From an uncultured delta proteobacterium (GTDB taxonomy: Bacteria; Desulfobacterota; Binatia; UBA9968): a stretch of 64,000 bases of DNA. Position 1 is the stretch's first letter. Every line of letters begins with the position of its first letter. This document shows positions 1-64,000 of the stretch, piece by piece. The stretch covers positions 160,001-224,000 of the forward strand of contig CAVUVW010000017.1 in NCBI GenBank assembly GCA_963745035.1, given 5' to 3'. The position numbers and the translations under genes are program-made. The notes under the pieces were generated by a model, which was not told the DNA's origin, made no database searches, and saw nothing but the letters and a program-made list of their open reading frames with translations.

Positions 1-243
1 CTGTCCCCTGGCTTGATCGGCCGGCCGCTTATCACGCCGCCCAATTTGCCGGCGGATCGACTGACAATTCTCCGCGACGGTTACGCCAAAATGGTCGCCG
101 ATCCGGAATTCCTCGCCGAGGCAAAGAAGCGCGAATGGGATGTGGAATACGTGAGCGGCCCCGAGCTCGAAGCGATCGCCAAAAAGGCTGTCAACCAAAC
201 GCCCGAAACCATCGCGCGCTTAAAGCAAATCCTCGCCGAGTAA
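1..243 (+). CDS. Bug/TctC-like tripartite tricarboxylate transporter substrate-binding protein, 3' end (partial)
   Basis: GRPLITPPNLPADRLTILRDGYAKMVADPEFLAEAKK...VSGPEL matches typical Bug-family C-termini; the ORF is open at the window edge. Confidence 0.7.
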   Translation: MSPGLIGRPLITPPNLPADRLTILRDGYAKMVADPEFLAEAKKREWDVEYVSGPELEAIAKKAVNQTPETIARLKQILAE

Positions 244-254
244 AGCAAGCAGAA

Positions 255-386
255 TTCACCGCAGAGGCACGGAGTTCGCAGAGTTCGGAGAATTTTTTCA
301 CCGCAGAGACGCCGAGTACACGGAGTTCGGATATTTTCCTAATGAGAAACTTCTTTACTCCGCGACCTCTGCGTCTCCGCGATGAG
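255..386. repeat. Palindromic intergenic element, CACCGCAGAG family (two left arms, one right arm)
   Basis: ttcaccgcagaggcacggagttcgcagag and ttcaccgcagagacgccgagtacacggag ... ctccgcgacctctgcgtctccgcgatgag; lies between convergent genes. Confidence 0.8.
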
Positions 387-394
387 CTATCCGA

Positions 395-830
395 TTAAAC
401 CGACAGCAGCCGCTCGAAGAACGATCGGTAACGCGTCAGCGCGACGCGCAAATCCTCGGTCGAAACGTTCTCGGATGCATCCCACTGATGCTCGAGGTTG
501 TTGCGCTGCTGGGAGAAGCTCTGTGCCAGCTTTTGCATCAGCTCGGCCACCAGCTCATCGGCGCGCTCCACCGCGTTGCGCGGCTCGTCGACAAAACCCG
601 CCTGAATTTCTCGCCAGCGGTTACGAAACTCGCCGTCGACGTTGCCCTCGAACAGCGGCTCGGGCTGCGAGCCGTCGCGGCGCCGTTGAATTTTAGCGTC
701 GTCGTGAGCTTCGCGGCTTTCGTGTTCGACGTTGTGTTGCGCGGCGCCCGCGATGACGTCCGTCGACAGTTTGTTCTTGCCCTCGGCCGAAGGGTCGTTA
801 GGGATATTGGATGTCTTTAGAAACCGTCAT
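395..830 (-). CDS. Hypothetical protein, paralog of the C-terminal domain of 827-1453 (absent from ORF track; apparent frameshift near 5' end)
   Basis: Manual translation gives ...FRNRWREIQAGFVDEPRNAVERADELVAELMQKL...STEDLRVALTRYRSFFERLLSV*; ATG at 830 overlaps the upstream stop (ATGA). Confidence 0.75.
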
Positions 831-1453
831 GCTCGGAAACCTCCTCGTGTACTTTTTAATCGCCGATTTGTCTGGCGCTCGCCGGCGCGCGATGCCGCGG
901 CGCGCGTATTCGTCGAAGGCGCCTGCAATAGCTCGTGAAAAAGCGCGCGATAAAGCACCAGGGCTTGTCTCAAGTCCTCGGTGCTCGCTTCGCCCTGGCG
1001 ATTGCGCTCGGCGATCGACCTCGCCCCCCGATAGTTTTCCACCACCTCCGGATAATCGACCGACAGATCCGCCGCCGCCTGATCGAATCCTTTGACCGGA
1101 TAACCGCGCCTTTCCATGACCGCGAAGATGAGCTCGTCGCCCTCGAGGGTCGCCCCTCGGGGATCATCGACAAACCGGGTTTGTACCTGTTCCCAGGCGC
1201 GTTGATAATGCGTGCGGTCATGTTCGGAAAGCGGCACGATATTGTATTCGCTCACTCGTTCCTGGCGGCTTTGCAGCTCTGCCTCCGCCAAGTCACGGTC
1301 CTGCGTCCGGTTCACCGCGCGGTCATATTCAGCGCCGAAGTGCTGTTTCAATCTTTGCGATCGCATACGATTGTAGGCGATCCATGCGCCGACGCCGATA
1401 GCTGCGCAAATGACGACGGTTATCAAAATAATCAGCAAAGTTTGTGAATCCAT
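827..1453 (-). CDS. Hypothetical membrane-anchored protein
   Basis: N-terminal TM helix, then RLKQHFGAEYDRAV...WEQVQTRFVDDP...STEDLRQALVLYRALFHELL. Confidence 0.75.
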   Translation of the reverse strand: MDSQTLLIILITVVICAAIGVGAWIAYNRMRSQRLKQHFGAEYDRAVNRTQDRDLAEAELQSRQERVSEYNIVPLSEHDRTHYQRAWEQVQTRFVDDPRGATLEGDELIFAVMERRGYPVKGFDQAAADLSVDYPEVVENYRGARSIAERNRQGEASTEDLRQALVLYRALFHELLQAPSTNTRAAASRAGERQTNRRLKSTRGGFRA

Positions 1454-1788
1454 TCTGCCTCCTACAGCCGGCATTGGGCTCGGCGTTAAAAAAGAAATCA
1501 ATCAAGGACCGTGCCATAACAATAACACTCTCATTGCCTCTCAAGCTGTTAAACGAAGCAGAGAAATTGAAGGGATTTTTCTCTGAGAAGAACAGGTCGA
1601 CGACAGTGAAACTCCGACAGCTTCCAATCGGACCGGCGCGGTGAAATCCCGCTGGCCTAGGCGACCGGCGCCCTGGTCTCTGAATTGCTCAACAACATCT
1701 CATTGCCGAAGGATCAGAGTCCTGCGGCATCGTCCCCTGTGCGCCTACATGGGGCGCGGGGAATTGCTTGATCGGTCGGTGAAAAGCC

Positions 1789-2904
1789 ATGGTGAAAAAA
1801 CCGGGACATAAGATCCGCTATGCTGTCGTCGGACTGGGACATATCGCGCAAGTTGCGGTGCTCCCGGCATTCTCTCATGCGGCGCGCAATTCACACTTAG
1901 CCGCGCTCGTATCGGGTAATCGAAACAAATTGCGAGAGCTCAGCAGGCGCTATCGGGTGGAACATAGCTATACCTACGACGAATACGACGATTGTCTAAA
2001 TAGCGGGGAAATCGACGCGGTCTATATCGCCCTGCCCAACAGCATGCACGCGGAATATTCGATCCGCGCGGCGGAGGCGGGAATTCACGTATTAGTGGAA
2101 AAGCCCATGGCCGTGACCGAGAAAGAATGCCTGGCGATGATCCGGGCGGCGTCAAAGCATCGGGTCAAGCTGATGGTTGCCTACCGGCTCCACTTTGAAC
2201 AGGCGAACCTGAAAGCGATCGAGCTCGCGAATTCGGGCAAGCTCGGGAAGCCGCGCTTCTTCACTTCCGCGTTCTCACTGCAGGTTCGACCTGGGAACAT
2301 TCGCACCGAGGACGAGCTCGGCGGCGGGACCCTGTACGATTTGGGCGTTTACTGCGTAAATGCCGCGCGCTACCTTTTTCAAGACGAGCCGCGCGAGGTG
2401 ATCGCTTATAGCGCGGCCGGCAAGGATCGGCGCTTCAAAGAGATCGACGAGATGACGGCGGCCGTATTGCGCTTTCCGGATGACCGTCTTGCCACTTTCA
2501 CGAGCAGCTTCGGCGCCGCCGATGTATCCTCCTACGAACTCGTCGGAACGAAGGGAAGCGTGCGGCTCGACCCCGCATACGAATACGCCTTTCCGTTGAA
2601 GCTTCATCTGACGATCGACGGCAAGACTCGCTCCCAAACGTTTCCCAAGCGCGATCAATTCGCGCCCGAGCTTCTGCACTTTTCCGACTGTATTCTGAAG
2701 AATAGGGAACCCGAACCTTCGGGACTCGAAGGACTCGCTGACGTGCGCATCATCGAAGCATTGTACCGCTCGGCGAAAATTCGCAAGGCGGTCAAAGTCC
2801 GGCCAGTGGCGCTTAAGAAGCGACCGAGCCTGAAACAGGAAATCTACAGACCGCCGGTCAAAAAGCCCGCCATGGTGCAGGCGAAGAGTGGTTCTCTAGA
2901 ATAA
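1789..2904 (+). CDS. Gfo/Idh/MocA family oxidoreductase
   Basis: YAVVGLGHIA Rossmann start, IHVLVEKPMA, GGGTLYDLGVYC motifs. Confidence 0.92.
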   Translation: MVKKPGHKIRYAVVGLGHIAQVAVLPAFSHAARNSHLAALVSGNRNKLRELSRRYRVEHSYTYDEYDDCLNSGEIDAVYIALPNSMHAEYSIRAAEAGIHVLVEKPMAVTEKECLAMIRAASKHRVKLMVAYRLHFEQANLKAIELANSGKLGKPRFFTSAFSLQVRPGNIRTEDELGGGTLYDLGVYCVNAARYLFQDEPREVIAYSAAGKDRRFKEIDEMTAAVLRFPDDRLATFTSSFGAADVSSYELVGTKGSVRLDPAYEYAFPLKLHLTIDGKTRSQTFPKRDQFAPELLHFSDCILKNREPEPSGLEGLADVRIIEALYRSAKIRKAVKVRPVALKKRPSLKQEIYRPPVKKPAMVQAKSGSLE

Positions 2905-3047
2905 GTTTTGCGCAGCCCATTCAGCGCAGTCCTGCGGCCGCATCCCGCACAATCGCCGGTCTTTTAAACACAGCGCGCGAGTAGAAATTCACTATTCTCC
3001 TGTGGTAGGAGGAGAGCATCAAATTCTATTAGCAAGGAAAGAATCTG

Positions 3048-3845
3048 ATGCTCACTTCGATCAAAATCGACAATCGTATGAACGGCTTTCTCGGCATTCC
3101 CGATGGCGCCGCCAAGAAGCCGGTCGTCATCCATTTGCATGAGCGGTACGGCATCGTAGAGCACACGACGGATCTCGGACAAAAGTTTGTGGACGCCGGC
3201 TATGTCACCATCGTTCCTGACTTCTTCTCGCGTTTCACCGGCGACCGAGCGGCGCTCGCGCGCGGCGATGACCGCTGCGAGTTGAGCGACGACGAGGTTT
3301 TGTTCGATCTTGACGCGGTCGTCGAGCATCTGAAGACCGTTCCTCAGGCGGATCTCAGCAAGGTCGCCATGTCGGGCGTGTGCCAAACCGGCCGGCAGCC
3401 CATATTAGTCGCCGCTAAACGCAAGCTGCTCAGCGCCGCGGTGGTGCTCTACGGCGCGGTCTATGACGCCGACTGGAAATCACACCCGCTCCGTCCCGAG
3501 CCGATCGACAAGCTCATGCAGGAAGTATCTTGCCCGATCGCCGCCGTCTTCGGCGAGCTCGACAATCTCATTCACCGAGACAATATCGTGCGCATGTTCA
3601 GCGTCTTGGCCGAAGCCAAGAAAAGTTTCGACATCCGCATGTACGCCGATGCGCCGCACGGTTTCTTGAACGACACCATGCCTGGCCGCTACCGGCCCGC
3701 GCAAGCCGAAGCTGCGTGGAATCAGATCACATCGTTTCTCGGGTCGGTTTTCGCGGGCAAGTGGCAAAAAGGCCGCGCAATCTGGCGCTTCGACGCTGAC
3801 AGTTCGCTGGATTATGATTTCTCCAAGATGAAGCGCTGGGAGTAG
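3048..3845 (+). CDS. Dienelactone hydrolase family protein
   Basis: HERYG, GVCQTG (G-x-C-x-x-G nucleophile), YADAPHGF. Confidence 0.88.
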   Translation: MLTSIKIDNRMNGFLGIPDGAAKKPVVIHLHERYGIVEHTTDLGQKFVDAGYVTIVPDFFSRFTGDRAALARGDDRCELSDDEVLFDLDAVVEHLKTVPQADLSKVAMSGVCQTGRQPILVAAKRKLLSAAVVLYGAVYDADWKSHPLRPEPIDKLMQEVSCPIAAVFGELDNLIHRDNIVRMFSVLAEAKKSFDIRMYADAPHGFLNDTMPGRYRPAQAEAAWNQITSFLGSVFAGKWQKGRAIWRFDADSSLDYDFSKMKRWE

Positions 3846-3950
3846 CGCGCGGCTCGCCGCGCGCATGCCCAATGACAAATTTCACATCTTAGAAGCATCC
3901 GGATTCGCGATTTGAAATTTGAGATCTGAGATTGCGAAGCGCTGCGCGCC

Positions 3951-3979
3951 TTGACAGCAATTAGGGCGCCGCATACAGT
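3951..3979 (+). promoter_or_regulatory. Putative sigma70 promoter of the ABC permease/SBP genes
   Basis: TTGACA-17 nt-TACAGT, followed by RBS AAGGAGA at about 3997-4003. Confidence 0.6.
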
Positions 3980-4008
3980 CGCCTCGACGCACGGCCAAGG
4001 AGAATCCC

Positions 4009-4851
4009 ACGGCGCAAAACGAACAAGACGCGTTCGATCTCGTCTCGGTCGACGAATCCAATCCGCTGAGCACCAACCGTTCCTGGCAGCGTTTGCGCGA
4101 GATAACGTCGGACTGGCTCGGGGTCATCGGTGTCGTCTCATTCTTTCTCGCGTGGGAGCTTCTCACCCGCCTCGAGATCATCAATCCTTTTTATTTTCCG
4201 CCCATCAGCGCGATCCTTGTCAAAGGCTACGAGCTTTTCGCCAACGGCTCGATCTGGGAGCATGTTTGGTTCAGCCTGACGAACTTCACCATCGGCTTTT
4301 TCGTCTCGGTGGTTCTCGGCGTGGTTCTCGGCGTGCCGATGGGCTGGTACAAGAATGTCAGCAAAACTTTCGATCCGCTGCTGTCCGGCATTTATGCAAC
4401 CCCGCTGATTGCGCTGCTGCCGTTGATCATCATGATGTTCGGGCTCGGCGCGGTTTCCAAGATCATCATGACGATCCTCGCCGCGGTGTTTCCGATCCTG
4501 ATCAACACCATGGTCGGCATCGCCAATACCGATCACCGCCTGATCACCATGGCGCGCGCCTTCGGCGCCAAAGACAGCCAGATTTTTCTCAAAGTATCCC
4601 TGCCCGGTTCGCTGCCTTATCTCGTAGCCGGCATGCGTGTGGCTCTCGGCCGTGCTCTGGTCTACATCGTCGTCGCCGAGCAGTACGGCGCCGCCACCGG
4701 CTTGGGCTACTTGAGCTCCGTCGCGGCGCAGCGTTTTCAGATGGCGGCGATGTTCGTGCCGATCATCATCATCGCCGGGCTCGGCGCCGGCTTGAACGAG
4801 CTGCTCAAGACACTCGAGCGGCGCCTGGAAAAGTGGAAGCCGCAAAAATAA
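4009..4851 (+). CDS. ABC transporter permease (SsuC/TauC type)
   Basis: Multiple TM helices and EAA-like MARAFGAKDSQIFLKVSLPGSLPY; frame is open from an ACG at 4009 behind an RBS (track start 4093). Confidence 0.88.
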   Translation, partial: TAQNEQDAFDLVSVDESNPLSTNRSWQRLREITSDWLGVIGVVSFFLAWELLTRLEIINPFYFPPISAILVKGYELFANGSIWEHVWFSLTNFTIGFFVSVVLGVVLGVPMGWYKNVSKTFDPLLSGIYATPLIALLPLIIMMFGLGAVSKIIMTILAAVFPILINTMVGIANTDHRLITMARAFGAKDSQIFLKVSLPGSLPYLVAGMRVALGRALVYIVVAEQYGAATGLGYLSSVAAQRFQMAAMFVPIIIIAGLGAGLNELLKTLERRLEKWKPQK

Positions 4852-4882
4852 GCACCTGAATTTGGGCTACGCGGAGGAATAG

Positions 4883-5873
4883 ATGAAACTGACGGCGAAA
4901 ATAGTTTCCGCTTTGATTTTGCTCCGTGGCGCTGGCCGACGTCATCCATGCCGCCGATGCGCTTCGCAAGATGACGGTCGGCCAGGCGGGCGTCAATCCC
5001 GGCGCCGGCCTTTTCACGATCGCCGTCAATCAGGGCTACTACAAGAAACACGGCCTCGACGTCGAAATTATCAAAACCAATACCACCGCGGCTGTGCAGG
5101 CCATGCTCGCCGGTAAAATGCAGATGGCCACCGGCGCCGGCGCGGCGGCATTCGTAACCGCCACACTCGAAGGAGCGCCGCCGTTTGTGCTGGTCGGCTC
5201 ATGGGTCAATGTGTTCCCGTACAAAGTCATGGCCCACAAGGGCATAAAAAAGATCGAAGACCTGAAAGGTAAAACCGGCCACGTCGGCGCGCCTTTCGGT
5301 ACGATTCCCGACACCGCTTTGCGCTTCGCGCTCAACCGGCTGAAAATCGATCCCGAAAAAGACGTCAAGCTGGTGCAGCATTCGAATGCCGATCCGGCGA
5401 GCATTCTCGCGGCGATGGAAAAAGGCGAAGTCCAATTCGGCATTCTTGCGCCGCCATTCGATTTGATCGCGGAAAAACGCGGCTACGAAATGCTGCTCGC
5501 ATTGCCCGGCCTAGGAATTCCGTGGCAGCAGAACGGTGAAATCGTCAGAGCTTCGTATCTGAAAAGCGACCGCGACAACGTCATTCGTTTTTTAAGAGCG
5601 ACCGCCGAGGCCTCGAAATTCTATTTCGATCATAAGGACAAGACGGTCGAGATCATGAAGGAATATCTGGGACGCCCCGCCGACGAAACCGAATATGCCT
5701 ACAACCAGTACAACCGCTGGACCGATCGAGTTCATCGGCCGCAGGTCGAAACCATCAAGACGACTCTTGAAGCGATCAAGAAAAATACGCCCAAAGCGGC
5801 GAACGCGAATGCGGCATCATTCGTCGACACCAGCCTCGTCGATCAGCTGATTAAGGAAGGCTATTATAAGTAG
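4883..5873 (+). CDS. ABC substrate-binding protein (NMT1/SsuA type); apparent frameshift near 4925
   Basis: Signal peptide in 4883 frame, body in 4926 frame (GYYKKHGLDVEI, IEDLKGK, IDPEKDVKL). Confidence 0.82.
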
Positions 5874-6023
5874 ACTGGACGCTGATCGAAGATAACAACT
5901 GAATAGAGGATGACGGATTACGATCCTCGATCCTCTATTCTCGATTTTCGATCGAATAGTTTGACCCAACTCCAAGCCGGTGTTAGCATCCCCGCGAGCT
6001 TTGACTGAAGGAGCAATCATTCC

Positions 6024-7157
6024 GTGAAACTTTATAACTTCGATCTGCTCGCCTATCCTCATGTTCCAAAAGAAGCGCCGCGCACGCCTGTTCCGAGCAG
6101 TTTTTTCGACCCCGCAAAGGGCGCTGCGAACTATGCCGAACATTTGGACGAGATGGCCTACTGTGAAGAACTGGGTTTCGACGGTGTGGTTTTCAACGAG
6201 CATCACTACAGCGCCTACGGCACGATGCCGTCGCCCAATTTGATTGCCGCCGCGCTCAGTCAGAAAACCAAGAAGATCAAGATCGGCGTGCTTGGCAATA
6301 TTCTCCCGCTGCGCAACCATCCGGTGCGCGTCGCGGAGGAGTACGCCATGATCGATTGTCTCAGTAATGGTCGCCTGATCGCCGGCTTCGTGCGCGGCAT
6401 TCCGCCGGAATATATTTGGTACGGCGTAAATCCAGAGGAATCGCGCGGCCGTTTCGAAGAGGCCTACGATCTTATCATGACCGCATGGACCGAGCCGGTG
6501 TGGAGCCATCAAGGAAATTTTTTCAAATTGAAGGACTGCGCGATCTGGCCGCGCCCGGTGCAGCAACCCCATCCGCCGATCTGGATCGCGGCCCGCAGCG
6601 CAGAATCGGTGGAATGGTGTGTCAAACGCCACCTTCCCTGCGCGCAGGTCTATCAGACCACTGGACAGATCGAAGACACGTTCAACTACTACCGAACCAA
6701 CGCCAAAGAAGCAGGCTGGGAGGCCGGTCGCGACAAGTTTATTCTCTGCCGGCACATCTTTATTGATGACAGTGAGCAAAAGGCCCGGGAATTCGCCGAC
6801 CCGGCCATGCGCTATTTTTTCACGGTCTTCAATCGCGGCTTCAACGAAGCGATCAACAAGAGCGCTGTCGATCAAAAATTGACGGCGGCGCTGATGAGCG
6901 AGCGCTCCTTCAGCTACTTCAGAGAAGGCAACCGCGAACGCCACGATTTCTCCAAGCTCGACTGGCAGGGTCTGCTGGACACGGGCTATCTGATCGCGGG
7001 AAATCCCGACAGCGTCGCGCGCCAAATTAAAAGTCAAATGAACCAAGTCGGCGCCGATCATTTCATGGGCATGTTCCATATCGGCAACCTGGCCCACGAA
7101 AAAGTCGTCAACTCGCTCAACCTCTTCAAGAAAGAGATCATGCCGCAACTGCAATAG
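6024..7157 (+). CDS. LLM-class flavin-dependent oxidoreductase
   Basis: ELGFDGVVFNEHH, HPVRVAEEYAMIDCLSNGRL, PRPVQQPHPPIW. Confidence 0.92.
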   Translation: MKLYNFDLLAYPHVPKEAPRTPVPSSFFDPAKGAANYAEHLDEMAYCEELGFDGVVFNEHHYSAYGTMPSPNLIAAALSQKTKKIKIGVLGNILPLRNHPVRVAEEYAMIDCLSNGRLIAGFVRGIPPEYIWYGVNPEESRGRFEEAYDLIMTAWTEPVWSHQGNFFKLKDCAIWPRPVQQPHPPIWIAARSAESVEWCVKRHLPCAQVYQTTGQIEDTFNYYRTNAKEAGWEAGRDKFILCRHIFIDDSEQKAREFADPAMRYFFTVFNRGFNEAINKSAVDQKLTAALMSERSFSYFREGNRERHDFSKLDWQGLLDTGYLIAGNPDSVARQIKSQMNQVGADHFMGMFHIGNLAHEKVVNSLNLFKKEIMPQLQ

Positions 7158-7276
7158 GTCTTTCAGTAGCGGCGCCTTTGCGCCAATTCTATTGGATTGA
7201 CCTCAGCCAGCCGTACGGCTGAGGTCAATCACCATCGATAAATTTTGCTAAGCAGCCGATCCTTGGGGGAGTCACC

Positions 7277-7687
7277 ATGGAGATGTTGATCAATATCGAC
7301 GTGGACGACTTGGAAAAGGCCGTGGCATTTTACCGCGATGCGCTCGGTTTGCGTTTGGAGCGGCGGCTTTTCGATGGGTCGGTCGCCGAGATGGGCGGAG
7401 CTTCTTCGAAGATACATCTCTTGGCAAAACCCCAGGACAGCGCTGCGTCATCCTCGCAAGCGAACATCTTCCGTTCTTATCGCCGGCACTGGACTCCGGT
7501 GCACCTCGACTTTCAAGTCGAAAATGTCGAGCGCGCGGTGAGCCGCGCGCTGGCCGCTGGCGCGACTCTGGAAGGCGAGATTCAATCTTTCAATTGGGGC
7601 CACATCGCGACTCTGAGCGATCCTTTCGGCCATGGCTTCTGCCTGCTGCAGTTTATCGGGAAAGGTTACGACGAGTTGAATGAATGA
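7277..7687 (+). CDS. VOC/glyoxalase family protein
   Basis: VDDLEKAVAFY, VHLDF, DPFGHGFCL. Confidence 0.88.
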   Translation: MEMLINIDVDDLEKAVAFYRDALGLRLERRLFDGSVAEMGGASSKIHLLAKPQDSAASSSQANIFRSYRRHWTPVHLDFQVENVERAVSRALAAGATLEGEIQSFNWGHIATLSDPFGHGFCLLQFIGKGYDELNE

Positions 7688-7761
7688 CGCGCGCTTCCTA
7701 AACACGCTTGGAACCCCAAGAATGCATGTTATCCTTAGCCAACCTCAAGGAAGCTGCTCTT

Positions 7762-8507
7762 ATGGATCGATTCATTCGAAGTTATAGTCGGCGGCAGGTG
7801 ATTAGATCGTTGGGTCTCGGATCGGCAGCGATTCTTCTCGGCCAGGACCATCGGCGTTTGTGGAACGCCGCGCAGCATTTTGAGTCCGGCGCATGGGCGG
7901 CAACGACGCCCGCGTGCGTCGTTCGTCCGGAGCAAACCGAAGGGCCCTATTTCGTCGATGAGAAACTGAACCGCTCCGATATCCGCGTCGATCCGTCCGA
8001 TAAATCGATAAGGCCCGGAGTGCCGCTGCGCTTGGAGTTTCAGGTTTCCCGCCTCGCTGGTGCCGCCTGCTCGCCGCTTGCCCGCGCCATCGTCGACCTC
8101 TGGCACTGCGATGCCGGCGGAGTTTACTCGGACGTACATGACCGACAGTTCGACACTCGCGGCAGAAAGTTCCTGCGCGGGTATCAGCAGACCAATGCCA
8201 ATGGCATGGCGGAATTTCTGACGATCTATCCGGGATGGTACGAAGGCCGCGCGGTTCATATTCATTTCAAAATCCGCAGCGCTGTCGACGGCGGGCGCAA
8301 TCAAGAGTTCACGTCGCAGCTTTACTTCGACGAATCGGTGAACGATCAGGTATTCAACCAAACTCCTTATAACAGCAAGCGCGGCCGCCGGGTGATGAAC
8401 GATAGCGATTCTCTTTTTCGCCGCGGCGGTAAAGAACTGCTGCTGACGCCCACGAAGAACGCCAAGGGTACACAGCAAAGTTCGACATCGGCTTGCAAAT
8501 TCCCTGA
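7762..8507 (+). CDS. Intradiol ring-cleavage dioxygenase-like protein with Tat-like leader; apparent frameshift near 8468
   Basis: SRRQVI leader, TEGPYF, DLWHCDAGGVYS, TIYPGWYEGRAVHIHFK; alternative frame ends GYTAKFDIGLQIP*. Confidence 0.85.
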
Positions 8508-8644
8508 CAAGCTGCGCCTTCGAGGTCGGCGGTGCGCAAGCGCACCCTACGAACACGTTTGTGCCTTTCGCATGCTTTTTAATCTTCTGCGTGGGTCGAG
8601 TTCTTAGAGCTTGCTGCGTTATGTAAATTGCCTCGCAGAAGTCC

Positions 8645-8675
8645 GTCATTCCCGCATGCTTTAAGCGGGAATCCA
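8645..8675. repeat. REP/dRS3-like palindrome GTCATTCCCGC-N9-GCGGGAATCCA
   Basis: gtcattcccgcatgctttaagcgggaatcca. Confidence 0.65.
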
Positions 8676-8758
8676 GGCGAGATTCCATCCGACCAACTGT
8701 TGACAAGCCGCGGGTCCCTCTCATATCTCCATCTGAGGTTCAAATCGAAAGGGAATTC

Positions 8759-10871
8759 ATGGCGGCAAGAAGCAAATACATCATTGGTGTCGATACCGGC
8801 GGCACCTTCACCGACGTCGTCGTCATGGGCGACGGCGGCCAGGTCTGGTCGGCGAAAGCGTCGACCACGCCGGACGATTTTTCCCGCGGGGTGATGGACG
8901 CGGTGGCGGAAGCGGCCAACGCCGTCGGCGTCGACACTTCCGAGCTGCTTACCCGAACAACGCTTTTCAAACACGGCAGTACCGTCGCGACCAATGCCTT
9001 GATTACTCACAGCGGCTGCAAAGTCGGTCTCATTACGACCAAGGGCTTCGAAGACACGACGGAGATCATGCGCGCCATCGGCCGGGTCGACGGCCTTTCC
9101 GATGATGAAATCAAGCACGTCACCTGGATCACCAAGCCCGAGCCGTTCGTCACCCGCGAGCGCGTGATCGGCGTGCGCGAGCGCATGGATTATCAAGGCA
9201 ACGAGATCGTGCCGCTCAATTGGGACGATGTCATGGACGCCATCCGGCGCCTGATGGAAGAAGAGAAAGTCGATGCCATCGCCGTCAGCCTGATGCATGC
9301 ATGGGCCAACCCAAAACACGAAGAAGAGATCCGCGCGCTCACCGCCGAAGCCGACCCGCATCGAAAAGTTTACTGGTCCTTCGGCAGCGCGCTTTCTCAA
9401 GTCGCCGGCGAGTACGCCCGCGCCAACACCGCGATCCTGAACAGCTACCTGGGCCCGACGGTCGAGCGCTATTTGAAAGGCCTCGAGACCAAGTTGCAGA
9501 GCGGAGGGCTCAGCGGACCGCTGCTGATCATGCAGGGCAACGGCGGCGTGGCGCACCGCGAGCACGTGAGCGCCATCGCCAATCTACAATCCGGCCCGGC
9601 CGGCGGTATGATCGCCTCGGCCTACGTCGCCGGCTTGCTCGGGCACAAGAACGTCATCACCACGGACATGGGCGGCACGAGCTTCGACGTCGGTCTCATC
9701 ACCGAAGGCTACTGGCGCTATGCGCAGGAACCGATCGTCGAGCGGTTTCGCATGCAACAGCCGATCATCGACATCGAATCCATCGGCGCGGGCGGCGGCA
9801 CGATCGCGCAGGTCGAGGCTGAGACCGGCCGGTTGCTGGTCGGCCCGCGCAGCGCCGGCGCCAGCCCCGGACCGGTTTGCTACGACGCCGGCGGAGAACA
9901 GGTCACCGTCACCGACTGCGATGTGGCACTCGGAATTATCGATCCAGATTATTTTCTCGGCGGGCGAAAAAGTTTGAACACGGAGAAAGCGCTGCGCGCT
10001 ATCGAGGAAAATCTCGCCAAGCCGCTCAAGCTCAAGATTCACGAAGCCGCCGCCGGTGTTCACGATATCGTCAACGCCAAGATGTCCGATCTGATTCGCC
10101 GCCAAGTCGTTCGCACCGGTTATCTGCCGGAAGAGTTCGTCATCTATGCCTTCGGCGGCGCCGGCCCGGTGCATGCTTCGGGTTTCGCCGCCGAACTGGG
10201 CATCCGGCAGATTTATATATTCGCCACCTCGCCGGTCTTCTCTGCTTTCGGTGCGGCGGCCGCCGACGTCATCCGCACGCGGGTCATGAGCTGCCAGTTC
10301 GTGTTGCCCGCCGATCCGGTGGTGATCAATGGACGGCTCGACGCCATCGAAAAAGAGATGGGCGGCGCCGTGGCGGCCGAAGGCTTTAAGCCGAGCCAGA
10401 TCGAATTTCGCCGCTACTTCACCATGCGCTACCGCCGTCAGAGCGCCGGCGTCGAGATGCCGGTGAGCTGGGAGCGTCTGAACGCCAAACGACTGAGCGA
10501 AATGCAATCGAGCTTCGAGAAAGAAATACGAAGAGCTTTACGGCGTCGGCGCCGGATACGCGAAAGCGGGAATCGAGATCAGTGAAATCCGCGTCGACGC
10601 GGTCGGCAAAGTCGCCAAGCCTAAACTGAGCGCCAAAAAGAAGTCCAATGGCGACAGCCGCGCCGCACGAAAAGGCAAGCGCCAGGTCTTCTTCACCCGG
10701 CCCGAGCGCAAGCTTATCGACACACCGATCTACGATTACGAGAGGCTCGGGGTCGGCGCCACCGTGCGCGGCCCCGCGATCGTCGAGCTACCGTTCACGA
10801 CGACCCTCGTACCGCCGGAGCATAAAGTTACCGTCGATCGGTATATGAATTTAGTGATGGAAGTGCCGTAG
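8759..10871 (+). CDS. Hydantoinase/oxoprolinase A subunit; apparent frameshift near 10520
   Basis: GVDTGGTFTD, SGPAGG, DMGGTSFD, GGAGPVH; second frame continues KYEELYG...GPAIVELPFTTTLVPP. Confidence 0.9.
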
Positions 10872-10891
10872 GAAGATGGAGAGAAGAAAAC

Positions 10892-11140
10892 TGGAGTGAT
10901 GGAGTACTGGAGTGTTGGAGTGATGGGAGATGCGAATGCGCCGGCATTTCGTGGTCCGAAAGACTCACCGCGGAGGCGCGGAGTACGCCGAGACAAGTTT
11001 TGTTAATCAAGAATTATTCCGAACTCTGCGAACTTTGAGCCTCTGCGGTGGAATGTCCTTTTCTTGGGTTGCAGCTCTCATCATGCGGTTTATCAATCCG
11101 AACCCAATACTCCATCACTCCAACACTCCAGTACTCCAAC
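10892..11140. repeat. Nested palindromic element: 8-mer GGAGT(G/A)NT arms enclosing a CACCGCGGAG-family palindrome
   Basis: tggagtgatggagtactggagtgttggagtgatgg ... inner element 10964-11051 ... tactccatcactccaacactccagtactcca. Confidence 0.8.
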
Positions 11141-11162
11141 TCAATGGCGTTAGGAGTTTCCC

Positions 11163-13430
11163 TTGAATAAAATCGATCCCATTCGCTACGAAATGTTCCT
11201 TCACCGTTTGTGGGCAATCGGTGAGGAAGGACGCATGACTCTCCAGCGCGTGACCGCTTCGCCGATCGTTTCCCAGGGCGGCGAATGCATGAGCTCGTTT
11301 TACGACGCCGAGGGCACCATGGTGCTGGCTTGTTCCGGTCATCTGCGCTTTGCCGCTGCAACCTCCGACGCGATCCGCGATCTCAAGCAACGGTTCGAAA
11401 AAGCTCCCGGTTTTTTTGACGGCGACCAGTTTTTCTTCAACGATCCTTACGTCGCCGGCTCCCATACCTATGACATGATGATCGTCAAGCCGATTTTCCA
11501 TCGCGGCGAGTTGATCGCGTGGACCGCCACCAGTACCCACACGGCGGACACCGGCGGAGTTCTACGCGGCGGCGCCTACGAAATTTTCCATGAGGGCATT
11601 TGTGTTCCGGGATTGAAGATCGTCGAAAAGGACGAATTTCGCGAGGACGTGTTTCAGACCCTCACCGGCATGTGCCGCGACCCGCAATATGTCGGTCTCG
11701 ATCTCAAGGCGATGATCGCCGGCAATAATATCTGCGCCAAGCGCTATCTCGGTCTGGTGGAAAAATTCGGCCTCAAGTTCGTCCAGCAAGCCGGCGAAAA
11801 AATGATCGAAGACTCCGAAGCAAAGTCGCGGGCCAAACTTCGCTCCATGCCCGACGGGACGTGGGTCACCCGGCAATACGTCACGACCCTCGACCGCAAA
11901 ACGCGCAAGTCGGTCGCGCAGCAGCTTTACTGCACAATGACCAAGAAGGGCGACTCGCTGACTTTCGACTTCGCCGGCACCAGTCCGCAGACCGACACCG
12001 ACCACAACTCCACCCTTCCCAGCACCATCGCGCATATCGCGCTGGCTTTGACCAACGCGCTCTTCTGGGACGTGCCGTGGAGCGACGGCAAGATGCGGCC
12101 GGTGAAAATTCTCGTGCCCGAAGGCAGCATTCTCAACTGCAAGTATCCCGCCGCGTGCGGCGCCGGCCCGCGCATCGGCAACGTGCTCGTCTCCACCGTC
12201 TGCGAGGCTGTGGCCAAGATGATCTACGCCTCGGGCCGGTACGACGACGTCAATGCGTCGACGACCGGCAATTTGGAATTCGTCGGCGGCCCCGGCTACT
12301 TCTACGGCGGCCACACGCGCGAAGGCATCGCCGTCGCCCAGGGACTCTACGACATTCACGGCTCCGGCATGGGCGCCGCGCCGCGCCGCGACGGCGTCAA
12401 CACCGGCGGGCACATGAATATTCCATCCGCCGGCATCAGCGACGTCGAGCGCATCGAAATGCAGTATCCGTTTCTCTACTTCACGCGCTCGCATAATCCC
12501 GACGGCAGCGGCTTCGGCCAATACCGCGGCGGCCTCGGCAGCCATCGCGTTTATTTCATCTACGGCTCAAAAGATTGCAGCGTCGACTACAAACCTTACG
12601 GCGGCGTCGCCCAAGGCGGGTTCGGTCTGGGCGGGGGATATCCCACCGGCAACGGCGCAACGCGGGTAATCATCGAAGCCGGACTCGGTATGCTCGACCG
12701 GGTCAAAAGCGGTGAGCACCCGACCGCCGAAGCCCTGCGCGAAGGCAAATGGGGCAAATCGATTCTGCCGGCTGGAGTGCCGGAGCGCGTGCCGCTCCCT
12801 GAAGGCAGCCTGCTCGTCGATTACGTTGCTGGCGGTGGCGGATTCGGCGATCCCATCGATCGCGATCCCCAGGCGGTGCTGAAGGATTTTGGCCGCGGAT
12901 GGGTGAGCCGCGGCGTAGCCGAGAATACGTATGGCGTCGTTCTAACCGACGACGGCAAAGCAGTAGACGCTCAGGCGACAGAGAATCGCAGACAGAAGAT
13001 TCGGGAGAAGCGAAAGCAGGGAGGCGAGCCGATCGCGAAACCTGCGGTCGCTGCCAATGATTCTGGGCAGAATGGCTGGAACACGCTGCTCAAGTTTCAT
13101 CGCGCCCTGGAAATCGCCACGAACGGAAAGCAAAAGGTCGTGCGCTGCACGCGCTGCGGCCATAGTTTCTGCAAGGCGGACGACAACTACAAGCTTTACG
13201 CTCTGCATCAGGTGACGCACTTGAACGAAATCATGCCGCCTTTGCCGTCGGGTGAGCCGTACATCGGCGAGTATCATATCTACTCCTGTCCGGGCTGCGC
13301 CACGCAACTGCAAGTGGACATGTTCAGCCCAAGCCTCGGCGGCGACGCCGTGCTATGGGATACGCGTATCGACGCGGACCGGCTGAAATTGAACAAAAGC
13401 AAAGTTATGGAAAGAGAGGCCCGAAAGTGA
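11163..13430 (+). CDS. Hydantoinase B/oxoprolinase with C-terminal CxxC...CxxC domain (acetone carboxylase gamma-like)
   Basis: NDPYVAGSHTYD, HTADTGG, GGGGFGDPIDRDP; tail CTRCGH...CPGCATQL. Confidence 0.88.
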   Translation: MNKIDPIRYEMFLHRLWAIGEEGRMTLQRVTASPIVSQGGECMSSFYDAEGTMVLACSGHLRFAAATSDAIRDLKQRFEKAPGFFDGDQFFFNDPYVAGSHTYDMMIVKPIFHRGELIAWTATSTHTADTGGVLRGGAYEIFHEGICVPGLKIVEKDEFREDVFQTLTGMCRDPQYVGLDLKAMIAGNNICAKRYLGLVEKFGLKFVQQAGEKMIEDSEAKSRAKLRSMPDGTWVTRQYVTTLDRKTRKSVAQQLYCTMTKKGDSLTFDFAGTSPQTDTDHNSTLPSTIAHIALALTNALFWDVPWSDGKMRPVKILVPEGSILNCKYPAACGAGPRIGNVLVSTVCEAVAKMIYASGRYDDVNASTTGNLEFVGGPGYFYGGHTREGIAVAQGLYDIHGSGMGAAPRRDGVNTGGHMNIPSAGISDVERIEMQYPFLYFTRSHNPDGSGFGQYRGGLGSHRVYFIYGSKDCSVDYKPYGGVAQGGFGLGGGYPTGNGATRVIIEAGLGMLDRVKSGEHPTAEALREGKWGKSILPAGVPERVPLPEGSLLVDYVAGGGGFGDPIDRDPQAVLKDFGRGWVSRGVAENTYGVVLTDDGKAVDAQATENRRQKIREKRKQGGEPIAKPAVAANDSGQNGWNTLLKFHRALEIATNGKQKVVRCTRCGHSFCKADDNYKLYALHQVTHLNEIMPPLPSGEPYIGEYHIYSCPGCATQLQVDMFSPSLGGDAVLWDTRIDADRLKLNKSKVMEREARK

Positions 13431-14398
13431 CTCGACTGTTTATGTTCTCGTTATCGGTCCTATGGGTCGCATCGGTCTTAGCTGTCCCATTGAGCTTCGC
13501 TCAAGACCGCCTCACTTTCGGTCTGACGACACGAGCCGGCAGCACTTCGCTTCCCTTCGTGATCGCCGAAGAGAAGGGCTTTTTCAAAAGCGAAGGACTG
13601 AACGTCATCGTCGTCATCATGCAGAATCAAGTCGTCGTCAACGGCGTCGTCACGCGCAACGTCGATTACGGCGGCACTTTCTCCAACTTCGTCGGCGCGG
13701 CGATTTCCGGGCTGCCCGTGCGCATCGTGATGTCGGCCATGGACGGCTCGGATCACTACCTCGTCACAAGCGCCAATGTGAAAAGAGTCGAAGACTTGAA
13801 AGGCAAGACCTTCGGCATCAGCAGCTTCGGCGGCACGCCGCACAGCGAAGCGGTGATGATCCTGCGAAAGTACGGCATGAACCCGGAGAAAGACGTGACC
13901 TTTTTGCAGATCGGCGGCAGCTCGAGCCGCTACGCCGCCCTGGAGAGCGGCTCCATCCATGCCGCCATGCTGGTACCGCCTTTCAACAATTTCGCGAAGA
14001 AGCGCGGCTTCAATCAGCTCCTGTCGTTCAACGATATCATGAATATTCCCCTCGGCGGCATCGCGGTTCATACGCAGCAAATGAAGGAGAAGCCCGACGA
14101 GATCGTCAAGATGATCAAGGCGGTGCTCAAGGCCACGGATTACATCCGGAATCGGAAAGCGGACATCTTATCTCACCTGGAAGCCAAGTGGGGCATCAAG
14201 GAAGCCGACGTGCGCGAGAGCATCTACCGCGATATGGTCGGTCTGTTCAGCAAGGACGGCGTCGCGTCCGACCAAACCATGAACAACGTGTTGGGTTTGG
14301 TGCGCGACACGCGCAAAACCAAGGATGACAAAACGCTAGCGGATATCGTCGACTGGAGCTTCGCGAGAAAAGCGCAGGCGGAACTGAAGATTCGCTAA
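13427..14398 (+). CDS. ABC substrate-binding protein (NMT1/SsuA type)
   Basis: Signal peptide, IAEEKGFFKSEGL, VEDLKGK, MNPEKDVTFLQIG. Confidence 0.88.
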   Translation: MTRLFMFSLSVLWVASVLAVPLSFAQDRLTFGLTTRAGSTSLPFVIAEEKGFFKSEGLNVIVVIMQNQVVVNGVVTRNVDYGGTFSNFVGAAISGLPVRIVMSAMDGSDHYLVTSANVKRVEDLKGKTFGISSFGGTPHSEAVMILRKYGMNPEKDVTFLQIGGSSSRYAALESGSIHAAMLVPPFNNFAKKRGFNQLLSFNDIMNIPLGGIAVHTQQMKEKPDEIVKMIKAVLKATDYIRNRKADILSHLEAKWGIKEADVRESIYRDMVGLFSKDGVASDQTMNNVLGLVRDTRKTKDDKTLADIVDWSFARKAQAELKIR

Positions 14399-14401
14399 GC
14401 T

Positions 14402-14467
14402 CCGTGTTCGTGTTCGTGACCGTGGTCGAATTTCTCGCTCCCTCACGAGCACGAGCCACGAACACGG
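14402..14467. repeat. Hexamer-unit inverted repeat between convergent genes (possible terminator/REP)
   Basis: ccgtgttcgtgttcgtgaccgtg ... cacgagcacgagccacgaacacgg. Confidence 0.65.
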
Positions 14468-15460
14468 CTACGATCCCAGCTTCTTGAAAAACCCTTCCTT
14501 CTCCAATTCGTCCAGCAGCGAGTGATCGACGAATTCCTCCGGCTTGCGGTTTTTGAAGTCCGGATTCTGCTCGGCGTAAAAGTTGATCGTGTCGCGCACG
14601 CCGTCCAAGTTCACCCGCGGCGGCAAGGAAAACCGCGGCGCGAAGTATTCGTAGGTCGTTCGCACGGTTTCCGGATCGTCGATGCGCATGCGATTTGCGA
14701 AGACCTTCATGGTCCGGACGCGGTCCATCTTGATGACATGGATCGCTTCGGCGTAGCCGCGCACGAAGCGCTTCACCTGGTCGCGGTTCTCCTTGAGCGA
14801 GCTGCCTTTCACGTACAGCGATGACTGTGTGAAGTTCGTGCTCATGTCGCCCATATCCGCCAAAACGCGATAGCCGGCCTTGACCGCGATGGTCAGGTGG
14901 GGCGGTGAAAGAATCGTCGCATCGATGCGTCCCGCCATGAGCGCGCCCATGCGCGTAGGAGCGTCGCCGCCGATGATCACTTGCACGTCGGAATGCTTTA
15001 AACCCCATTCCTTGAGGGCGAGTTGCAGCGCAAGATCGTTGGAGCCGCCGTAGTTGAGAATATTGACCCGCTTGCCGCGCAGGTCTTTGGGACTGCGAAT
15101 CTCGGGTTTGACGACGAATGCGTAGGGAAACTTGTTGTAGGACGCCGCAATGACTTTGATGTCCGATCCCCTGACCGCGGCCGCGAGGGGTCCGGTAGCC
15201 GATCCGGTGGAGAAATGCGTGCTGTTACCCAACAGCGCAGCGACGGAGCGTGCCGCTCCGGTGATCATGATGATTTCCACGTCGAGCCCATGCTTCGCGA
15301 AGATACCCAGATCCCGGCCGACCCACGTCGTGCTTTGAAATCCCGCGTGACCACCGTAATCCGCGATCAGTTTTTCCGCAGCGTAGCTGTTGCTTATCGG
15401 GGCGCAAAGGGCGATCAAAAAGATTATTTTGAAATATTGGATCACGGTGATTCTCTCCAT
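14468..15460 (-). CDS. ABC substrate-binding protein (NMT1/SsuA type)
   Basis: GIFAKHGLDVEI, PKDLRGK, FVDHSLLDELEKEGFFKKL. Confidence 0.88.
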   Translation of the reverse strand: MERITVIQYFKIIFLIALCAPISNSYAAEKLIADYGGHAGFQSTTWVGRDLGIFAKHGLDVEIIMITGAARSVAALLGNSTHFSTGSATGPLAAAVRGSDIKVIAASYNKFPYAFVVKPEIRSPKDLRGKRVNILNYGGSNDLALQLALKEWGLKHSDVQVIIGGDAPTRMGALMAGRIDATILSPPHLTIAVKAGYRVLADMGDMSTNFTQSSLYVKGSSLKENRDQVKRFVRGYAEAIHVIKMDRVRTMKVFANRMRIDDPETVRTTYEYFAPRFSLPPRVNLDGVRDTINFYAEQNPDFKNRKPEEFVDHSLLDELEKEGFFKKLGS

Positions 15461-16014
15461 AGCGATTTTAGCCTTCTTCGTGCCCGGATACTAAAGATCT
15501 AACAATCTTGGGTCAAGAGAACGGACCTATCGGGTCTGGGACCCGCGGAGGTCTTACTTGCCTGCAATCGAAAGCCCGGCGATCCTGCGCACGAACTGAA
15601 AAATACTTTACGAGAAAATCGCACTGAGAGGTGGTTCCCGATGTTTGTCGCCGAAAATTTTGGACGAATTGCGTAGATTGCGCAGAAGATTTACCGCAAA
15701 CGTACGTTGAGACTAATCAGTTACCTCAGCGCTACTTTTCAGGTTGTGCTGCTCGAGATATAAGGCCGAGATCTCATTTCAAACTCGACCCGTCATGGAT
15801 CTTCGGGGGGTGTTTTATCGTATTCACGCGTAAGTGTTTTACGCGTTCATCAAGTCTCTAAATTCATCGTCTTTGGCCAAATGGCACCGGTTCTGCGAGC
15901 GGTGAGGGAAGGACAGGAGGGAAGAACGCTCTAACAACAGGTTGTGGATCATTCGAGGTGCCGTCTCCGGCACCTCGAATATGAGTGTGGCTTACCGCGG
16001 TAGGCGGCCATTCG

Positions 16015-16554
16015 CTAGTGTGAAATCTTCAAAGCGACGCCAAGCGGTAAAGCATGAGGTCCGGTGCTTAATGCCGTGCCCAGTCTTTCCAGTTCCCACG
16101 ATGAAACCTTTTCCGTGGAAGCGACTTCTTTTGTAGCCGCTTGCAACTTGTCAGCCTCGGGCAGCTTGATCAGGTATTTGACGTTGTTGCCATCGGCCAG
16201 TGTCAGTGACAAGACCATGTGCTTGCCTTCTTCTGTTGCCAGTGTTTGCATCGATGAGACTCGACTGGAAAGCCCGGTCTTGGTCACCGTATCGCTGTAC
16301 AACCAGATGAATGCCCCGATGAATGAGGCCATCACCAACCAGCCAAACTGGCCGATCCTTTTCTGCCGCTTCACTGATCGGCTTCTCTGTTGATCGAAAA
16401 ACTTGCGGTAAGATTCCTTTTCTGCCGTTAGTCGCTTAAGCGGATCCTGCTCCGGCGAGCTAGGCGGTTGATTGAAGCCGAGATCTAAGGTGTTCAGGAT
16501 CATGCCCACGATCAGCAACCCCAGTGGAACACCGATTATCAGTAGAGGGTTCAT
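16015..16554 (-). CDS. Hypothetical protein with two TM segments
   Basis: 179-aa ORF, AAGGAG RBS, two hydrophobic stretches. Confidence 0.65.
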   Translation of the reverse strand: MNPLLIIGVPLGLLIVGMILNTLDLGFNQPPSSPEQDPLKRLTAEKESYRKFFDQQRSRSVKRQKRIGQFGWLVMASFIGAFIWLYSDTVTKTGLSSRVSSMQTLATEEGKHMVLSLTLADGNNVKYLIKLPEADKLQAATKEVASTEKVSSWELERLGTALSTGPHALPLGVALKISH

Positions 16555-16922
16555 AACTCTCCTTTTTTCAGGCTCTCACTAGCCTTGGGAATTTGGAAGA
16601 GGGAGGGGTCTGGACCGGAGTACGTTCGCTTACCGGAGCCGAAGTCCTTGCCACCGCTGGTTATGGGTGCAGGCCTTCTACCTCTTGCGCGCCACTACAT
16701 CGGAAGGAATGAAGCGTTATCGACTCTATAGGAGGGGAAGCTTTGTAGCAAGGGTGCACTTCCGGCGGCTAACAGCAACCCAATGCCTCGAGCTGCGGTG
16801 GAGTTCGCTAAACAAAATCGGGAATGCTACGATACAGCTTCCTTTAGAGCTTTTTTCCACTTCTCGAACCGCCCCCCGAGCTTTAAACGAGCCGGGGGTT
16901 TTTGTTGCCGGAGGAGGTTTTT

Positions 16923-17381
16923 ATGGACGAAAGAATCAGTGTTAGTCTGCGCGACGGCACGTTGGTACGGCACAAAACAATCGGCTACGAGGGCAAGGTC
17001 GAAGGCACGACCGCCATTAAAGCCTGCTTTACAAAAGGCGGGACTTTACAAGGGGTAGCGGCGACCAAGGAACCGTTTCAATATCGCGTGGCGGTCGACG
17101 GCATGTCTCTACGCTATATCGCCCCGGTGGACGACCTGGAAATCATCGAGGCCGTGACCGAGATCAGATGCGTGCGCTGTAACCGGGCTTTCAGTACGAA
17201 ACCTAGTCTGACAGGCAAAGCGGGCGGACGCTGCGCCTGCGGCGCCTGGATCTGCCCCGCCTGTCTGGGGTGCCAGGCGGAAGAATCTGACAGTAGCAAC
17301 CTCAAGCCTTGCGCCAGCCAGCGCAAACGGCTTTTGAAGAAAGCCAGCAGCGAAAGCAAATCGCCTGTTCAACGCCGGTAA
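16923..17381 (+). CDS. Hypothetical protein with Cys-rich putative Zn-binding C-terminus
   Basis: GGAGG RBS; CVRC...CACGAWICPACLGC. Confidence 0.7.
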   Translation: MDERISVSLRDGTLVRHKTIGYEGKVEGTTAIKACFTKGGTLQGVAATKEPFQYRVAVDGMSLRYIAPVDDLEIIEAVTEIRCVRCNRAFSTKPSLTGKAGGRCACGAWICPACLGCQAEESDSSNLKPCASQRKRLLKKASSESKSPVQRR

Positions 17382-17409
17382 ATGAGCCGAGGCGGGCAAG
17401 CTTTCCACC

Positions 17410-17508
17410 GAATGCCAACATTTTCGATTCCGATTGCCGATTTTGGATTGTCGGAGTCAGATCGAAATAGCCGTCTAATAATTTCACGCATCCTTCCCGT
17501 CTCTTCAT
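17410..17508 (-). pseudogene. Leader-only remnant of an array unit
   Basis: Shares gattgtcggagt(c/g)agatcgaaatagc and AATCG arms with the U7 leader at about 24490-24560; no SBP body follows. Confidence 0.6.
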
Positions 17509-17548
17509 CCCAACCGCTTACTCACGCCTCTCGCCTCACGGCTCACGC

Positions 17549-18545
17549 CTACTTGATCACCTTGTCCGCTCGCGCCAACACGTTAGGAGGAATCGTCAGA
17601 CCAATCTGCTTCGCCGCAATGAGGTTGATCACGCAGCTCGAACTTTGTCGGCTGTCGACCGGCAGGTCGGCGGGCTTGGCGCCTTTCAAAATCTTGTCCA
17701 CATACGTTGCGGCGTGCTTGCACAGGTCCGCGAAATCATCGCGTCCATAGGACATCAAGTCCGCCGGCTTCGACAAATTCTCTCTGGCTGTAAATCGGCT
17801 GGAAGCCGGTTCTTGCGCCATGAGTTCTACGACCTGGGTTACGGAATGTAAAAGGAGGACCGAGTTCCCCAGCGCAAGAATTGCCTAGCGCGCCCCTTGC
17901 TTGCGGCTCGGAAGGCGTCTCAATATCTTTCGGGACCTAGCATCTCAAGGTATTGAAGCTTCACTCCGAACGTCGGCGCGCGCAAAGCCGCTTTCCATCC
18001 TCTTAGGGACTCGTGGGTTACCCGGAATAGTCGAATTCCCGAGAACGGCCACGCGAGAGAGCCTGGGAACGATCTCTTTCAGAAGCTCCAATTGCTTTCC
18101 GCTTATCTCCGGCGAAAGGTTGAAGTCCTGTGACGTTCCCGCCAGGTCGCGCCAAGCTAGCGACGATGCCATTCCAACAGGATCGAAATCCTGTGCCATG
18201 ACAACGGGAATCGTATTGGTCGCCTCCCTGGCGGCACGGGTTGATCCCGGACCTCCCGTGACGATGATATCGACCTTGAGACGCACCAGTTCAGCCGCCA
18301 GTGCGGGAAGCCGTTCTGACTTTCCATCGCGTTTCGCCTCTCAATGACGATGTTTTTTCCCGGCACATATCCAAGCTCGCGCAGGCCATGGAGGAATGCG
18401 TCGTACCGATCCGAGATAGAGGAATGCGAGGGAGTCAGCGAGATAGCCTATCCGCGGAACTTTCTTCGGCTGCTGCGCCCCGAGCGGACGAGCAAAGCGC
18501 AAAGAGCATGGCGCAAAGCGCTACCGCAGAAATGTTTCGCTTCAT
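17549..18545 (-). pseudogene. Array unit U1, ABC_sub_bind SBP, multiple frameshifts
   Basis: MKRNISAVALCAMLFAL start; family motifs spread over several frames. Confidence 0.8.
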
Positions 18546-18583
18546 TGTTCTCATCTCACGCCTTACGCCTCACGGCTCACGGC

Positions 18584-19570
18584 TCACTGAATCACTTTGA
18601 TCCGCCCGCGCCAGCACTTTCGGCGGAATCGTCACACCGATCTGCTTCGCCGTTTTTAGATTGATCACCAACTCGAACTTCGTCGGCTGCTCGACGGGAA
18701 GATCGGCGGGCTTGGCGCCTTTCAGAATCTTATCGACGTAAAAGGCGACGCGCCGGTAGCTGTCCGCGAGGTTCGCTCCGTAGGACATGAGCCCACCGGC
18801 ATCTACAGCTTCTCGGCTGTCATAAATCGACGGTAACCGGCTCTTTAACGCGAAGCTGCCGCAATGCGTTTTTGGTTATTTGTCTGCCCCTCGCGGGACC
18901 CGGAAAGTACGATCAAAGCGGCAGGGCGCTGCTTGAGCGCGGCGGAATATCTGCTCAGATATCACGCTCGCATCTCGTACCTCCAAAGGTTGGATAGTCA
19001 GCCCTAGGGCAAGGCGCGCTTGGAAGGAGCTTTTTCAATTCTCGTGCATTGGCTGCGGAGTGGCCGGCGGATCAGATAACAGCGACGCGGGCAACTTTGG
19101 GAACCGCTTCCTTGAGAAGCTCCAGCCTTTTACCGGTTATTTCCGCTGCAAGTTTGGAATGCCGGTAACGTTGCCGCCAGGTCGGGCAAGGCTGTCTACA
19201 AACAGGTCGCCGACAGGATCGGTACCCAGCGCCATAACGATGGGAATCGTCTTGGTCGCATCCTTGGCCGCTCGGAGTCCACTGGGTGCCCCTGTGATGA
19301 TGATATCGACCTTGAGACGCACGAGGTCAGCCGCAAGCTCCGGGCAGGCGATCGAGTTTCCCCTCTGCATAGCGGTACTCGATGGCGATGTTCTGTCCTT
19401 CGACGTAACCAATCTCGCGCAGAGCCATGCCGAAAAACCTCGAGACGACCGACATTCGCCGAAGCGGGGCTGTGCCAGATAAGCTATCCGGGGGATTTTC
19501 GTTGGCTTCTGCGCCTTGGCTGAAAAAAAGTTATCATCAAAGAGTAAGTAACCAGAATTTTTGAATTCAT
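18584..19570 (-). pseudogene. Array unit U2, multiple frameshifts
   Basis: MNSKILV start; LVRLKVD...SLARPGG and [14 protein letters not shown] fragments. Confidence 0.8.
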
Positions 19571-19619
19571 AGTTTTCGCTGTTTTCTACGACAACTGATT
19601 ACTGAACACTGGCACTGTT

Positions 19620-20622
19620 TCATTTGATTACCGATCCGCTCGCGCCAGGACATTCGGTGGAATCGTCAGACCGATCTGCTTCGCGGTTTTGAGATTGATC
19701 ACGAAATCAAATTTCGTCGGCCCCTCGACCGGTAGATCTGCGGGTTTTGTTCCTTTGAGGATTTTGTCCACGTAAGCGGCGACACGGCGATATATAAAGA
19801 TGTAGTCTGGTCCGTAGGACATGAGTCCGCCAGCTTCCACGAACTCCCTGTCTCCGTACATGGTTGGAAGGCGGCTCTTTCCCGCAAGTTCCGCGATCTG
19901 TGGGTGGTGAATAGCGGTAAGAGGATTCCTCAGAACGAGCAGTGCTTGAGCACGGCCCTTGCTGGCGGCTAGAATGCCGGTTCAATTTCCTTGGGAGTCT
20001 GTACATCTAGGTTTTGGATCTGCAGCCCGAACGTTTTGCGGCAACTTCCGTCTCTTTCAACACTTGTGGGTTGCCGGGGACTTTCGAATTACCGAAGAAA
20101 GCTACACGGGAGAGCTTGGGGATGGCCTCCTTCAGAACCTCCAGTCGCTTCCCGGCCAAGCTCGGCTGAAGTGAGGCAAGCCCCGTGATATTTCCGCCCG
20201 GCCGCGCCACGCTGGCGACGTAGCCCTGATCCGACAGGATCGCTAACGTTTGTAATGACGATGGGGATTGTTCTGGTAGCATTCTTAGCATGCGAGATTG
20301 CCGGACCTGCTGCCCAGATGACCTCAACATTGAGACGCACTAACTCCTCCGCAAGATTGGGTAGCCGGTCCACTTTTCCTTCGGCATAGCGGTATTCGAT
20401 GACGATATTCTTGCCTTCCAGGTAACCCAGATCGCGCATTGCCTGTTGAAATGTCTCGACCGGAAGAGTGCCAGGCGCATCGGCTCTCAGCACGCCTACT
20501 CTGCGGACCTTTGCAGGCTCCTGCGCCGACGCAGAATAGCTAAGCGCAAGGAGCATGGCGCAAAGCGCGATGGAGAAGAGGCTCTTGCTGACGACTGACC
20601 ACTGACTACTGACTACTTTCAT
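19620..20622 (-). pseudogene. Array unit U3, frameshifted
   Basis: [23 protein letters not shown] start; fragments 20089-20622, 20007-20330, 19628-19861. Confidence 0.82.
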
Positions 20623-21605
20623 CGGATCACCTTATCCGCCCGCGCCAGCACATTCGGCGGAATCGTCAGGCCGATCTGCTTCGCCGCTTTCAGATTGATG
20701 ATCAACTCGAACTTCGTCGGTTGCTCCACCGGCAAGATCGGCGGGCTTGGCGCCTTTCAGAATCTTGTCCACGTAAGTGGCGGCGCGCCGGTACAAGTCG
20801 ATGATGCTCACGCCGTAGCTCATGAGCCCGCCGGCTTCCACAAACTGGCTCTGCGGATATATCGCCGGGAGCCGGCTCTTTACCGCGAGTTCTACAATCT
20901 GTGTTCGGTGAGAATGGAGACGCAGCTTGGCACCACATAAGGACTGCGTCAGCCCGCCCCTTGCCTGCGGCTCGGAATGCAGTCTCAATATCCTTTGGAA
21001 CCAGTACGTCTAGGTATTGAAGCTTGCACTCTGAACGCCCCTGCGGCGAGTTCCGTTTCTTTTAACGATTGTGCGTTGCCCGGCTGGGTCGAAGTCCCGA
21101 AGACGGCCACGCGGGAGAGCTTAGGAACGATCTCTTTCAAAAGCTCCAGTTGTTTTCCGCTTAGCTCCGGGCGCTGCGTTGACAATCCGGTAATGTTCCC
21201 GCCGGGTCGCGCAAGGCTGGCGACGAACCCGTTTCCAACCGGATCGGCATCCTGCGCCATGACAATGGGAATCGTAGTGGTTGCTTCCTTCGTGGCACGA
21301 GTCGGTAGCGGACCAGCCGTGACGATGACGTCTACCTTGAGACGCACTAGTTCGGCCGCAAGCGCGGGGAGGCGATCGAGTTTTCCCTCCGCATATCGAG
21401 TACTCAATGACAATATTTTTCCCCTCCACGTACCCAAGCTCGCGCAGACCCTGACGGAATGCCTCGATGCGGGCCGAGACAGTGGAAGGGCAGACAGCAT
21501 TAGGTATCCTATCCGGGGAACTTTCGTTGGCTGCTGCGCCTCGACAGACGAGCAAAGCGCAAAGAGCATGGCGCAAAGAGCAAGGACACGTGATTTTTTT
21601 TTCAT
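20619..21605 (-). pseudogene. Array unit U4, frameshifted
   Basis: MKKKSRVLALCAMLFAL start; stop overlaps U3 start (ATGA). Confidence 0.82.
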
Positions 21606-21662
21606 GGCTTTTTCTCTGTCTCGATCTACTCGACCCTCGACACTCTGACACTCGCCTCCGTC

Positions 21663-22640
21663 TCACTTGATCACTTGATTCGCCCGCTCGAGCACGCGGC
21701 TCGGAATTGTCAGACCAATCTGTTTTGCCGCCTTAAGGTTAATGACGAATTCAAACTTCGTTGCCTGCTGCACCGGCAAATCAGCCGGTTTGGCGCCTTT
21801 CAAGATCTTGTCCACGTAAACAGCCGCGCGCCGATAGAGGTCATCGTAGTCCGCCCCGTAGGACATGAGACCGCCCTCATCGACAAACTCCTTCTGTGGG
21901 TAAATAGCCGGCAACCGGTATTTGCCGGCAAGCTCGACGATCCGCTTTCTTTCGGCGAAAAAGGGGCGAGTGGCGGTCGTCATAATCGCGTCGACCTGCT
22001 TCTGCTTTGCGGTTTGAAAGGCGCTCTCTAAACCTTTGGCGTCGGGTTGAGTCTCGATCTCCTCCAATTTTAGCTTCAGTGCCAGAGCCGCAGGCCTGAG
22101 CTCTTTCAGTTGGAGGTCTGCTGCTATGCCGCCTCCCGGCGGCCGCAGAAGTCCAACTCGGGCGAGCTTGGGGACCGCGTCCTTGAGTATCTCTAGCCTT
22201 TTGGTGTTTAGCTCGGGCGATAAACTCGAGAGCCCGGTGACATTGCCTCCCGGCCGCGCCAGACTGGCAACCAAACCTGCACCCACGGGGTCTCCAGCGT
22301 TCGTCATCACGATGGGGATGTCGTAGTGGTCGCTTTCTTGGCCGCCAACGCCGGCTGCCGTCCCTGCGACCACGATTAGATCAACCTTAAGACGAACCAG
22401 GTCCGCCGCAAGCTCAGGTAGGCGCTCATACTTTTGCTCGGCAAATCGGTACTCGATGGTGATATTCTTTCCCTCGATCCATCCAAGCTTGCTCAGCTCT
22501 TGCCGGAACGCCTCCACGAGGACCGCGCTACCAGAAGCAGTGCTTGTATCCAGGAAACCTATGCGGAAGATTTTCCCTGTCTGCTGCGCCTCGGCGGACG
22601 AGCAAAGCGCAAAGAGCATGGCGCAAAGCGCAGCAGACAA
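21663..22640 (-). CDS. Array unit U5 (ERANQVIK type); open, with a short internally out-of-frame segment
   Basis: 325-aa ORF; GVGGQESDHYD replaces the expected LAAKKATTT, implying compensating indels. Confidence 0.85.
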   Translation of the reverse strand: MSAALCAMLFALCSSAEAQQTGKIFRIGFLDTSTASGSAVLVEAFRQELSKLGWIEGKNITIEYRFAEQKYERLPELAADLVRLKVDLIVVAGTAAGVGGQESDHYDIPIVMTNAGDPVGAGLVASLARPGGNVTGLSSLSPELNTKRLEILKDAVPKLARVGLLRPPGGGIAADLQLKELRPAALALKLKLEEIETQPDAKGLESAFQTAKQKQVDAIMTTATRPFFAERKRIVELAGKYRLPAIYPQKEFVDEGGLMSYGADYDDLYRRAAVYVDKILKGAKPADLPVQQATKFEFVINLKAAKQIGLTIPSRVLERANQVIK

Positions 22641-22693
22641 CGAGTTTCAGTTTCGTCCTGTTGCCTAATGCCTGTTGCCTGATCTGCCTGTTC

Positions 22694-23625
22694 TCACTTG
22701 ATCACCCTGTCCGCCCGCGCCAGCACGCTCGGCGGAATCGTCAGGCCGATCTGCTTCGCTGTTTTCAGATTGATCACCAGCTCGAATTTCGTCGGCTGCT
22801 CCACCGGCAGATCGGCAGGCTTGGCTCCCTTCAGGATCTTGTCCACGTAGATAGGCGACGCGCCGGTAGCTGTCCGCCAGGTCCGCCCCGTAGGACATGA
22901 GCCCACCGGCATCTACAGCTTCTCTGTTGGTGTACATCGACGGTAACCGGCTCTTTAACGCAAAGCCCACGATCCGTTTTGGTTAGCACTCATTAGCGCG
23001 CTCGCGGTCACATAGAGTCCATCCGGGCGCTCCTTGCTCAGCGCAGCAAATACCCTCTCGAAACCGTCCGCATCTCGTACCTCCCAAGACCGAACAGTCA
23101 ACCCCAGCGCACGCGCCGCGACCGGGAGAACCTCTTTCACCTCGACGTACACTGGCCGGATTGGCCGGATCGTAGAGAACCGCGACACGGGCAAGTTTGG
23201 GAACCGCTTCTTTGAGCAGCTCCAGCCGCTTCCCGCCTAGTTCTCTGGAAAGGTTGTAACGCCGGTGACGTTGCCGCCGGGACGGGCAAGGCTTTCAACC
23301 AGGCCTGCCTCGACAGGATCGGACCCAACGCCCAACATAACGATGGGAATCGTCTTGGTCGCATTCTTGGCCGCCCGGATCAGCAAGTCCCCTCCTGCTA
23401 CCACGATGATATCAACTTTGAGACGCACCAGCTCGGCCGCAAGCTCAGGGAACCGATCGAGCTTCCCCTCCGCATATCGGTACTCGATGGCGATGTTCTG
23501 TCCTTCGATGTAGCCGAGCTCGCGCAGAGCCAGCCGAATTGCCTCGGAACGGGTGGAATCGCTAGCTGGATCCGTCCCGATAGATACCCTATCCGCGGGA
23601 CTTTCTTCGGCTGCTGCGCCTCGGC
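22694..23625 (-). pseudogene. Array unit U6, lacks own leader (fused to U7), frameshifted
   Basis: Begins directly at AEAQQPKKVPRIGYL. Confidence 0.8.
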
Positions 23626-24560
23626 GACGCGCCGGTAGCTGTCCGCGAGGTCCGCCCCGTAGGACATGAGCCCGCCGGCATCTACAGCTTCTCTGCTGCC
23701 GTACATCGACGGTAACCGGCTCTTTAACGCAAAGGCCGCGATCCGTTTTCCGTTAGCACCCATTAGCGGCCGCCCGGCGGCACATAGAGTCCATCCGGGC
23801 GCTGCTTGCCCATCGCAGCAAAAACACTCTCGAAACCGTCCGCAGCTCGTACCTCCCAAGGCTGAATAGTCAACCCCAGCGCACGCGCCGCGGCTGGGAG
23901 AACTTCTTTCACCTCGGGTACGCTGGCCGGATTGGTCGGATCGTAGAGAACCGCGACACGGGCAAGTTTGGGAACGGCTTCTTTGAGCAGCTCCAGCCGC
24001 TTACCGCCTAGTTCTCCGTAGTAATGTTTGTAACGCCGGTGACGTTGCCGCCGGGACGGGCAAGGCTTTCAACCAGGCCTGCCTCAACAGGATCGGACCC
24101 AGGGCCCACCATAACGATGGGAATCGTCTTGGTCGCATTCTTGGCCGCCTGGATCCACGGGTCCCCTCCTGCTACCACGATGATATCGACCTTGAGACGC
24201 ACCAACTCGGCCGCAAGCGCGGCGCCCGATCGACGCTTCCCCTCGGCATATCGGTACTCGATGGCGATGTTCTGTCCTTCAATGTGGCCAAGCTCGCGCA
24301 GAGCCAGCCGAATTGCCTCGGAACGGGTGGACTCAATAGCTGGATCGTCGCGACGATAGATACCCTATCCGAGGGACTTTCTTCGGCTGCTGCGCCTCGG
24401 CCACTGCCCCAGCAACGCGAACGCGACAGCGAGAGCGAGAATGCCCGCCATTTTGATTTTGGACCTTCGATAAGACTCAGAACAGGTTTTGGATCTTCGA
24501 TTGTCGGAGTGAGATCGAAATAGCTGCCCGATTATTTCAAGCATCTTCGCATCTACTCAT
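23626..24560 (-). pseudogene. Array unit U7, lacks 3' tail (fused to U6), frameshifted
   Basis: Ends [12 protein letters not shown] then runs into U6. Confidence 0.8.
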
Positions 24561-24591
24561 CCAATCGTCTGACTTAACCTCTGCCTCTGGC

Positions 24592-25549
24592 TCACTTGAT
24601 CACCTGATTCGCCCGCTCCAGCACGCGACTCGGAATTGTCAGACCGATCTGTTTTGCCGCCTTGAGATTGATGATGAATTCAAACTTCGTTGCCTGCTGC
24701 ACCGGCAAATCAGCCGGTTTGGCGCCTTTCAAGATCTTGTCCACGTAACCAGCCGCGCGCCGATAGAGGTCATCGTAGTCCGCCCCATAGGACATGAGGC
24801 CGCCCTCATCGACAAACTCCTTCTGTGGGTAAATAGCCGGCAACCGGTATTTGCCGGCAAGCTCGACGATCCGCTTTCTTTCGGCGAAAAAGGGGCGAGT
24901 GGTGATCGTCATAATCGCGTCGACCTGCTTCTGCTTTGCGGTTTGAAAGGCGCTCTCTAAACCTTTGGCATCGGGTTGAGTCTCGATCTCCTCCAATTTT
25001 AGCTTCAGTGCCAGAGCCGCAGGCCTGAGCTCTTTCAGTTGGAGGTCTGCTGCTACGCTCCCGCCGGCCGCAGAAGTCCAACTCGGGCGAGCTTGGGGAC
25101 CGCGTCCTTAAGTATCTCTAGCCTTTTGGTATTTAGCTCGGGCGTTAAACTCGAGAGCCCGGTGACATTGCCTCCCGGCCGCGCCAGACTGGCAACCAAA
25201 CCTGCACCCACAGGGTCCGCAGCGTTCGTCATCACGATGGGGATGGTAGTAGTCGCTTTCTTCGCCGCTAACGCCGCGGTGTCCCTGAGACCACAATCAG
25301 ATCAACCTTAAGACGAACCAAGTCCGCCGCAAGCTCAGGCAGGCGCTCATTCTTTTGCTCTGCAAATCGGTACTCGATGGTGATATTCTTTCCCTCAATC
25401 CATCCAAGCTTGCTCAGCTCTTGCCGGAACGCGTCCACGAGGACCGCGCTACCGGAAGCAGTGCTATTATCCAGGAAACCTATGCGGAAGATTTTCCCTG
25501 TCTGCTGCGCCTCAGACGGCACCACAAAGCGCAAAGAGCATGAGCGCAA
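24592..25549 (-). pseudogene. Array unit U8 (ERANQVIK type, near-copy of U5), frameshifted
   Basis: Fragments 24592-24996, 25053-25235, 25268-25549. Confidence 0.82.
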
Positions 25550-25628
25550 AACGCCGCCAGATCAAGATTTTGGATTTTAGATTCTGATTGCCGTAACTGA
25601 GCCTGATTTCCTCGTTGTCCTCAATCGA

Positions 25629-26687
25629 TCACTTGATCACCTTATCCGCCCGCGCCAGCACGTTCTGCGGAATCGTCAGGCCGATCTGCTTCGCGGTTTT
25701 GAGATTGATCACCAGCTCGAACTTTGTCGGCTGCTCGACTGGCAGGTCGGCAGGCTTGGCGCCTTTCAGGATTTTGTCGACGTAGGTGGCGACGCGCCGG
25801 TAGCTGTCGGGGAGGTCCGCGCCGTAGGACATGAGCCCACCGCCATTTACATCTTCTCTGCTGTCTCGTCGATGGTAACCGGCTCTTTAACGCAAAGGCC
25901 ACAATGCGTTTTTGGTTAGCATTTAGGAGCGGGCCCCCCGCGACGTAAAGTCCATCCGGGCGCTCCTTACTTAGCGCCGCGAATACCTGCTCGAAACCGC
26001 CCGCAGCTCGTACCTCCCAAGCTTGGACAGCCAACTTCAGGGCGAGAGCCGCGACGTGGAAGGTCTTCTTTCACCTCGACATATTGGCTGGAGTGGCCGG
26101 CTGGTAGATAACCGCGACACGGGCAACTTTGGGAACTGCTTCCTTCAGGAGCTCCAGCCTCTTACCGCCTAATTTTCCGTCGAGATTTGTGAGCCCGGTA
26201 ACATTGACGCCCGGCCGGGCGAGGCTTTCAATTAGGCCTGCCTCAACAGGGTCGTTCCCGGCGCCCACCATAACGATGGGAATCGTCTTGGTCGCATCCT
26301 TTGCCGCCCTGATCCAATGGATCCCTCCCGCTATGATCATGATGTCGACCTTGAGACGCACCAAGTCGGCCGCAAGCTCGGGAAGCGCGCTCGGTTTTCC
26401 CCTCGGAATAGCGGTACTCGAAGTCGATATTCTGTCCTTCTATGTAGCCAAGCTCCCGCAGAGCCAACCGAATTCCCTCAGCGCGAGCGGACTCATGAGA
26501 TGGGTCCCGCGAAGATATGTAGCCAATCCGGGTGAGTTTCTTCGGCTGCTGCGCCAGTGCCACAGCCACAACCAACACGAGCATGTAAACGATTACCGAA
26601 AGCCCCAACCATTTTCGATTTTGGATTGCTCGATTTTGGATTAGCAGATAAAGAAATCAGAATTCGGAGCCACGAGTTTTCACTCAT
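25629..26687 (-). pseudogene. Array unit U9, frameshifted
   Basis: MSENSWLRILISLSANPKS leader; KERPDGLYV-type body. Confidence 0.82.
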
Positions 26688-26731
26688 ACGTTTTTCTCTC
26701 AATCCAAAATCCAAAATCGAAAATCCAAAAT

Positions 26732-27726
26732 TCACTTAATGACCTTGTCCGCCCTGGCCAGCACATTGGGAGGAATTGTGAGACCGATCTGCTTTGCCGC
26801 TTTTAAGTTAATGACCAGCTCGAACTTCGTCGGCTGCTCTACTGGCAATTCGGCAGGTTTGGCGCCCTTCAAGATCTTGTCTACGTAGATTGCGGCACGT
26901 CGATACTGCTCTGGCTGGCTCGATCCATAGGACCATCAGACCGCCGGCGCGAATCCATTCCTGCTCCGGGTACATCGACGGCAGGCGGTACTTGCTGGCT
27001 AATTCGACCAGCCGCGTTCGGTGCCGATTGAAGACACCGCCCGTTCGAACTATCAGTGCTTGGGCTCGGCCCTTCGCTATCGATCGGAATGCATTGTCGA
27101 AATCGTCAGGCCCTAGCGCCACAACCGATTGAAGCTGAACACCGAACGCTCGGGCTGCTTCGTCGGCGTGTTTCTTTACCTCGCGTGTACGAGACTGGAT
27201 CTGATCCAAAAGAAGAGCCATGCGGGAAGCTTTGGGAACTACTTCTTTCAGCAGCTCTACACGTTTCCCTGCCAATTGACTGCTAATGTTGGTGAGGCCG
27301 GTGACGTTGGCGCCGGGTCGCGCCAAGTCGGCAACAAGCCCGCCCGTAACGGGATCATCGCCATTGCCCATAATAATGGGAATTGTGCTTGTTGCCTTTT
27401 GAGCTGCACGAGTTGTCGCGGTCCCGCTTGTGACGATAATGTCGACGTTCTGACGGACAGCTTCGGCGATGCGCTCATTAGCGCGTTCCGGCTGGAGCTC
27501 GAGCCATAAAAATCTCGACGAAAACATTTGTCCCTTCAATGTAACCGAGCTCGCGCAATCCCTGGAGAAAAGCTGCGATATTAACCTGTCCCCCTGGATC
27601 ACCGGAACGCTCGGGTCGTGTAAGCACGATCCTCGGAATCTTCTTCGTCGGCTGTTGCGCTTCGGCGTGAGAGGCAAAGCGCAAAGAGCATGGCGCAAAG
27701 AGCAAGGCAGAAATCTTTCGCTTCAT
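26732..27726 (-). pseudogene. Array unit U10, divergent body, frameshifted
   Basis: MKRKISALL start; NGDDPVTGGLVADLARPGAN. Confidence 0.8.
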
Positions 27727-27768
27727 CTGTTTCACCATCACTCTCTTACGCCTCGACGTGCTCCATTC

Positions 27769-28755
27769 TCACTTGATCACCTTATCCGCTCTCGCCAGCA
27801 CATTGGGAGGAATCGTCAGACCGATCTGCTTCGCCGCTTTCAGATTGATCACCAGCTCGAACTTCGTCGGCTGCTCCACCGGAAGATCGGCGGGCTTGGC
27901 GCCTTTAAGGATCTTGTCGACCATCGAAGCGGCGCGCCTGTAGGGTTCGTCCTGGTCGGCTCCGTACGACATCAAACCCCCGCTTTCGACAAAATCTCCC
28001 CGAAAGTACATCGCCGGCAGCCGGTTTTTTGTCGCCAAGTCCGCGATCAGTTTTTGATGAGAAGTCGCCAACGTGTGCTGCGTCACGGCGAGCGCTGCGC
28101 TACGCGCCTTGATCGCCTCTTTGAACGCGCCCTCGTATTGGTCGGCGCTGCTGACCTCCATGGAATGAAGTTGCAGACCCAGTTCTCGTGCCGGCAGTTG
28201 GCTTTCTTTCCATTGTTGCGCAGCGCCTGGATTTTGTGGATCCCACAGCACCGCAACGCGGGAGAGTTTGGGAACGGTTTCCTTGAGTAACTCCAGCCGT
28301 TTGCCCGCCAAAACCGCCGCAATGTTGGTGAACCCCGTGATATTTCCCCCAGGCCGCGCCAGGCTGTCCACTAGCCCAGCCGCAACGGGATCAGACACGG
28401 CTCCAATAAAAACGATGGGGATCGTCCTGGTAGCGTTCTTGAGAGCCAAGGCCCCATTCCCCCCGGGCGTGAGGAGCACATCAACTTTGAGACGAACCAG
28501 CTCATCAGCCAGGCCCGGGAGCCGGTCGAGCTTATCGTCAGCGGATCGACGCTCGAAAGTTATGTTCTTACCCTCAACATAGCCAAGTTTACGGAACTCT
28601 CGCAGGAATAGATCGATCCTAGCGGTTGAAGCAGCGGACCCGGGTGAGAGCCAGCCGATCTTCGGCATCTTTCCCTGCTGCTGCGCCTCGGCGTGCGAAG
28701 CAAAGCGCAAAGAGCAGGCGCCAAAAGCACAGAAGACCAAGATTCTTTTCTTCAT
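27769..28755 (-). CDS. Array unit U11, open reading frame
   Basis: Track ORF 337 aa; MKKRILV start. Confidence 0.88.
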   Translation of the reverse strand: MKKRILVFCAFGACSLRFASHAEAQQQGKMPKIGWLSPGSAASTARIDLFLREFRKLGYVEGKNITFERRSADDKLDRLPGLADELVRLKVDVLLTPGGNGALALKNATRTIPIVFIGAVSDPVAAGLVDSLARPGGNITGFTNIAAVLAGKRLELLKETVPKLSRVAVLWDPQNPGAAQQWKESQLPARELGLQLHSMEVSSADQYEGAFKEAIKARSAALAVTQHTLATSHQKLIADLATKNRLPAMYFRGDFVESGGLMSYGADQDEPYRRAASMVDKILKGAKPADLPVEQPTKFELVINLKAAKQIGLTIPPNVLARADKVIK

Positions 28756-28802
28756 CTGTTGCACGTCCCTCGTGCCTGACACTCTGACATTCGCTCACCT
28801 TC

Positions 28803-29771
28803 TCATTGATCACCTCGATCCGCTCTCGCCAAAACGTTCGGCGGAATCGTCAGGCCGATCTGCTTGGCTGTTTTTAGATTGATCACCAGTTCGAACTTCG
28901 TCGGCTGCTCCACCGGTAGGTCGGCGGGCTTGGCGCCTTTCAGAATTTTGTCGACATAGGTGGCTGCGCGGCGGAATGAGTCTAGCCGGTTCGCATCGTA
29001 GCTCATCAGAAAACCCGCATCCACGTCGTTGTACATTGCCGGTAAGCGGCTTTTTATCGCTAGCTCCGCAATACGTTTTTGATGAAAATTAACGAACGCT
29101 CCGGATCTCACTATCAAAGCGTCAGCACGCTCTCTGGCCGTGGCTCGAAATGCGTCATCGAGATCATCTGGAGTTCGGACCTCTAAGATTTGCAGTTTGA
29201 GCCCCAACGCCTGGGCCGTTGCTTTGAGCCTCTTTATTAGTGGGGTCCACACGGGTTTCCGGATTAAACAGGATAGCTACGCGGTTAGCTTTGGGAACGG
29301 CCTCTTTAAGGAGCTCTAGCCTTTTCCCAACTAACTCAGATGGGTGGCTGATTAGCCCCGTGATGTTTCCACCCGGCCGCGCGAGGCTCTTGACGAACCC
29401 AAGCCGCACAACATCGCCGCCGTTTGTCATCACAATGGGGATCTCTTTGGTCGCGTTTTTGGCAGCTGCGGTCGCCTCACTTCCGCGGCAACGATAAGGT
29501 CGAGCTTGAGACGGATTAGCTCGGATGCAAGGTTCGGCAGCCGTTCAAGCTTCCCCTCGGCGTATCGGTACTCAATAACGATGTCCTTCCCTCAACGTAA
29601 CCCAGGTCGCGCAGCCCTTGCCGCAATGCGTCGATGCGGGCCGAGAAAGTGGCAGAGGAACCAGGAACAAGAAAACCTAGGTGAGCCTATCTTTGATTGC
29701 TGCGCCGCGGAGAACGAGTAAAGCGCAAAGAGCGTAGCGCAAAGAGTGAGAAACGAGATTGTTTTCTTCAT
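28803..29771 (-). pseudogene. Array unit U12, frameshifted
   Basis: MKKTISFLTLCATLFAL start; fragments 29164-29433, 28803-29252. Confidence 0.8.
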
Positions 29772-29816
29772 GTCTTTTTTCTTATTGCCTAGTGCCTATT
29801 GACAGGTGCCTTGGTG

Positions 29817-29861
29817 TCACTTGATCACCCTGTCCGCCCGCGCCAGCACATTTGCTGGAAT
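29817..29861 (-). other. Orphan 45-nt copy of the conserved unit tail ([14 protein letters not shown])
   Basis: tcacttgatcaccctgtccgcccgcgccagcacatttgctggaat with no SBP body upstream. Confidence 0.85.
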
Positions 29862-29872
29862 CCATCTAAAGA

Positions 29873-30004
29873 AAATCCGAAATCCGAATATCGAAATCCG
29901 AAACAAACGGACGCGAAAGCGGACTTTGAGTTCCCGAGCACCGTTTTAGAGTTTTGCCCTTGGTCGTTTCGATTTGTTTCGAGCTTCGGATTTCGAATTT
30001 CGGG
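29873..30004. repeat. Heptamer-arm inverted repeat element (AAATCCG units)
   Basis: aaatccgaaatccgaatatcgaaatccgaaacaaa ... tttgtttcgagcttcggatttcgaatttcggg. Confidence 0.8.
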
Positions 30005-30015
30005 TTTTAAACAGA

Positions 30016-30998
30016 TCATCGGATTACTTTGTCGGCTCTAGCCAGAACATTGGGCGGAATTGTTAACCCGATCTGCTTGGCGGCTTTGAGATTAATCACC
30101 AGCTCGAACTTCGTCGGCTGCTCGATCGGCAAGTCCGCCGGCTTGGCGCCTTTCAGAATCTTGTCAACATACGTGGCGGCGCGCCGGACAAGTCGCGTAA
30201 TGCTCGCGCCATAGGTCATAAGCCCCCGGCTTCCACAAATTCTCAGTCTGGCTGTATATCGCCGGCAGCCGGTTCTTTGCCGCGAGCTCTACAATCTGTG
30301 TTCGCTGTAAAATTGATAACGGGTTCCCCAACACAAGGACTGCGTCAGCGCGCCCCTTCCTTGCGTCTCGGAATGCAGTCTCAATCTCCTTGGGATCAAG
30401 TACGTCAAGTACTGAAGCTTCACTCCGAACGCGCCTGCGGCCAGTTCCATCTCTCTTAACGACTGCGGGTTGCCCGAGGGTCGAATTCCCGAAAACGGCA
30501 ACGCGGGAGAGCTCCCGGAACGATTTCCTTCAGCAGCTCCAATTGCTTTCCGCTTATCTCCGGCGCAAGAGTTGACAATCCCGTGATGTTCCCGCCAGGC
30601 CGCGCCAAGGCTGGCTACAAGCCCCTTTCCAACCGGATCGAATCCAAGGCCATGACAATGGGAATCGTAGAGGTCGCGTCCTTGGCGGGGCGGGTTGATC
30701 TCGGACCCGCCGTGACGATGACCTCTACCTTGAGATGCACTAATTCAGCCGCCAGGTCAGGAAGCCGATCTTGTCTTTCCCTCGCCAGTTCGAAACTCAA
30801 TGACGATGTCTTTCCCCTCCACATATCCAAGCTCGCGCAGGCCCTGGCGGAATGCCTCGTACCGATCCGAGATAGAGGAATGCGAGGGAGTAGCGAGGAA
30901 TCCTATCCGGGGAATTTTCTTGACTGCTGCGCCTGAACGGACGAACAAAAAGCAAAGAGCATGGCGCAAATCGCAACCGCAGAAATCTCTCGCTTCAT
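30016..30998 (-). pseudogene. Array unit U13 (close relative of U1), frameshifted
   Basis: MKREISAVAICAM start; shares TPSHSSISDRY segment with U1. Confidence 0.8.
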
Positions 30999-31036
30999 TC
31001 TCCTCACCTCACGCCTTACGCCTCGCGACTCACGCC

Positions 31037-32073
31037 TCACCGAATCACCTTATCCGCCCGCGCCAGCACCTTCTGTGGAATCGTCACACCGATCTGTTTG
31101 GCGGTTTTCAGGTTGATCACCATCGTTAATTTTGTCGGGGCTTCAACCGGCAAATCAGCCGGCTTGGCGCCCTTGAGGATCTTGTCCACATACCTCGCGG
31201 CGCGCCGGTACGAATCGCTGGGGTCCCGCCCGTACGATATGAGCCCGCCAGCCTCGGTATCGAGATTCGTTGCCGAAACAACCCGTAGACGGCTTTTGGC
31301 TGCTAACTCCACGAACTGCTTGCGGTGAGCAGAGGGATACCGGGAGGCAGCCGGCTGAGAAGAGCTTCGGCCCGTTCTTTGATCGCAGCTCGAACGGTCT
31401 CGTCGTAGTCTTCCGGTCCCCGAACCAGCAGGGAGATAAGCTCTACTTTCAATCCGCGAGCGGGAACTTCTATCTCTTTGACAAAAAGTTTGTTCGCTGA
31501 GCCAAGCTCACGCGCTTGACCGCCTGGGATCACGAGCGCCACGCGCTTGATCTTCGAATCGATCTCCTTGAGCAGCTCCAGGAGTTTTCCCCCCAGCTCT
31601 CCGCTAATGCTTGTCAGTCCGGTGACGTTTCCACCCGGTCGCGCCAGGCTGGCGACGAGCCCGTTGCCCACAGGATCCGTGGTGGATGTCATGACAATGG
31701 GAATTGTGCCGGTCGCTTTCTTCGCGGCAACGGCCGGTCCAGTGCCATCCCCGATGATCACGTCAACTTTGAGGCGGATGAGGTCGGCAAGAAGGTCAGG
31801 GTACCGATCGCGGTTCGCTTCAGCATAGCGGTACTCGATGACAAGGTTCTTGCCCTCGACGTAACCGAGGTCGCGCAGCCCTTGCCGCAAGGCCTCGATG
31901 TCGGGCGAAGAACGGGGAAATCCCCCCGATAGAACAGCTATCCGGTGAAGTTTCGCCGGCTGCTGCGCCCTGACAGGCAAGCAAAGCGCAAAGAGCATGG
32001 CGCAAAACGCGCAGACAGCAAGTTTCAGTTTCTTGCTGTCGCCTACCGCCTGTTGCCTGTTGCCTGTGATCAT
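31037..32073 (-). pseudogene. Array unit U14, one frameshift near 31310
   Basis: ORFs 31303-32073 and 31037-31312. Confidence 0.82.
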
Positions 32074-32199
32074 CGAATCACCCTATCCGCCTTTGCCAGC
32101 ACGTTGGGCGGAATCGTTAGGCCGATCTGCTTTGCGGTTTTGAGGTTGATGGTCAACTCGAACTTCGTCGACTGCTCCACAGGTAAATCCACGGGCTTT
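32070..32199 (-). other. Orphan ~130-nt copy of the conserved unit tail
   Basis: [42 protein letters not shown]; upstream is the TA promoter, not an SBP body. Confidence 0.85.
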
Positions 32200-32254
32200 T
32201 TGTCTTGGCGTTGTCAGCGGGAAATGCCGTTAACCCACACGCGCGGCAAATCGA

Positions 32255-32283
32255 TTGACGAAAGCCGATGCGGCGTTTAATCT
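32255..32283 (+). promoter_or_regulatory. Putative promoter of TA module 1 (probably leaderless mRNA)
   Basis: TTGACG-17 nt-TAATCT, with ATG 6 nt downstream and no RBS. Confidence 0.55.
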
Positions 32284-32289
32284 CCAACC

Positions 32290-32535
32290 ATGAAGCCCAA
32301 TCATGAGAAAGTCTTGAAAGAGGCGTTGCGTCTTCCCACCGAGGCGCGTGCAGCGCTTGCCGGTCATCTGCTTGAAAGCTTGGATGACACAGTTGATGAG
32401 GATGTTGAATTGGCGTGGGGCAAGGAGATTGCGCGACGCATCGACGATCTAGATCGGGGTAAAGTAAAGACGGTTCTCTGGTCCGTGGCGCGGCGCCAGA
32501 TCCTCGGACGATCCGGTGGCCGCTCCAAGCGTTAG
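32290..32535 (+). CDS. Putative addiction-module antitoxin component
   Basis: ALRLPTEARAALAGHLLESLD...AWGKEIARR...GKVKTVLW pattern; overlaps toxin gene. Confidence 0.85.
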   Translation: MKPNHEKVLKEALRLPTEARAALAGHLLESLDDTVDEDVELAWGKEIARRIDDLDRGKVKTVLWSVARRQILGRSGGRSKR

Positions 32536-32824
32536 ACTCCATCCTGACGCAATCGCTGAGGCAAAGGCGGCTTACGATTGGTATGCTGAACGCAATCCCT
32601 CTGTCGCGAATGCTTTCATCTCTGAACTCGATCACGCCATCAGCCAAATCCAAAAGACTCCGGAGCGGTGGGCCATGCATTTGCGTGGCACGAGAAAGTT
32701 TCTCCTCCGACGTTTCCCGTACGCGGTAGTTTACCGGATCACCCAATCCACCATTCAGGTTATCGCTGTGGCCCATGGGCGCCGCCGTCCCGGCTATTGG
32801 AAGTCGCGGCTTCAAATCGGGTAA
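32516..32824 (+). CDS. RelE/ParE family type II toxin
   Basis: HPDAIAEAKAAYDWY...RRFPYAVVY...VIAVAHGRRRPGYW. Confidence 0.9.
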   Translation: MAAPSVRLHPDAIAEAKAAYDWYAERNPSVANAFISELDHAISQIQKTPERWAMHLRGTRKFLLRRFPYAVVYRITQSTIQVIAVAHGRRRPGYWKSRLQIG

Positions 32825-32847
32825 GTCCATACTGAGATGATCACTGT

Positions 32848-33954
32848 TCACTTGATGACTTGATTCGCCCGCTCCAACACGCGGTTCGGAATTGTCAGGC
32901 CGATCTGTTTCGCTGCTTTAAGGTTGATGACGAATTCAAATTTCGTCGCTTGCTGCACCGGCAAATCAGCCGGTTTGGCACCTTTCAAGATCTTGTCCAC
33001 ATAATCAGCCGCGCGGCGATAGAGGTCATCGAAGTCTGTCCCGTAGGACATCAGGCCGCCCTCATCGACAAACTCCTTCCGCCAGTAAATCGCCGGCAAG
33101 CGGAATTTGACGGCAAGCTCGACGATCCGCTTTCTTTCGGCGAAAAAGAAGGGACCGGCGGTGGTCATAATCGCGCCCACCTGCTTCTGCTTCGCGGTAT
33201 TAAAGGCGCTCTCTAAACCCTTGGCGTCGCGTTGAGTTTCGATCTCCTCCAATTCGAGCTTCAGTGCTAGAGCCGCAGGCCTGAGCGCTTTCATTTGGAG
33301 GTCTACAGCTAAGCTGGTTGTCGACCCCCGCAGAAGACCAACTCGGGCGAGCTTGAGGAACGCGTCCTTGAGTACCTCTAGTCTTTTAGTATTTAACTCC
33401 GGCGCTAGACCCGAGAATCCCGTAACATTGCCTCCCGGCCGCGCCAGATTGACAGCCAGACCGGCACCCACGGGGTCCGAAGCGATCGCCACGATGGGGA
33501 TGGCAGTAGTGGCGCTCTTGGCCGATAACGCCACCGCCGGCGACGTACCCACGATGACATCAACCTTGAGACGGACTAGGTCGGCCGCAAGCTCAGGCAG
33601 GCGCTCTGACTTTTGCTCGGAAAACCGGTACTCGAAGACGATATTTTTTCCTTCGATCCAGCCAAGCTTGCGCAGCTCCTGTCGGAACGCGTCCACGAGG
33701 ACCGCGCTACCGGAAGCAGTGCTGTTATCGAGGAACCCGATGCGGAAAACTTTTCCGGTCTGCTGCGCGTCGACAGAACCGCAAAGCGCAAAGAGCATGG
33801 CGCATAAACTAGAGATCAGAAGTCGCAGGTCAGAGATCGGCTTCAAATCAAAGCGGCAGACGGCACAGAGAAAACGTCCGGCGCTCGGACGCTGATGGTT
33901 CATTCCGGATCTGGGCTTTCTGACCTCTGACATCTGACCGCTGATCTCTGTCAT
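32848..33954 (-). CDS. Array unit U15 (ERANQVIK type), intact, with repeat-derived N-terminal extension
   Basis: 368-aa ORF; MTEISGQMSEVR...PISDLRLLIS is encoded by inverted TCAGAGG-type arms. Confidence 0.88.
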   Translation of the reverse strand: MTEISGQMSEVRKPRSGMNHQRPSAGRFLCAVCRFDLKPISDLRLLISSLCAMLFALCGSVDAQQTGKVFRIGFLDNSTASGSAVLVDAFRQELRKLGWIEGKNIVFEYRFSEQKSERLPELAADLVRLKVDVIVGTSPAVALSAKSATTAIPIVAIASDPVGAGLAVNLARPGGNVTGFSGLAPELNTKRLEVLKDAFLKLARVGLLRGSTTSLAVDLQMKALRPAALALKLELEEIETQRDAKGLESAFNTAKQKQVGAIMTTAGPFFFAERKRIVELAVKFRLPAIYWRKEFVDEGGLMSYGTDFDDLYRRAADYVDKILKGAKPADLPVQQATKFEFVINLKAAKQIGLTIPNRVLERANQVIK

Positions 33955-33960
33955 TTGAGT

Positions 33961-33989
33961 TTGACTTGAATCACCAGCTGCATTATAAA
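33961..33989 (+). promoter_or_regulatory. Putative promoter of TA module 2
   Basis: TTGACT-17 nt-TATAAA; RBS AAGGAG at 34011-34016. Confidence 0.6.
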
Positions 33990-34020
33990 TAACCTCATAA
34001 GTCTTCTAACAAGGAGCATT

Positions 34021-34263
34021 ATGGGAGCAATAGCCGTTTCTAAAAAGGAAGAAGAGCAAATCGAAAGGTTGCGTAAAGACCTGGGGATCGCAAGCAAATC
34101 GGCACTGATCCGCACCGCGCTAAGAACTTTGGAAAAGAAAAGCCAGGAAGAAAAATTACGCCGCGATATCCAGGACTCCGTGAATCGCTGCGGCGCGGCC
34201 GATCGTGAGGAGAACAGAGAACTTTTCAACGCCGGTGTCGCGCGCGCGGATGGGAAGGAGTAA
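34021..34263 (+). CDS. Putative RHH-like antitoxin
   Basis: 80 aa, IERLRKDLGIASKSALIRTAL; directly upstream of PemK toxin. Confidence 0.75.
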   Translation: MGAIAVSKKEEEQIERLRKDLGIASKSALIRTALRTLEKKSQEEKLRRDIQDSVNRCGAADREENRELFNAGVARADGKE

Positions 34264-34608
34264 ATGCCCGTCAAACGGGGGCACTTATACATCATCGATT
34301 TCAATCCTCGCATCAAAACCAAGCCCGGAAAGCTTCGGCCTGGCCTAGTGCTCCAATCCGATCTCGTCAATGAGGCCGAGTATCCGTCGACTATCGTCAT
34401 TCCAACCACGACCCGGCTTGTGGAAAATCCGGGAATTCTTCGAATTCGCCTCAAGAAGGGCCAAGGCGGAGTCTCTCGCGACAGCGATCTACTGTTAGGC
34501 CAAGTGATCGCTGTGGCCAACGAGTCTTTCCGCCACGAGATTGGCTCCTTGCCAAATCCTATGATGGAAGAAGTGGAAAACCGTATCCGCATCATTCTAA
34601 ACTTGTGA
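34264..34608 (+). CDS. PemK/MazF family type II toxin
   Basis: KRGHLYIIDFNP...GKLRPGLVLQSD...STIVIPTTT. Confidence 0.9.
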   Translation: MPVKRGHLYIIDFNPRIKTKPGKLRPGLVLQSDLVNEAEYPSTIVIPTTTRLVENPGILRIRLKKGQGGVSRDSDLLLGQVIAVANESFRHEIGSLPNPMMEEVENRIRIILNL

Positions 34609-34679
34609 GAAATCTCGGCTTGGTTAGTTCTTTGGATTTTCGATTAAAGACCATCTTCCTTACGCCTCGCCCCTCACGC

Positions 34680-35664
34680 CTATCGAATCACCTTATTCGC
34701 TCGCTCAAGCACACGGTTCGGAATTGTCAGGCCGATTTGTTTCGCTGCTTTGAGGTTGATAACGAATTCAAACTTCGTCGCTTGCTGCACCGGCAAATCA
34801 GCCGGTTTGGCACCTTTCAAGATCTTGTCCACGTAAACAGCGGCGCGCCGAAAGAGGTCAGTGTTGTCCGTCCCATACGACATGAGACCTCCCTCATCGA
34901 CAAACCCCTTCTGGGTAAATAGCCGGCAACCGGTATTTGACGGCAAGCTCGACGATCCGCTTTCTTTCTGCGAAAAAGGGGCGGGTGGACATCGTCATAA
35001 TCGCGTTGACCTGCTTTTGCTTTGCCGTTTGAAAGGCGCTCTCTAAACCTTTGGCGTCGGGTTGAGCATCGATCTCCTCCAATTTCAGCTTCAGTGCCAC
35101 AGCGGCAGGCCTGATTTCTTTCAGTTGGAGGTCTCTTCCTACGCTGCCCGTTGTCCCCCGCAGAAACCCAACTCGGGCGAGCTTGGGGACCGAGTCTTTG
35201 AGTACCTCTAGCCTTTTGTGTTTAGCTCGGGCGATAAACTCGACAAGCCGGTGACGTTGCCACCCGGCCGCGCCAGGCTCGCAACCAAGCCTGCACCCAC
35301 AGGGTTCCCAGCGTTCGTCATCACGATGGGGATCGTAGTCGTGGCGCTCTTGGCCGCTAATGCTGCTGGGGTCGCTGCGACCACGATTAGATCAACCTTA
35401 AGACGAACCAGCTCCGCCGCAAGCTCAGGTAGCCGGTCATTTTTCCTCTGCAAATCGGGACTCGATGGTGAGATTCTTTCCCTCGCTCCAGCCAAGCTTG
35501 CTCAGCTCTTGCCGTAACCTCTCCAAGCGGTCCGCGATTCTGGAAGTAATGCTATCATCCAGGTAACCTATGCGGAAGATTTTTCCTGTCTGTTGCGCGT
35601 CGACAGAACCGCAAAGCGCATAGAGCACGGCGCAAAGCGCAATTGCAAAAATCTCTCGTTTCAA
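34680..35664 (-). pseudogene. Array unit U16 (ERANKVIR type), frameshifted
   Basis: MKREIFAIALCAVLYAL start; four fragments in track. Confidence 0.82.
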
Positions 35665-35701
35665 TTTCTCACCTCACGCCTGACGCCTCACCACTCACGC
35701 C

Positions 35702-36733
35702 TCACCGAATCACCCGATCCGCCCGCGCCAACACTTTCTGGGGAATGGTGACGCCAATCTGCTTTGCCGTTTTCAAGTTGATTACCAGTTCAAATTTTGT
35801 CGGCTGCTCGACGGGAAGATCGGCGGGTTTGGCGCCCTTCAGGATTTTGTCCAAGTAAGTGGCTACGCGCCGGTGGCTGTCCTCGAGGTCCGACCCGTAG
35901 GACATGAGCCCACCGGCTTCTACAGCTTCTCTGAACGCATACGTTGATGGTAACCGGCTCTGTATTGCAAAGCCCGCGATCCGTTTTTGGTTGGCTCTCA
36001 TCAGAAGGCTCGAAGTCAAGTAGAGCCCATCCGGGCGCTCCTTGTTGACGGCAGAGAACACCTGGTCAAAACCTTCCGCATCTCGTATTTCCCAAGGCCG
36101 AATCGTCAACTTCAGCGCGCGCGCCGCGACTGGGAGAACCTCTTTCAGCTCGAATGTACTCCCCCGACTGGACGGATCGTAAAGAACCGCGACGCGGGCA
36201 ACTTTGGGAACGGCTTCTTTGAGCAGCTTCAGCCGCTTACCGGCTAGTTCTGGAGAAAGGTTTGTAATGCCGGTGACGTTGCCCCCGGGACGCGCAAGGT
36301 TTTCAATTAGCCCTGCCTCGACAGGATCGAGCCCTTGGCCCAACAGAACGATGGGTATTGTGCTGGTCGCATTCTTGGCCGCGCGGATCACTGCGGTCCC
36401 TCCTGCGGCCACAAGAATATCCATCTTGAGACGCACCAACTCGGCCGCTAGCTCCGGGAGCCGATCGACCTTTCCCTCCGCATAACGGTATTCGATGGCG
36501 ATGTTCCGTCCTTCTATATAGCCGAGCTCGCGCAGAGCCAGCCGAATGGCCTCGGCACGGGCAGACTCATTAGTGGGGTCGCCCGCCGATAAATAGCCTA
36601 ACCGCGAGGTTTTCTTCGCCTGCTGCGCGTTAGCGGACGGGCAAAGCGCAAAGAGCACGGCGCAAAACGCGCAGACAACGAGTTTCAGTTTCTTACTGTT
36701 GCCTACCGCCTGTTGCCTGTTGCCTGTGATCAT
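35702..36733 (-). CDS. Array unit U17, intact
   Basis: 343-aa [14 protein letters not shown] leader. Confidence 0.9.
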   Translation of the reverse strand: MITGNRQQAVGNSKKLKLVVCAFCAVLFALCPSANAQQAKKTSRLGYLSAGDPTNESARAEAIRLALRELGYIEGRNIAIEYRYAEGKVDRLPELAAELVRLKMDILVAAGGTAVIRAAKNATSTIPIVLLGQGLDPVEAGLIENLARPGGNVTGITNLSPELAGKRLKLLKEAVPKVARVAVLYDPSSRGSTFELKEVLPVAARALKLTIRPWEIRDAEGFDQVFSAVNKERPDGLYLTSSLLMRANQKRIAGFAIQSRLPSTYAFREAVEAGGLMSYGSDLEDSHRRVATYLDKILKGAKPADLPVEQPTKFELVINLKTAKQIGVTIPQKVLARADRVIR

Positions 36734-37725
36734 CGAATCACTTTATCCGCGCTGGCCAGCACGTTTTGCGAGATCGTGAGGCCTAGCTGTTTCGCCGTCT
36801 TCAGATTGATCACCAGCTCGAACTTCGTCGGCTGCTCCACTGGAAGGTCTGCGGGCTTGGCGCCCTTTAGGATCTTGTCGACATAAGTGGCGGCGCGCCT
36901 GAAACTTTCCGTATCGCTGGATGAATAGGACATGAGGCCACCGGCCTCGACGTACTGTCTGTCCTCGTGTATTGAAGGCAGTCGGTTCTTTACGGCAAGG
37001 GCCGCAATCCGCTTTGGGTAACTTGCGGCCAGCGGACCGGTAACCGAAATGATCGCGCTCGCGCGCCCCTTGGTCGCGGCTTGGAATGCTGCCTCGTAAT
37101 CAGGATTCGGACCGCGCACCTCTAGGAATAAAAACTGCATCTTTAGTGCGCGCGCCGCAGCCTCATAATCTTTGAAAGCAATAGCCACCGCCGAGCTGCT
37201 CGCCTCTCCAAGGACTCCGACGCGCGATATCCCGGGAACCGCTTCTTTGAGCAGTTCTAGCCGCTTTCCGCTCAATTCTCGGATGAGGCCGGTGAGCCCG
37301 GTAATGTTCCCGCCGGGGCGCGCTAGGCTATCGATTAGCCCAGTGGCGACTGGATCCTGAGTTGTCACCATGACAATGGGAGTCGTCTTGGTCGCCTCCT
37401 TGGCTGCGCGGATCGCTGATAGAGATCTAACGACAAGCACATCGACCTTGAGTTGCACGAGTTCGGCCACTTGGTTTGTAATCCGGTCAGGCTTTCCTTC
37501 ACCGTAGCTATACTCGATCAGGATGTTTTTCCCCTCAATGTAACCGAGATCTCGCAGCCCTTGCCGGAATGCTTCGGCGAACGGATGGGGAGAGGTGGGG
37601 GTGGGGCTGACCCTTTGCGCCAGAAATCCTATGCGAGGTACTTTTCCTGTCTGCTGCGCCTCGACAAGAGAAGTAGTTGCCAGAAAGAGAGTTGCTAGCA
37701 GCCTGAGAGTGATTCTCTTGTTCAT
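36730..37725 (-). CDS. Array unit U18, intact
   Basis: 331-aa ORF with signal peptide. Confidence 0.9.
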   Translation of the reverse strand: MNKRITLRLLATLFLATTSLVEAQQTGKVPRIGFLAQRVSPTPTSPHPFAEAFRQGLRDLGYIEGKNILIEYSYGEGKPDRITNQVAELVQLKVDVLVVRSLSAIRAAKEATKTTPIVMVTTQDPVATGLIDSLARPGGNITGLTGLIRELSGKRLELLKEAVPGISRVGVLGEASSSAVAIAFKDYEAAARALKMQFLFLEVRGPNPDYEAAFQAATKGRASAIISVTGPLAASYPKRIAALAVKNRLPSIHEDRQYVEAGGLMSYSSSDTESFRRAATYVDKILKGAKPADLPVEQPTKFELVINLKTAKQLGLTISQNVLASADKVIR

Positions 37726-37763
37726 ATTTTTCTCTTACTCACGCCTCAGCCTGCTGCCTGTTT

Positions 37764-38788
37764 TCACTTGATCACTCTATCCGCCCGCGCCAGCACACTC
37801 GGCGGAATCGTCAGACCGATTTGCCTGGCCGCCTTGATATTGATGACCAACTCGAATTTCGTCGGTTGCTCCACCGGAAGGTCTGCCGGCTTTGCGCCTT
37901 TAAGAATCTTGTCGACATAGGTCGCCGCGCGCCGGGACAAGTCAATAAAGCTTGTGGCATAACTGACCAGGCCGCCGGCTTCGACAAATTCATCCCGTCC
38001 GTACGTCGCCGGGAATTTGTTCTTCGCTGCGAACTCGACGATCCGATTTCTGTGTGCGTTCATCAGCGGACCGCCAGCGATCATCAATCCACCGGGGCGC
38101 CATTTCATGATCGCTTGGAATTGACTATCGAAGTCTTCGGCCTTTGCCAGTTCGAACCTTTGCGTTTGTACGTTTAGCACTCGGGCGGTTGGCTCTATCT
38201 CGTCCACGCCGATCCCTTCGGTGACGTTCGTCAAATCCCTTAAAACCGCCACACGCGAGAGCTTGGGAGTAATTTCTTTAAGCAGCTCCAATCGCTTGTC
38301 ACCGAGATCCCCGCTGACATTCGTAAGCCCCGTGATATTTCCAGCCGGCCGCGCGAGACTGCTGACAAATCCCGACGCCACCGGATCGTTGTCCGACATC
38401 ATGACGATGGGAATCGTAGTGGTCGCTTCTTTGGCAGGGCGGGTCGCTGAACTTCCCGTCGTGACAATCACATCGACGTGGAGATGGACCAGCTCGGCGG
38501 CAAGCTTGGTCATTCGCTGGGCGTCGTTGTCCGCGAAGCGGTAATCGATGGTAATGTTTTGTCCCTCGATGTATCCCAGCTTTCGTAGTGCCTCTCGAAA
38601 TGCTTCGACACGATCTTTTTGAACCGTTGCCCGGTTGAGAGAAAGGAACCCGACTCGGGAATCTTTTTCGCAGACTGCTGCGCCTCGGCGGACGAGCAAA
38701 ACGCAAGGATCACGGCGCAAAGAACGCAAGCAGCGAGCTTCAGATTCCTACTGTTGCCTACCGCCTGTTGCCTGTTGCCTGTGATCAT
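37764..38788 (-). pseudogene. Array unit U19, one frameshift near 38660
   Basis: Leader in 38510-38788 frame, body in 37764-38729 frame. Confidence 0.82.
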
Positions 38789-39759
38789 CGAATCACCCGA
38801 TCCGCCCGCGCCAGCACACTCGGCGGGATGGTCAAGCCGATCTGCTTGGCAGCCTTGAGATTGATAACCAACTCGAACTTCGTCGGCTGCTCCACCGGCA
38901 AGTCGGCGGGTTTGGCACCCTTCAGAATTTTGTCGACGTAGACCGCAGCGCGCTGGAACAACGCTGGGAAGCTCGTGCCGTAAGACATAAGGCCGCCGGC
39001 TTCCACGTACTCCGTGAAGCTGTACATTGCCGGGAGTTTCTGCCTGGCCACCGCTTCTGTGATCAGCTTCCGGTTAAAGAAGATCAATGGATCCGGAAGC
39101 TCGAAGAGTGCCTGCGGTCGGTCCTTCCCAATGCCGGATAAAACCTTTTGAATCTCTTCCTGGTTTCGCGCCTCCAGGGAAATCAATGTAACTTTCAGCG
39201 CCTGCGCTTCGGTCAGACTTTCCTTGTACGCGGCCTGTTGACCCGGCTGGTTCGGGTTCCAGAGAACGGCCACGCGCGAGAGGCGTGGAACAACTTCCTT
39301 CAGTAACTCGAGCCGTTTCCCGGTCAAATCCGGAGCGATATGCGTCAGCCCAGTTATGTTTCCTCCGGGCTTCGCCAGGCTGGCGACGAATCCCGATCCT
39401 ACGGGGTCGGTGACTCCCGCCATGATGATCGGGATCGAGCTGGTTTGTTCCTTGGCGAACCGGATCGCAGGAGTAGCCGAAGAAACGATGACATCGACTT
39501 TGAGGCGAACAAAGTCGGCGACGAAGCCTGGCAAACTTTCCAACTTGCCGTCGGCCCAGCGGTACTCGATCACGATGTTGTGTCCGTCCACGTACCCAAG
39601 CTCGCGCAGCCCCTGTACAAACGCGGTAGCATGATGCCCCGCAGTGGCTTGGGAACCGGCTCCCACATAACCGATCTTTTTCGCTGGCTGCGCCAGGGCC
39701 ACCGCCCCACAGGGGGCCAGAGTCACAAAGATTGCAAACAGTCCAACGAAGCGTTTCAT
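38785..39759 (-). CDS. Array unit U20, intact
   Basis: 324-aa ORF. Confidence 0.9.
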   Translation of the reverse strand: MKRFVGLFAIFVTLAPCGAVALAQPAKKIGYVGAGSQATAGHHATAFVQGLRELGYVDGHNIVIEYRWADGKLESLPGFVADFVRLKVDVIVSSATPAIRFAKEQTSSIPIIMAGVTDPVGSGFVASLAKPGGNITGLTHIAPDLTGKRLELLKEVVPRLSRVAVLWNPNQPGQQAAYKESLTEAQALKVTLISLEARNQEEIQKVLSGIGKDRPQALFELPDPLIFFNRKLITEAVARQKLPAMYSFTEYVEAGGLMSYGTSFPALFQRAAVYVDKILKGAKPADLPVEQPTKFELVINLKAAKQIGLTIPPSVLARADRVIR

Positions 39760-39766
39760 ACCCCGC

Positions 39767-40165
39767 CTATTTTAGATTTCCGATTTTAGATTGCCGATTG
39801 ATCGGAGGATTTCCGTTGCGGTTCTGAAGAGTTCTTATTGATGCTACCGTCATTGCGATGATCTCGTTGGTTTCTTGCAACAACTCCGACAGCCTGGCCT
39901 CAGGTACAAGCCCCGATTCAATCAGTAGTTCCATCCAGTAGGCTGACTCGTCTGCTTCTTCTTCAACTATCCGAAGCTTAGCGATCACATCCGCAGTGGA
40001 CTTGCCGCGACACGCTGCTCGATAGTTAGCGCCGATCGAAGTGCCGGATCGGATCAACTGTCTACCGATCACGTCCGCGGTTCGGTTCTTCGGTAGCGCG
40101 TCGACGACTTTGATGATGCGTAAAGCTAGCTGCTTTGTGCGCTTCTTGAATACGTTTTCATCCAT
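39767..40165 (-). CDS. Four helix bundle protein (23S rRNA IVP-like / Avd-like fold family)
   Basis: FKKRTKQLALRII...GRQLIRSGTSIGANYRAACRGKS...AKLRIVEEEADESAYWMELL. Confidence 0.92.
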   Translation of the reverse strand: MDENVFKKRTKQLALRIIKVVDALPKNRTADVIGRQLIRSGTSIGANYRAACRGKSTADVIAKLRIVEEEADESAYWMELLIESGLVPEARLSELLQETNEIIAMTVASIRTLQNRNGNPPINRQSKIGNLK

Positions 40166-40211
40166 GTATTTTCTCGGCCAATCGAAAATCGGCAATCGAA
40201 AATCGAAAATG

Positions 40212-41257
40212 TCATTTAATGACTTTGTCCGCCCGCGCCAGCACACTCGGCGGAATCGTCAGACCGATTTGCTTGGCCGCCTTGATATTGATGATCAGAT
40301 CGAACTTCGTGGGCTGCTCGACAGGCAGATCGCCTGGCTTGGCGCCTTTCAAAATCTTGTCCACATACGTTGCGGCGCGCCGGTCCAAGATCGGTGATGC
40401 TTGCGCCGTAGCTCATTAACCCCCCGTTGTCGACAATTGTCGAATTGTAGTAAATCGCCGGCAGCCGGTTCTTTACCGCGAGGTCCGGAATCCCTCGGGA
40501 AAAGTTGCCGGGGAAGTTCAGCACGAGGACTGCATCCGCTCGCTCCTTGCTCGCGGTTCGTAATGCAGCCTCGATATCCTTTGAATCTCGTATGTCCAAA
40601 TATTGAATCTGCACGCCGAGCGCGCTCGCCGCGAGTTCCGTCTCTCTTAGCGATTGCGAATTGCCGGGGTTGTTAGACATACCGAGGACCGCCACGCGAG
40701 AGAGCTTGGGAACAATCTCCCTCAGAATCTCCAGTCGTTTTCCGCTTATCTCCTGGGCAAGGTTAGACAATCCCGTAATGTTTCCGCCGGGTCGCGCCAG
40801 GCTGGCGACGAACCCGTTCCCAACAGGATCGCTATCCTGCGTCATGACAATGGGAATCGTAGTGGTTGCTTGCTTGACGGCGCGGGTTGCTGTGGGACCA
40901 CCGGTGACGATGACGTCTACCTTGAGACGCACCAGCTCGGCTGCAAGCGCGGGGAGGCGATCGATTTTTCCCTCGGCAGATCGCCACTCAATGACAATGT
41001 TTTTCCCCTCGACATAACCAAGTTCACGCAGTCCCTGCCGGAATGCCTCCTGCGAACCGCTGCACTGCCGGAACGGGAGTCGGCAGTTAGATAACCTATG
41101 CGCGAAATTTTCTTCGGCTGCTGCGCCGCGGCCACCGCCCCACACATTGCGAATGCGACAGCGAGAGCAACAATCCCCACCAATTTTCGATTTTGGATTT
41201 TAGATTTTCGATTGTCGGAGCAGAGAAAGCAAAGCGCATTCGAGATGTCTTGTGCAT
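40212..41257 (-). pseudogene. Array unit U21, frameshifted
   Basis: AATCG-arm leader; body 40216-41145. Confidence 0.82.
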
Positions 41258-41294
41258 TTGTTTTTCTCCGTAATCGAAAATCGGCAATCTAAAA

Positions 41295-42342
41295 TCACTT
41301 AATAACTTTGTCCGCCCGCGCCAGCACGTTCGGCGGAATCGTCAGGCCGATCTGCTTAGCGGCATTCATATTGACGAGGAACTCGAACTTCGTCGCCTGC
41401 TGTACCGGCAAGTCGGCCGGTTTGGCGCCTTTCAAGATCTTGTCGACAAAGTCAGCGGCGCGCCGCCATAAGTCCGTATTGTCTGGCCCGTAGCTCATCA
41501 AGCCGCCGGCCTCAACAAACTCACTGTAGTGGTAGATCGCCGGCAACCGGTTCTTTGCCGCGAAGTCCAACACTTGGCGTTGCTGAGTATTGATAAGTGC
41601 ACCTGTGGTCGTAATGAGCGCCTGGGCGCGTTCCTTTTTCGCTCGTGCGAATGCGCCCTCAAAATCGTCAAGGCTTCGCACCTCCAGCGATAGAAGTTTG
41701 AGTCCCAACGCCTTGGCCGCAGCCTCCATATCTGTGAGGGCCAGGTTTCCCCTCGTTCCACCCGGTTCCCAGAGGAAGGCCACCCGGGCAACCTTAGGGA
41801 AGGCTTCCTTGAGCAGCTCCAACCGTTTGCCATCTAGATCTGGCACCATGAGACTAAGACCGGTGATATTCCCGCCTGGTTGCGCCAGGCTGGAGACAAG
41901 CCCAGTTCCTACTGGATCGGAAGCAGCGGCGAATACGATGGGAATCGTCGCGCTCGCCTTCTTGGCAGCTAATGTAGCGCCGGGGCCGGCTGGTGACGAT
42001 GACGTCAACTTTGAGACGGACCAGTTCGGCTGCAAGGTCAGGCAGCCGTTCGCCTTTCCCTTCTGCATAACGGTACTCAATGACAATGTTTTTTCCTTCG
42101 ACATAGCCAAGCTCGCGCAGCCCTTGGCGAAATGCTTCGACCCGGGCCGAGAGGAAGGACGCGGAGGACGGGATCAGAATTCCTATCCGGTGAATTCTCG
42201 CCGGCTGCTGCGCCTGAACCACCGCCCCGCCAAACGTGACCGCGAGGACGATTGCAAAGAGCCCCGCCCATTTTCGATTTTCGATTTTGGATTCTTAGAT
42301 TGTTGGTCGAATAGACTTCGATCCAAAGATCACTTTCTGCAT
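41295..42342 (-). pseudogene. Array unit U22, frameshifted
   Basis: Fragments 41854-42222 and 41295-42110. Confidence 0.82.
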
Positions 42343-42367
42343 TGCTCTTCTCGCCTCATCCAAAATT

Positions 42368-43429
42368 CTACCGAATGACCCGATCCGCCCGCGCCAGCAC
42401 GCTTCGGCGGTATCGTCGAGGCCGATCTGTTTCGCCGTCTTCTGATTGATCACCAGCTCAAACTTCGTCGGCTGCTCCACGGGGAGATCGGCAGGCTTGG
42501 CTCCCTTCAGGATTTTGTCCACGTAGGTGGCTGCGCGCCGGTAGCTGTCCGCGACGTCCGCCCCGTAGGACATGAGCCCACCGGCATCTACAGCTTCTCT
42601 GGTGTAGTACATCGACGGTAACCGACTCTTTAACGCAAAGCCCGCGATCCGTTTTTGATTAGCAGTCATTAGCGGGCCCGCGATGACGTAGAGTCCATCC
42701 GGGCGCTCCTTATTCAGCCCAGCGAATACCTTCTCGAAACCGTCCGCAGCTCGTGCTTCCGAAGGCTGAATAGTCAACCCCAGCGCACGCGCTGCGACTG
42801 GGAGATCCAATTTTACCTCGAGTACACTGGGCCGATTGGCCGACTCGTAGAGAACCGCGACACGGGCAACTTTGGGAACGGCTTCTTTGAGCACCTCCAG
42901 CCGCTTCCCGCCTAGTTCTCTGGAAAGGGTTGTAAGGCCGGTGACGTTGCCGCCGGGACGGGCAAGGCTTTCAACTAGGCCCGCCTCGACAGGATCGGCC
43001 GAAAGGCCCATCATAACTATGGGAATCGTCTTGGTCGCATTCTTGGCCGCCCGGATCATTCGTGATCCCTCCTGGTACCACGATGAGATCAACCTTGAGA
43101 CGCACGAGCTCGGCCGCAAGCTCAGGGAGCCGATCGACCTTCCCCTCCGTATATCGGTATTCGAAGGCGATGTTCTGTCCTTCTATGTAGCCAAGCTCGC
43201 GCAGAGCCAGCCGAAATGGCTCGGCACGGACGGACTCAGTAGCTGCATCGATCCCCGATAGATACCCTATCCGCTGGACTTTCTTCGCCTGCTGCGCCTG
43301 AGCCACAGCCCCACAAATTGCGAATGCGACAGCGAGAGCAAAGATCCCCACCAATTTTCGATTTTCGATTTTCGATTTTCGATTGCCGGAACAAGAATCG
43401 GAAACTCGCTTCGTCGAAAATACTTTCAT
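42368..43429 (-). pseudogene. Array unit U23, frameshifted
   Basis: MKVFSTKRVSDSCSGNRKSKIENRKLVG leader; fragments 42971-43459, 42295-43119. Confidence 0.82.
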
Positions 43430-43475
43430 GCGTCTTCTCACGTAATCGAAAATCGGCAATCGAAAATCAAAAATG

Positions 43476-44459
43476 TCATCTTATGACGCGATCCGCTCTC
43501 GCCAGCACATTGGGTGGAATCGTCAGGCCGATTTGCTTGGCCGCTTTGAGGTTGATCACCAGCTCAAATTTAGTTGGCTGCTCGACAGGCAAATCGGCGG
43601 GCTTCGCGCCTTTAAGAATTTTGTCTACGTACGTGGCGGCGCGCCGGAACAAGTCGGTAAAACTGACGCCGTAGCTCATAAGCCCTCCGTTTCCCACCCA
43701 CTCGGAGTGCCAGTAAATGACTGGGAGCCGGCTCTCTACCGCGAGTTCTGCAACCTGTGTTCGATGAGAATTGAGGATGGAGCTCGGCAGCACGAGGACT
43801 GCGTCAGCACGTCCTTTGCTAGCGGCTCGGAATGCAGTCCCAATATCCTTTGGACCTAGTACGTCTAGGGATTGAAGCTGCACGTTGAGCGCTTCAGTGG
43901 CCAGTTCCGTTTCTCGTAACACTTGTGCGTTGCCTGGTTCGGTCGAGTTGCCGAGGACACCCACGCGGGAGAGTCTAGGAACAGTCTCCTTCAGAAGCTC
44001 CAGTCGTTTCCCGCTTAAGTCTGAGGAGAGGTTCGACAATCCCGTGATGTTATTACCAGGCCGCGCCAGGCTGGCGACGAATCCATTGCCCACCGGATCG
44101 GTATCCTGCGCCATGACGATGGGAATCGTAGAAGTTGCTTCCTTGATGGGACGGGTTGATTGCGGTCCACCCGAGACGACGATGTCAACCTTGAGACGCA
44201 CTAGTTCAGCCGCGATCGCGGGCAGCCGATCAAATTTTCCCTCTGCATAGCGCCACTCAATCACAATGTTTTTCCCCTCTATGTACCCAAGCTCGTGCAG
44301 TCCCCGCCGGAAGGCCTCGGTGCGGGCGACGTTCGTGGCAGGGGAGCCAGCAGTTAGGTATCCAATCCGAGCAACTTTCGCCGGCTGCTGCGCCTGAGCG
44401 GACGAGCAAAGCGCATAAAGCATGGCGCAAAGGGTCAGACGAAGAGAGTTTTTCCTCAT
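43476..44459 (-). CDS. Array unit U24 (first in transcription order), intact
   Basis: MRKNSLRLTLCAMLYAL start behind AAGGA; no repeat element upstream. Confidence 0.9.
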   Translation of the reverse strand: MRKNSLRLTLCAMLYALCSSAQAQQPAKVARIGYLTAGSPATNVARTEAFRRGLHELGYIEGKNIVIEWRYAEGKFDRLPAIAAELVRLKVDIVVSGGPQSTRPIKEATSTIPIVMAQDTDPVGNGFVASLARPGNNITGLSNLSSDLSGKRLELLKETVPRLSRVGVLGNSTEPGNAQVLRETELATEALNVQLQSLDVLGPKDIGTAFRAASKGRADAVLVLPSSILNSHRTQVAELAVESRLPVIYWHSEWVGNGGLMSYGVSFTDLFRRAATYVDKILKGAKPADLPVEQPTKFELVINLKAAKQIGLTIPPNVLARADRVIR

Positions 44460-44720
44460 GCGTTTCCTTGCTCTCTGCCCGTGGAGTCGCCTTGTTAGGA
44501 GCACGAACAGTGCCACGATCGACTCATCGATATCTCCCAGGAGAGCCGTGAATTTGCTGAAGAGTTTCTGATGCTGGGGATCGCACAGACGAATCCAGCG
44601 ATGTGAGCGAGCCGAATTGATACGGGGAGTAGCTATCTTGATTCATCGCCTTTCGGCCGGCGCGATGGCCAGAACGAGCAGCGAGGGAAGGCGACTTAAG
44701 TCCAACTCGGGATCTCATCC

Positions 44721-44760
44721 AAAAAAAAGGCCCAAGCGGTATGAAACCGTTCGGGCCTTT
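44721..44760 (-). terminator. Intrinsic terminator-like hairpin
   Basis: aaaggcccaagcggt-atgaa-accgttcgggccttt with an A8 run (U-tract on minus strand). Confidence 0.6.
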
Positions 44761-45079
44761 GTATTATCAGTCTATGGTGCCAGCCTGAGCAGCGTCAGCC
44801 GGTATTCGATTGAGTGAGGTTATCCCACGCTCGTCACAGGGCTGTCAATCTCAATGAAAAGCGCTGGCCGTGTTCTGCCTCGAGCTTCCCGGATCGCTTG
44901 ACAGGCCGATTGTGCTGAAATATCTCTCGATGAACATCGCACGGCAGAGCAAATACAGAAATTCCACCACGAAGGCACGAAGGACACGAAGGTTTCGTAG
45001 GATGCGCTCCGCGCACCGATCGTCGTACCGGAGAGCCGCGATATATTCAACGTAAACGGTACAGAGAGGAACTTGAAAC

Positions 45080-46273
45080 ATGAGCATCAGAGGAAAAACT
45101 GCCGTTGTCGGCATCGGCGAGACGCCGACCGATCGGCTCGGCAGCAAGCCTGGCGAAGCGAGAAAATCCACGGCGGAATATCTCGCCTGGGCGGCGCGCC
45201 TGGCGATGGAAGACGCCGGCCTGACCAAGAAAGACTTCGACGGCCAGGGTCTCGCCGCGATTTATACGACGAATCATTCACAACCGTTTTGGCCCGAGGA
45301 AGTGGCGGCGATCCTCGGCATTACGCCGGCAGTGTCACTGGCGGGAGGCAATGGCGGCGCCAGCTCGGTTTCGTTGCTCGGTCATGCCGCCGCGGCGATC
45401 ACCGCGGGTTTGTGCGATCTCGTCCTGGTCATCGCCGCCGCAGCTCCGTTCAGCGAACGCGGCGGACACCGGGGCGCCCACGCCGACACGCGCGACTACG
45501 AAATGCCCTTCGGCGTCATGGGGCCGAACTGCAAAATTTCATTCGTCATGAGCCGCTACATGCACGAATCGGGCATGACCGAAGAGCACTTCGGCAAGAT
45601 CGCCGTGACCGGGCGCTATCACGCTTCGCTCAACCCCAACGCCTATTTGAGAAAGCCCATCACGATCGAGGACTACAAGAAGTCGCGCATGATCTCCGAT
45701 CCGATTCGGCTGTTCGATTGCGTCATGCCGGCCAACGGCGGCAAGGCGTACATCATGACCTCGGCGGAGCGCGCCAAGAGCATGCGCAAGAAGCCGGTCT
45801 ATTTGCTCGGCTGGGGCGAGTGCAACAACGCCAGCTACGGGCCGCGCTACCGGGCTAATCCGCTCATCACCGGCATCACGCAAGCCGGCAAACGCGCGTT
45901 CGAAATGTCGGGTGTCGCGCACAAGGACATCCGCTGCCTGAATCTCTATGACGATTACATTCCGATCGTCATGATCCAGATCGAAGACCTCGGCTTCTGC
46001 GGCAGGAACGACAAAGCATTCTTTGAAAAGACCGATTTCACTTTCAAAGGCGACCTGCCGATTCAGACCAGCGGTGGCATGATCAACTGCGGTCAGCCGT
46101 CAACGACCGGGGGCATGCTGCACGTCCTCGAGACCGTCCGGCAGATCCGCGGCGAAGGCGGCGACCGGCAAGTTCCGAATATCAAGTTCGGCATCAGCAC
46201 CGGCGTCGGCGCAGTGAACTATGGCAAAAATTTCGGCTGCACCGCCGCGGCAATCTTAGGGAGTGAAGCGTAG
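45080..46273 (+). CDS. Thiolase family protein (SCP2/non-specific lipid-transfer type)
   Basis: TAVVGIGET, ASLNPNA, ISDPIRLFDC, LPIQTSGG. Confidence 0.88.
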   Translation: MSIRGKTAVVGIGETPTDRLGSKPGEARKSTAEYLAWAARLAMEDAGLTKKDFDGQGLAAIYTTNHSQPFWPEEVAAILGITPAVSLAGGNGGASSVSLLGHAAAAITAGLCDLVLVIAAAAPFSERGGHRGAHADTRDYEMPFGVMGPNCKISFVMSRYMHESGMTEEHFGKIAVTGRYHASLNPNAYLRKPITIEDYKKSRMISDPIRLFDCVMPANGGKAYIMTSAERAKSMRKKPVYLLGWGECNNASYGPRYRANPLITGITQAGKRAFEMSGVAHKDIRCLNLYDDYIPIVMIQIEDLGFCGRNDKAFFEKTDFTFKGDLPIQTSGGMINCGQPSTTGGMLHVLETVRQIRGEGGDRQVPNIKFGISTGVGAVNYGKNFGCTAAAILGSEA

Positions 46274-46283
46274 CTGAGCAATC

Positions 46284-46371
46284 TTCACCGCCGAGACGCA
46301 GAGAACGCAGAGTCGAGAATTTTCCGAATCAAAAACTTTCTTCTCCGCGTCCTCTGCGTCTCCGCGGTGAG
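46284..46371. repeat. CACCGC(A/C)GAG-family palindromic element
   Basis: ttcaccgccgagacgcagagaacgcagag ... ctccgcgtcctctgcgtctccgcggtgag. Confidence 0.8.
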
Positions 46372-46388
46372 AAAATCAGGAGTTGCCA

Positions 46389-46817
46389 ATGGCAGAAGAA
46401 AAAGCGATCAAAAAACCTCTCCCTGAAATCACTCCGGTAAATCAACCGTTCTGGGACGGCGCCAAGGCCGGAAAACTGATGATGCAAAAGTGCGGCAATT
46501 GCAGCACGTGGGTGTTTCCGCCGCGCCCGGTGTGCGGCGATTGCGCCAGCGAAAAGCTCGAATGGATAGCGGTGAGCGGCAAAGGCAAAGTCTTTTGCTT
46601 CACCGTCATCCGCGAAGTGGTCGGCACCGCCCTCCGCGGTTTCGGCCCCGACATTCCCTATGTCACCGCCTGGGTGGATCTCGACGACGGCCCGCGCTTT
46701 TGCAGCAACATCGTCAACTGCCCCATCGACAAGGTCCACATCGACATGCCCGTCGAAGTATTGTTCGAAGACAGCGGCGATGGCATCACCTTGCCGAAGT
46801 TCAAACCGGCAGCGTAA
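46389..46817 (+). CDS. Zn-ribbon/OB-fold (DUF35/ChsH2-like) thiolase partner
   Basis: PFWDGAKAGKLMMQKCGNC...PPRPVCGDC...SGKGKVFCFTV. Confidence 0.9.
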   Translation: MAEEKAIKKPLPEITPVNQPFWDGAKAGKLMMQKCGNCSTWVFPPRPVCGDCASEKLEWIAVSGKGKVFCFTVIREVVGTALRGFGPDIPYVTAWVDLDDGPRFCSNIVNCPIDKVHIDMPVEVLFEDSGDGITLPKFKPAA

Positions 46818-46827
46818 AAAGTGTGGG

Positions 46828-46924
46828 TTCAAAACGTTCAAGCCGTTCAAATAGTTCAAACGGTTTGAACGGAGATCGCGAAGCGATCGGTTGAACGGAG
46901 CGCAGCGGTTGAACGTTTTGAACG
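46828..46924. repeat. 9-mer GTTCAA-unit inverted repeat element
   Basis: gttcaaaacgttcaagccgttcaaatagttcaaa ... ttgaacggagcgcagcggttgaacgttttgaac. Confidence 0.8.
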
Positions 46925-46932
46925 TACCGGGA

Positions 46933-47796
46933 TTATCGCGCGGTAATCACCGCGATTCCCGCCACCAGCAGGATCACGCCGATCACTACGTTCTTGGTGA
47001 TCTTTTCTTCGCCGCGTAGAAACAACGCGCTGAGACCGATGACGAACAGCGGCGTGGTGTTGATGATCGGGCTCACCACCGAAACCTGTCCTTTGTGCAG
47101 CGCGATGAACGTGCACACCTGACCCAATAGCGCAAAGATCGCCGCGCCGCCGTAGTAGGGCAGGCTGGCGCGATTGATCTTCAGCGAGCCGATATTTCCG
47201 GACACCGACATCGACACGAGCAGACAGACAAACGACGTCGCGCTGCTGACCGTCGAGGCTACCAGCGGCGAATCGATCGTCAGCAGTCCCATCTTGCGAA
47301 TGTTCTGCGACACCGAGGCCAACACGGCCGCACCGAGAGGAAACAGGAGATCGATTTTGCGCCACTCGGCTTCCCCTTCCCTCTTGTAAGAAACCAGCCA
47401 AGTCCCGGCCACGGTCAGAGCGGCGCCGGCATAGACGAACATTCCGGGGCGTTCGCTGAGCGCGAAGAAGGCAATGGCCATGGTGAACAGCGGCGCGGTT
47501 CCGCGCACCGGTCCCGCCCGCGACACCCCGAGCCGGACGATACCCACGTAAAACAGCACGCGCACGATGGCCGGCTGGATCAAGCCGCTGGCGACGAAAT
47601 ACAAATTCGCCGGATGAAAGATGGTCGAGACGGGATATGCGAGAAAGATATACGGAACCAAGACCGCTACGCAGACGAGAAAACTGATGAAAGCCGCGGT
47701 CGATGCATTCGAGTACGCGGTTCCTTTGCGCACCAGAATCGAGTCCACCGCCCAAGCCGCGGCGGACACGATAGCCCAAAGAATTTCGCTGGTCAT
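46933..47796 (-). CDS. DMT/EamA family transporter
   Basis: About 10 TM helices in two EamA-like halves; VSVVSPIINTTPLF. Confidence 0.85.
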   Translation of the reverse strand: MTSEILWAIVSAAAWAVDSILVRKGTAYSNASTAAFISFLVCVAVLVPYIFLAYPVSTIFHPANLYFVASGLIQPAIVRVLFYVGIVRLGVSRAGPVRGTAPLFTMAIAFFALSERPGMFVYAGAALTVAGTWLVSYKREGEAEWRKIDLLFPLGAAVLASVSQNIRKMGLLTIDSPLVASTVSSATSFVCLLVSMSVSGNIGSLKINRASLPYYGGAAIFALLGQVCTFIALHKGQVSVVSPIINTTPLFVIGLSALFLRGEEKITKNVVIGVILLVAGIAVITAR

Positions 47797-47873
47797 AACC
47801 AAGTTGCCGGACTCGATAATAGAAAAAACTTGTAGCACATCGCGGCAAAGCCGCAACCAAACTACATATCTAT

Positions 47874-48208
47874 TTCACCGCAGAGGCGCAGAGTTCGCAG
47901 AGTTTGGTTCATTGATTAAAAGTTTTGCTCGGCGTACTCCGCGTCTCCGCGGTAAATTTTCTTCTTGGTTGATAAGTTATACAACTCGCTAACGCAACAG
48001 ACCGAACCGATCGCCATTCGAGAGTTGTAATGGCTGTTATGGATCTTATTCACCGCAGAGGCGCAGAGTTCGTAGAGTTTGGTTCATTGATCAAAAGTTT
48101 TGCTCGGCGTACTCCGCGTCTCCGCGGTAAATTTTCTTCTTGTCCGAACAGTAACACAGCTCGCCGGCGCAAGATCCCGACCCGATCGCCGTTCGAGAGT
48201 TGTAATGG
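47874..48208. repeat. Tandem duplication (175-nt period) containing a CACCGCAGAG palindrome
   Basis: 47874-48033 and 48049-48208 are nearly identical at both ends. Confidence 0.85.
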
Positions 48209-48269
48209 AAGTTTTGCCCATATATGTTGACGCGCAATAGCCATTTCGTCGGGGAGCTTTTCGATAATC

Positions 48270-48830
48270 GTGAAAAAACTTTTGGGGTTGTTTGTCATGA
48301 GCGGCGCAGTTTTGGCCGCTCTGTTTTTTTTGACTAGCCTCGCGCGCGTCGGCGGTGGAACGGCGTCGCAAGCCGTCACTCTGAAGCCAGGCTCGAACGT
48401 TCAAGAAGGATCGATCGTCTCCATCGAGTACACGCTTACCGACGATGACGGCAAAGTCATCGACACCAACGTCGGCAAGGAACCGCTGACATTCATTCAG
48501 GGCGCGGGACAGATCGTCAGCGGCCTGGAAAAAGAGCTACAAGGCTTGAAACCCGGCGACAAAAAGAAAGTACAAGTGAAACCGGAAGATGGTTACGGCA
48601 TGCCGAGCCAGCAGGCGTTTCAGGAAATGCCGCGCGAAAATATTCCCGCCGAGGCGCAGAAACCGGGCGTCACCTTGATGGCCAAGGGCCCCGATGGACG
48701 AGCGATTCCGATCCGCGTCCACGAAGTCAAAGAAAAAACCGTGGTCGTCGACTTCAATCACCCGCTCGCGGGAAAGACGCTGAATTTCGACGTGAAGATC
48801 AAAGACATCAAGGCAGCGGAAAAAAGATAG
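48270..48830 (+). CDS. SlyD-type FKBP peptidyl-prolyl isomerase with N-terminal signal/TM segment
   Basis: VSIEYTL, GLEKEL, PEDGYG, VDFNHPLAGKTLNFDVKI. Confidence 0.88.
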   Translation: MKKLLGLFVMSGAVLAALFFLTSLARVGGGTASQAVTLKPGSNVQEGSIVSIEYTLTDDDGKVIDTNVGKEPLTFIQGAGQIVSGLEKELQGLKPGDKKKVQVKPEDGYGMPSQQAFQEMPRENIPAEAQKPGVTLMAKGPDGRAIPIRVHEVKEKTVVVDFNHPLAGKTLNFDVKIKDIKAAEKR

Positions 48831-48894
48831 ACGCGCTCCAAGGTTCAAGCCCTGGAGTTGGATGTCTCCACCACTCCATCACTCCAATCCTCTC

Positions 48895-50163
48895 ATGCGT
48901 CCCGCGTTCTTCTACGGCTACGTCATACTCGCTCTGTGTTTTGCCAACATGATCGTCATGCGCGGCGTCAACGGCGCCTTCGGTGTCTATTACCTCGCTC
49001 TGTTGGAGGAATTTTCCTGGTCGCGCAGCGACGGCGCAACCATAGCGTCGGCGAATTTTTTCGTTTACGCGATCGCCTCGCCGCTCGTCGGCCTCGCGTT
49101 CGATAAATTCGGCCCGCGTCTGCTGATGCCGCTCGGCGCGTTCTTGGTCGGCGCCGGATTGGTGGCATCCTCTTTCGCGACTTCACTTTTGGGCATGTAC
49201 CTCTCCTACGGCATCGTCACCGCGCTCGGCCAAGGCGCCTTGAGCTTCGTCGGCCATAACGCGCTTATCTCGTTTTGGTTCGTGCGCCGTCGCGCCACCG
49301 CGATCGGCATCGCTTCCATGGGCCAGGGCGTAGGCGCGCTCGTGATGGTGCCGCTGACCCAGCTCTTGATCGACAACTTCGGCTGGCGTTGGACCTACAT
49401 CGCCACGGGGAGCTTGTGCCTGCTCATTTTGGTGCCGGCAAACGCGCTTTTCCAGCGCCGCGCGCCGCAAGACGTCGGCCAATTTCCGGACGGCGATGAA
49501 ACGCCACCAGCGGCGCAGCACCAGGGGCGGCATTCGTCGAAACCCGCAGGCAACCACGATTGGACTCTCGCGCAGGCCGTGCGCTCGTTTCCCTTTTGGT
49601 GCATCACCATCGGCCATCTCGCGCTCGGCACGGCGCTCTTCTTGATCAATACCCACGCGATCGCTCATTTCGTCGCGGTCGGCTACGAGAAATTGGCGGC
49701 ATCATTTTACTTCGGCCTGATCGGCTTCATTCGCATCGGCGCGACGATCGTTTGGGGGTCCATCTCGGACCGGCTCGGCCGGAGCAAGACCTACGGCATC
49801 GCCACGCTCGTCACGGCGCTGGGCGTCGCGACCATGATCGCCATGACCATCGACGCGCCGCTATGGCTGGTCTATCTCACGGTTGCTCTCTACGGCATCG
49901 GCCACAGCGCCGGCAATCCGACCTATGGCGCGGTGATCGGCGATATCTTTTCCGGGCGAAAAATCGGCCTCATCTTCGGTTTCCTGGAAATCAGCTTCGG
50001 GTTCGGCAGCGCCTTCGGCTCGTGGATCGGCGGCTATCTGTTCGACACCACCGGCTCCTACGCTTGGGCCTTCGGCCTGTGTCTGGTCTGCTTCCTTATC
50101 TCGGGTCTGGCCATCCACACCTGCGTGCGCTGGCAGGAACGGCAAATCGGAGCCGGGAATTAG
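48895..50163 (+). CDS. MFS transporter
   Basis: About 12 TM helices; FDKFGPR and SDRLGRSK motif A. Confidence 0.9.
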   Translation: MRPAFFYGYVILALCFANMIVMRGVNGAFGVYYLALLEEFSWSRSDGATIASANFFVYAIASPLVGLAFDKFGPRLLMPLGAFLVGAGLVASSFATSLLGMYLSYGIVTALGQGALSFVGHNALISFWFVRRRATAIGIASMGQGVGALVMVPLTQLLIDNFGWRWTYIATGSLCLLILVPANALFQRRAPQDVGQFPDGDETPPAAQHQGRHSSKPAGNHDWTLAQAVRSFPFWCITIGHLALGTALFLINTHAIAHFVAVGYEKLAASFYFGLIGFIRIGATIVWGSISDRLGRSKTYGIATLVTALGVATMIAMTIDAPLWLVYLTVALYGIGHSAGNPTYGAVIGDIFSGRKIGLIFGFLEISFGFGSAFGSWIGGYLFDTTGSYAWAFGLCLVCFLISGLAIHTCVRWQERQIGAGN

Positions 50164-50166
50164 GAT

Positions 50167-50303
50167 GTTCAAGACGTTCAAACCGTTCAAGTAGTTCAAA
50201 TCGTATGAACCGAGATCACGGAGCGCCTCACGCGGCTTGAAGACCTATGAACTTACACGCGTCGAACCGGGCGAAGCGGTTGAACGGCTTGAACGTTTTG
50301 AAC
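50167..50303. repeat. 9-mer GTTCAA-unit inverted repeat element
   Basis: gttcaagacgttcaaaccgttcaagtagttcaaa ... gcggttgaacggcttgaacgttttgaac. Confidence 0.8.
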
Positions 50304-50332
50304 TAAGAGCCCAATGCTAGTATGAGGAAATT

Positions 50333-51325
50333 ATGAATTTCTGTCTGCATGGTTCGGCGCGCACGGTGCGCGAGGCGGTCGAGCGCGCGGTGCGCGCCGA
50401 GCAGCTTGGATTCGAGGCGATCTTTTTCGCCGACAGCCATATGAACAACGTCGATCCGTATCAGGCACTGGCGATGTGCGCTGTGAAAACGAAAAAAATC
50501 CGCTTCGGCACCGCGGTGACGAACATGGTGTACCGCGACCCGACCATCACGGCGAATTCGTTCGCCACCTTGAATGAAATTTCCGAAGGCCGCGCGATCA
50601 TCGGGCTCGGCACCGGCGACGGGCCGGTGTACAGTTTGGGCCGCACGGCAACGAAACTGATCGACTTCGAGAAGGGTCTGATTACGATTCGCGACTTGCT
50701 GCACGACCGCGGCATCGAGGTGCCGGACAGCAAGGAACGCTCGGGAGGAAACGTCAAGCTCAAGGCCGGAGCGCGCCCCGTGCCCATCTATATTTCCGCG
50801 GAGGGCCCGAAAACCCTTGCCGTCGCCGGCCGCACCTGCGACGGCGTCATTCTCGGCACCGGCTTCGACAAAGCCGTGACCGACTGGGCGCGCCAACGCA
50901 TCGGCGAAGGCGCGAAGTCGGCCGGCCGGCGCCTGGAGGAAATCGATATCATGCCGGCCGGCATGATCGTCGTCGACGACGACGGCGATCTCGCGCGCCG
51001 CCGGGTGCGCTCGCGCATGGCCAACCGCGCGCACCATAATTTTCGCTTTACCATGGAGACCGTTCCCGAAGGCGAAGCCGCGGGGGTCAAGCGTTTCATG
51101 GACAACTTCGATATCTCCAAGCCGATCGAAGAGCGCGTCGATCCGGATTTCGTCACCGACTATTTGCTCGAACGCTTCACCATCGCCGGCGCGCCCGAGG
51201 AGTGCATCGCCAAGGTGAAGCGGCTCGAGGCTGACGGCATCAAAAGAATCCTTCTGACGCCGCCCAACGCGATCTACGATCAAGTGATGGAAGCTTGGGG
51301 CAAGCGGGTGATTGCCGGATACTAA
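50333..51325 (+). CDS. LLM-class oxidoreductase (Mer-like)
   Basis: AEQLGFEAIFFADSH, GTAVTN, GLGTGD, AEGPKTL. Confidence 0.88.
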   Translation: MNFCLHGSARTVREAVERAVRAEQLGFEAIFFADSHMNNVDPYQALAMCAVKTKKIRFGTAVTNMVYRDPTITANSFATLNEISEGRAIIGLGTGDGPVYSLGRTATKLIDFEKGLITIRDLLHDRGIEVPDSKERSGGNVKLKAGARPVPIYISAEGPKTLAVAGRTCDGVILGTGFDKAVTDWARQRIGEGAKSAGRRLEEIDIMPAGMIVVDDDGDLARRRVRSRMANRAHHNFRFTMETVPEGEAAGVKRFMDNFDISKPIEERVDPDFVTDYLLERFTIAGAPEECIAKVKRLEADGIKRILLTPPNAIYDQVMEAWGKRVIAGY

Positions 51326-51413
51326 TTCGGGCAGAATCGGCGCGCGCATCGCGTTGAGTTCTCTGGCGCCGATGCTAAGCTAATCGAATTCATTCGTCGG
51401 GATGAGAGGTTCC

Positions 51414-52037
51414 ATGCGCATCGAATTATTTTTCGTCTACCTATTTTTTTCATTGCTCGCGGCCGCCGGATCGGCGCTCGCTGCGGAAAAGGCCAAAGAT
51501 GAGCGCGTCGTCAAGGATGGTCTGCTGATCAGCCTGGACTACACGCTCAAGAGCCCGGAAGGTAAGGTCCTGGAAACCAGCAAGGGGCGCGAGCCGCTCC
51601 GGTATATCCACGGGCAAAAGATGATGGTTCCGGGCCTTGAAAAAGAACTGACCGGCATGAAAGTCGGCGGCGAAAAGCATGTCACCGTCAAACCCGAGGA
51701 CGGTTACGGTAAAATCAACCCCAACGCCGTTCAGGAAGTTCCAAAAGAAAAGATTCCGGAAAATGCGCTCAAAGTCGGCGCCGTGCTGGCGGCTCGAAGT
51801 CCCGAGGGCGTGGTCGTGCCAATGACGGTCAAGCAAATCAAAGACAAAACGGTCGTAATGGACATGAACCATCCGATGGCGGGGAAAACCCTGGTTTTTG
51901 ACGTGAAGGTTGTCGACATCCAACCCGCGCCGCCACCGCCCTCGGCCCAACCTGCCAAGCCGGCGGCGCCGGCGAAACCTGTCGCGCCCGCAAAGCCAGC
52001 CGAGCCGGCGAAACCGCCGGAACCGGCGAAGAAGTAA
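51414..52037 (+). CDS. SlyD-type FKBP PPIase with signal peptide and Pro/Ala/Lys-rich tail
   Basis: ISLDYTL, PEDGYG, MDMNHPMAGKTLVFDVKV; tail (PAKP)n. Confidence 0.88.
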   Translation: MRIELFFVYLFFSLLAAAGSALAAEKAKDERVVKDGLLISLDYTLKSPEGKVLETSKGREPLRYIHGQKMMVPGLEKELTGMKVGGEKHVTVKPEDGYGKINPNAVQEVPKEKIPENALKVGAVLAARSPEGVVVPMTVKQIKDKTVVMDMNHPMAGKTLVFDVKVVDIQPAPPPPSAQPAKPAAPAKPVAPAKPAEPAKPPEPAKK

Positions 52038-52054
52038 CGCGCTGCGGAAAGATC

Positions 52055-52795
52055 ATGAATCTGGAAGAATTTGCCGCTCGAGTGAACACCGCGCAGGCAA
52101 TCGTCTTCTTTACCGGCGCCGGCATCAGCACCGAGTCCGGCGTGCCCGACTTCCGCAGCCCGGGCGGCGTTTGGACCAAGTATCAGCCCGTGCTGTTTCA
52201 AGATTTCCTCGCCAGCGAATCGGCGCGCGTGCAGCATTGGCAGCTAAAAAAGGCCACCTACGAGCTTTTCAAAACCGTCGAGCCGAATATCGCCCACTAT
52301 GCTATCTGCGAGTGCGAGCGGCGCGGCCAAATGCTCGGCCTGATCACGCAGAATATCGATGGCCTGCACAAGCTCGCCGGCACGTCGGAGGAGAAACTCG
52401 TCGAGCTCCACGGCACCGACCGTCTCGTCACCTGCCTCCAATGCGCCAAGCGCTATCAACCCGCCGACGTTTACGAAAATCTGGGCGAGACGTTCACCGC
52501 GCCGACTTGCGCCGACTGCGGCGGCTTTTTGAAATCGGCCAACGTCTCCTTCGGCCAGTCCATGCCGGTCGAAGCGATGCGCTGCGCGCAAGCGTGGAGC
52601 GAGCAGGCCGATGTCTTCATCGTGCTTGGCTCGTCTCTGCAGGTCCAACCGGCCGCTTCCTTTCCTGTCATCGCCAAGCGGTCCGGATCCCTCCTCGCCA
52701 TCGTCAACCGCGACCCGACGCCCTTGGATGAAATCGCCGACTTCATTCATAATGGCGCCATCGGCGATTTTTTTCGCCGGTTGCAAGCCAGTTGA
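52055..52795 (+). CDS. cobB: Sir2-family NAD-dependent protein deacylase
   Basis: TGAGISTESGVPDFR, ITQNIDGLH, ELHGT, GSSLQVQPAA. Confidence 0.9.
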   Translation: MNLEEFAARVNTAQAIVFFTGAGISTESGVPDFRSPGGVWTKYQPVLFQDFLASESARVQHWQLKKATYELFKTVEPNIAHYAICECERRGQMLGLITQNIDGLHKLAGTSEEKLVELHGTDRLVTCLQCAKRYQPADVYENLGETFTAPTCADCGGFLKSANVSFGQSMPVEAMRCAQAWSEQADVFIVLGSSLQVQPAASFPVIAKRSGSLLAIVNRDPTPLDEIADFIHNGAIGDFFRRLQAS

Positions 52796-52838
52796 AGATC
52801 GTTTCCGTTCAAGCGCTTCAGGCAATCTTTCGTTCATC

Positions 52839-53693
52839 ATGCAGCTCATGCGCTTAGCCGATGTGCCATCGGATCATAGCCAGCGGGTATTCTATTACTC
52901 CCGGTTTCGCGCAGTCATCGGCGCAGCGACTATGATCACCGTCGCCGCCGGAGTTCTGGTGTGGGGTTGGTCCAACGACGTTTGGCTCGCCTATTACATC
53001 GCCGCGGTTCTCGTCGCTTTCTTGTTGATCTTTCAGAAACTCGTCACCGCCCGCTTTCGGCCGTCGAATTGGCTGTTGCGCATGACCGATCACGGTCTCT
53101 TCATAAAGTTTCGCTCGTATCTGAACAGTCACTTCGATGATCGGGATCTCGCGGTCGTGTTTCTCCCCTACGCCGAGATTCGCTCGGCGCGATTGGTGAA
53201 AGAGCGCCAGAAACTCCCCGACCAGGAAAGTCCCAACGCCGCCGGAACAACGACCAAAACACGGCGGGCCGTGGAACTCGAACTTGCCGCCGACTCAGGC
53301 GAGCTCGCCAGAGCGCTCGCCAGGGAACGCGAGCGCGTATTTGGCAAATCGGTTGTCGGCGTCGGAAGAATTTCCACTCGATATCAGCATCTGCCGGTTC
53401 GGATGGCGTCGCCGAAGCTCTTGCGTATCGATTGGGGCGTCGTTCCGAGTGTAAAAACGCTGCTCGATGCTCTGACGCGTCACACTTTAGTGAAGGACGC
53501 CGCCGCTGTCTCGAAAGACTTTGTCGACCTCGATAAGCTGGACAGGGAGCAACAGGAGGCTCGCCTGCTGGAGCTTGTCGAGTCCGGCGACACGATCGCG
53601 GCTGTGACTTTGGCGCGGAGACTCTATTCTTACGATTTGACGACCGCGAAGCGTTTTGTCGAAGAGTTGGTGCGCCGACAACCCGCGCCCTAA
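52839..53693 (+). CDS. Hypothetical membrane protein with C-terminal L7/L12-CTD-like motif
   Basis: Two TM helices; ends GDTIAAVTLARRLYSYDLTTAKRFVEEL. Confidence 0.65.
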   Translation: MQLMRLADVPSDHSQRVFYYSRFRAVIGAATMITVAAGVLVWGWSNDVWLAYYIAAVLVAFLLIFQKLVTARFRPSNWLLRMTDHGLFIKFRSYLNSHFDDRDLAVVFLPYAEIRSARLVKERQKLPDQESPNAAGTTTKTRRAVELELAADSGELARALARERERVFGKSVVGVGRISTRYQHLPVRMASPKLLRIDWGVVPSVKTLLDALTRHTLVKDAAAVSKDFVDLDKLDREQQEARLLELVESGDTIAAVTLARRLYSYDLTTAKRFVEELVRRQPAP

Positions 53694-53703
53694 TCGTGAA
53701 AAT

Positions 53704-54300
53704 ATGGCGATAGAAACAATCTTGGAATTTTGGTTCGGCGAAGACACCGATGACAGCGTAGTCGCCAAGAACAAGTCCGCGCTCTGGTGGTCGAAGAATC
53801 CCGATGTCGATGCAGAGATGCGCCAACGGTTCGAAAGTTTCGTCGATCGCGCCGCCGCGGGCGAACTCTCCGATTGGCAGTCCAGTCCACGCGGCCGCTT
53901 GGCTCTGATCCTGCTCACCGATCAGTTTCCGCGAAGCATTTATCGCGATTCGCCGAACGCCTTTGCGTACGACTCGAAAGCTTTGGCGTGGTGCATCGAC
54001 GGAATCGATCAAGGCATGGATTTGCAGCTCCGGCCGATCGAGAGAGTGTTCTTTTACCTTCCGCTCGAGCACGCTGAGTCGCTAGAGCATCAAGACAGGT
54101 CCGTCAAGCAATTCCGTCGATTGCTCGACGAGGTCGGCGCCGGCCAGACAAAAGTATTCGAAGAGTATCTCGATTTCGCGGTCCGTCATCGCGATATCAT
54201 CGCGCGCTTCGGCCGCTTCCCGCACCGCAACAAGATCCTCGGGCGTGAACCGACTTCTGACGAATTAGCGTTTCTCGCTACGCCGGGATCCTCGTTTTAG
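53704..54300 (+). CDS. DUF924 family protein
   Basis: ILEFWFG, LTDQFPRSIYR, FFYLPLEHAES, RFGRFPHRN. Confidence 0.92.
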   Translation: MAIETILEFWFGEDTDDSVVAKNKSALWWSKNPDVDAEMRQRFESFVDRAAAGELSDWQSSPRGRLALILLTDQFPRSIYRDSPNAFAYDSKALAWCIDGIDQGMDLQLRPIERVFFYLPLEHAESLEHQDRSVKQFRRLLDEVGAGQTKVFEEYLDFAVRHRDIIARFGRFPHRNKILGREPTSDELAFLATPGSSF

Positions 54301-54303
54301 TAC

Positions 54304-55329
54304 TCATCCGGCGCTCGTGCCGGTCGGTTGAAGCAGGATCTTTCTCGACCCGCTCGCCGCCGCATGCTGGACCGCTTCCAAACCATCTTGCAATGAATAG
54401 ATCTTTTCGATGAGCGGCGTCACTGAAACCTGTTTTGCTGTGAGGGCGGCTAGCGCGTCCGGAAACGGTCCGCAGCGCGAGCCGATGACGTTGATCTCGT
54501 TAATGACGATCGGCGCGAGCGATACCCGGTGATTGCCGGCGATGGTGCTTTTGAGAATCAATGTTCCGCGCGGCCGCACGGCGCCGAGCGCCAGCTCGAG
54601 CCCGGAAGCGGAGCCCGTCGCTTCCACGACCACGTCGAATTGCCGCGGCCGCCAGTCGGTGAGTTGAATTGTGCGCACGCCGGCTTTCTTGATCAACGCA
54701 AGCTTATCGGCGTGCTTGCCCAGCGCAGTCACCTTCGCGCCGGTGAGCCGGAGCGCTTGCGCGCAGAGATTGCCGAGCTTGCCGTCGCCCAAAATCAACA
54801 CCTCATCGCCGGGATCGAGTTGTATCTGGGTGAGAATCTCGAAAGCGGCGGCCAGCGGCTCGGTAAACACCGCTTCTTCGTCGCTGACGTTCTCCGGAAT
54901 CTCGTGCAAATTGCCGGCGGGAACCGCGACATATTCCGCGAAGGCGCCGTCGGCGTTCAAAATCCCCATCACGCTGCGGTTCGGACAATGCCGGCTCAAG
55001 TCGCGCCGGCAAGAATGGCAGTCGCCGCAGCCAAAATTGATCTCGCCGACAACCCGCTTGCCGACGAATTCCTTCGGCCCATCGGCGACAGTGCCGACGA
55101 ACTCATGGCCGGGAACTCCTTTGAAGCCCATGTAGCCTTTGAAGATTTGCAGATCGGTGGAGCAAATACCGGCGAGATGAACTTTGACAAGCGCGGTTGG
55201 TTGGTCTTGGTTAACGGGGCGACCGCCGGTCGCCCCTACAATCGATTCTCCATTCTCAATCCTCGACCCCGGATCCGGATAAGCAGAATCGAGCTTCAGC
55301 TCATGGCCGTCCCAGTAGAGCGCATGCAT
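54304..55329 (-). CDS. Zn-dependent alcohol dehydrogenase (MDR) family protein
   Basis: GICSTD, GHEFVG, CGDCHSC...C, GDGKLG. Confidence 0.9.
   Translation of the reverse strand: MHALYWDGHELKLDSAYPDPGSRIENGESIVGATGGRPVNQDQPTALVKVHLAGICSTDLQIFKGYMGFKGVPGHEFVGTVADGPKEFVGKRVVGEINFGCGDCHSCRRDLSRHCPNRSVMGILNADGAFAEYVAVPAGNLHEIPENVSDEEAVFTEPLAAAFEILTQIQLDPGDEVLILGDGKLGNLCAQALRLTGAKVTALGKHADKLALIKKAGVRTIQLTDWRPRQFDVVVEATGSASGLELALGAVRPRGTLILKSTIAGNHRVSLAPIVINEINVIGSRCGPFPDALAALTAKQVSVTPLIEKIYSLQDGLEAVQHAAASGSRKILLQPTGTSAG
55216..55239 (-). repeat. GTAG-type REP hairpin inside the MDR gene
   Basis: Minus strand GTAGGGGCGACCGGCGGTCGCCCC. Confidence 0.75.
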
Positions 55330-55344
55330 GGCCGGGTCGAAAGC

Positions 55345-56158
55345 TTAGCTCCGCAGCGCGCTCGCCCACTTGGTTTTCGGCCGCGGCACTAGTTCGCCAT
55401 CGACGTAAATGTCGCAGCCGCGTTCGTGGAAGAAGCAGAGTAAACCTTTGATCTTCGGGATCTCCGGGATCGGATTCATATAACCCCAAACGAGATCATT
55501 GAAAGTCTCGTTGCCCATTTTAACCGACCAGTAGGACGCCGGGCCCTTTGTACGGGCAGCGCGATTCGGTCGCGCTCGGCGCCAACATGTCCATGCGCAC
55601 GTCTTCCTGAGGAAGGTAGTAGCGCACCGGATGATTGGTCTCGAAGACGAGAGTCGGTCGCCTGCTGTCGGCAACCGTCTGCCCGTCGATGACCACGCGC
55701 ACGTGGCGCCTGCTCGGCAACGCGTCGACGCGCTTGAAGGGGTCGCGCGCGTGCTTGAAAATTTCCTCGTCTTCTTCCATCCATTTGTCCATCTTCGGCC
55801 AGTCGAACGCGATATGATCCTTGATCGCGCCGCCAGGTGACGTCGGATGGGGATAGCTCCAGGCCGCGTTCTCGGCGGCCTTGCCGCCGGCGCGAACCGA
55901 CCAGTAAGCCGCATCGCCTTTGACCGGACACTGCGTTTTGTATTCGCTCGGGGTGAAAAGATCGGTGCGCACATCTTCCTTGGGAAAATAGTAGGCGGGC
56001 AAAACTTCCGGCTCGCGCACGAGCTTTACTCGCTTGCTGTCGGCTATGGTTTCGCCGCCGAAGAACACGCGCACATGGCGCGGGCTCTCGCTCACGTGAA
56101 TCCACTGACCGGGATCGCCGTGGACCGGCACACGCTGTTGAGTGACGTTGCTTTGCAT
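55345..56158 (-). CDS. Tandem DUF427 protein; apparent frameshift near 55545
   Basis: Two CP(V/Y)KG.A.YWSV repeats split across two frames. Confidence 0.85.
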
Positions 56159-56187
56159 AGCAACCTCCTTGATCGACCAAAGCAGAA

Positions 56188-56275
56188 CTCACCGCGGAGA
56201 CGCAGAGATCGCCGAGGAAAACGATTATATCAATAATTAGTCCAACCTCTGCGCACTTCGCGCCTCTGCGGTGAA
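56188..56275. repeat. CACCGCGGAG-family palindromic element
   Basis: ctcaccgcggagacgcagagatcgccgag ... ctctgcgcacttcgcgcctctgcggtgaa. Confidence 0.8.
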
Positions 56276-56298
56276 AACCTTCGTTTCCGTCCTCGATT

Positions 56299-57249
56299 TT
56301 ACAGTTTTTTCAGCTTCTGCAGGCTGCGCAGCTCGCGCGGAGGCTTGAGATGCTGCCCCATGATTGTCCAGGACACCTCGCCGACGTAGATATCGCCGCG
56401 CGAGTCGATGGCGATTCCGTGCGGCGCGATAAATTGGCCAGGCTTCTCGCCGGCATGAATGTCGCCGAGACGCGCAAGCCGCTTGCCCGTCTTGTCGTAA
56501 ATGTCGACCCGGTTGCCGAGGTTCGGCGCGTCTTTGTTCACGCCCAGACCTGGACCCAGCTCGCCGACGAAGCAAATCGGATCGTTTTTCGTCACGTCCA
56601 TGTAGAGCGCGCACGGCCGATGCATGTTGTTCCACTGGGTCTCGTATTTGCCGCTGCCGTCAAAAACTTGCACGCGATTGTTCTCTCGGTCGGCGACGTA
56701 GACCCAGCCGTCCCTGTCGGTCACGACATTGTGCACGATATTGAATTGTCCCGGATCGGAGCCGGACTCGCCCCAGGACAAAAGCAGCTTGCCGTCGGGC
56801 GAATATTTGTGCACGCGCGAATTGCCGTATCCGTCGGAAACGTAGATCTCGCCTTTCGGCGAGAACGCCACGTGGGTGCAGCGATTGAACGGCTCGCCGC
56901 ATTGATAATTGGAGCAGCTCCCCGGCACTCCGATGGTAAGAAGGATTTTTCCATCGAGAGTGCACTTCCTGACCGTGTGATCGCCGTCGTCGGTGAGAAA
57001 GATCGTGTCGTCGGCGCCGATAGTCGCGCCGTGCGCGCGCTTGAACACCCCTTCACCCCAGGAGCGCAGAAAATTGCCATCACGGTCGAAAACGATCACC
57101 GGATGCTTGCCGCGGGTGAAACAATAAACCTGATCCTTCTGATCCACCGCCACCGCGGCGACTTCGTGGAACGTCCAGTCGTCCGGCAGCTTGCCCCAGC
57201 CTTCGATCACTTCGTAACGATAATCGCCGTTACCGAGTACGATGCCCAT
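56299..57249 (-). CDS. NHL-repeat protein (peptidyl-alpha-hydroxyglycine alpha-amidating lyase-like)
   Basis: YVSDGYGNSRVHKY, YVADRENNRVQVFD, PHGIAIDSRGDIYV. Confidence 0.88.
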   Translation of the reverse strand: MGIVLGNGDYRYEVIEGWGKLPDDWTFHEVAAVAVDQKDQVYCFTRGKHPVIVFDRDGNFLRSWGEGVFKRAHGATIGADDTIFLTDDGDHTVRKCTLDGKILLTIGVPGSCSNYQCGEPFNRCTHVAFSPKGEIYVSDGYGNSRVHKYSPDGKLLLSWGESGSDPGQFNIVHNVVTDRDGWVYVADRENNRVQVFDGSGKYETQWNNMHRPCALYMDVTKNDPICFVGELGPGLGVNKDAPNLGNRVDIYDKTGKRLARLGDIHAGEKPGQFIAPHGIAIDSRGDIYVGEVSWTIMGQHLKPPRELRSLQKLKKL

Positions 57250-57293
57250 AGAACCTCCCTTGCGATCCTCGATCTTCGATTCTCTATCCTCGG

Positions 57294-57620
57294 CTATTCT
57301 CTTCTGCCTTCTGCCTCCGACTCGTAGACCTGCCGCCATCCTTCGAAACCGCCGCTCATGCTGGCGACGTTCTTAAATCCATTCTCGATCAAGAAGGCGG
57401 TGGCACCGAGGCTGCTGTTGCCGTGGTAGCAATACACCACGATGTCTTTTTCTTTATCGGTGTTCTGGAGAAAGTCCTGGATGTTACCGTCGTGCAAATG
57501 CAGCGCGCCCGGAATATGCGCTTGGCCGTAGGACGCCGGATCGCGAATATCGACGAATACCGATTCTTTTTGATCAAGCTTCTGTTTGGCGTCGTGAATC
57601 TGAATCTGCGGGATATTCAT
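57294..57620 (-). CDS. glpE: Single-domain rhodanese/thiosulfate sulfurtransferase
   Basis: VDIRDPASY..AHIPGA, CYHGNSS, GGFEGW. Confidence 0.85.
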   Translation of the reverse strand: MNIPQIQIHDAKQKLDQKESVFVDIRDPASYGQAHIPGALHLHDGNIQDFLQNTDKEKDIVVYCYHGNSSLGATAFLIENGFKNVASMSGGFEGWRQVYESEAEGRRE

Positions 57621-57735
57621 GCCTGAGCTCCTTGCTCACTTGCAGCTTTCTATCAATCTCAATTTGCTCTGTCCACAGCGGAAATTTGCCGCCTTCATTA
57701 GTCCGCCGACCAATCAGTTGCTATAATCCGGCGCC

Positions 57736-58902
57736 ATGAAACTTTCTCCGATCGCCTATTTCGGCATGGCCGCTGTCTGCCAAACCGCCGGCTCGTCTGG
57801 AGCCGCCATGCTGGCACCGTTTTTCATGAAGGAACATGGCTATTCGATCGCTCTCGTCGGCATTCCCCTGGTCGCCAATGGCGTCGGCCGCGTTTGCTCC
57901 GATCTGCTGTCGGGCGTGATGGCGAGTTACGTCAGCTCGGGAATGTTGCTCATCGCCGCGGTCGTGATCGGATTTCTTATGAGCGCCGTTGGCTATCTTT
58001 TTCTTGACAGCATGCCGGTGTTTCTGGCCGTATTTACGATCTTCGGCCTCACCGAAGCGATGTTCGCGCTGTCTTTGCGAAAGATCGGCTTTGACTATTC
58101 GACACCCGAAAGCCAAGGAAAGGTGCAAGGCCAGATGGCTTCCGCGTTAGGCGTCGGCTTTACTCTCGGCCCGTTGCTCGGCGGATTCATCGGCAAATGG
58201 CTGGGGCCTAACGCACTGTTCTTGCTCTACGGCATGCCCGAGTTAATTGCGCTCATCCTGATCTTGTTCGGGGGCGGCCACCGGTATCGCCGCACCGTCA
58301 TGGATCCGTCAACAACCTTATGGCGCGAAGGCGTGAACCTGCTGCGCAAACCGGCTTTTCTCGCTTCTTGTCTTGCGGTCTGTCAATCGTTCTTTTTTCT
58401 CGTCGGCGTGACCCGCGTGGCGTTTCCATTCCTCGCCGTCAACCAACGCGGCATCGGCCTCGAGATCGTCGGCACGATGGTCGCGATCTCGCGTCTGACC
58501 GATACTTTCGGACGTTTTAGCGGCGGCCTGCTCGCCGACCGCATTCAAGCATCGCGCGTGATTCTGCTCGGCGTGGGCCTCGGCATCCCGATGTTCTTGG
58601 CGCAGATTTACGGCAGCGGATTTTTGACGCTACTGCTGCCGCTGGCGATCATGACCATGGGATTTGGCTTCAGCAACGTCGGCTCGACGACTTTGGCCCT
58701 GCAAGCCGCGCCGCCCGCTGCGAAAGGCCTGAGCCTTGGCCTGTCGCGCGCTTCCACCTCGGTGGGCCAGATGCTGGGACCGCTGCTGTGCGGCGTGTTG
58801 ATCGAAAAAATGGGCTACGAGCAGGGATTTCAAGCGATGGCGTTGATTTCGGCGGTAGTTCTAGTAGTAACTTGGATCGGCCTGAAACGAAAACCGGAAT
58901 GA
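57736..58902 (+). CDS. MFS transporter
   Basis: About 12 TM helices; GGLLADRI. Confidence 0.85.
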   Translation: MKLSPIAYFGMAAVCQTAGSSGAAMLAPFFMKEHGYSIALVGIPLVANGVGRVCSDLLSGVMASYVSSGMLLIAAVVIGFLMSAVGYLFLDSMPVFLAVFTIFGLTEAMFALSLRKIGFDYSTPESQGKVQGQMASALGVGFTLGPLLGGFIGKWLGPNALFLLYGMPELIALILILFGGGHRYRRTVMDPSTTLWREGVNLLRKPAFLASCLAVCQSFFFLVGVTRVAFPFLAVNQRGIGLEIVGTMVAISRLTDTFGRFSGGLLADRIQASRVILLGVGLGIPMFLAQIYGSGFLTLLLPLAIMTMGFGFSNVGSTTLALQAAPPAAKGLSLGLSRASTSVGQMLGPLLCGVLIEKMGYEQGFQAMALISAVVLVVTWIGLKRKPE

Positions 58903-58906
58903 AACC

Positions 58907-58980
58907 GTTCAAAGTTCAAGGTTCCAAGTTCATGAGGAGTCCGATTCGACCCTTGAACTTTGAACCTTGAACCTTGAACG
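58907..58980. repeat. Heptamer GTTCAAG-unit inverted repeat between convergent genes
   Basis: gttcaaagttcaaggttccaagttca ... ttgaactttgaaccttgaaccttgaac. Confidence 0.8.
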
Positions 58981-58987
58981 AATTGCG

Positions 58988-59779
58988 TTAGCGCAGTCCC
59001 TTATATTCCTCGCCGAGACCGAGATCTTTCAAATACTCGATGCTGTCGTTGGCATAGCCGACCTGCCCGGCTTTCTCCGCGCGCCAGGCGTCGAGATATT
59101 TGAGAATGTCGTCCAGCGGCAGCACGTCGGCGTACTTCTGGTTCATGTCGAAGAGATTGATCGCGTGACAGGCCTCGTGGCGGTCGAACACGCATTCTTC
59201 GGCGACGATCATGCGCAGCCGATTGGTCGTGCCGTCAACCACGCTGGCGCGCACGCAGCCGCTCGTGCTCTCGCCGCAGGTGAGGATCGTGTCGACGCCG
59301 AGAAAGTTGAGATGGCCGACCAGCGGCGTGCCCCAGAAAGCGCTCGGCGAGACTTTCTTGAAAACGGTTTCACCGGGAATCGGTTTGACTTGATCGACGA
59401 TATCATAGCGGCGGCGAAAGCGGTCCAACTCCTCCGCGCTCATGTTCGCGCGCTTCTTCTTATCGCGCCGAAAAGCCCAAGGCTCCACCGCCACGCCGTC
59501 CATACCCGTGACGTGAATAATGGGAATGCCGACTTCACGCGCTTTGGCGAGAAGCTTTTGAATGGACGGAAGCGCATTCCACCCAGCAAGACCGCAGCTT
59601 CCCGGCCACGTCTTGATCGCTTCGGTCACCGCCTCCGGCTTGTCGCCGAATACCCAGCGATAAAGATCGATCAGCAACAACGCCGGCCGCTCACCGAAGC
59701 CGATTTTCCGCTCTCCTCTGCCGACCAGGGTCGCTTTGTCTTGCTCTGTAAGAAATTTCTCCCAAACTCGTTCAGCCAT
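58988..59779 (-). CDS. Isochorismatase/cysteine hydrolase family protein
   Basis: PALLLIDL, KVSPSAFWGT, GESTSGCVRASVVD. Confidence 0.9.
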   Translation of the reverse strand: MAERVWEKFLTEQDKATLVGRGERKIGFGERPALLLIDLYRWVFGDKPEAVTEAIKTWPGSCGLAGWNALPSIQKLLAKAREVGIPIIHVTGMDGVAVEPWAFRRDKKKRANMSAEELDRFRRRYDIVDQVKPIPGETVFKKVSPSAFWGTPLVGHLNFLGVDTILTCGESTSGCVRASVVDGTTNRLRMIVAEECVFDRHEACHAINLFDMNQKYADVLPLDDILKYLDAWRAEKAGQVGYANDSIEYLKDLGLGEEYKGLR

Positions 59780-59895
59780 GAAACACCTCCATGATTTCAC
59801 GATGTGTCCCCTAAGATTTATCACCGTGTTGCTTCGACGGTCAAGGCGAGAAGTCTCTGTTGCCCCTGGGCTTTCGTTGGCGCTATAGTCGTCCC

Positions 59896-60504
59896 ATGAA
59901 AGAGCTCATACCGATTGACGTCAGAGGTATAATCGAAGAGGTCAAAGCCGAGGGGAAAACCCGGCGCGTGCTGTGGCAGGATTCCGAATCCATCGCTTTT
60001 TTGAGCAGCGGCCGCAAAGAGCGTTGGGATTTTCACATCGACCCGGCGGACGAAGTGACGTTGCAACTGACCGGCGTGCAGCATCTGGTCTACCGAACGC
60101 CCGACGGCCAAGAACAAACGGCCGACATCAAAGCCGGCCAGATCCTGCTCTGTCCCGCCGGCGTGCCGCATTCGCCGCGGCTCGAGGCTAATTCCTGGTT
60201 CATCGTTTTCGAGCGCAAGCGCCGGCCGGGGGAGATCGATTATTTTAAATGGTTCTGCAACCAATGTGGCGAGAAAGTCTACGAAACCTCCGCCGAAGTC
60301 GGCGATTACCGCGCCGATCCGGTGGGACAGGTCTACGAGAAATTCTCCAGCGACGAAAAGCTCCGCACCTGCAAGAAATGCGGCTACTGTATCCCGCGCC
60401 GCCACGCTGAATGGTGCGCTTTACGAACCCCAGGGATTTTCGCAGCACAAAATCGTCATCCTGAGCAAAGCGAAGGAGCTGCTTTTTGTTTTACTGACGC
60501 CTGA
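59896..60504 (+). CDS. nbaC: 3-hydroxyanthranilate 3,4-dioxygenase-like cupin
   Basis: RWDFHIDPADE, PAGVPHSPR, ERKR, CNQC...CKKCG; 3' end uncertain. Confidence 0.8.
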   Translation: MKELIPIDVRGIIEEVKAEGKTRRVLWQDSESIAFLSSGRKERWDFHIDPADEVTLQLTGVQHLVYRTPDGQEQTADIKAGQILLCPAGVPHSPRLEANSWFIVFERKRRPGEIDYFKWFCNQCGEKVYETSAEVGDYRADPVGQVYEKFSSDEKLRTCKKCGYCIPRRHAEWCALRTPGIFAAQNRHPEQSEGAAFCFTDA

Positions 60505-60584
60505 TTGGCTGATCGCCATGAACAGCCTACATTAATCGACTAACCCAACTCGCATCCGCATACCGCGCCGCGGAGGAAGCGGTC

Positions 60585-61289
60585 GTGCGCGCGTTCTTTA
60601 AGAAACCAAGGACCAAGAAAGACCATCTGCGCTGGCTGAAAGCCCAGGGATTCAAGGAATACTCGGCGATCAAACCGATCATCGACGCATTGACGGCGCT
60701 CTATCCCAACGTCGGTCGCGGCGTCGATCGGCACGATTACGCCGAACTGACCGAAAAGCTCGCCGACGAAACCAAGCACGCGCGCTTGGTGATGGATCTG
60801 CTCGAAGAGATGACCGGCAACAAAGTCACGCCGCGCGATCTTACCTGGCTGCCGGAGGACCGCAAGCTCGCCAAGGTTCGCGGCCGATATTCGAAAAGCT
60901 TCGCGCGGCTGCTGCACGGCTCCGGAAAGGTCACATCCAAAGAGATCACGCGCAAGGATGAAGCAATCGAGCGCGCCGCGATCACGCTGACCGAGGGAGG
61001 CGGCGGGGCGCTCTATCAGGTGTGCAGCAAGCTCAAGAAACGCGGCATCGAAGGGAAAATCGCCCGCGTGTTTCACGAAATCTTGCTCGACGAGATCGGC
61101 CACAAAGACGCCGGCACGCGCGCGCTCGGAGAGCTTATCAAGGAGGAGAAATCATTTCGTCGAGCGGCAAAAATTATCAGCGAAGTCTCCGGCCAGCGGC
61201 TGCGTATGCGCAACGAGCAATTCGGCTTTCCCTTGAATCGAGATGAACTCGCGGCGCTTGAAAACCGTGCCGGCCAATCGATCCGTTGA
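60585..61289 (+). CDS. Ferritin-like domain protein
   Basis: Two DExxH motifs (DETKH, DEIGH); start uncertain. Confidence 0.65.
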   Translation: MRAFFKKPRTKKDHLRWLKAQGFKEYSAIKPIIDALTALYPNVGRGVDRHDYAELTEKLADETKHARLVMDLLEEMTGNKVTPRDLTWLPEDRKLAKVRGRYSKSFARLLHGSGKVTSKEITRKDEAIERAAITLTEGGGGALYQVCSKLKKRGIEGKIARVFHEILLDEIGHKDAGTRALGELIKEEKSFRRAAKIISEVSGQRLRMRNEQFGFPLNRDELAALENRAGQSIR

Positions 61290-62158
61290 GAATAATGCTT
61301 TTCATTGCCGCGTTATTTTTCACTCTCCTCTCCGGCTCCGTCTCGTCGGCGCTCGAAATGCCGCCGCTCAAGACCGGCATCAACGACTTCGCAGCCATGT
61401 TTCCCCCCGCGAGCCTCGATGATCTCGAAATGCGGCTGCGCCGCTTCAACACAGAAACCGCAAATGGCATCGTCGTGCTGACCCTCAAGACTCTCGATGG
61501 CGAAGATATCGACAGTGTAGCCCGCGGCGCATTCGACAAGCTGCCGCTCAGCGACGCCGAGCGACAAAGAAGCGTCCTGCTCGTGGTGGCGCGCAGCGAG
61601 CGACAGGTAGCCGTCCATGCCGGATCGCAGGTGCGCGCCCTGCTGCCCGAACCGGCGGCCAGCCAGAAGCTTCTTGCTCAGGCCGCCCTTTACTGGGATG
61701 GCCTGAGGCCCGATCTCGGCATTCACGGCGCGGTGCATTATCTCTTTCGCGTGCTGCGCGGCGACGTGCGCGTCGGCAGCCAGACCGAAGAAGAAAAGTT
61801 GGAGGAGATGTCCTTGCGCGGCGGCGAGGCCGGCGCAATCTTCGCGCTCTGCCTGGGTCCCTTTCTCGCGCTGTTCGTGGGCGTTCTCTGGGGGATTTAT
61901 GCCACCCAATACGGCGTCCCGCGCAACACGCGGCTCTTGATGGGCGCGATCTTCGGCGGCGCCACGGCCAAGATAGTCGCCGTGTTGATGTCTATCCTCG
62001 GCGGCTACACCGACGGCCTTTGGTATTTCATCATGGCTCTGGCCATACCGCTCGGCGTATTTGGTAGCCTGACCGAATTTTGGATGGCCGGCGATTGGCG
62101 CGGCATCCCGCGCGTCAAAGATCGCAAACGCAAACCCGAAGACAACATGGGCATCTAA
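61286..62158 (+). CDS. TPM-domain membrane protein
   Basis: INDFAAMF...IVVLTLKTLDGEDI...VLLVVARSERQV; C-terminal TM helices. Confidence 0.75.
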   Translation: MRIMLFIAALFFTLLSGSVSSALEMPPLKTGINDFAAMFPPASLDDLEMRLRRFNTETANGIVVLTLKTLDGEDIDSVARGAFDKLPLSDAERQRSVLLVVARSERQVAVHAGSQVRALLPEPAASQKLLAQAALYWDGLRPDLGIHGAVHYLFRVLRGDVRVGSQTEEEKLEEMSLRGGEAGAIFALCLGPFLALFVGVLWGIYATQYGVPRNTRLLMGAIFGGATAKIVAVLMSILGGYTDGLWYFIMALAIPLGVFGSLTEFWMAGDWRGIPRVKDRKRKPEDNMGI

Positions 62159-62332
62159 GAGGCGAGCGGGTCTTAATCCAGCGAAGCTCTATCTCGCTGA
62201 TCGAATTCCATCTCTACACTATTTTTACCGATATTTAGAACCCCGTCTTCCCGGCGATCCTCGCCGGTTCGGTCGATGCCTTCCAGTCGATCCTTCTTCT
62301 CGTTAGACTGATTGCGGATGACAATGAAATCC

Positions 62333-63250
62333 ATGCCGCATCCCATCTCACGACGGAAATTTCTCAGCGCCGCGGCGGTCGCCGCGACAGCAGCGCTGAC
62401 TGGAGGGCGGGCGATGGCCGAATTGATCGTGCGCAAACCGATTCCCCGAACCGGGGAAGCACTGCCGGTCATAGGCCTCGGCACCTGGCAAACCTTTGAT
62501 GTCGGCGCCGGCAAAACTGCCCGCGAGCCGCTGAAAGAAGTGCTTCGCGAGTTCGCTAAAGCCGGAGGCAGCGTCATCGACTCCTCGCCGATGTACGGCA
62601 GCTCGGAAACCGTGGCCGGGGATATTATCCAAGAGCTGGGATTGCACAAGCAACTCGTTCTGGCCACGAAAGTCTGGACCTCAGGCCGCGAGGCGGGGGT
62701 GCGCCAGATGGAAGAATCGTTCCGGCGTTTGCGCGTCCAGCGCATGGATCTCATGCAAGTCCACAACTTATTGGATTACCGCTCACATCTCGAGACGCTC
62801 CGGCGCTGGAAGGAGCAGGGCAAAGTCCGCTACATCGGCGTCACTCATTACACCGCGAGCGCTTACGATCAGCTTGCGCGCGTCTTGGAAAGCGAAGAGT
62901 TGGATTTTGTCCAGTTGAATTATTCACTGGGCGAGCGCGAAGCCGAGAAGCGGCTCCTGCCGTTGGCCGCGGAAAGAAAGCTCGCCGTGCTGGTCAACCG
63001 CCCTTTCGCCGAAGGCCGCCTGTTTCGCCGCGTCTCGGGCAAAGCACTGCCACCTTGGGCCGGAGAAGTCGGCTGCGCCAGTTGGGCGCAATTTTTCCTG
63101 AAGTTCATCGTTTCTCACCCGGCCGTGACCTGCGCGATACCGGCAACCAGCAAGGTCGCGCATCTCGCCGACAATATGCGCGCCGGACTCGCGCCCATGC
63201 CCGATGCCCGCATGCGCGAGCGCATGGCGGCCCATTTCAGCTCGCTATGA
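62333..63250 (+). CDS. Aldo/keto reductase with Tat-like leader
   Basis: SRRKFL, IGLGTW, DSSPMYG, ATKVW, DLMQVHNL. Confidence 0.9.
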   Translation: MPHPISRRKFLSAAAVAATAALTGGRAMAELIVRKPIPRTGEALPVIGLGTWQTFDVGAGKTAREPLKEVLREFAKAGGSVIDSSPMYGSSETVAGDIIQELGLHKQLVLATKVWTSGREAGVRQMEESFRRLRVQRMDLMQVHNLLDYRSHLETLRRWKEQGKVRYIGVTHYTASAYDQLARVLESEELDFVQLNYSLGEREAEKRLLPLAAERKLAVLVNRPFAEGRLFRRVSGKALPPWAGEVGCASWAQFFLKFIVSHPAVTCAIPATSKVAHLADNMRAGLAPMPDARMRERMAAHFSSL

Positions 63251-63403
63251 CCCGACCGGCCGCCGAACGATTTGAACCGACCCGGACTCGATCCGGGGCT
63301 TGAACGATTTGAACTTTTTGAACGCACTTTGCGAATAATTGACAGCCCGCCAGGCCGATGATAGCGCTGGATCTCATCATCAATATCACAAGGAGGAACC
63401 ACG

Positions 63404-63782
63404 ATGGCCAAGCTTCGTCATCTCGCGATTCTCACCCATCAGCCCGATAAGCTCGCCGATTTTTACAAACGGGTTTTCGAAATGGAGGAAATGTACCGTA
63501 CGAAAAACGGCTCCGTCCATCTTTCCGACGGCGAAGTCAATCTGGCGATCTTGAACGCCAACGATCCGAAAGAACCCGGCCACCAGCCGGGACTGTATCA
63601 TTTCGGATTTCACGTCGAAGATAACAAGGAAATCGCCAAGCGCATCAGCGAAATTCATCCCGCCGGCGCGCCCAAGGAGCGCGAAGCAACCTATGCCGGA
63701 GGGACGCGGCTCGGATCCCGACGGCAACCTTTTCGACATTTCCACCGTCGGCTGGGGCTATAAGCGCCGCATGGATCTTTAA
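63404..63782 (+). CDS. VOC family protein; apparent frameshift near 63700
   Basis: KLRHLAI, LSDGEVNLAIL, GLYHFGFHV; alternative frame has DPDGNLFDIS. Confidence 0.82.
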
Positions 63783-63799
63783 GTCGCGGCGGTCAAGAT

Positions 63800-64000
63800 A
63801 TGTTCACGTTCATCGTTTCTCTTCTCATCGTTTATTCGTCGCTGATTTTCTCTGCGCGCGCTGCGGAAGCGGCCAGCGCGGATGAGGTCGTCAAAAAAGC
63901 CGCGGCGCTTTCCGGCGTGCAGCGCAAGGCGTTTCTCGAAGAGGGCGCAAAGAAAGAAGGCGAGATCGTCTTTTATACCTCGCTGAGCCTCACGGATTAT
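63800..64000 (+). CDS. Extracellular solute-binding protein, 5' end (partial)
   Basis: Signal peptide, then LEEGAKKEGEIVFYTSL. Confidence 0.75.
   Translation, partial: MFTFIVSLLIVYSSLIFSARAAEAASADEVVKKAAALSGVQRKAFLEEGAKKEGEIVFYTSLSLTDY

Follow-up and report, generated by a model that had tools for sequence, protein, structure and literature searches.

The 64-kb stretch of DNA analysed here, called the window, contains a long run of related solute-binding-protein genes, and the question is what kind of system this run represents, how it changes and what it is for. We consider it probable that these genes form an operon-like tandem array on the chromosome, that they encode exported PF04392 solute-binding paralogues, and that the array is remodelled by homology-driven processes and has a sensing role.

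Mapping of the window by tblastn and HMM located 24 near-full or partial PF04392 (ABC_sub_bind) units at 17552-44516, all on the minus strand and with a period of ~1.0-1.1 kb, which confirms the 24 head-to-tail genes on one strand described in a first-pass annotation. Five open units tested matched Pfam PF04392 with E values of 1e-45 to 1e-54. Also within the array are two tail relics, two toxin-antitoxin modules and one four-helix-bundle gene. The tail-only relics and the interspersed modules had been recognised before, the latter now being assigned to Unstab_antitox/ParE, RHH/PemK-MazF and PF05635; as for the one fusion that had been listed, no fused pair of binding-protein bodies was found in the window. 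The array lies between an NMT1-family binding-protein gene that is kept in congeners (14468-15460, minus strand) and a thiolase-like gene that is 93-97% identical in congeners (45080-46273, plus strand). Filler on the NMT1 side (15461-17551) contains two ORFs, 16015-16554 (minus) and 16902-17381 (plus), neither with a Pfam match, and is missing from genomes in which the site is empty. Among the flank ORFs tested in the 64-kb window, including 30 of at least 110 aa, there was no match to ABC permease, ATPase, integrase or transposase families, in line with the earlier annotation.

On the thiolase side, unit 25 (43479-44516) is open; its listed ORF is 43476-44516, the ATG at 44459 is the likely start, and its body is 70% identical to the kinase-adjacent unit C14_28 of another array. 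Unit 24 (42371-43426), which has a leader of the hairpin type, and unit 23 (41298-42276) contain one frame change each, and unit 22 (40215-41240) contains two. Unit 23 is likely the orthologue of unit 7 in the congener G015 (85% aa and 86.7% nt identity). The PF05635 four-helix-bundle gene (39767-40246, minus strand; domain match 39848-40147) is flanked by inverted arms of heptamer repeats (39769-39799 and 40179-40210; I4 and I5). Units 21 (38788-39768; ORF 38785-39759), 20 (37767-38729; ORF 37764-38729), 19 (36733-37731; ORF 36730-37725) and 18 (35705-36742; ORF 35702-36733) are all open. The stop of unit 19 and the start of unit 18 overlap (ATGA), and unit 18 has a type B leader made of AACAGGC heptamers. 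Unit 17 (34683-35667) shows three frame changes. Both toxin-antitoxin modules are on the plus strand, opposite to the units: RHH antitoxin with PemK/MazF toxin at 34021-34608, and Unstab_antitox antitoxin with ParE toxin at 32290-32824. Between them lies unit 16 (32851-33954), which is open (ORF 32848-33954); its N-terminal extension is long, and a hairpin occupies 33811-33949.

Unit 15 (32073-32201) is a tail-only relic (HMM columns 326-368) that abuts the start of unit 14 (31040-32082; one frame change, type B leader). Unit 13 (30019-31019) has three frame changes and one TAG and keeps 27/31 invariant residues. The minus-strand segment 29812-30008 consists of a 51-nt tail-end relic (29812-29862, family D16) and a hairpin with repeat arms at 29872-29916 and 29964-30008 (I1). 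Unit 12 (28815-29683) carries three frame changes; unit 11 (27772-28782; ORF 27769-28782) is open, and its closest relative, C14_06, belongs to another array (81% aa). Two frame changes each are present in unit 10 (26735-27753), unit 9 (25632-26733; also one TGA, hairpin leader 26611-26733) and unit 8 (24595-25537), the last of which is, judging by a body 91% identical in aa, a recent duplicate of unit 5. Unit 7 (23623-24416) is truncated, without a tail (HMM match to column 316), and has three frame changes, whereas unit 6 (22697-23625), with five, keeps 32/32 invariant residues. Unit 5 (21666-22640; ORF 21663-22640) is open from a TTG within the signal peptide. Units 1-4 (17552-18429, 18597-19526, 19631-20616 and 20622-21693) are all interrupted, and units 1 and 2 also lack some recognisable segments.

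Thus, only 8/24 units have open reading frames in the assembly; the other 16 contain 35 frame changes (36 with a flag in unit 20, an overlap artefact) and three same-frame stops. If these breaks are real, most of the window array is non-functional. That most units are pseudogenes left after relaxed selection would fit the number of interrupted units, the segments missing from units 1, 2 and 7, the two tail relics, and the tail-only relics also held by short-read assemblies (L036, L024, L048). However, frame changes far outnumber same-frame stops (36 vs 3, including the unit 20 artefact), and the 32 family-invariant residues are kept equally in interrupted near-full units (0.958) and in open ones (0.955). 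When contigs have short-read-assembler names (53 loci), 137/146 near-full units are in a single piece, with 7 frame changes vs 5 stops; for 'contig_'-named contigs (23 loci), the values are 58/89 units and 69 frame changes vs 6 stops. At least 8 of 12 listed indel sites differ at the frame-change junction in contigs from other soil runs, and the indel may restore the frame. Such contigs carry indels at two frame-change sites of unit 17 (34909 +TC, 35218 +C) and, in unit 6, at 23146 and 23253. Most breaks are single-base frame changes and probably consensus errors, and wholesale decay of the array is improbable. A false joining of dispersed paralogues is extremely improbable, even though this is a metagenome-assembled draft with an estimated contamination of 5.8% and repeats are hard to assemble. 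The units are easily told apart because their body DNA is only ~53% identical, four separately assembled genomes have arrays at the same site, and short-read-assembler-named contigs contain arrays with 13 and with 8+6 open units. Pieces of the window also occur at 99% identity in a run from another study, including a 919-nt contig across unit 16, MazEF and unit 17; the public contigs that match the window are short pieces, and their joints are often ambiguous.

The previously described contrast between a conserved ~150-nt 3' tail and variable bodies is pronounced. Across 46 open paralogues, the last 50 codons have identities of 0.70-0.76 in DNA and 0.78-0.83 in protein, compared with 0.38-0.66 and 0.22-0.71 in the body. 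The tail had been taken as the site of integron-analogous recombination, a proposal that these data contradict. Synonymous sites have diverged as far in the tail as in the body (pS 0.72 and 0.73; pN 0.09 and 0.38), and 0/1035 pairs combined a homogenised tail with a diverged body. The same motif is found in PDB 3LKV, 3LFT and 6HNI, solved homologues from Vibrio and Streptococcus that align along the entire mature protein. For these reasons, the tail is best understood as a structural protein motif of the whole family and not as a DNA recombination site. At the N-terminal end, a hydrophobic stretch precedes A-x-A-Q-Q in the consensus. Leaders are built of heptamer tandem repeats and come in discrete types, in agreement with the swappable, repeat-derived leaders noted earlier. 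One type is 88-95% identical over ~100 nt in units 18, 14 and 20, although their bodies are only ~50% identical in protein; the type B leaders of units 14 and 18 are 95% identical. Judged by these identities, leaders are exchanged independently of bodies.

The gap between the NMT1 and thiolase genes is empty (175-212 nt) in G004, G014, G038 and G008, 4 of 11 congeners. In G039 it measures 1.4 kb, and in G006 it is 3 kb long and contains relics; G015 has 8 units in a gap of 16 kb, and the genome from which the window comes (source genome) has a gap of 29.7 kb. At least 12 units in G012 and at least 31 in G018 occupy the same site, both arrays running to the contig end, so that non-empty congeners have between 0 and at least 31 units. 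Unit-wise turnover of this locus is real. At least six window units have their closest relative in another array (81-85% aa). When units of different arrays were compared, identity dropped to at most 50% in the interval just past the stop codon for 10 of the 11 informative pairs; the rise in identity came 0-150 nt from the start of the unit, close to where the signal peptide ends. Anchoring the comparison on the thiolase gene upheld the suggestion that units are gained and lost. In the unit pairs compared, similarity breaks off at the stop codon and close to the end of the signal peptide, and not within the tail. These patterns support units that behave as modules in a highly dynamic locus.

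About 40 nt upstream of the unit 25 ATG at 44459 lies a sigma-54-type -24/-12 promoter element, TGGCAC-N5-GTGCT (44500-44515, minus strand), and upstream of it a GC hairpin that, with the T run after it, resembles a terminator (44721-44765, minus strand; I22). An identical or near-identical 16-mer heads the syntenic arrays of G018 and G015, and the pattern has only 6 matches in 503 kb of loci scanned. As sigma-54 patterns overall are not enriched in the window (26 vs 27.0 expected from shuffles, with up to two mismatches), the argument for this promoter relies on its position and its conservation in three genomes. We infer that the window array is operon-like and read from this single promoter beside the thiolase gene. 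With every unit drawn from the same family and one conserved promoter ahead of them all, the array corresponds to an operon and not to a set of promoterless, unrelated cassettes.

An integron-analogous system, in which a site-specific recombinase moves units of leader, payload and tail via the shared tail while toxin-antitoxin cassettes stabilise the array, is very improbable and was rejected. Like a Vibrio superintegron, the locus is long, with ~1-kb units all in one orientation and toxin-antitoxin modules among them, and its content varies among relatives. Single-unit blocks with sharp ends are common to different arrays, and site occupancy differs among species. Toxin-antitoxin modules recur in such arrays and are enriched there: 4/17 toxin genes (three families) lie in arrays that make up 1.65% of the genome. 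However, the common element is a coding protein motif, conserved at the protein level only, family-wide and with saturated synonymous sites, and the blocks end outside it. Folding of the attC type is not seen at the junctions, of which only 1/20 folds better than shuffles (z <= -2), a common palindrome was not found, and the units are all of one family with one promoter. No intI adjoins the window array. A genome-wide search for co-occurring recombinases yielded 16 tyrosine-recombinase matches, none on the array's 387-kb contig. The single bona fide integron integrase (C6:42134-43036; 445 bits, cut-off 265) is encoded on a different contig, ~36 kb from the closest PF04392 unit on it, and a repeat search beside the integrase found no repeated attC-like sites.

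The block boundaries instead point to homologous recombination, and the array probably grows, shrinks and changes by ordinary homology-driven processes. Tandem duplication and unequal crossing-over would alter unit number, single blocks of body and tail would move between arrays by ectopic conversion, the short leader/signal-peptide segment would be swapped separately, and some units would decay into relics. The toxin-antitoxin modules and the four-helix-bundle cassette are probably small selfish inserts that accumulate in arrays and may, as a by-product, guard them against deletion.

Regarding function, the window array itself contains no kinase, regulator or transporter, and its link to the kinase described here consists of family membership and promoter type. 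The C14 array of the source genome ends 111 nt before a dCache-HAMP-GAF-HisKA-HATPase gene, whose coding sequence is divided between two frames that overlap. In 19/20 congeneric loci around the dCache kinase, one or more PF04392 units lie on the same strand. Loci L029, L051, L045 and L065 also have a sigma-54 response regulator. Between 6 and >25 diverged paralogues adjoin one kinase, and satellite arrays such as the window array lie far from it. Alternatively, many different solutes could reach a single shared ABC importer, or a few of them, through the orphan binding proteins, an arrangement put forward for the Bug/TTT families of Bordetella and Rhodoplanes. The PF04392 family consists of ABC-type binding proteins, its solved relatives come from ABC systems, and the source genome has one complete operon (C14:44-56 kb) in which a double PF04392 protein is encoded together with a BPD_transp_2 permease and an ABC ATPase. 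Shared membrane components have been proposed for orphan TTT binding proteins (Rosa et al. 2018, PMC5994714). Nevertheless, a transport repertoire is rather unlikely, as the cognate-type permease was detected in only 5/31 genus genomes (E <= 1e-20) and was not found in G014, G004, G007, G005 and G012 (92-100% complete, 63-135 binding-protein candidates), and the arrays consistently adjoin the dCache kinase instead. We infer that PF04392 proteins report mainly to a shared dCache histidine kinase and sigma-54 activator and not to an ABC importer.

LuxP-LuxQ, TorT-TorS and AioX-AioS-AioR, the last with a sigma-54 regulator, are binding-protein-dependent sensor kinase systems with periplasmic Cache-like domains. 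As in these systems, the gene of an exported binding protein adjoins that of a membrane sensor kinase, here of the dCache-HAMP type, and a sigma-54-dependent response regulator, comparable to the AioX-AioS-AioR type, is present at L029, L045 and L065. The known systems have one binding protein per kinase, whereas here many paralogues would share one. Another comparison is offered by the Bug/TctC TTT orphan binding proteins, which, according to Rosa et al. 2018 (PMC5994714), are over-represented in Bordetella, Cupriavidus and Rhodoplanes sp. Z2-YC6860, and for which signalling in place of transport is discussed. The same paper describes features shared with our arrays: exported paralogues that number from dozens to hundreds, have very few membrane partners and in many cases lie in tandem, with array members that share ~50% identity at most and often have their nearest relatives elsewhere. 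In contrast to that family, whose largest array reported there has nine members, the arrays here comprise 24 to at least 31 units of the ABC-type PF04392 family in another phylum, and have a conserved sigma-54-type promoter, toxin-antitoxin inserts and repeat-built leaders.

The 123 PF04392 matches in the source genome correspond to 98 units, 52 of them in a single piece, and at least four such arrays together hold ~98 units. The family is present in 18/18 genus genomes searched, with up to 218 candidates, and in 0/7 genomes of a sister family; one unpublished genome, G005, counts as one row in this tally, in that of the permease and in those of gene neighbourhoods. On this evidence, PF04392 has expanded across a whole genus of an uncultured lineage from soil that is labelled Binatia; this gene family expansion is extreme but of an ordinary type, and not a cassette machine of the integron kind. 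The units would differ in their ligands, and their proteins are most likely periplasmic receptors of differing specificity. Taken together, the sigma-54-type promoter, the dCache kinase neighbourhood and the scarcity of the permease make a multi-ligand sensing repertoire the most likely reading of these arrays.

The array consists of 24 units, each one gene copy of the PF04392 (ABC_sub_bind) binding-protein family, all on the minus strand between 17552 and 44516, as mapped by tblastn with five open copies and by a family HMM built from 46 open paralogues. Pfam assigned the units to PF04392 and not to the TctC family. The five open units tested scored 155-183 bits against the profile (cut-off 25.9), the match covers the whole domain including the C-terminal motif, and the alignment with 3LKV, 3LFT and 6HNI takes in the tail, i.e. 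the last 50 codons of the unit. Two relics lie on the same strand, one tail-only (32073-32201) and one a 51-nt tail end (29812-29862). An Unstab_antitox/ParE module (PF09720 and PF05016; 32290-32824) and an RHH/PemK module (PF01402 and PF02452; 34021-34608) were identified by Pfam between units on the plus strand, and a four-helix-bundle gene (PF05635; 39767-40246) on the minus strand. The first-pass annotation was thus accurate in describing 24 co-oriented units with two toxin-antitoxin modules and a four-helix-bundle gene. The single fusion that it also listed was not found in the window; double PF04392 proteins occur elsewhere in the source genome, on contig C14 (661 aa at 51.5-53.5 kb and a 694-aa frame at 806.8-808.9 kb). 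This genome, in which the window is C17:160001-224000, is a 7.43-Mb MAG in 28 contigs, with an estimated completeness of 92.6% and contamination of 5.8%, and the nearest named relatives of its binding proteins come mostly from MAGs labelled Candidatus Binatia or 'Deltaproteobacteria'.

The flanks contain genes for metabolic enzymes, NMT1-type binding proteins and MFS carriers. In scans of 30 flank ORFs that are 110 aa or longer, and of further flank ORFs, we found no ABC permease, ATPase, integrase or transposase, in agreement with the earlier statement that these are missing from the 64 kb. In the left flank (8759-13430), genes for hydantoinase A and hydantoinase B, the latter with an acetone-carboxylase gamma-like tail, adjoin three NMT1 binding-protein genes, and this block is kept in congeners. 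The NMT1/THI5-like family (PF09084) is even more expanded in the source genome than PF04392, with 453 candidates at first look. All 150 genes scored were near-full-length with open frames of at least 260 aa, one of them with a stop. The genes are scattered across all large contigs, with copies in the window at 4926-5873, 13355-14398 and 14468-15460, and are also inserted inside PF04392 arrays (on C14, in the congeneric genomes G018 and G015, and in locus L038).

It had been proposed that the array is an integron-like cassette system recombining in the shared tail, and a co-occurring recombinase was to be sought. The source genome gave 16 matches to tyrosine recombinases (PF00589), none of them on the 387-kb contig C17 that carries the array. 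One full-length integron integrase, the sole TIGR02249 match above cut-off (445 bits, cut-off 265), is encoded on contig C6 (C6:42134-43036; L099:8039-9169, minus strand); thus intI is present in the genome and absent beside the array. The nearest PF04392 unit on C6 is about 36 kb from this gene, and a repeat search found neither repeated attC-like sites next to it nor an obvious array of such repeats downstream, so that this neighbourhood could not serve as a positive control for attC structure. Nor do the units resemble cassettes: all 24 are PF04392 paralogues and not unrelated, mostly promoterless genes. Single-stranded DNA folding of 20 junctions, each comprising 60 nt of tail and the following 90 nt, gave z-scores from -2.10 to +1.23. 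Only 1/20 reached z <= -2, so that no attC-like element was seen where an integron has a palindrome at the 3' end of each cassette.

The tail itself could still serve as a recombination site if it were conserved as DNA. We compared the 46 open paralogues of the source genome in all 1035 pairs. Protein identity was 0.84 in the tail and 0.44 in the body (the rest of the gene), DNA identity 0.75 and 0.53, and pN 0.09 and 0.38, respectively, whereas pS was 0.72 in the tail versus 0.73 in the body. No pair combined a tail pS below 0.25 with a body pS above 0.5, and identity at third codon positions of identical residues was 0.36-0.48 in the tail versus 0.29-0.40 in the body. The conserved motif, K-G-x-K-P-x-D-L/T-P-V ... 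V-I-N ... A-x-x-x-G-I/L-T-I-P ... L-x-x-A, can be aligned with the C-terminal ends of three proteins of solved structure, 3LKV from Vibrio, 3LFT from Streptococcus, and 6HNI. Conservation of the tail reflects a requirement of the protein; as judged from these substitution patterns, the tail is neither kept nor homogenised at the DNA level, which removes the shared tail as a DNA recombination site. The locus is not an integron analogue.

The junctions have an architecture of their own. Directly 3' of each stop codon lie short heptamer tandem repeats (types GGCGTGA, AACAGGC, TCAGTAG and ATTTTCG), which in several units encode the charged N-region of the signal peptide, and in several the start codon overlaps the preceding stop. 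Leaders, the repeat-built 5' segments, are shared between otherwise divergent units: the type B leader of unit 18 is 95%, 88% and 91% identical to those of units 14, 20 and 5 over 80-101 nt, while the bodies of units sharing this leader are about 50% identical in protein. Inverted repeats were present at only about six junctions and are hairpins of the heptamer repeats, the long ones at about six junctions being formed by the ATTTTCG type. The four-helix-bundle gene is bracketed by arms of the same inverted type (39769-39799 and 40179-40210), and the short hairpin leaders therefore look like gene-less derivatives of this four-helix-bundle cassette. Period-7 repeat arrays number 1154 genome-wide, 85 of them inside the binding-protein arrays (together 1.65% of the genome).

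PF05635 genes, named for the '23S rRNA intervening sequence protein', were also seen between inverted arms of 7-9-nt tandem units at other places. Besides the window copy (39769-40210), such genes lie on C6 (L099:2114-2640) and on contig C13 (C13:1770001-1802000; L102 and L103). This 32-kb C13 island (1.77-1.80 Mb) holds most of the nine PF05635 matches of its contig, three ParE genes and dozens of 6-9-nt repeat arrays. Several leaders of binding-protein units are gene-less hairpins built like these repeat-armed genes, and together the genes and hairpins look like a putative family of hairpin cassettes. One public-run contig covers window positions 26412-26732 with no substitutions and three small indels, all within or close to unit 9's hairpin leader of heptamer repeats; they reflect slippage polymorphism or, alternatively, an erroneous consensus in low-complexity DNA.

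We then compared the array side of the thiolase gene (45080-46273, plus strand), whose orthologues are 93-97% identical within the genus, in ten congeners. The site is empty in four (G004, G014, G038 and G008), where the NMT1 gene lies 175-212 nt from the thiolase gene. It contains a 1.4-kb gap in G039, 3 kb with relics in G006, and relics up to the contig end in G037. Arrays were found in G015 (16 kb, 8 units), G012 (at least 12 units, running to the contig end) and G018 (at least 31 units, likewise running to the contig end); the site measures 29.7 kb in the source genome. Between syntenic arrays, only 5 of the 24 units have a match of at least 80% amino acid identity, and order is not kept. 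Just three pairs have the look of recent local duplication (0.91 between units 5 and 8, 0.83 between 6 and 7, and 0.81 between unit 8 and either of 16 and 17), and for at least six window units the closest relatives (81-85% amino acid identity) are units of other arrays in the same genome. Two further inserts were noted in arrays: a 546-aa reverse transcriptase (RVT_1; L011:10713-12353) in the syntenic array of G012, and a split IS5-like DDE transposase (DUF772 and DDE_Tnp_1; L018:12769-14078) in the C14 array.

DNA alignments with flanks located the boundaries of similarity. In 10 of the 11 informative pairs the similar block ends at the stop codon; a twelfth pair, units 6/7, aligned onto itself and was left out of this count. 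The block starts between 0 and 150 nt from the beginning of the unit, close to where the signal peptide ends, and the leader is usually outside. These boundaries define two modules, 'body + tail' and 'leader + signal peptide'. The prediction that unit content and order differ across relatives was therefore borne out, but the breakpoints are at the stop codon and near the signal-peptide end, and not in the tail. The block boundaries point to ordinary homology-driven duplication, unequal exchange and ectopic conversion. Public-run contigs matching the array are only 150-919 nt long. Many contain joints that skip, go back or switch to the opposite strand, with short sides of 20-47 nt and foreign letters between. 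We considered circles or deletions as their cause and read them instead as cross-matches to paralogues of related organisms; public contigs, including those from RNA libraries, were used as a basis for neither structural polymorphism, expression (transcription) nor habitat.

Toxin-antitoxin genes recur in the gaps of other arrays: RHH+PIN and PIN_3 on C14; PemK, FitA-like RHH and DUF2283 on C2; PemK in G018 and in G015; two PemK, two PIN_3 and MazE in G012; and PIN genes in L036 and L062. In the source genome, 2 of 3 PemK, 1 of 9 PIN and 1 of 5 ParE genes lie inside arrays (1.65% of the genome). The window PemK is only 23-26% identical to those of other arrays, which rules out MazF modules as one conserved array component. 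Since most PemK proteins are unrelated to one another, the inserts are independent arrivals. The comparison with modules that stabilise superintegrons is fair as to effect; no integron mechanism is implied.

Only 8 of the 24 units are open in the assembly. The 16 interrupted units carry 35 frame changes (36 were flagged, one being an artefact in unit 20) and three same-frame stops. Several observations speak against most frame changes being old lesions. Genome-wide, the arrays carry 79 frame changes versus four stops. The 32 family-invariant residues are kept at 0.958 in interrupted near-full units versus 0.955 in open ones, and unit 6, with five frame changes, keeps 32/32. The type of assembly also matters. 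In 53 loci whose contig names follow short-read-assembler style, 137/146 near-full units are in a single piece (7 frame changes, 5 same-frame stops), versus 58/89 in 23 loci named 'contig_' (69 frame changes, 6 same-frame stops), the loci being sorted by name style alone. Furthermore, soil and rhizosphere run contigs differ from the window by 1-2-nt indels at at least 12 sites, and among the 12 listed, at least eight coincide with frame-change junctions. On the other side, the window flanks and all 150 listed NMT1 genes look intact, which counts against a general assembly fault. No common motif was seen at the frame-change sites, where homopolymers are 2-5 nt long, and bins of low ORF density at a 150-aa threshold did not single out the arrays (3/32 low bins). 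Real decay is present in both relics, in unit 7, which is truncated, and in units 1, 2 and 13, which are eroded. Sixteen dead units is an upper bound, and the majority of the frame changes probably stem from consensus errors where population diversity is high, or otherwise arose very recently. Contiguous metagenome assemblies show arrays riddled with single-base frame changes that are absent from short-read assemblies of related arrays. Since frame changes differ by assembly type, pseudogene calls in such regions need raw reads.

Considering that these are ABC-type binding proteins, a role in transport had to be weighed against one in sensing. The source genome has one cognate-type operon (C14:44-56 kb; L017), which encodes a double PF04392 protein, a BPD_transp_2 permease and an ABC ATPase, giving a ratio of 98 units to one cognate-type permease. 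Such a permease was detected in 5/31 genomes of the genus (E <= 1e-20) and was not found in genomes that are 92-100% complete and have 63-135 binding-protein candidates. The family itself is present in 18/18 genus genomes searched versus 0/7 of a sister family. In the cognate-type operon (C14:44000-56000), a gene for a 412-aa STAS-domain protein separates those for the binding protein and the permease, and the ATPase gene is followed by one for a GAF-SpoIIE(PP2C)-HATPase_c_2 protein; these are parts of partner-switching signalling.

Regulatory context points to sensing. Sigma-54 promoters have a consensus element with GG at -24 and GC at -12. An element of this type, TGGCACTGTTCGTGCT, lies at 44515-44500 (minus strand), about 40 nt before the ATG at 44459, and an identical element or a one-base variant stands at the head of the G018 and G015 arrays at the syntenic site. 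In the 503 kb of loci scanned, the pattern has only six matches. With this predicted element at the right distance, the head of the array fits a sigma-54-dependent operon. A general promoter and terminator scan was uninformative (3 promoter-like sites versus 7.4 expected, 17 terminator-like versus 21 expected). In other MAGs, genes for a sigma-54 response regulator and a dCache-HAMP-GAF-HisKA-HATPase kinase lie at the flanks of the arrays in L029 (13 open units), L051 and L045, and a sigma-54 response regulator is in view in L065. The C14 array stops 111 nt short of the orthologous dCache kinase (C14:413986-416929; L019:15986-18929), which is split into two overlapping frames in the source genome and whole in 13 orthologues. 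Of the congeneric loci with this kinase, 19/20 have at least one PF04392 unit on the same strand, usually ending just upstream. 3' of the C14 kinase we also noted further kinase fragments and a receiver-guanylate/adenylate cyclase gene (L020:2537-5946); in L064, too, a similar REC-cyclase gene neighbours binding-protein units.

From this gene neighbourhood, the units most likely act as a periplasmic ligand-receptor repertoire linked to one kinase/sigma-54 circuit that they share. No sensor kinase adjoins the binding-protein genes inside the window, and the window array is a kinase-less satellite array. A more far-reaching reading, possible though rather unlikely, is a many-to-one chemosensory repertoire, in which dozens of exported binding proteins with different pockets would all dock on one dCache kinase, be re-sorted gene by gene and be stabilised by toxin-antitoxin modules. 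The kinase would then drive sigma-54 promoters, including those of the arrays themselves; 'body + tail' blocks would be re-sorted between arrays while the repeat-built leaders swap separately; and the resident toxin-antitoxin modules would keep the repertoire from collapsing.

Orphan TTT (Bug/TctC) binding proteins, which are over-represented in some lineages, are the nearest described parallel. Rosa et al. 2018 (PMC5994714) describe 434 genes, the largest array having nine; array members are at most 50% identical, their closest relatives often lie elsewhere than in the array, and a role in sensing instead of transport is discussed. Both cases have many paralogues, few membrane components and lineage-specific occurrence; the PF04392 case differs in family, array length, promoter and kinase context, and repeat-built leaders. 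Our literature search, judged from its listings, turned up no paper on PF04392 arrays. The locus is real and striking, and of a known kind, an orphan binding-protein family expansion, in a different family and context.

Expansions of orphan binding proteins have been described in one other family, where what they are for is still unsettled. In the present case, another family has built arrays of 24 to more than 30 genes, at a hot spot left unoccupied in sister species. The conserved sigma-54-type promoter and the recurrent dCache kinase neighbour make the transport-or-sense question directly testable, as well as a second one, namely how one kinase could read many receptors. Were the many-to-one repertoire real, bacteria would possess an equivalent of birth-and-death receptor gene families.

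What the first reader, a model, noticed from the sequence alone, without database searches (positions are those of the whole stretch)
20585..38800. Leaders and bodies are shuffled independently
Seen: the same junction [14 protein letters not shown](N/D)S..LKL (GGCAACA heptamers, ATGA overlap) precedes three dissimilar bodies (U14, U17, U19). Conversely the closely related ERAN(Q/K)VI bodies U5, U8, U15 and U16 each have a different leader repeat (GGCAACA, AATCTAA/AATCCAA, TCAGAGG, GTGAGGC types). A shared block CTTTGCGCCATGCTCTTTGCGCTTTGC (LCAMLFALC) offers a second crossover point. Inference: combinatorial exchange occurs at two homology blocks.
Basis: partly seen in the sequence, partly recalled or inferred. 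Interest (0 to 1): 0.7.

Follow-up and report, generated by a model that had tools for sequence, protein, structure and literature searches.

The report
Leader-swapping array of binding-protein gene copies
A soil bacterium carries a row of 24 related transporter binding-protein genes, many of them broken, in which the short front part (spacer plus export signal) has been repeatedly recombined onto unrelated gene bodies, an example of a known way for tandem gene families to evolve.

Summary
Window 17549-44560 (minus strand) holds 24 tandem PF04392 ABC substrate-binding-protein units. Only 7 of 23 scored units keep an open frame. The genome holds about 89 such units in several arrays. U14, U17 and U19 share a ~105-nt leader (82-90% identity) in front of bodies 45-65% identical. 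U5 and U8 are 96-97% identical from the Ala-Gln-Gln (AQQ) signal-cleavage codons to the stop, yet have unrelated leaders.

- AU tests reject congruent leader and body trees.
- Leader similarity is uncorrelated with body similarity (Mantel r 0.05). The tail travels with the body (r 0.50).
- Similarity boundaries pile up at the AQQ codons, at the stop codon and at the start of the conserved tail.
- A likelihood scan puts the main breakpoint in the signal-peptide block-to-AQQ stretch.

Best reading: homologous recombination and gene conversion among tandem paralogs at conserved blocks, as described for the Staphylococcus aureus lpl cluster.

The heptamer "leader repeats" are genome-wide dispersed elements (529 period-7 arrays, 47 of the GGCAACA type), so sharing a repeat type alone does not prove exchange. 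No near-identical cassettes, recombinase or expression site point to a programmed system.

Other assemblies show the same leader classes on different bodies, so an assembly chimera is unlikely.

The parts
17549..44560 (-). Tandem array of 24 PF04392 (ABC_sub_bind) substrate-binding-protein units, U1-U24, each about 1.0-1.1 kb and all co-directional
   Evidence: tblastn map. Tail motifs. All 7 full-length units tested match PF04392, E 3e-45 to 7e-54. 7 of 23 scored units keep an open frame.
36629..36733 (-). U17 leader, module A. The ATG overlaps the U18 stop (ATGA). It contains a (GGCAACA)n heptamer array, a KKLKL n-region and the signal-peptide block, and ends at AQQ (first base 36628).
   Evidence: TRF array 36696-36727 and signal-peptide block 36641-36670
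31969..32073 (-). U14 leader, module A. It is 88% identical to the U17 leader over query 5-135.
38684..38788 (-). U19 leader, module A. It is 87% identical to the U17 leader. It is out of frame with the U19 body ORF 37764-38729.
22590..22693 (-). U5 leader, a module A relative. It is 85% identical to the U17 leader over query 19-139. It has no ATGA overlap.
35702..36628 (-). U17 body plus tail. It belongs to the body clade U2, U9, U6, U23 (100/99), and its nearest relative is U6 at 83%.
31037..31968 (-). U14 body plus tail. It is an isolated lineage, at most 62% identical to any other window unit, and is frameshifted.
37764..38683 (-). U19 body plus tail. It is an isolated lineage, at most 59% identical to any other window unit.
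21663..22589 (-). U5 body plus tail (ERANQVIK clade, intact frame)
24592..25510 (-). U8 body plus tail. It is 96% identical to U5 (761 tree columns; one 931-nt blastn match at 94.8%) from 3 nt before AQQ to the stop. It carries several small non-homopolymer deletions.
25511..25628 (-). U8 leader, with AATCTAA/AATCCAA heptamers. It is unrelated to the U5 leader upstream of the signal-peptide block.
32848..33768 (-). U15 body plus tail (ERANQVIK clade, intact)
33769..33954 (-). U15 leader, with a TCAGAGG-type array and a longer element also found in four leaders of the array on contig C2 (C2_3279p, C2_10211p, C2_12563p, C2_14689p)
34680..35598 (-). U16 body plus tail (ERANKVIR, frameshifted in this assembly)
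35599..35701 (-). U16 leader. The GGCGTGA heptamers and n-region resemble U1 and U13, but the signal-peptide c-region GCGGTTCTGTCGAC is shared with U15. This places a breakpoint inside the signal-peptide block.
   Evidence: alignment
23398..23859 (-). U7-U6 fusion ORF reading ...[33 protein letters not shown] deletion joined the U7 pre-tail region directly to the AQQ block of U6 (AQQ first base 23619).
32070..32192 (-). Orphan tail fragment '14x' (last 40 codons only), which supplies the VIR* stop in front of the U14 leader
32290..32824 (+). Antitoxin (PF09720) and ParE-like toxin (PF05016) pair, inserted where the body of unit 14x should be
34021..34608 (+). Ribbon-helix-helix and MazF/PemK toxin-antitoxin pair, inserted between U16 and U15
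39767..40246 (-). 23S_rRNA_IVP (four-helix-bundle) gene in the U20 leader, bracketed by inverted heptamer arrays (ATTTTCG)n and (AATC.AA)n

Best explanation
This is a birth-and-death multigene family: orphan periplasmic substrate-binding proteins (Pfam PF04392), about 89 units in the genome and 24 in this array.

Each unit behaves as two evolutionary modules:
- a leader of about 105-190 nt: the spacer after the upstream stop codon, usually holding a short heptamer array, plus the signal peptide;
- the mature body with its conserved 51-codon tail.

Homologous recombination between misaligned or ectopic paralogs (unequal crossing-over and short- or long-tract gene conversion) resolves preferentially in the few stretches conserved at nucleotide level in most units. 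These are the signal-peptide h-region block plus the Ala-Gln-Gln (AQQ) cleavage codons, and the C-terminal tail up to the stop codon. The result is that any leader can sit in front of any body.

The spacers themselves are also turned over by genome-wide dispersed heptamer-array elements.

Shown: the modular discordance, the positions of the boundaries, and the same leader classes on different bodies in other assemblies. Inferred: that RecA-type homologous recombination is the agent, and the direction and timing of individual events.
For: Tree incongruence.
- Body data reject {U14,U17,U19} (delta lnL 114.5, p-AU 4e-57) and {U5,U14,U17,U19} (delta lnL 419, p 5e-9).
- The leader tree groups U14/U17/U19 at 99/97 and adds U5 at 84/82. 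Leader data reject {U5,U8,U15,U16} (p 0.0026).
- Fitted on the other partition's topology, leader data lose 72.8 lnL and body data lose 593.6 lnL.

Decoupling.
- Mantel leader vs body r 0.05 (p 0.18). Body halves r 0.63, tail vs body r 0.50 (both p 0.001).
- Heptamer-class labels need 32 changes on the body tree, against a shuffle mean of 31.6.

Boundaries, among 131 in-register matches of >=85% identity and >=150 nt:
- starts: 16 within 25 nt before AQQ, 60 at the tail start, 22 at the upstream tail start;
- ends: 87 at the stop codon, 24 at the upstream stop;
- 16 of 23 long matches start within 8 nt of AQQ.

Likelihood scan: the optimum is between the signal-peptide block and AQQ.

Visible joints:
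- the U16 chimera inside the signal-peptide block;
- the U7-U6 fusion at AQQ;
- a 331-nt U14/U2 match (87%) that starts in the tail and runs 230-241 nt past the stop into the next unit, which looks like a duplication breakpoint in the tail.

Nucleotide-level conservation: synonymous 4-fold identity among distant intact pairs is 0.38-0.45 in the signal peptide and 0.39-0.42 in the tail, against 0.27-0.38 (mostly 0.30-0.33) in the body.

Other assemblies: bodies >=80% identical to the U6/C6_6847 clade sit behind leader classes A, C, D and G in other MAGs. A leader close to that of U17 (L077) precedes a body whose best match in this genome is U4, at 77%.
Against: - No pair of units is near-identical. 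The best full-length pair is 96%, so no event can be shown to be recent, and rates are unknown.
- Leader module A is about as well conserved in another assembly (L077) as among the four copies here. Part of its similarity may therefore reflect selection on the leader rather than recent conversion.
- The heptamer cores occur at many unrelated intergenic sites: only 9 of 47 GGCAACA arrays lie at these genes. Some leader differences may come from element turnover rather than exchange between units.
- The {U5,U8} pair alone is not rejected by the leader data (p 0.35).
- The likelihood gain in the breakpoint scan also includes rate differences between partitions.
- The deep body tree is poorly resolved: 41 of 75 branches have under 80% support. 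This inflates parsimony change counts.
- The public contigs laid on the region are short. None of the pieces shown bridges the three A-type junctions.
Confidence: 0.75

Rival explanations
1. There is no exchange between units. Leaders differ because the spacers are overwritten independently by genome-wide dispersed heptamer-array elements and by small inserts (toxin-antitoxin pairs, the IVP gene). Leaders look alike because the same element family landed at several junctions.
For: - The genome has 529 period-7 arrays. Of the 47 GGCAACA-family arrays, 38 lie away from these genes, and they share a common architecture.
- The arrays are enriched next to ORF ends: 199 of 529 against 70 of 529 random positions.
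- D-type leaders are inverted arrays around a small ORF, or around the IVP gene in U20.
- In 30 other genomes of the genus, the heptamer part and the signal-peptide part of the U17 leader mostly match separately.
Against: - U5, U14, U17 and U19 share sequence beyond the heptamers, GAAACTGAAACTCGTTGTCTGC plus the signal peptide. U1, U13 and U16 likewise share n-region and signal-peptide sequence.
- U16 is chimeric inside the signal-peptide coding block.
- Long body matches stop at AQQ, about 60-100 nt downstream of the heptamers and inside coding sequence. Spacer turnover does not explain this.
Confidence: 0.1
2. Differential conservation without transfer. All units descend from ancestors that already had their present leaders. 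Leaders are held constant at nucleotide level by selection (RNA or regulatory function) while bodies diverged.
For: - Module A is also conserved in another assembly (L077).
- The signal-peptide block is 77-89% conserved across the genus.
- Synonymous identity is raised in the signal peptide.
Against: - This model predicts that units sharing a leader form body clades. The data reject that.
- U5 and U8 bodies are 96% identical, yet the sequence upstream of the signal-peptide block is unalignable, and U8 is a decaying copy.
- There is no leader-body correlation at all.
Confidence: 0.05
3. Assembly or polishing artefact. The metagenome-assembled contig joins leaders and bodies of different paralogs or strains, and its frameshifts are consensus errors.
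For: - The genome is a 28-contig assembly with 5.8% estimated contamination, and two arrays sit at contig ends.
- Contigs from other samples carry indels exactly at some of the window's frameshift sites: 26053/26080, 30771/30919 and 34909.
- One X1 contig carries 299 nt identical to the U17 body, then continues into U7-like sequence instead of the U17 leader.
Against: - The three A leaders differ from each other by 10-18%, and each is embedded in unique flanks.
- Independent contigs bridge the U17-tail/U16-leader junction (35511-35734) and the U15-leader/toxin-antitoxin/U16-tail stretch (33875-34793).
- The same leader classes in front of different bodies are seen in many independent assemblies.
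- About 36 kb of non-array genes in the window show full-length Pfam matches.
Confidence: 0.04
4. Programmed cassette system. Promoterless or broken array units serve as silent donors that are copied by directed gene conversion into expressed loci, or heptamer slippage in translated leaders switches units on and off (opa-, pilS- or vls-like).
For: - The units have conserved ends around a variable body.
- About half of the units are broken: 42 of 81 are intact.
- The array has no excess of promoter-like sites: 3 found against 7.7 expected.
- Solitary copies carry a distinct conserved upstream region (class G).
- In U3, U14, U17 and U19 the heptamer array is translated from an ATG that overlaps the upstream stop.
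Against: - There are no near-identical donor-recipient segments. The best array-to-solitary identity is about 92%.
- No recombinase or invertase is present among the window proteins scanned.
- All units are co-directional.
- No 7-nt copy-number variants appear among the differences listed.
- Most heptamer arrays lie upstream of the ribosome-binding site, not in the ORF.
Confidence: 0.05

Closest known systems
Staphylococcus aureus lpl (lipoprotein-like) tandem paralog cluster, Tsuru & Kobayashi 2008, PMC2568036 (abstract and outline read)
   Same: - Co-directional tandem paralogs of an exported protein.
- A conserved nucleotide stretch inside every ORF acts as a recombination site.
- Phylogenies of the regions on either side of it are significantly incongruent.
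- The region downstream of one ORF stays linked to the 5' part of the next. Here that link is weak: r 0.18, p 0.005.
   Different: - Here the recombination zone lies at the boundary between signal peptide and mature protein, not in the middle of the ORF. What is reassorted is therefore the export/regulatory leader against the whole mature protein.
- A second boundary at the stop codon further loosens the link to the upstream gene.
- The family is about 89 units in several arrays, roughly half of them broken.
- The spacers carry dispersed heptamer arrays.
- The evidence here is within one genome plus other species, not strain comparisons.
PF04392 ABC-transporter substrate-binding proteins with solved structures 3LKV, 3LFT and 6HNI
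   Same: There is a full-length Pfam match. phmmer E-values are 1e-32 to 4e-23 against these chains over residues ~40-342 of U17.
   Different: - The array copies have no adjacent permease or ATPase.
- The only PF02653 permease next to PF04392-like genes lies at C14:49-52 kb, beside two distant copies.
- Ligands are unknown.
Intergenic heptamer direct repeats (TAACTGA) of Beggiatoaceae, cyanobacteria and Bacteroidetes, MacGregor 2015, PMC4679880 (abstract and outline read)
   Same: Many intergenic sets of two to six tandem heptamers sit close to gene ends or starts, with no mechanism of spread known. The paper suggests a post-transcriptional role.
   Different: - Here there are several unrelated heptamer families (GGCAACA, CGATCCT, GGATTTT, GGCGTGA and others), not one.
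- They often lie directly after a stop codon and are sometimes in inverted pairs.
- Some are translated as the N-terminus of the next protein.
Leader-conserved, body-variable surface protein families: Borrelia Erp/OspE-F 'upstream homology box' lipoproteins and Neisseria opa. Recalled from memory; the Borrelia papers appeared only in the search listing.
   Same: A conserved upstream region plus leader peptide sits in front of dissimilar mature proteins. In opa there are short repeats inside the leader coding region.
   Different: - Those families belong to host-associated pathogens, with documented antigenic or phase variation.
- Here nothing shows switching. The organism is an uncultured soil lineage and the proteins are transporter binding proteins.

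Membership tests
PF04392 ABC_sub_bind substrate-binding proteins | Match to the Pfam model above its gathering score over most of its length | tested here: met
   All 7 full-length units tested score 154.7-183.4 bits against a cut-off of 25.9, covering profile positions ~17-293 of 293.
PF04392 ABC_sub_bind substrate-binding proteins | Sequence similarity to solved members | tested here: met
   3lkv_A E 1e-32, 3lft_A 5.6e-28, 6hni_A 3.8e-23
PF04392 ABC_sub_bind substrate-binding proteins | Encoded next to the ABC permease and ATPase genes it serves | tested here: not met
   There is no ABC membrane or ATPase domain among the 30 flanking window proteins, nor beside two solitary copies. Of 12 PF02653 hits in the genome, only C14:49370-50233 lies by (distant) PF04392 copies. 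This is a feature of operon context, not of family membership.
Tandem paralog cluster diversified by recombination at a conserved intragenic block (S. aureus lpl type) | Co-directional tandem paralogs sharing a highly conserved nucleotide block | tested here: met
   There are 24 co-directional units. The signal-peptide block occurs 10 times with <=2 mismatches in the array, and GCGCAGCAG-type AQQ codons are present in nearly all units.
Tandem paralog cluster diversified by recombination at a conserved intragenic block (S. aureus lpl type) | Significantly incongruent phylogenies on the two sides of the block | tested here: met
   AU tests, topology swap, Mantel tests.
Tandem paralog cluster diversified by recombination at a conserved intragenic block (S. 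aureus lpl type) | The 3' part of one ORF, the spacer and the 5' part of the next ORF are inherited as one unit | tested here: inconclusive
   The correlation is weak but significant: leader vs upstream tail r 0.18, p 0.005; vs upstream body r 0.13, p 0.028 (45 units). Most >=85% matches nevertheless end at the stop codon.
Tandem paralog cluster diversified by recombination at a conserved intragenic block (S. aureus lpl type) | Rearrangements between strains of one species | tested here: inconclusive
   There is only one hint: an X1 contig identical to the U17 body over 299 nt that continues into U7-like sequence. No other species of the genus is closer than ~82%.
Programmed cassette or phase variation (pilE/pilS, vls, opa type) | Near-identical donor and expressed segments from recent directed conversion | tested here: not met
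   The best full-length pair is U5/U8 at 96%. Array-to-solitary pairs reach at most ~92%.
Programmed cassette or phase variation (pilE/pilS, vls, opa type) | Repeat copy-number variation that shifts the reading frame | tested here: inconclusive
   No 7-nt indel is among the listed differences in four samples, but the cover is short contigs and many rows were not shown.
Programmed cassette or phase variation (pilE/pilS, vls, opa type) | Dedicated recombinase or invertase at the locus | tested here: not met
   None is present among the 42 window proteins scanned against Pfam. ORFs under 150 aa outside the array were not scanned.
Intergenic heptamer direct-repeat elements (TAACTGA / STRR-like) | Many short tandem heptamer sets in intergenic DNA near gene ends | tested here: met
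   There are 529 period-7 arrays in 7.43 Mb. 199 have a >=100-codon ORF ending within 25 nt, against 70 of 529 random positions.
Intergenic heptamer direct-repeat elements (TAACTGA / STRR-like) | The TAACTGA unit itself | tested here: not met
   The units here are GGCAACA, CGATCCT, ATCCTTT, GGATTTT, CGATTTT, GGCGTGA and others. They resemble the known elements in kind only.

The most novel reading that the evidence does not exclude
The leaders may be a small, lineage-wide set of interchangeable regulatory and export cassettes. Each would be built around a dispersed heptamer-array element that a post-transcriptional factor reads. Recombination at the signal-peptide/AQQ block would then be the means by which this lineage reassorts 'how and when a binding protein is made' with 'what it binds', across about 89 mostly orphan binding-protein genes.

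On this reading the broken array copies are a standing reservoir of bodies. The signal-peptide h-region, itself a degenerate (GCTTTGC)n heptamer array, may have arisen from such an element.
Probability: 0.15. Interest if true: 0.65.

Novelty: new variant of a known kind. Interest (0 to 1): 0.42.

Why it matters
The case shows, with formal tests, that in a very large bacterial paralog family the evolving unit is not the gene. It is two modules joined at the signal-peptide cleavage site.

- Gene trees of such families are meaningless unless they are partitioned.
- Automated annotation will mis-pair orthologs.
- The export and translation-initiation context of a binding protein can be swapped without touching its ligand-binding body.
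- The case links this swapping to an unstudied class of dispersed heptamer arrays in the uncultured Binatia lineage, which may be regulatory.

The recombination mechanism itself is a known one, so the result extends known biology and does not overturn it.

Tried and rejected
- Public reads. Contigs of four runs from four studies (X1, X5, X9, X10) were laid on 20500-40400. The pieces are mostly under 1 kb. None of those shown bridges the A-type junctions at 32070, 36730 or 38785, so they neither confirm nor refute those pairings. Many short 'joints' (side under 30 nt) between conserved tails were ignored as paralog or other-organism cross-matches. Uncovered parts were not interpreted.
- Heptamer class labels on the body tree looked like perfect independence. 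I do not rely on them alone, because the classes are genome-wide elements and the deep tree is unresolved.
- Rfam found no family at gathering score in the whole window.
- The promoter and terminator consensus scan of 26000-45000 found fewer sites than in shuffles.
- Orthologous arrays in relatives. No other species is closer than ~82% to U17, the same as its paralogs, so positional orthology could not be used.
- In one search the match starts at subject position 1 are forced by how I cut the database at AQQ. They are not used as boundary evidence.
- Literature. 'Binatota' + 'substrate-binding protein' gave 0 papers. 'PF04392' gave 6 papers, none on arrays judging by title and abstract start. 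'Binatia' + genome + repeats gave 7 papers holding the terms (6 listed), none relevant by title.
- A diversity-generating retroelement was considered because of the Avd-like IVP gene. No reverse transcriptase is among the window proteins scanned, and this was not pursued.
- One search was an unfinished script. One search stopped on a key error and was rerun. In one search a landmark search failed, so the printed 'leader' started at the first alignment column; one search fixed this.
- No structure prediction, complex prediction or large protein database search was run. They would not bear on the question.

Full report
WHAT IS THERE

The window is G000:C17:160001-224000. Between 17549 and 44560, all on the minus strand, lie 24 head-to-tail units of about 1.0-1.1 kb (tblastn map; tail motifs).

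All seven full-length products tested are PF04392 ABC-transporter substrate-binding proteins (E 3e-45 to 7e-54). The nearest solved chains are 3LKV, 3LFT and 6HNI.

Each unit reads, 5' to 3':
- the last codons and stop of the upstream unit;
- a spacer that nearly always holds a 3-5-copy heptamer array;
- usually a ribosome-binding site and a start codon;
- a signal peptide whose hydrophobic core is the block CTTTGCGCCATGCTCTTTGCGCTTTGC in most units;
- the cleavage codons GCG CAG CAG (Ala-Gln-Gln, 'AQQ');
- about 750 nt of variable body;
- a conserved 51-codon tail ([48 protein letters not shown]).

Inserted in the array are two toxin-antitoxin pairs (32290-32824 and 34021-34608), a 23S_rRNA_IVP gene (39767-40246), two orphan tail fragments, and a U7-U6 fusion.

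Only 7 of 23 scored units (U5, U11, U15, U17, U18, U20, U24) keep an open frame from before AQQ to the stop. Genome-wide the figure is 42 of 81.

The flanking 36 kb holds ordinary, full-length genes and no ABC permease or ATPase.

The genome holds about 89 tails of this family, with further arrays on C2 (22 units, at a contig end), C14 and C15. Before alignment I dropped 5 of the 65 non-window rows that lacked the tail motif or were truncated. I dropped 5 more rows before the trees, and those 5 plus U6 before the Mantel tests.

Record titles of relatives fit that: Candidatus Binatia, 'Deltaproteobacteria', Syntrophobacteraceae and Rokubacteria MAGs.

The junction string with the ATGA stop/start overlap occurs exactly three times in the genome, before U14, U17 and U19.

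In 100-nt windows these three are 87-90% identical at the leader and fall to 41-68% in the body.

U5 and U8 are 96-97% identical from 3 nt before AQQ to the stop. They are unalignable upstream of the signal-peptide block.

U5, U8, U15 and U16 form a 100/100 body clade but carry four different heptamer types.

The LCAMLFALC block is specific to the arrays: 4 exact copies and 10 with <=2 mismatches, all here.

FORMAL TESTS

Body data (23 units, 765 columns):
- {U14,U17,U19} is rejected: delta lnL 114.5, p-AU 4e-57.
- {U5,U14,U17,U19} is rejected: delta lnL 419, p-AU 5e-9.

Leader data (16 units, 118 columns):
- U14/U17/U19 are supported at 99/97, with U5 added at 84/82.
- {U5,U8,U15,U16} is rejected (p-AU 0.0026).
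- {U5,U8} alone is not rejected (p 0.35).

A GARD-like single-breakpoint scan of 14 units with alignable leaders has its optimum at columns 60-110 (signal-peptide block at 68, AQQ at 107; delta AICc about 350). A second local optimum lies at the tail start (about 140). With topologies swapped, leader data lose 72.8 lnL and body data lose 593.6 lnL. Part of the AICc gain is rate heterogeneity.

Mantel tests over 77 units:

| Comparison | Spearman r | p |
|---|---|---|
| leader vs N-half of body | 0.05 | 0.18 |
| leader vs C-half of body | 0.01 | 0.40 |
| body halves | 0.63 | 0.001 |
| tail vs body | 0.50 | 0.001 |

The window alone gives the same picture.

So leader and body are decoupled, and the tail is not a separate module.

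With directly adjacent neighbours (45 units), the leader, with the 12 nt it shares with the upstream gene removed, correlates weakly with the upstream unit's tail (r 0.18, p 0.005) and body (r 0.13, p 0.028). It does not correlate with its own unit.

WHERE THE JOINTS ARE

Among 131 in-register pairwise matches of >=85% identity and >=150 nt:
- starts fall 16 times within 25 nt before AQQ, 60 times at the tail start, and 22 times at the upstream tail start;
- ends fall 87 times at the stop and 24 times at the upstream stop.

Of 23 matches of 850 nt or more, 16 begin within 8 nt of AQQ.

Individual joints are visible:
- U16 has the heptamers and n-region of U1/U13 but the signal-peptide c-region of U15.
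- U7 is fused to U6 at ...YRRVA|EAQQ....
- A 331-nt U14/U2 match (87%) starts in the tail and runs 230-241 nt past the stop into the next unit. It looks like a duplication whose breakpoint is in the tail.

Among distant intact pairs, identity at 4-fold synonymous sites is 0.38-0.45 in the signal peptide, 0.39-0.42 in the tail, and 0.27-0.38 (mostly 0.30-0.33) in the body. The blocks are therefore somewhat conserved at nucleotide level beyond what the protein requires. Most of the tail's conservation is still protein constraint.

The 'leader repeats' are not private to these genes.
- The genome has 529 period-7 arrays, 466 period-8 and 853 period-9.
- The GGCAACA family has 47 arrays, 38 of them away from these genes. 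They share a common architecture: variable first units, then GGCAACAGGCAACAG, often followed by TAAGAA. Some are in inverted pairs.
- 199 of 529 period-7 arrays and 24 of 47 GGCAACA arrays have a >=100-codon ORF ending within 25 nt, against 70 of 529 random positions.

Sharing a heptamer type is therefore weak evidence of exchange. The random-looking spread of heptamer classes over the body tree (32 changes against 31.6 in shuffles) is not decisive on its own.

What does show exchange is that leader families share sequence beyond the heptamers, and that the breaks lie in coding sequence at AQQ.

IS IT AN ASSEMBLY ARTEFACT?

Probably not.
- The leader copies differ by 10-18%.
- Independent contigs bridge 35511-35734 and 33875-34793.
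- The expansion is present in 18 of 18 other genomes of the genus (17 of 17 without the unpublished G005, which is used only in tallies).
- 30 of 79 related loci from other MAGs have a period-7 array in front of the gene, of the same classes.
- Bodies >=80% identical to the U6/C6_6847 clade sit behind classes A (L036, L037), C (L040, L048), D (L039, L050, L053) and G (L038, L044).
- A leader much like that of U17 (L077) precedes a body whose best match here is U4, at 77%.
- In 30 other genomes of the genus, the whole U17 leader matches at >=85% nowhere. Its heptamer part and its signal-peptide part match separately, and 21 of the 30 genomes have some match (20 of 29 without G005).

Two caveats remain.
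- One X1 contig is identical to the U17 body for 299 nt and then continues into U7-like sequence. This is a hint of another pairing in another sample, or a graph artefact.
- Other samples' contigs carry indels exactly at some of the window's frameshift sites (26053/26080, 30771/30919, 34909). These are not long homopolymers. Some 'pseudogenes' may therefore be strain-specific, or consensus errors.

MECHANISM

The most likely mechanism (0.75) is ordinary homologous recombination among tandem and dispersed paralogs. It resolves in the few conserved stretches, and spacer turnover by heptamer elements and small inserts is superimposed on it. This is the logic described for the S. aureus lpl cluster (PMC2568036, abstract read), shifted so that the conserved site is the boundary between signal peptide and mature protein.

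A programmed system is not supported:
- no near-identical cassettes (maximum 96%);
- no recombinase among the 42 proteins scanned;
- no Rfam family;
- no excess of promoter-like sites.

Function of the roughly 85 orphan binding proteins is open. The only PF02653 permease next to PF04392-like genes lies at C14:49-52 kb.

VERDICT

It is a new variant of a known kind of paralog-cluster evolution. It is of moderate interest, mainly for its scale, for the sharpness of the module boundary, and for the tie to an undescribed family of dispersed heptamer arrays.

I found nothing in print on such arrays in Binatia. The comparisons with Borrelia Erp and Neisseria opa are recalled from memory and were not read.

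Noticed in passing
whole genome; in the window e.g. 3909-3933, 5921-5953, 17521-17550, 57263-57292, 58907-58979: The genome has a census of short tandem arrays of 7-9 nt units in intergenic DNA: 529 period-7, 466 period-8 and 853 period-9 arrays. Several unrelated heptamer families recur: GGCAACA 47, CGATCCT 31, ATCCTTT 22, GGATTTT 21, CGATTTT 19, GGCGTGA 18. They are enriched next to ORF ends and are also present in other genomes of the genus.
   Followed up: partly
window 39765-40246 (U20 leader); also 26611-26731, 41183-41217, 42270-42306, 43354-43474: D-type leaders consist of an (ATTTTCG)n array, a small ORF and an inverted (CGAAAAT)n array, which could pair as a long hairpin. In U20 the ORF is a full 23S_rRNA_IVP (four-helix-bundle, Avd-like) gene. 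The others look like remnants or short upstream ORFs. Two contigs from other samples skip about 67-70 nt between such inverted arrays (26629-26700 and 29908-29976).
   Followed up: partly
G000:C13:1,730,000-1,797,000: About 11 of the genome's 18 PF05635 (IVP) matches cluster in this region, together with about 10 of the 47 GGCAACA arrays and GTTCAA(A/C)-type repeats. I did not look at what else lies there.
   Followed up: no
window 18492-18521, 21550-21583, 22602-22632, 31981-32010, 35610-35642, 36641-36670: The signal-peptide hydrophobic core (LCAMLFALC) is itself scored by Tandem Repeats Finder as a degenerate (GCAAAGC)n heptamer array. This raises the possibility that the h-region arose from a heptamer element.
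   Followed up: no
solitary copies, e.g. G000:C11:143100-144024, C14:129646, C14:134666, C2:62572, C1:1249: Solitary (non-array) copies share a distinct conserved ~100-nt upstream region (...TTCCGTGTCCGTGATAA...), again in front of dissimilar bodies. For example, C11_144024 and C14_129646 are 0.85 identical in the leader and 0.60/0.52 in the body. This may be a promoter or 5'-UTR element.
   Followed up: no
window 47874-48208: A 175-nt tandem duplication (1.9 copies, 88% matches) contains CTCCGCG-type short repeats. Its sequence is reminiscent of the element in the U15 leader and in several leaders of the array on contig C2 (...CTCTGCGCCTCCGCGGTGAATC...).
   Followed up: no
window 10890-10926 and 11104-11140: Two 8-nt-unit arrays (TGGAGTGA and CCAACACT) flank the gap between the hydantoinase A and hydantoinase B genes. 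Similar GGAGTA-type arrays occur in some SBP leaders of other arrays (C2_5341, C14_406959).
   Followed up: no
window 26053/26080, 30771/30919, 34909: Contigs from other samples differ from the window by 1-2-nt indels exactly where U9, U13 and U16 change reading frame. By coordinate arithmetic, the 34909 insertion would bring the two U16 ORF pieces into one frame. Pseudogene status may differ between strains, or the consensus may be wrong.
   Followed up: partly

What the first reader, a model, noticed from the sequence alone, without database searches (positions are those of the whole stretch)
39767..40214. Four-helix-bundle gene is the 'filled' form of the inverted-repeat element that forms SBP leaders
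Seen on the plus strand: the FHB start context is cat-14nt-aatcgaaaatcggcaatcgaaaatcgaaaatgtca (40163-40214). The U23 leader has cat-14nt-aatcgaaaatcggcaatcgaaaatcaaaaatgtca (43427-43478), and U21 has the same 14-nt spacing (41255-41297). On the coding strand the FHB ends ...AAT CTA AAA TAG GCG GGG, matching leaders ...AAT CGA AAA TTG GTG GGG (U23) and AAA TGG GCG GGG (U22). The same two arms thus enclose either a 132-aa FHB gene or ~60 nt that reads through into the signal peptide. Inference: these leaders are internally deleted relatives of an FHB-carrying element, and FHB may bind or mobilise the heptamer arms.
Basis: partly seen in the sequence, partly recalled or inferred. Interest (0 to 1): 0.82.

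Follow-up and report, generated by a model that had tools for sequence, protein, structure and literature searches.

The report
Repeat cassette turned signal peptide
In a family of uncultured soil bacteria, a small gene flanked by mirror-image 7-base repeats has a gene-less twin that is now read as the start and export signal of secreted binding proteins, and this start module is swapped between related and even unrelated proteins.

Summary
Observation confirmed. The four-helix-bundle gene (FHB; TIGR02436/PF05635) and the SBP leaders are one element. They share the arms, the 14-nt spacer, the T[A/G]G-GCG-GGG end and the signal-peptide class, so this is not low-complexity chance. The empty form is translated: 51 of 64 leaders are in frame, and 1 of 38 has a stop against 22% expected. 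The right arm codes the basic n-region. The leader is independent of the mature SBP on either side and also sits on TctC- and NMT1-family proteins. At one orthologous kinase-regulator junction (57 genomes classified), two FHB subfamilies with their own arm words, a DUF559 gene, deleted copies and empty arms alternate, so deletion and replacement both happen. Whether the window's copy is ancestral or refilled is unresolved: the FHB-remnant signal inside leaders is weak. FHB binding or mobilising the arms is not shown; no integrase or intact RT was found. Other SBP signal peptides here also carry 7-base periodicity (z 12-18). This scan has noted FHB plus heptamer arms on other DNA (67 findings). 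The signal-peptide reuse and shuffling were not in those notes or in my ten paper searches.

The parts
39767..40165 (-). Four-helix-bundle gene (132 aa), last 10 codons encoded by the right arm
   Evidence: TIGR02436 91.9 bits; PF05635 67.5 bits; PDB 2rld E 1.6e-18; clade dN/dS 0.07
40180..40210 (-). Left arm of the filled cassette (four ATTTTCG-type heptamers), starting 1 nt after the upstream SBP stop at 40212-40214
40166..40179 (-). 14-nt spacer with ribosome-binding site, homologous to the leaders' spacer
   Evidence: profile test
39769..39799 (-). Right arm of the filled cassette (AATC-type heptamers)
39757..39769 (-). TAG GCG GGG T ATG: FHB stop, G-rich end shared with leaders, own start codon of the next SBP
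38785..39759 (-). PF04392 substrate-binding protein whose signal peptide is of the leader class
43354..43478 (-). U23 empty element: left arm 43444-43474, ATG 43427-43429, 15 codons, right arm 43354-43384 read as NRKSKIENRK, in frame with the signal peptide
41183..41297 (-). U21 empty element (ATG 41255-41257; 1 nt short of frame as assembled)
42270..42368 (-). U22 empty element, left arm decayed, in-frame TAA in the leader, no significant hairpin
26611..26734 (-). U26 empty element (ATG 26685-26687; 1 nt off frame as assembled)
17420..17551 (-). Hybrid junction: GTGAGGC-type left arm with a TCCGAC-AATC-type right arm
17549..43478 (-). Tandem PF04392 array; most other junctions start with heptamer runs of other words (GGCAACA at 38785, 36730, 32070; GTGAGGC at 35702, 31037; CAGTAGT at 20619)

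Best explanation
The element is a heptamer-armed operon-junction cassette, built like an ORF-bearing 23S rRNA intervening sequence but lying in mRNA: left arm, ribosome-binding site, passenger gene, right arm. SHOWN: such cassettes sit right behind stop codons, each FHB subfamily has its own arm word, and at one orthologous site cassettes replace one another and lose parts of their interior. SHOWN: the empty AATC form is translated in frame as start codon plus 15 codons plus an arm-encoded K/R-rich n-region ahead of an h-region. SHOWN: this module is independent of the flanking mature SBPs and also heads TctC and NMT1 proteins. INFERRED: the empty form arose from an FHB cassette by loss of about 107 codons, read-through of the stop (TAG to TGG) and loss of the SBP's own start. 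INFERRED: it spread by ordinary recombination, using the conserved SBP 3' end on one side and short homology at the AxA-Q cleavage site on the other. INFERRED function, on RNA: the arms fold a 25-30-bp stem that encloses the ribosome-binding site and start codon, and a ribosome ending the upstream gene opens it, coupling translation along the array (my odds 0.45). The alternatives are RNase III cutting (0.3) and a tolerated relic (0.25). FHB is a conserved passenger, probably an Avd-like nucleic-acid-binding pentamer (family knowledge), not the enzyme that moves the cassette.
For: Homology beyond the repeats. Frame kept in 51 of 64 leaders and open in 49 of 64; stops in 1 of 38 against 21.7% expected; ATG-to-cleavage lengths cluster at 132, 156, 120. 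Leader label needs 37 changes on a tree of 181 SBPs against 36.4 when shuffled. Among 29 pairs at 80% or more identity: 2 both armed, 12 mixed, 15 neither. Independent of the upstream SBP too. Seven filled loci: FHB 87%, signal 82%, mature start 58% identical. Leader on TctC and NMT1 proteins whose more distant homologues have plain signals. Orthologous kinase-regulator site: 10 FHB-A, 10 FHB-B, 6 DUF559, 5 B-arm remnants, deleted copies L337, L373, L369; arm word A 12/13 vs 0/13, B 0/10 vs 8/10. CCGAC before the right arm in 20 of 38 leaders and 9 of 24 sister FHB cassettes. In 4 of 9 clade FHBs a 7-9-nt in-frame direct repeat joins the two ends, and deletion across it leaves exactly 45 nt. 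Left arm starts 0-1 nt after the upstream stop in 23 of 31 junctions. Hairpin z -2.7 to -3.8 for three window leaders. RNase III is present.
Against: The FHB remnant is weak. The best deletion product scores 2.7 against the leaders, internal segments reach 3.1, and leaders score 11.4 against each other. The informative sub-window (codons 3-8) was chosen after looking, and the control profile also ranks position 330 at 8-31. No clean AATC-type empty element was seen at the kinase-regulator site. Short arm pairs occur in 74 of 90 family genomes but the filled end in only 6 of 90, which fits a later refill. The variable heptamer positions do not covary between arms (z -2.5), and the RBS-tail pairing is no better within a copy than between copies, so selection on the RNA stem is not shown. 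No RNA-level data. Paralogues are not independent, so all z values overstate.
Confidence: 0.55

Rival explanations
1. Refill. The translated leader is old, and the window's form arose later when an FHB body from a sister AATC-armed cassette recombined into it. A stop codon and a new SBP start then separated the two proteins. The leaders would not be deletions of this form.
For: Leaders are family-wide and only 55% identical in their interior. The SBP-linked FHB clade is narrow (89% aa identity; filled end in 6 of 90 genomes). L380 shows an FHB-A cassette lying inside the remains of an FHB-B cassette. The clade's tail resembles the leader more than most sisters' tails do.
Against: It does not explain why leader codons 3-8 match both FHB ends in 24 sister and 142 distant FHBs (ranks 1-4 of 420), nor the shared CCGAC. 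No FHB-leader intermediate lacking the new ATG was found; the only FHB-SBP fusion among 21 longer proteins is one sequence that looks frameshifted. dS 0.66 within the clade means it is not very young. It can coexist with the best explanation (old deletion, later refill).
Confidence: 0.27
2. FHB recognises its own arm word (as RNA or ssDNA) and, alone or with a host or trans enzyme, drives copying or exchange of armed modules. Leaders are non-autonomous elements, like MITEs, and the SBP array is an actively shuffled library.
For: Arm word tracks FHB subfamily with no exception at one site. Cassette states are interleaved on the regulator tree. FHB is under strong purifying selection (dN/dS 0.07). 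The family is homologous to the DGR accessory protein Avd (PMC10053308, passages).
Against: No integrase or transposase among the ORFs scanned near the array. The only RT match in the genome is a broken one inside a group II intron. No target-site duplication or fixed boundary was seen by eye. No contig joint skips the FHB cleanly among the rows listed (94 joints were not shown). 6 of 160 armed loci have the arms in swapped order. DUF559 occupies the same site with different repeats. Co-inheritance explains the word match.
Confidence: 0.13
3. The arms are independent low-complexity heptamer runs that arise at gene junctions by slippage, and the FHB-leader likeness is chance.
For: Heptamer repeats are common in some bacteria and cluster near gene starts (PMC4679880, passages). 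Non-coding AATC hairpins without ATG also occur in this family.
Against: Non-repeat parts are shared. The reversed-pattern control gave 0 matches in 90 genomes. 160 of 174 FHB loci are armed against 6 of 150 random windows.
Confidence: 0.05

Closest known systems
ORF-bearing 23S rRNA intervening sequences (S23p/IVP; Coxiella burnetii, PMC4990558, passages read)
   Same: Same protein family (PF05635), similar size (about 430-450 nt), terminal inverted repeats forming a stem of about 28 bp. The paper reports heptamer repeats beside the ORF, RNase III cutting in the stem, and a 176-bp ORF deletion in one strain.
   Different: Lies between protein-coding genes, not in rRNA. Both arms are heptamer arrays. 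The ORF is under purifying selection here (dN/dS 0.07). The empty form is translated into a signal peptide. Excision not tested.
Bacterial heptanucleotide repeats (TAACTGA repeats of Beggiatoaceae, PMC4679880, passages; Nostoc heptamer repeats, 10.1101/2022.06.06.494920, abstract; the name STRR is recalled)
   Same: Degenerate 7-base tandem runs at gene junctions, near starts and overlapping stops, sometimes at protein ends; a role in translation has been proposed.
   Different: Here they are paired as inverted arms, tied to FHB subfamilies, and read as signal-peptide segments. The passages searched in PMC4679880 held no 'signal peptide', 'helix bundle' or 'intervening'.
Avd of diversity-generating retroelements (PMC10053308, passages)
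   Same: Structural homologue of PF05635; the FHB-B subfamily also hits PF22296 bAvd below its cut-off.
   Different: No RT, template repeat or variable repeat beside it; no intact RT found in the genome.
MITEs, and palindromic elements inside coding genes such as Rickettsia RPE (both recalled, not checked by a call)
   Same: Short inverted-repeat derivative of a gene-bearing element; repeat DNA ends up inside proteins.
   Different: No transposase and no target-site duplication seen; the element supplies the start codon and part of the export signal rather than inserting into a domain.
Integron cassette arrays (recalled)
   Same: Head-to-tail array with hairpin-forming junctions and signs of reshuffling.
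   Different: No integrase found near the array. What varies independently is the junction, including the signal peptide, not a gene bounded by attC sites.

Membership tests
Four-helix-bundle protein family (TIGR02436 / PF05635) | Score above the curated cut-off over the whole model | tested here: met
   91.9 bits vs 24; 67.5 vs 33.8
Four-helix-bundle protein family (TIGR02436 / PF05635) | Four-helix fold, pentameric ring | tested here: inconclusive
   Sequence match to PDB 2rld, 5 chains; single-sequence model pLDDT 46, unusable
ORF-bearing 23S rRNA intervening sequence | Located inside an rRNA gene | tested here: not met
   Lies between two PF04392 genes
ORF-bearing 23S rRNA intervening sequence | Terminal inverted repeats closing a long stem around the ORF | tested here: met
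   (arms form the closing stem; whole-cassette z only -0.7)
ORF-bearing 23S rRNA intervening sequence | Excision by RNase III | not testable with these tools
   RNase III gene present; only contigs, no raw RNA reads
DGR (Avd-dependent) | Adjacent reverse transcriptase with template and variable repeats | tested here: not met
   Only RT match is a broken group II intron RT on another contig
MITE / insertion sequence | Cognate transposase | tested here: inconclusive
   None among the ORFs scanned near the array; no genome-wide transposase search was run
MITE / insertion sequence | Target-site duplication and fixed ends | tested here: inconclusive
   None seen by eye; no formal test
Integron cassette array | Integron integrase beside the array, attC sites | tested here: not met
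   No integrase family among the 33 ORFs scanned; attC not modelled
Sec signal peptide | Basic n-region, hydrophobic h-region, AxA cleavage site in frame with the mature protein | tested here: met
   By sequence pattern in 49 of 64 leaders; no signal-peptide predictor was run
Sec signal peptide | Export and cleavage in the cell | not testable with these tools
   Needs fractionation or N-terminal sequencing

The most novel reading that the evidence does not exclude
Heptamer-armed FHB cassettes are a general source of bacterial start-and-secretion modules. Several arm families have become n-regions (AATC type) or h-regions (LCAML- and LLT-type) of most signal peptides in these arrays. FHB pentamers recognise their own arm word and promote exchange of the modules, giving a recombinase-free system that re-addresses and re-tunes secreted receptors.
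Probability: 0.13. Interest if true: 0.9.

Novelty: new variant of a known kind. Interest (0 to 1): 0.66.

Why it matters
It shows a route by which non-coding repeat DNA becomes a protein-targeting signal in bacteria, and a start/signal module that moves between unrelated secreted families. It links two long-unexplained things, the PF05635 protein family and bacterial heptamer repeats. It also gives two test systems. One is filled against empty forms of one cassette. The other is a single orthologous site with two FHB subfamilies and their own arm words, which makes the binding-specificity question a simple 2x2 experiment. In practice it explains odd, long N-termini (NRKSKIENRK) and uncertain start calls in these genomes.

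Tried and rejected
1. Global-alignment test for FHB remnants in leaders: not better than the best internal segments. 2. Covariation between arms at variable heptamer positions, 60 leaders: none, z -2.5. 3. Copy-specific RBS-tail pairing: own copy no better than other copies, 15 of 34. 4. Idea that the SBP plus its downstream junction is the duplicated unit: rejected, the junction is independent of both neighbours. 5. Idea that h-region repeats are right arms of sampled FHB cassettes: not supported, 9.2 against 9.1-10.4 controls using 35 arms from 70 loci; left parts did match FHB left arms, 13.4 against about 10.8. 6. Cross-table of left-arm family by h-region family: regexes left most rows unclassified, uninformative. 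7. Read laying (4 of 22 listed runs, contigs only): no clean FHB-skipping joint in the rows shown, 94 joints not shown; one RNA-library contig covers U23 but may be DNA; U21, U22 and U26 frame breaks not covered. 8. FHB-SBP fusion search: 21 longer proteins, none with PF04392; P0001 is a single, probably frameshifted sequence. 9. Structure prediction without alignment: pLDDT 46, discarded; no fold search or complex job was run. 10. FHB tree: only the quick tree finished, 40 of 72 inner branches open, cannot root the direction. The clade was picked as top hits, so its 89% identity is biased upward. 11. One search had a faulty pattern and was redone. 12. In one search, 2 of 59 loci were dropped (L366, L369), and L353 was labelled 'emptyA' but is a frameshifted FHB-A; L380 'partial' is a full, frameshifted copy. 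13. Paper searches found no description of FHB arms in mRNA or of arm-derived signal peptides. PMC10392669 (passages) was irrelevant. No supplements were read, and subscription papers are not searched.

Full report
1. Observation. The 132-aa ORF at 39767-40165 (-) is a TIGR02436/PF05635 four-helix-bundle protein (FHB), with a solved relative, 2rld. It lies in a tandem array of PF04392 substrate-binding protein (SBP) genes. Inverted arms of 24-31 nt enclose it and the short leaders U21, U23 and U26. A contig from an independent run matches 39412-40257 without a difference. As assembled only U23 is open into its signal peptide; U21 and U26 are 1 nt off frame and U22 has a TAA. The closest FHB in genome contigs (92%) is titled Candidatus Binatia (L021); I use that class name for the group.

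2. One element, not chance. I collected arm pairs from the own genome and 175 loci in all (1.18 Mb outside the genome), de-duplicated by sequence. A profile of the 13 non-repeat bases before the ATG scores leaders 8.3 (leave-one-out, n=32), the SBP-linked FHB clade 7.05 (n=11), other SBP starts 0.8 (n=84), sister FHBs -3.4 (n=24) and distant FHBs -8.1 (n=144). A profile of the last 33 nt of the signal peptide scores leaders 15.6, filled forms 9.7 (12 of 13 above the 95th percentile of others) and 115 other SBPs -16.8. Arm frame and the T[A/G]G GCG GGG end agree. The filled form differs by the FHB body, TAG for TGG, and about 19-21 bases that give the SBP its own ATG. Short AATC arm pairs occur in 74 of 90 family genomes, with 0 matches for the reversed pattern; some of these are non-coding hairpins. 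The filled end occurs in 6 of 90. More widely, 160 of 174 distinct FHB loci have inverted arms better than all 50 shuffles, against 6 of 150 random windows, and 10 of 12 tested FHBs in the own genome are armed, nearly all with different words.

3. The empty form is coding. Of 61 SBP-linked pairs with a 50-70-nt interior, 38 have a start codon exactly 45 nt before the right arm. Of 64 leaders, 51 are in frame with the AxA-Q site and 49 are also open. Stops occur in 1 of 38 interiors against 21.7% expected from column frequencies, and in 29 and 19 of 38 in the other frames. The arm reads as NRKSKIE/NPKSKIQ, a basic n-region ahead of the h-region. Export and cleavage are inferred from this pattern only.

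4. The module moves. On a tree of 181 intact mature SBPs the 40 leader-bearing ones need 37 changes, against 36.4 for shuffled labels. Among 29 pairs at 80% identity or more (one a duplicate record), 2 are both armed, 12 mixed and 15 neither, close to the 2.0, 11.3 and 15.7 expected from independence (my arithmetic). The junction is as independent of the upstream SBP, whereas segments within the mature protein are correlated (r 0.28-0.58). Seven filled loci share 87% of FHB DNA, 82% of the signal and only 58% (47-85%) of the first 300 mature bases. The same leader heads a TctC clade (7 of 146 hits armed; the listed hits at 62% or less have plain signals) and two NMT1 proteins whose 67% homologues have plain signals. 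P0002, from another organism, shows FHB, arm and a lipoprotein-like signal in one frame (single sequence).

5. A natural experiment. A single-copy regulator gene was found in 59 of 90 genomes, and I examined the junction between it and the upstream kinase; 57 were classified and 2 dropped. The counts were 10 FHB of the window's subfamily (A), 3 labelled partial A, 1 mislabelled frameshifted A (L353), 10 of a second subfamily (B; PF05635), 6 DUF559 including the own genome, 5 B-arm remnants, 19 none or other, and 3 rearranged. A goes with AATC arms (12 of 13; 0 of 13 CCTTAC) and B with CCTTAC arms (8 of 10; 0 of 10 AATC). The states are interleaved on the short, weakly resolved regulator tree. 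L337 and L373 have lost parts of A, L369 keeps only residues 80-118 of B between both arms, and L380 holds A inside the remains of B. Deletion and replacement therefore both occur. No clean AATC-type empty element was seen at this site.

6. Direction at the SBP junction is open. For deletion: leader codons 3-8 rank FHB positions 330 and 9, its two ends, 1st and 2nd of 420 in the clade and in 24 sisters, and 4th and 1st in 142 distant FHBs. A control profile from other SBP starts ranks them 31/96, 8/55 and 20/63. CCGAC precedes the right arm in 20 of 38 leaders and 9 of 24 sisters. In 4 of 9 clade genes an in-frame 7-9-nt repeat links the two ends, and deletion across it leaves 45 nt. Against: the sub-window was chosen after looking, the register is off by one codon, and by global alignment the best deletion product (2.7) does not beat the best internal segments (3.1). 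Leaders are old and widespread while the filled form is rare, and L380 shows that refilling happens. L322 joins a leader start, what reads by eye as an SBP fragment, and the FHB tail, an array-scale deletion. I put the origin of leaders by deletion from an FHB cassette at about 0.55-0.6 and a refill for this copy at about 0.3.

7. Beyond the finding. The other SBP junctions are heptameric too. In 115 non-AATC junctions the first 40 nt after the stop have lag-7 identity 0.47 (other lags 0.25-0.29, lag 14 0.44), and the mature region has none. In 107 de-duplicated h/c-regions lag 7 is 0.382 against 0.273 after codon shuffling (z 17.9) and 0.314 after synonymous recoding (z 12.4). In 131 other signal peptides of the genome it is 0.26. 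It is individually significant in 39 of 107 against 1 of 131. Each left part is more complementary to its own h-region than to others (z 5.7, 0 of 5000 permutations; direct repeats z 1.2). The left parts resemble left arms of other FHB subfamilies, but the h-regions did not match the 35 right arms sampled, so their FHB origin is not shown. Paralogues share ancestry, so these z values overstate.

8. How it works. The left arm starts 0-1 nt after the upstream stop in 23 of 31 junctions. Three of four window leaders fold into hairpins (z -2.7 to -3.8) that enclose the ribosome-binding site and ATG. The simplest function is translational coupling: a terminating ribosome opens the stem. RNase III is present, and cutting would free the FHB message in the filled form but sever the SBP start in the empty form. 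Against selection on the stem: no covariation and no copy-specific RBS pairing. FHB is under purifying selection (dN/dS 0.07, dS 0.66, 36 pairs) and is an Avd homologue (PMC10053308, passages). But the only RT match in the genome is a broken intron RT and no integrase turned up among the ORFs scanned near the array, so I treat it as a passenger with a probable nucleic-acid-binding role.

9. Known and new. The Coxiella IVS has the same protein, a 28-bp stem, heptamers and RNase III cutting (PMC4990558, passages). Heptamer runs near gene starts are described without a settled function (PMC4679880, passages; 10.1101/2022.06.06.494920, abstract). This scan has noted FHB with heptamer arms in 67 findings, including one between a kinase and its regulator. 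Arm-derived, portable signal peptides and cassette swapping at one orthologous site were not found in ten paper searches or in one word search of the scan's notes. Subscription papers and supplements were not seen.

10. Verdict. Real, a new variant of an IVS-like cassette, with a well-supported reuse as a mobile start-and-signal module. The direction of origin and any active role of FHB remain open. Interest 0.66.

Noticed in passing
G000 C13:1773819-1796930: Cluster of about 11 FHB genes or pieces with two other arm words (CGTGAT-type, AAGGATA-type).
   Followed up: no
G000 C13:1787389-1789429: What looks like a group II intron, with a broken RT, interrupts an FHB gene; the two FHB halves flank it.
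   Followed up: partly
G000 C14:421931-422424 (L348): DUF559 gene with CCCTCTCCC-type palindromes, behind an AATC-type left arm, occupies the kinase-regulator junction that holds FHB cassettes in relatives.
   Followed up: partly
L098, L126, L128, L129, L143, L310; G000 C2:10219, C2:20273, C14:408717: A short palindrome (CTGAGC...GTCGAAG type, about 24-60 nt) is often inserted in frame inside the right arm of leaders.
   Followed up: no
L143, L016, L282; G000 C2:7228, C2:11376, C2:15712, C14:394206: A lone right arm after an SBP stop is followed by a second copy of the last ~45 nt of the SBP gene, a duplication that may mark recombination events.
   Followed up: no
L005, L006, L189, L191: An empty element starting with the same nine bases as the FHB lies directly upstream of a filled one.
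   Followed up: no
L156, L149, L003: The gene after FHB starts at or near the FHB stop and reads through an arm, so arms also enter N-termini of sensor and regulator proteins.
   Followed up: partly
L038, L046, L063, L069, L072, L095: FHB loci with the two arms in swapped order.
   Followed up: no
window 34264-34608: PemK/MazF-like toxin-antitoxin toxin gene inside the SBP array.
   Followed up: no
window 38656 and 39675; many SBP genes 17500-43500: Independent contigs differ by one base at these places, so some of the array's frameshifts may be assembly errors.
   Followed up: partly
L123, L129: An empty element ending in TAG before an SBP with its own start (L123), and a right-arm-only filled-type end (L129): possible intermediates.
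   Followed up: partly
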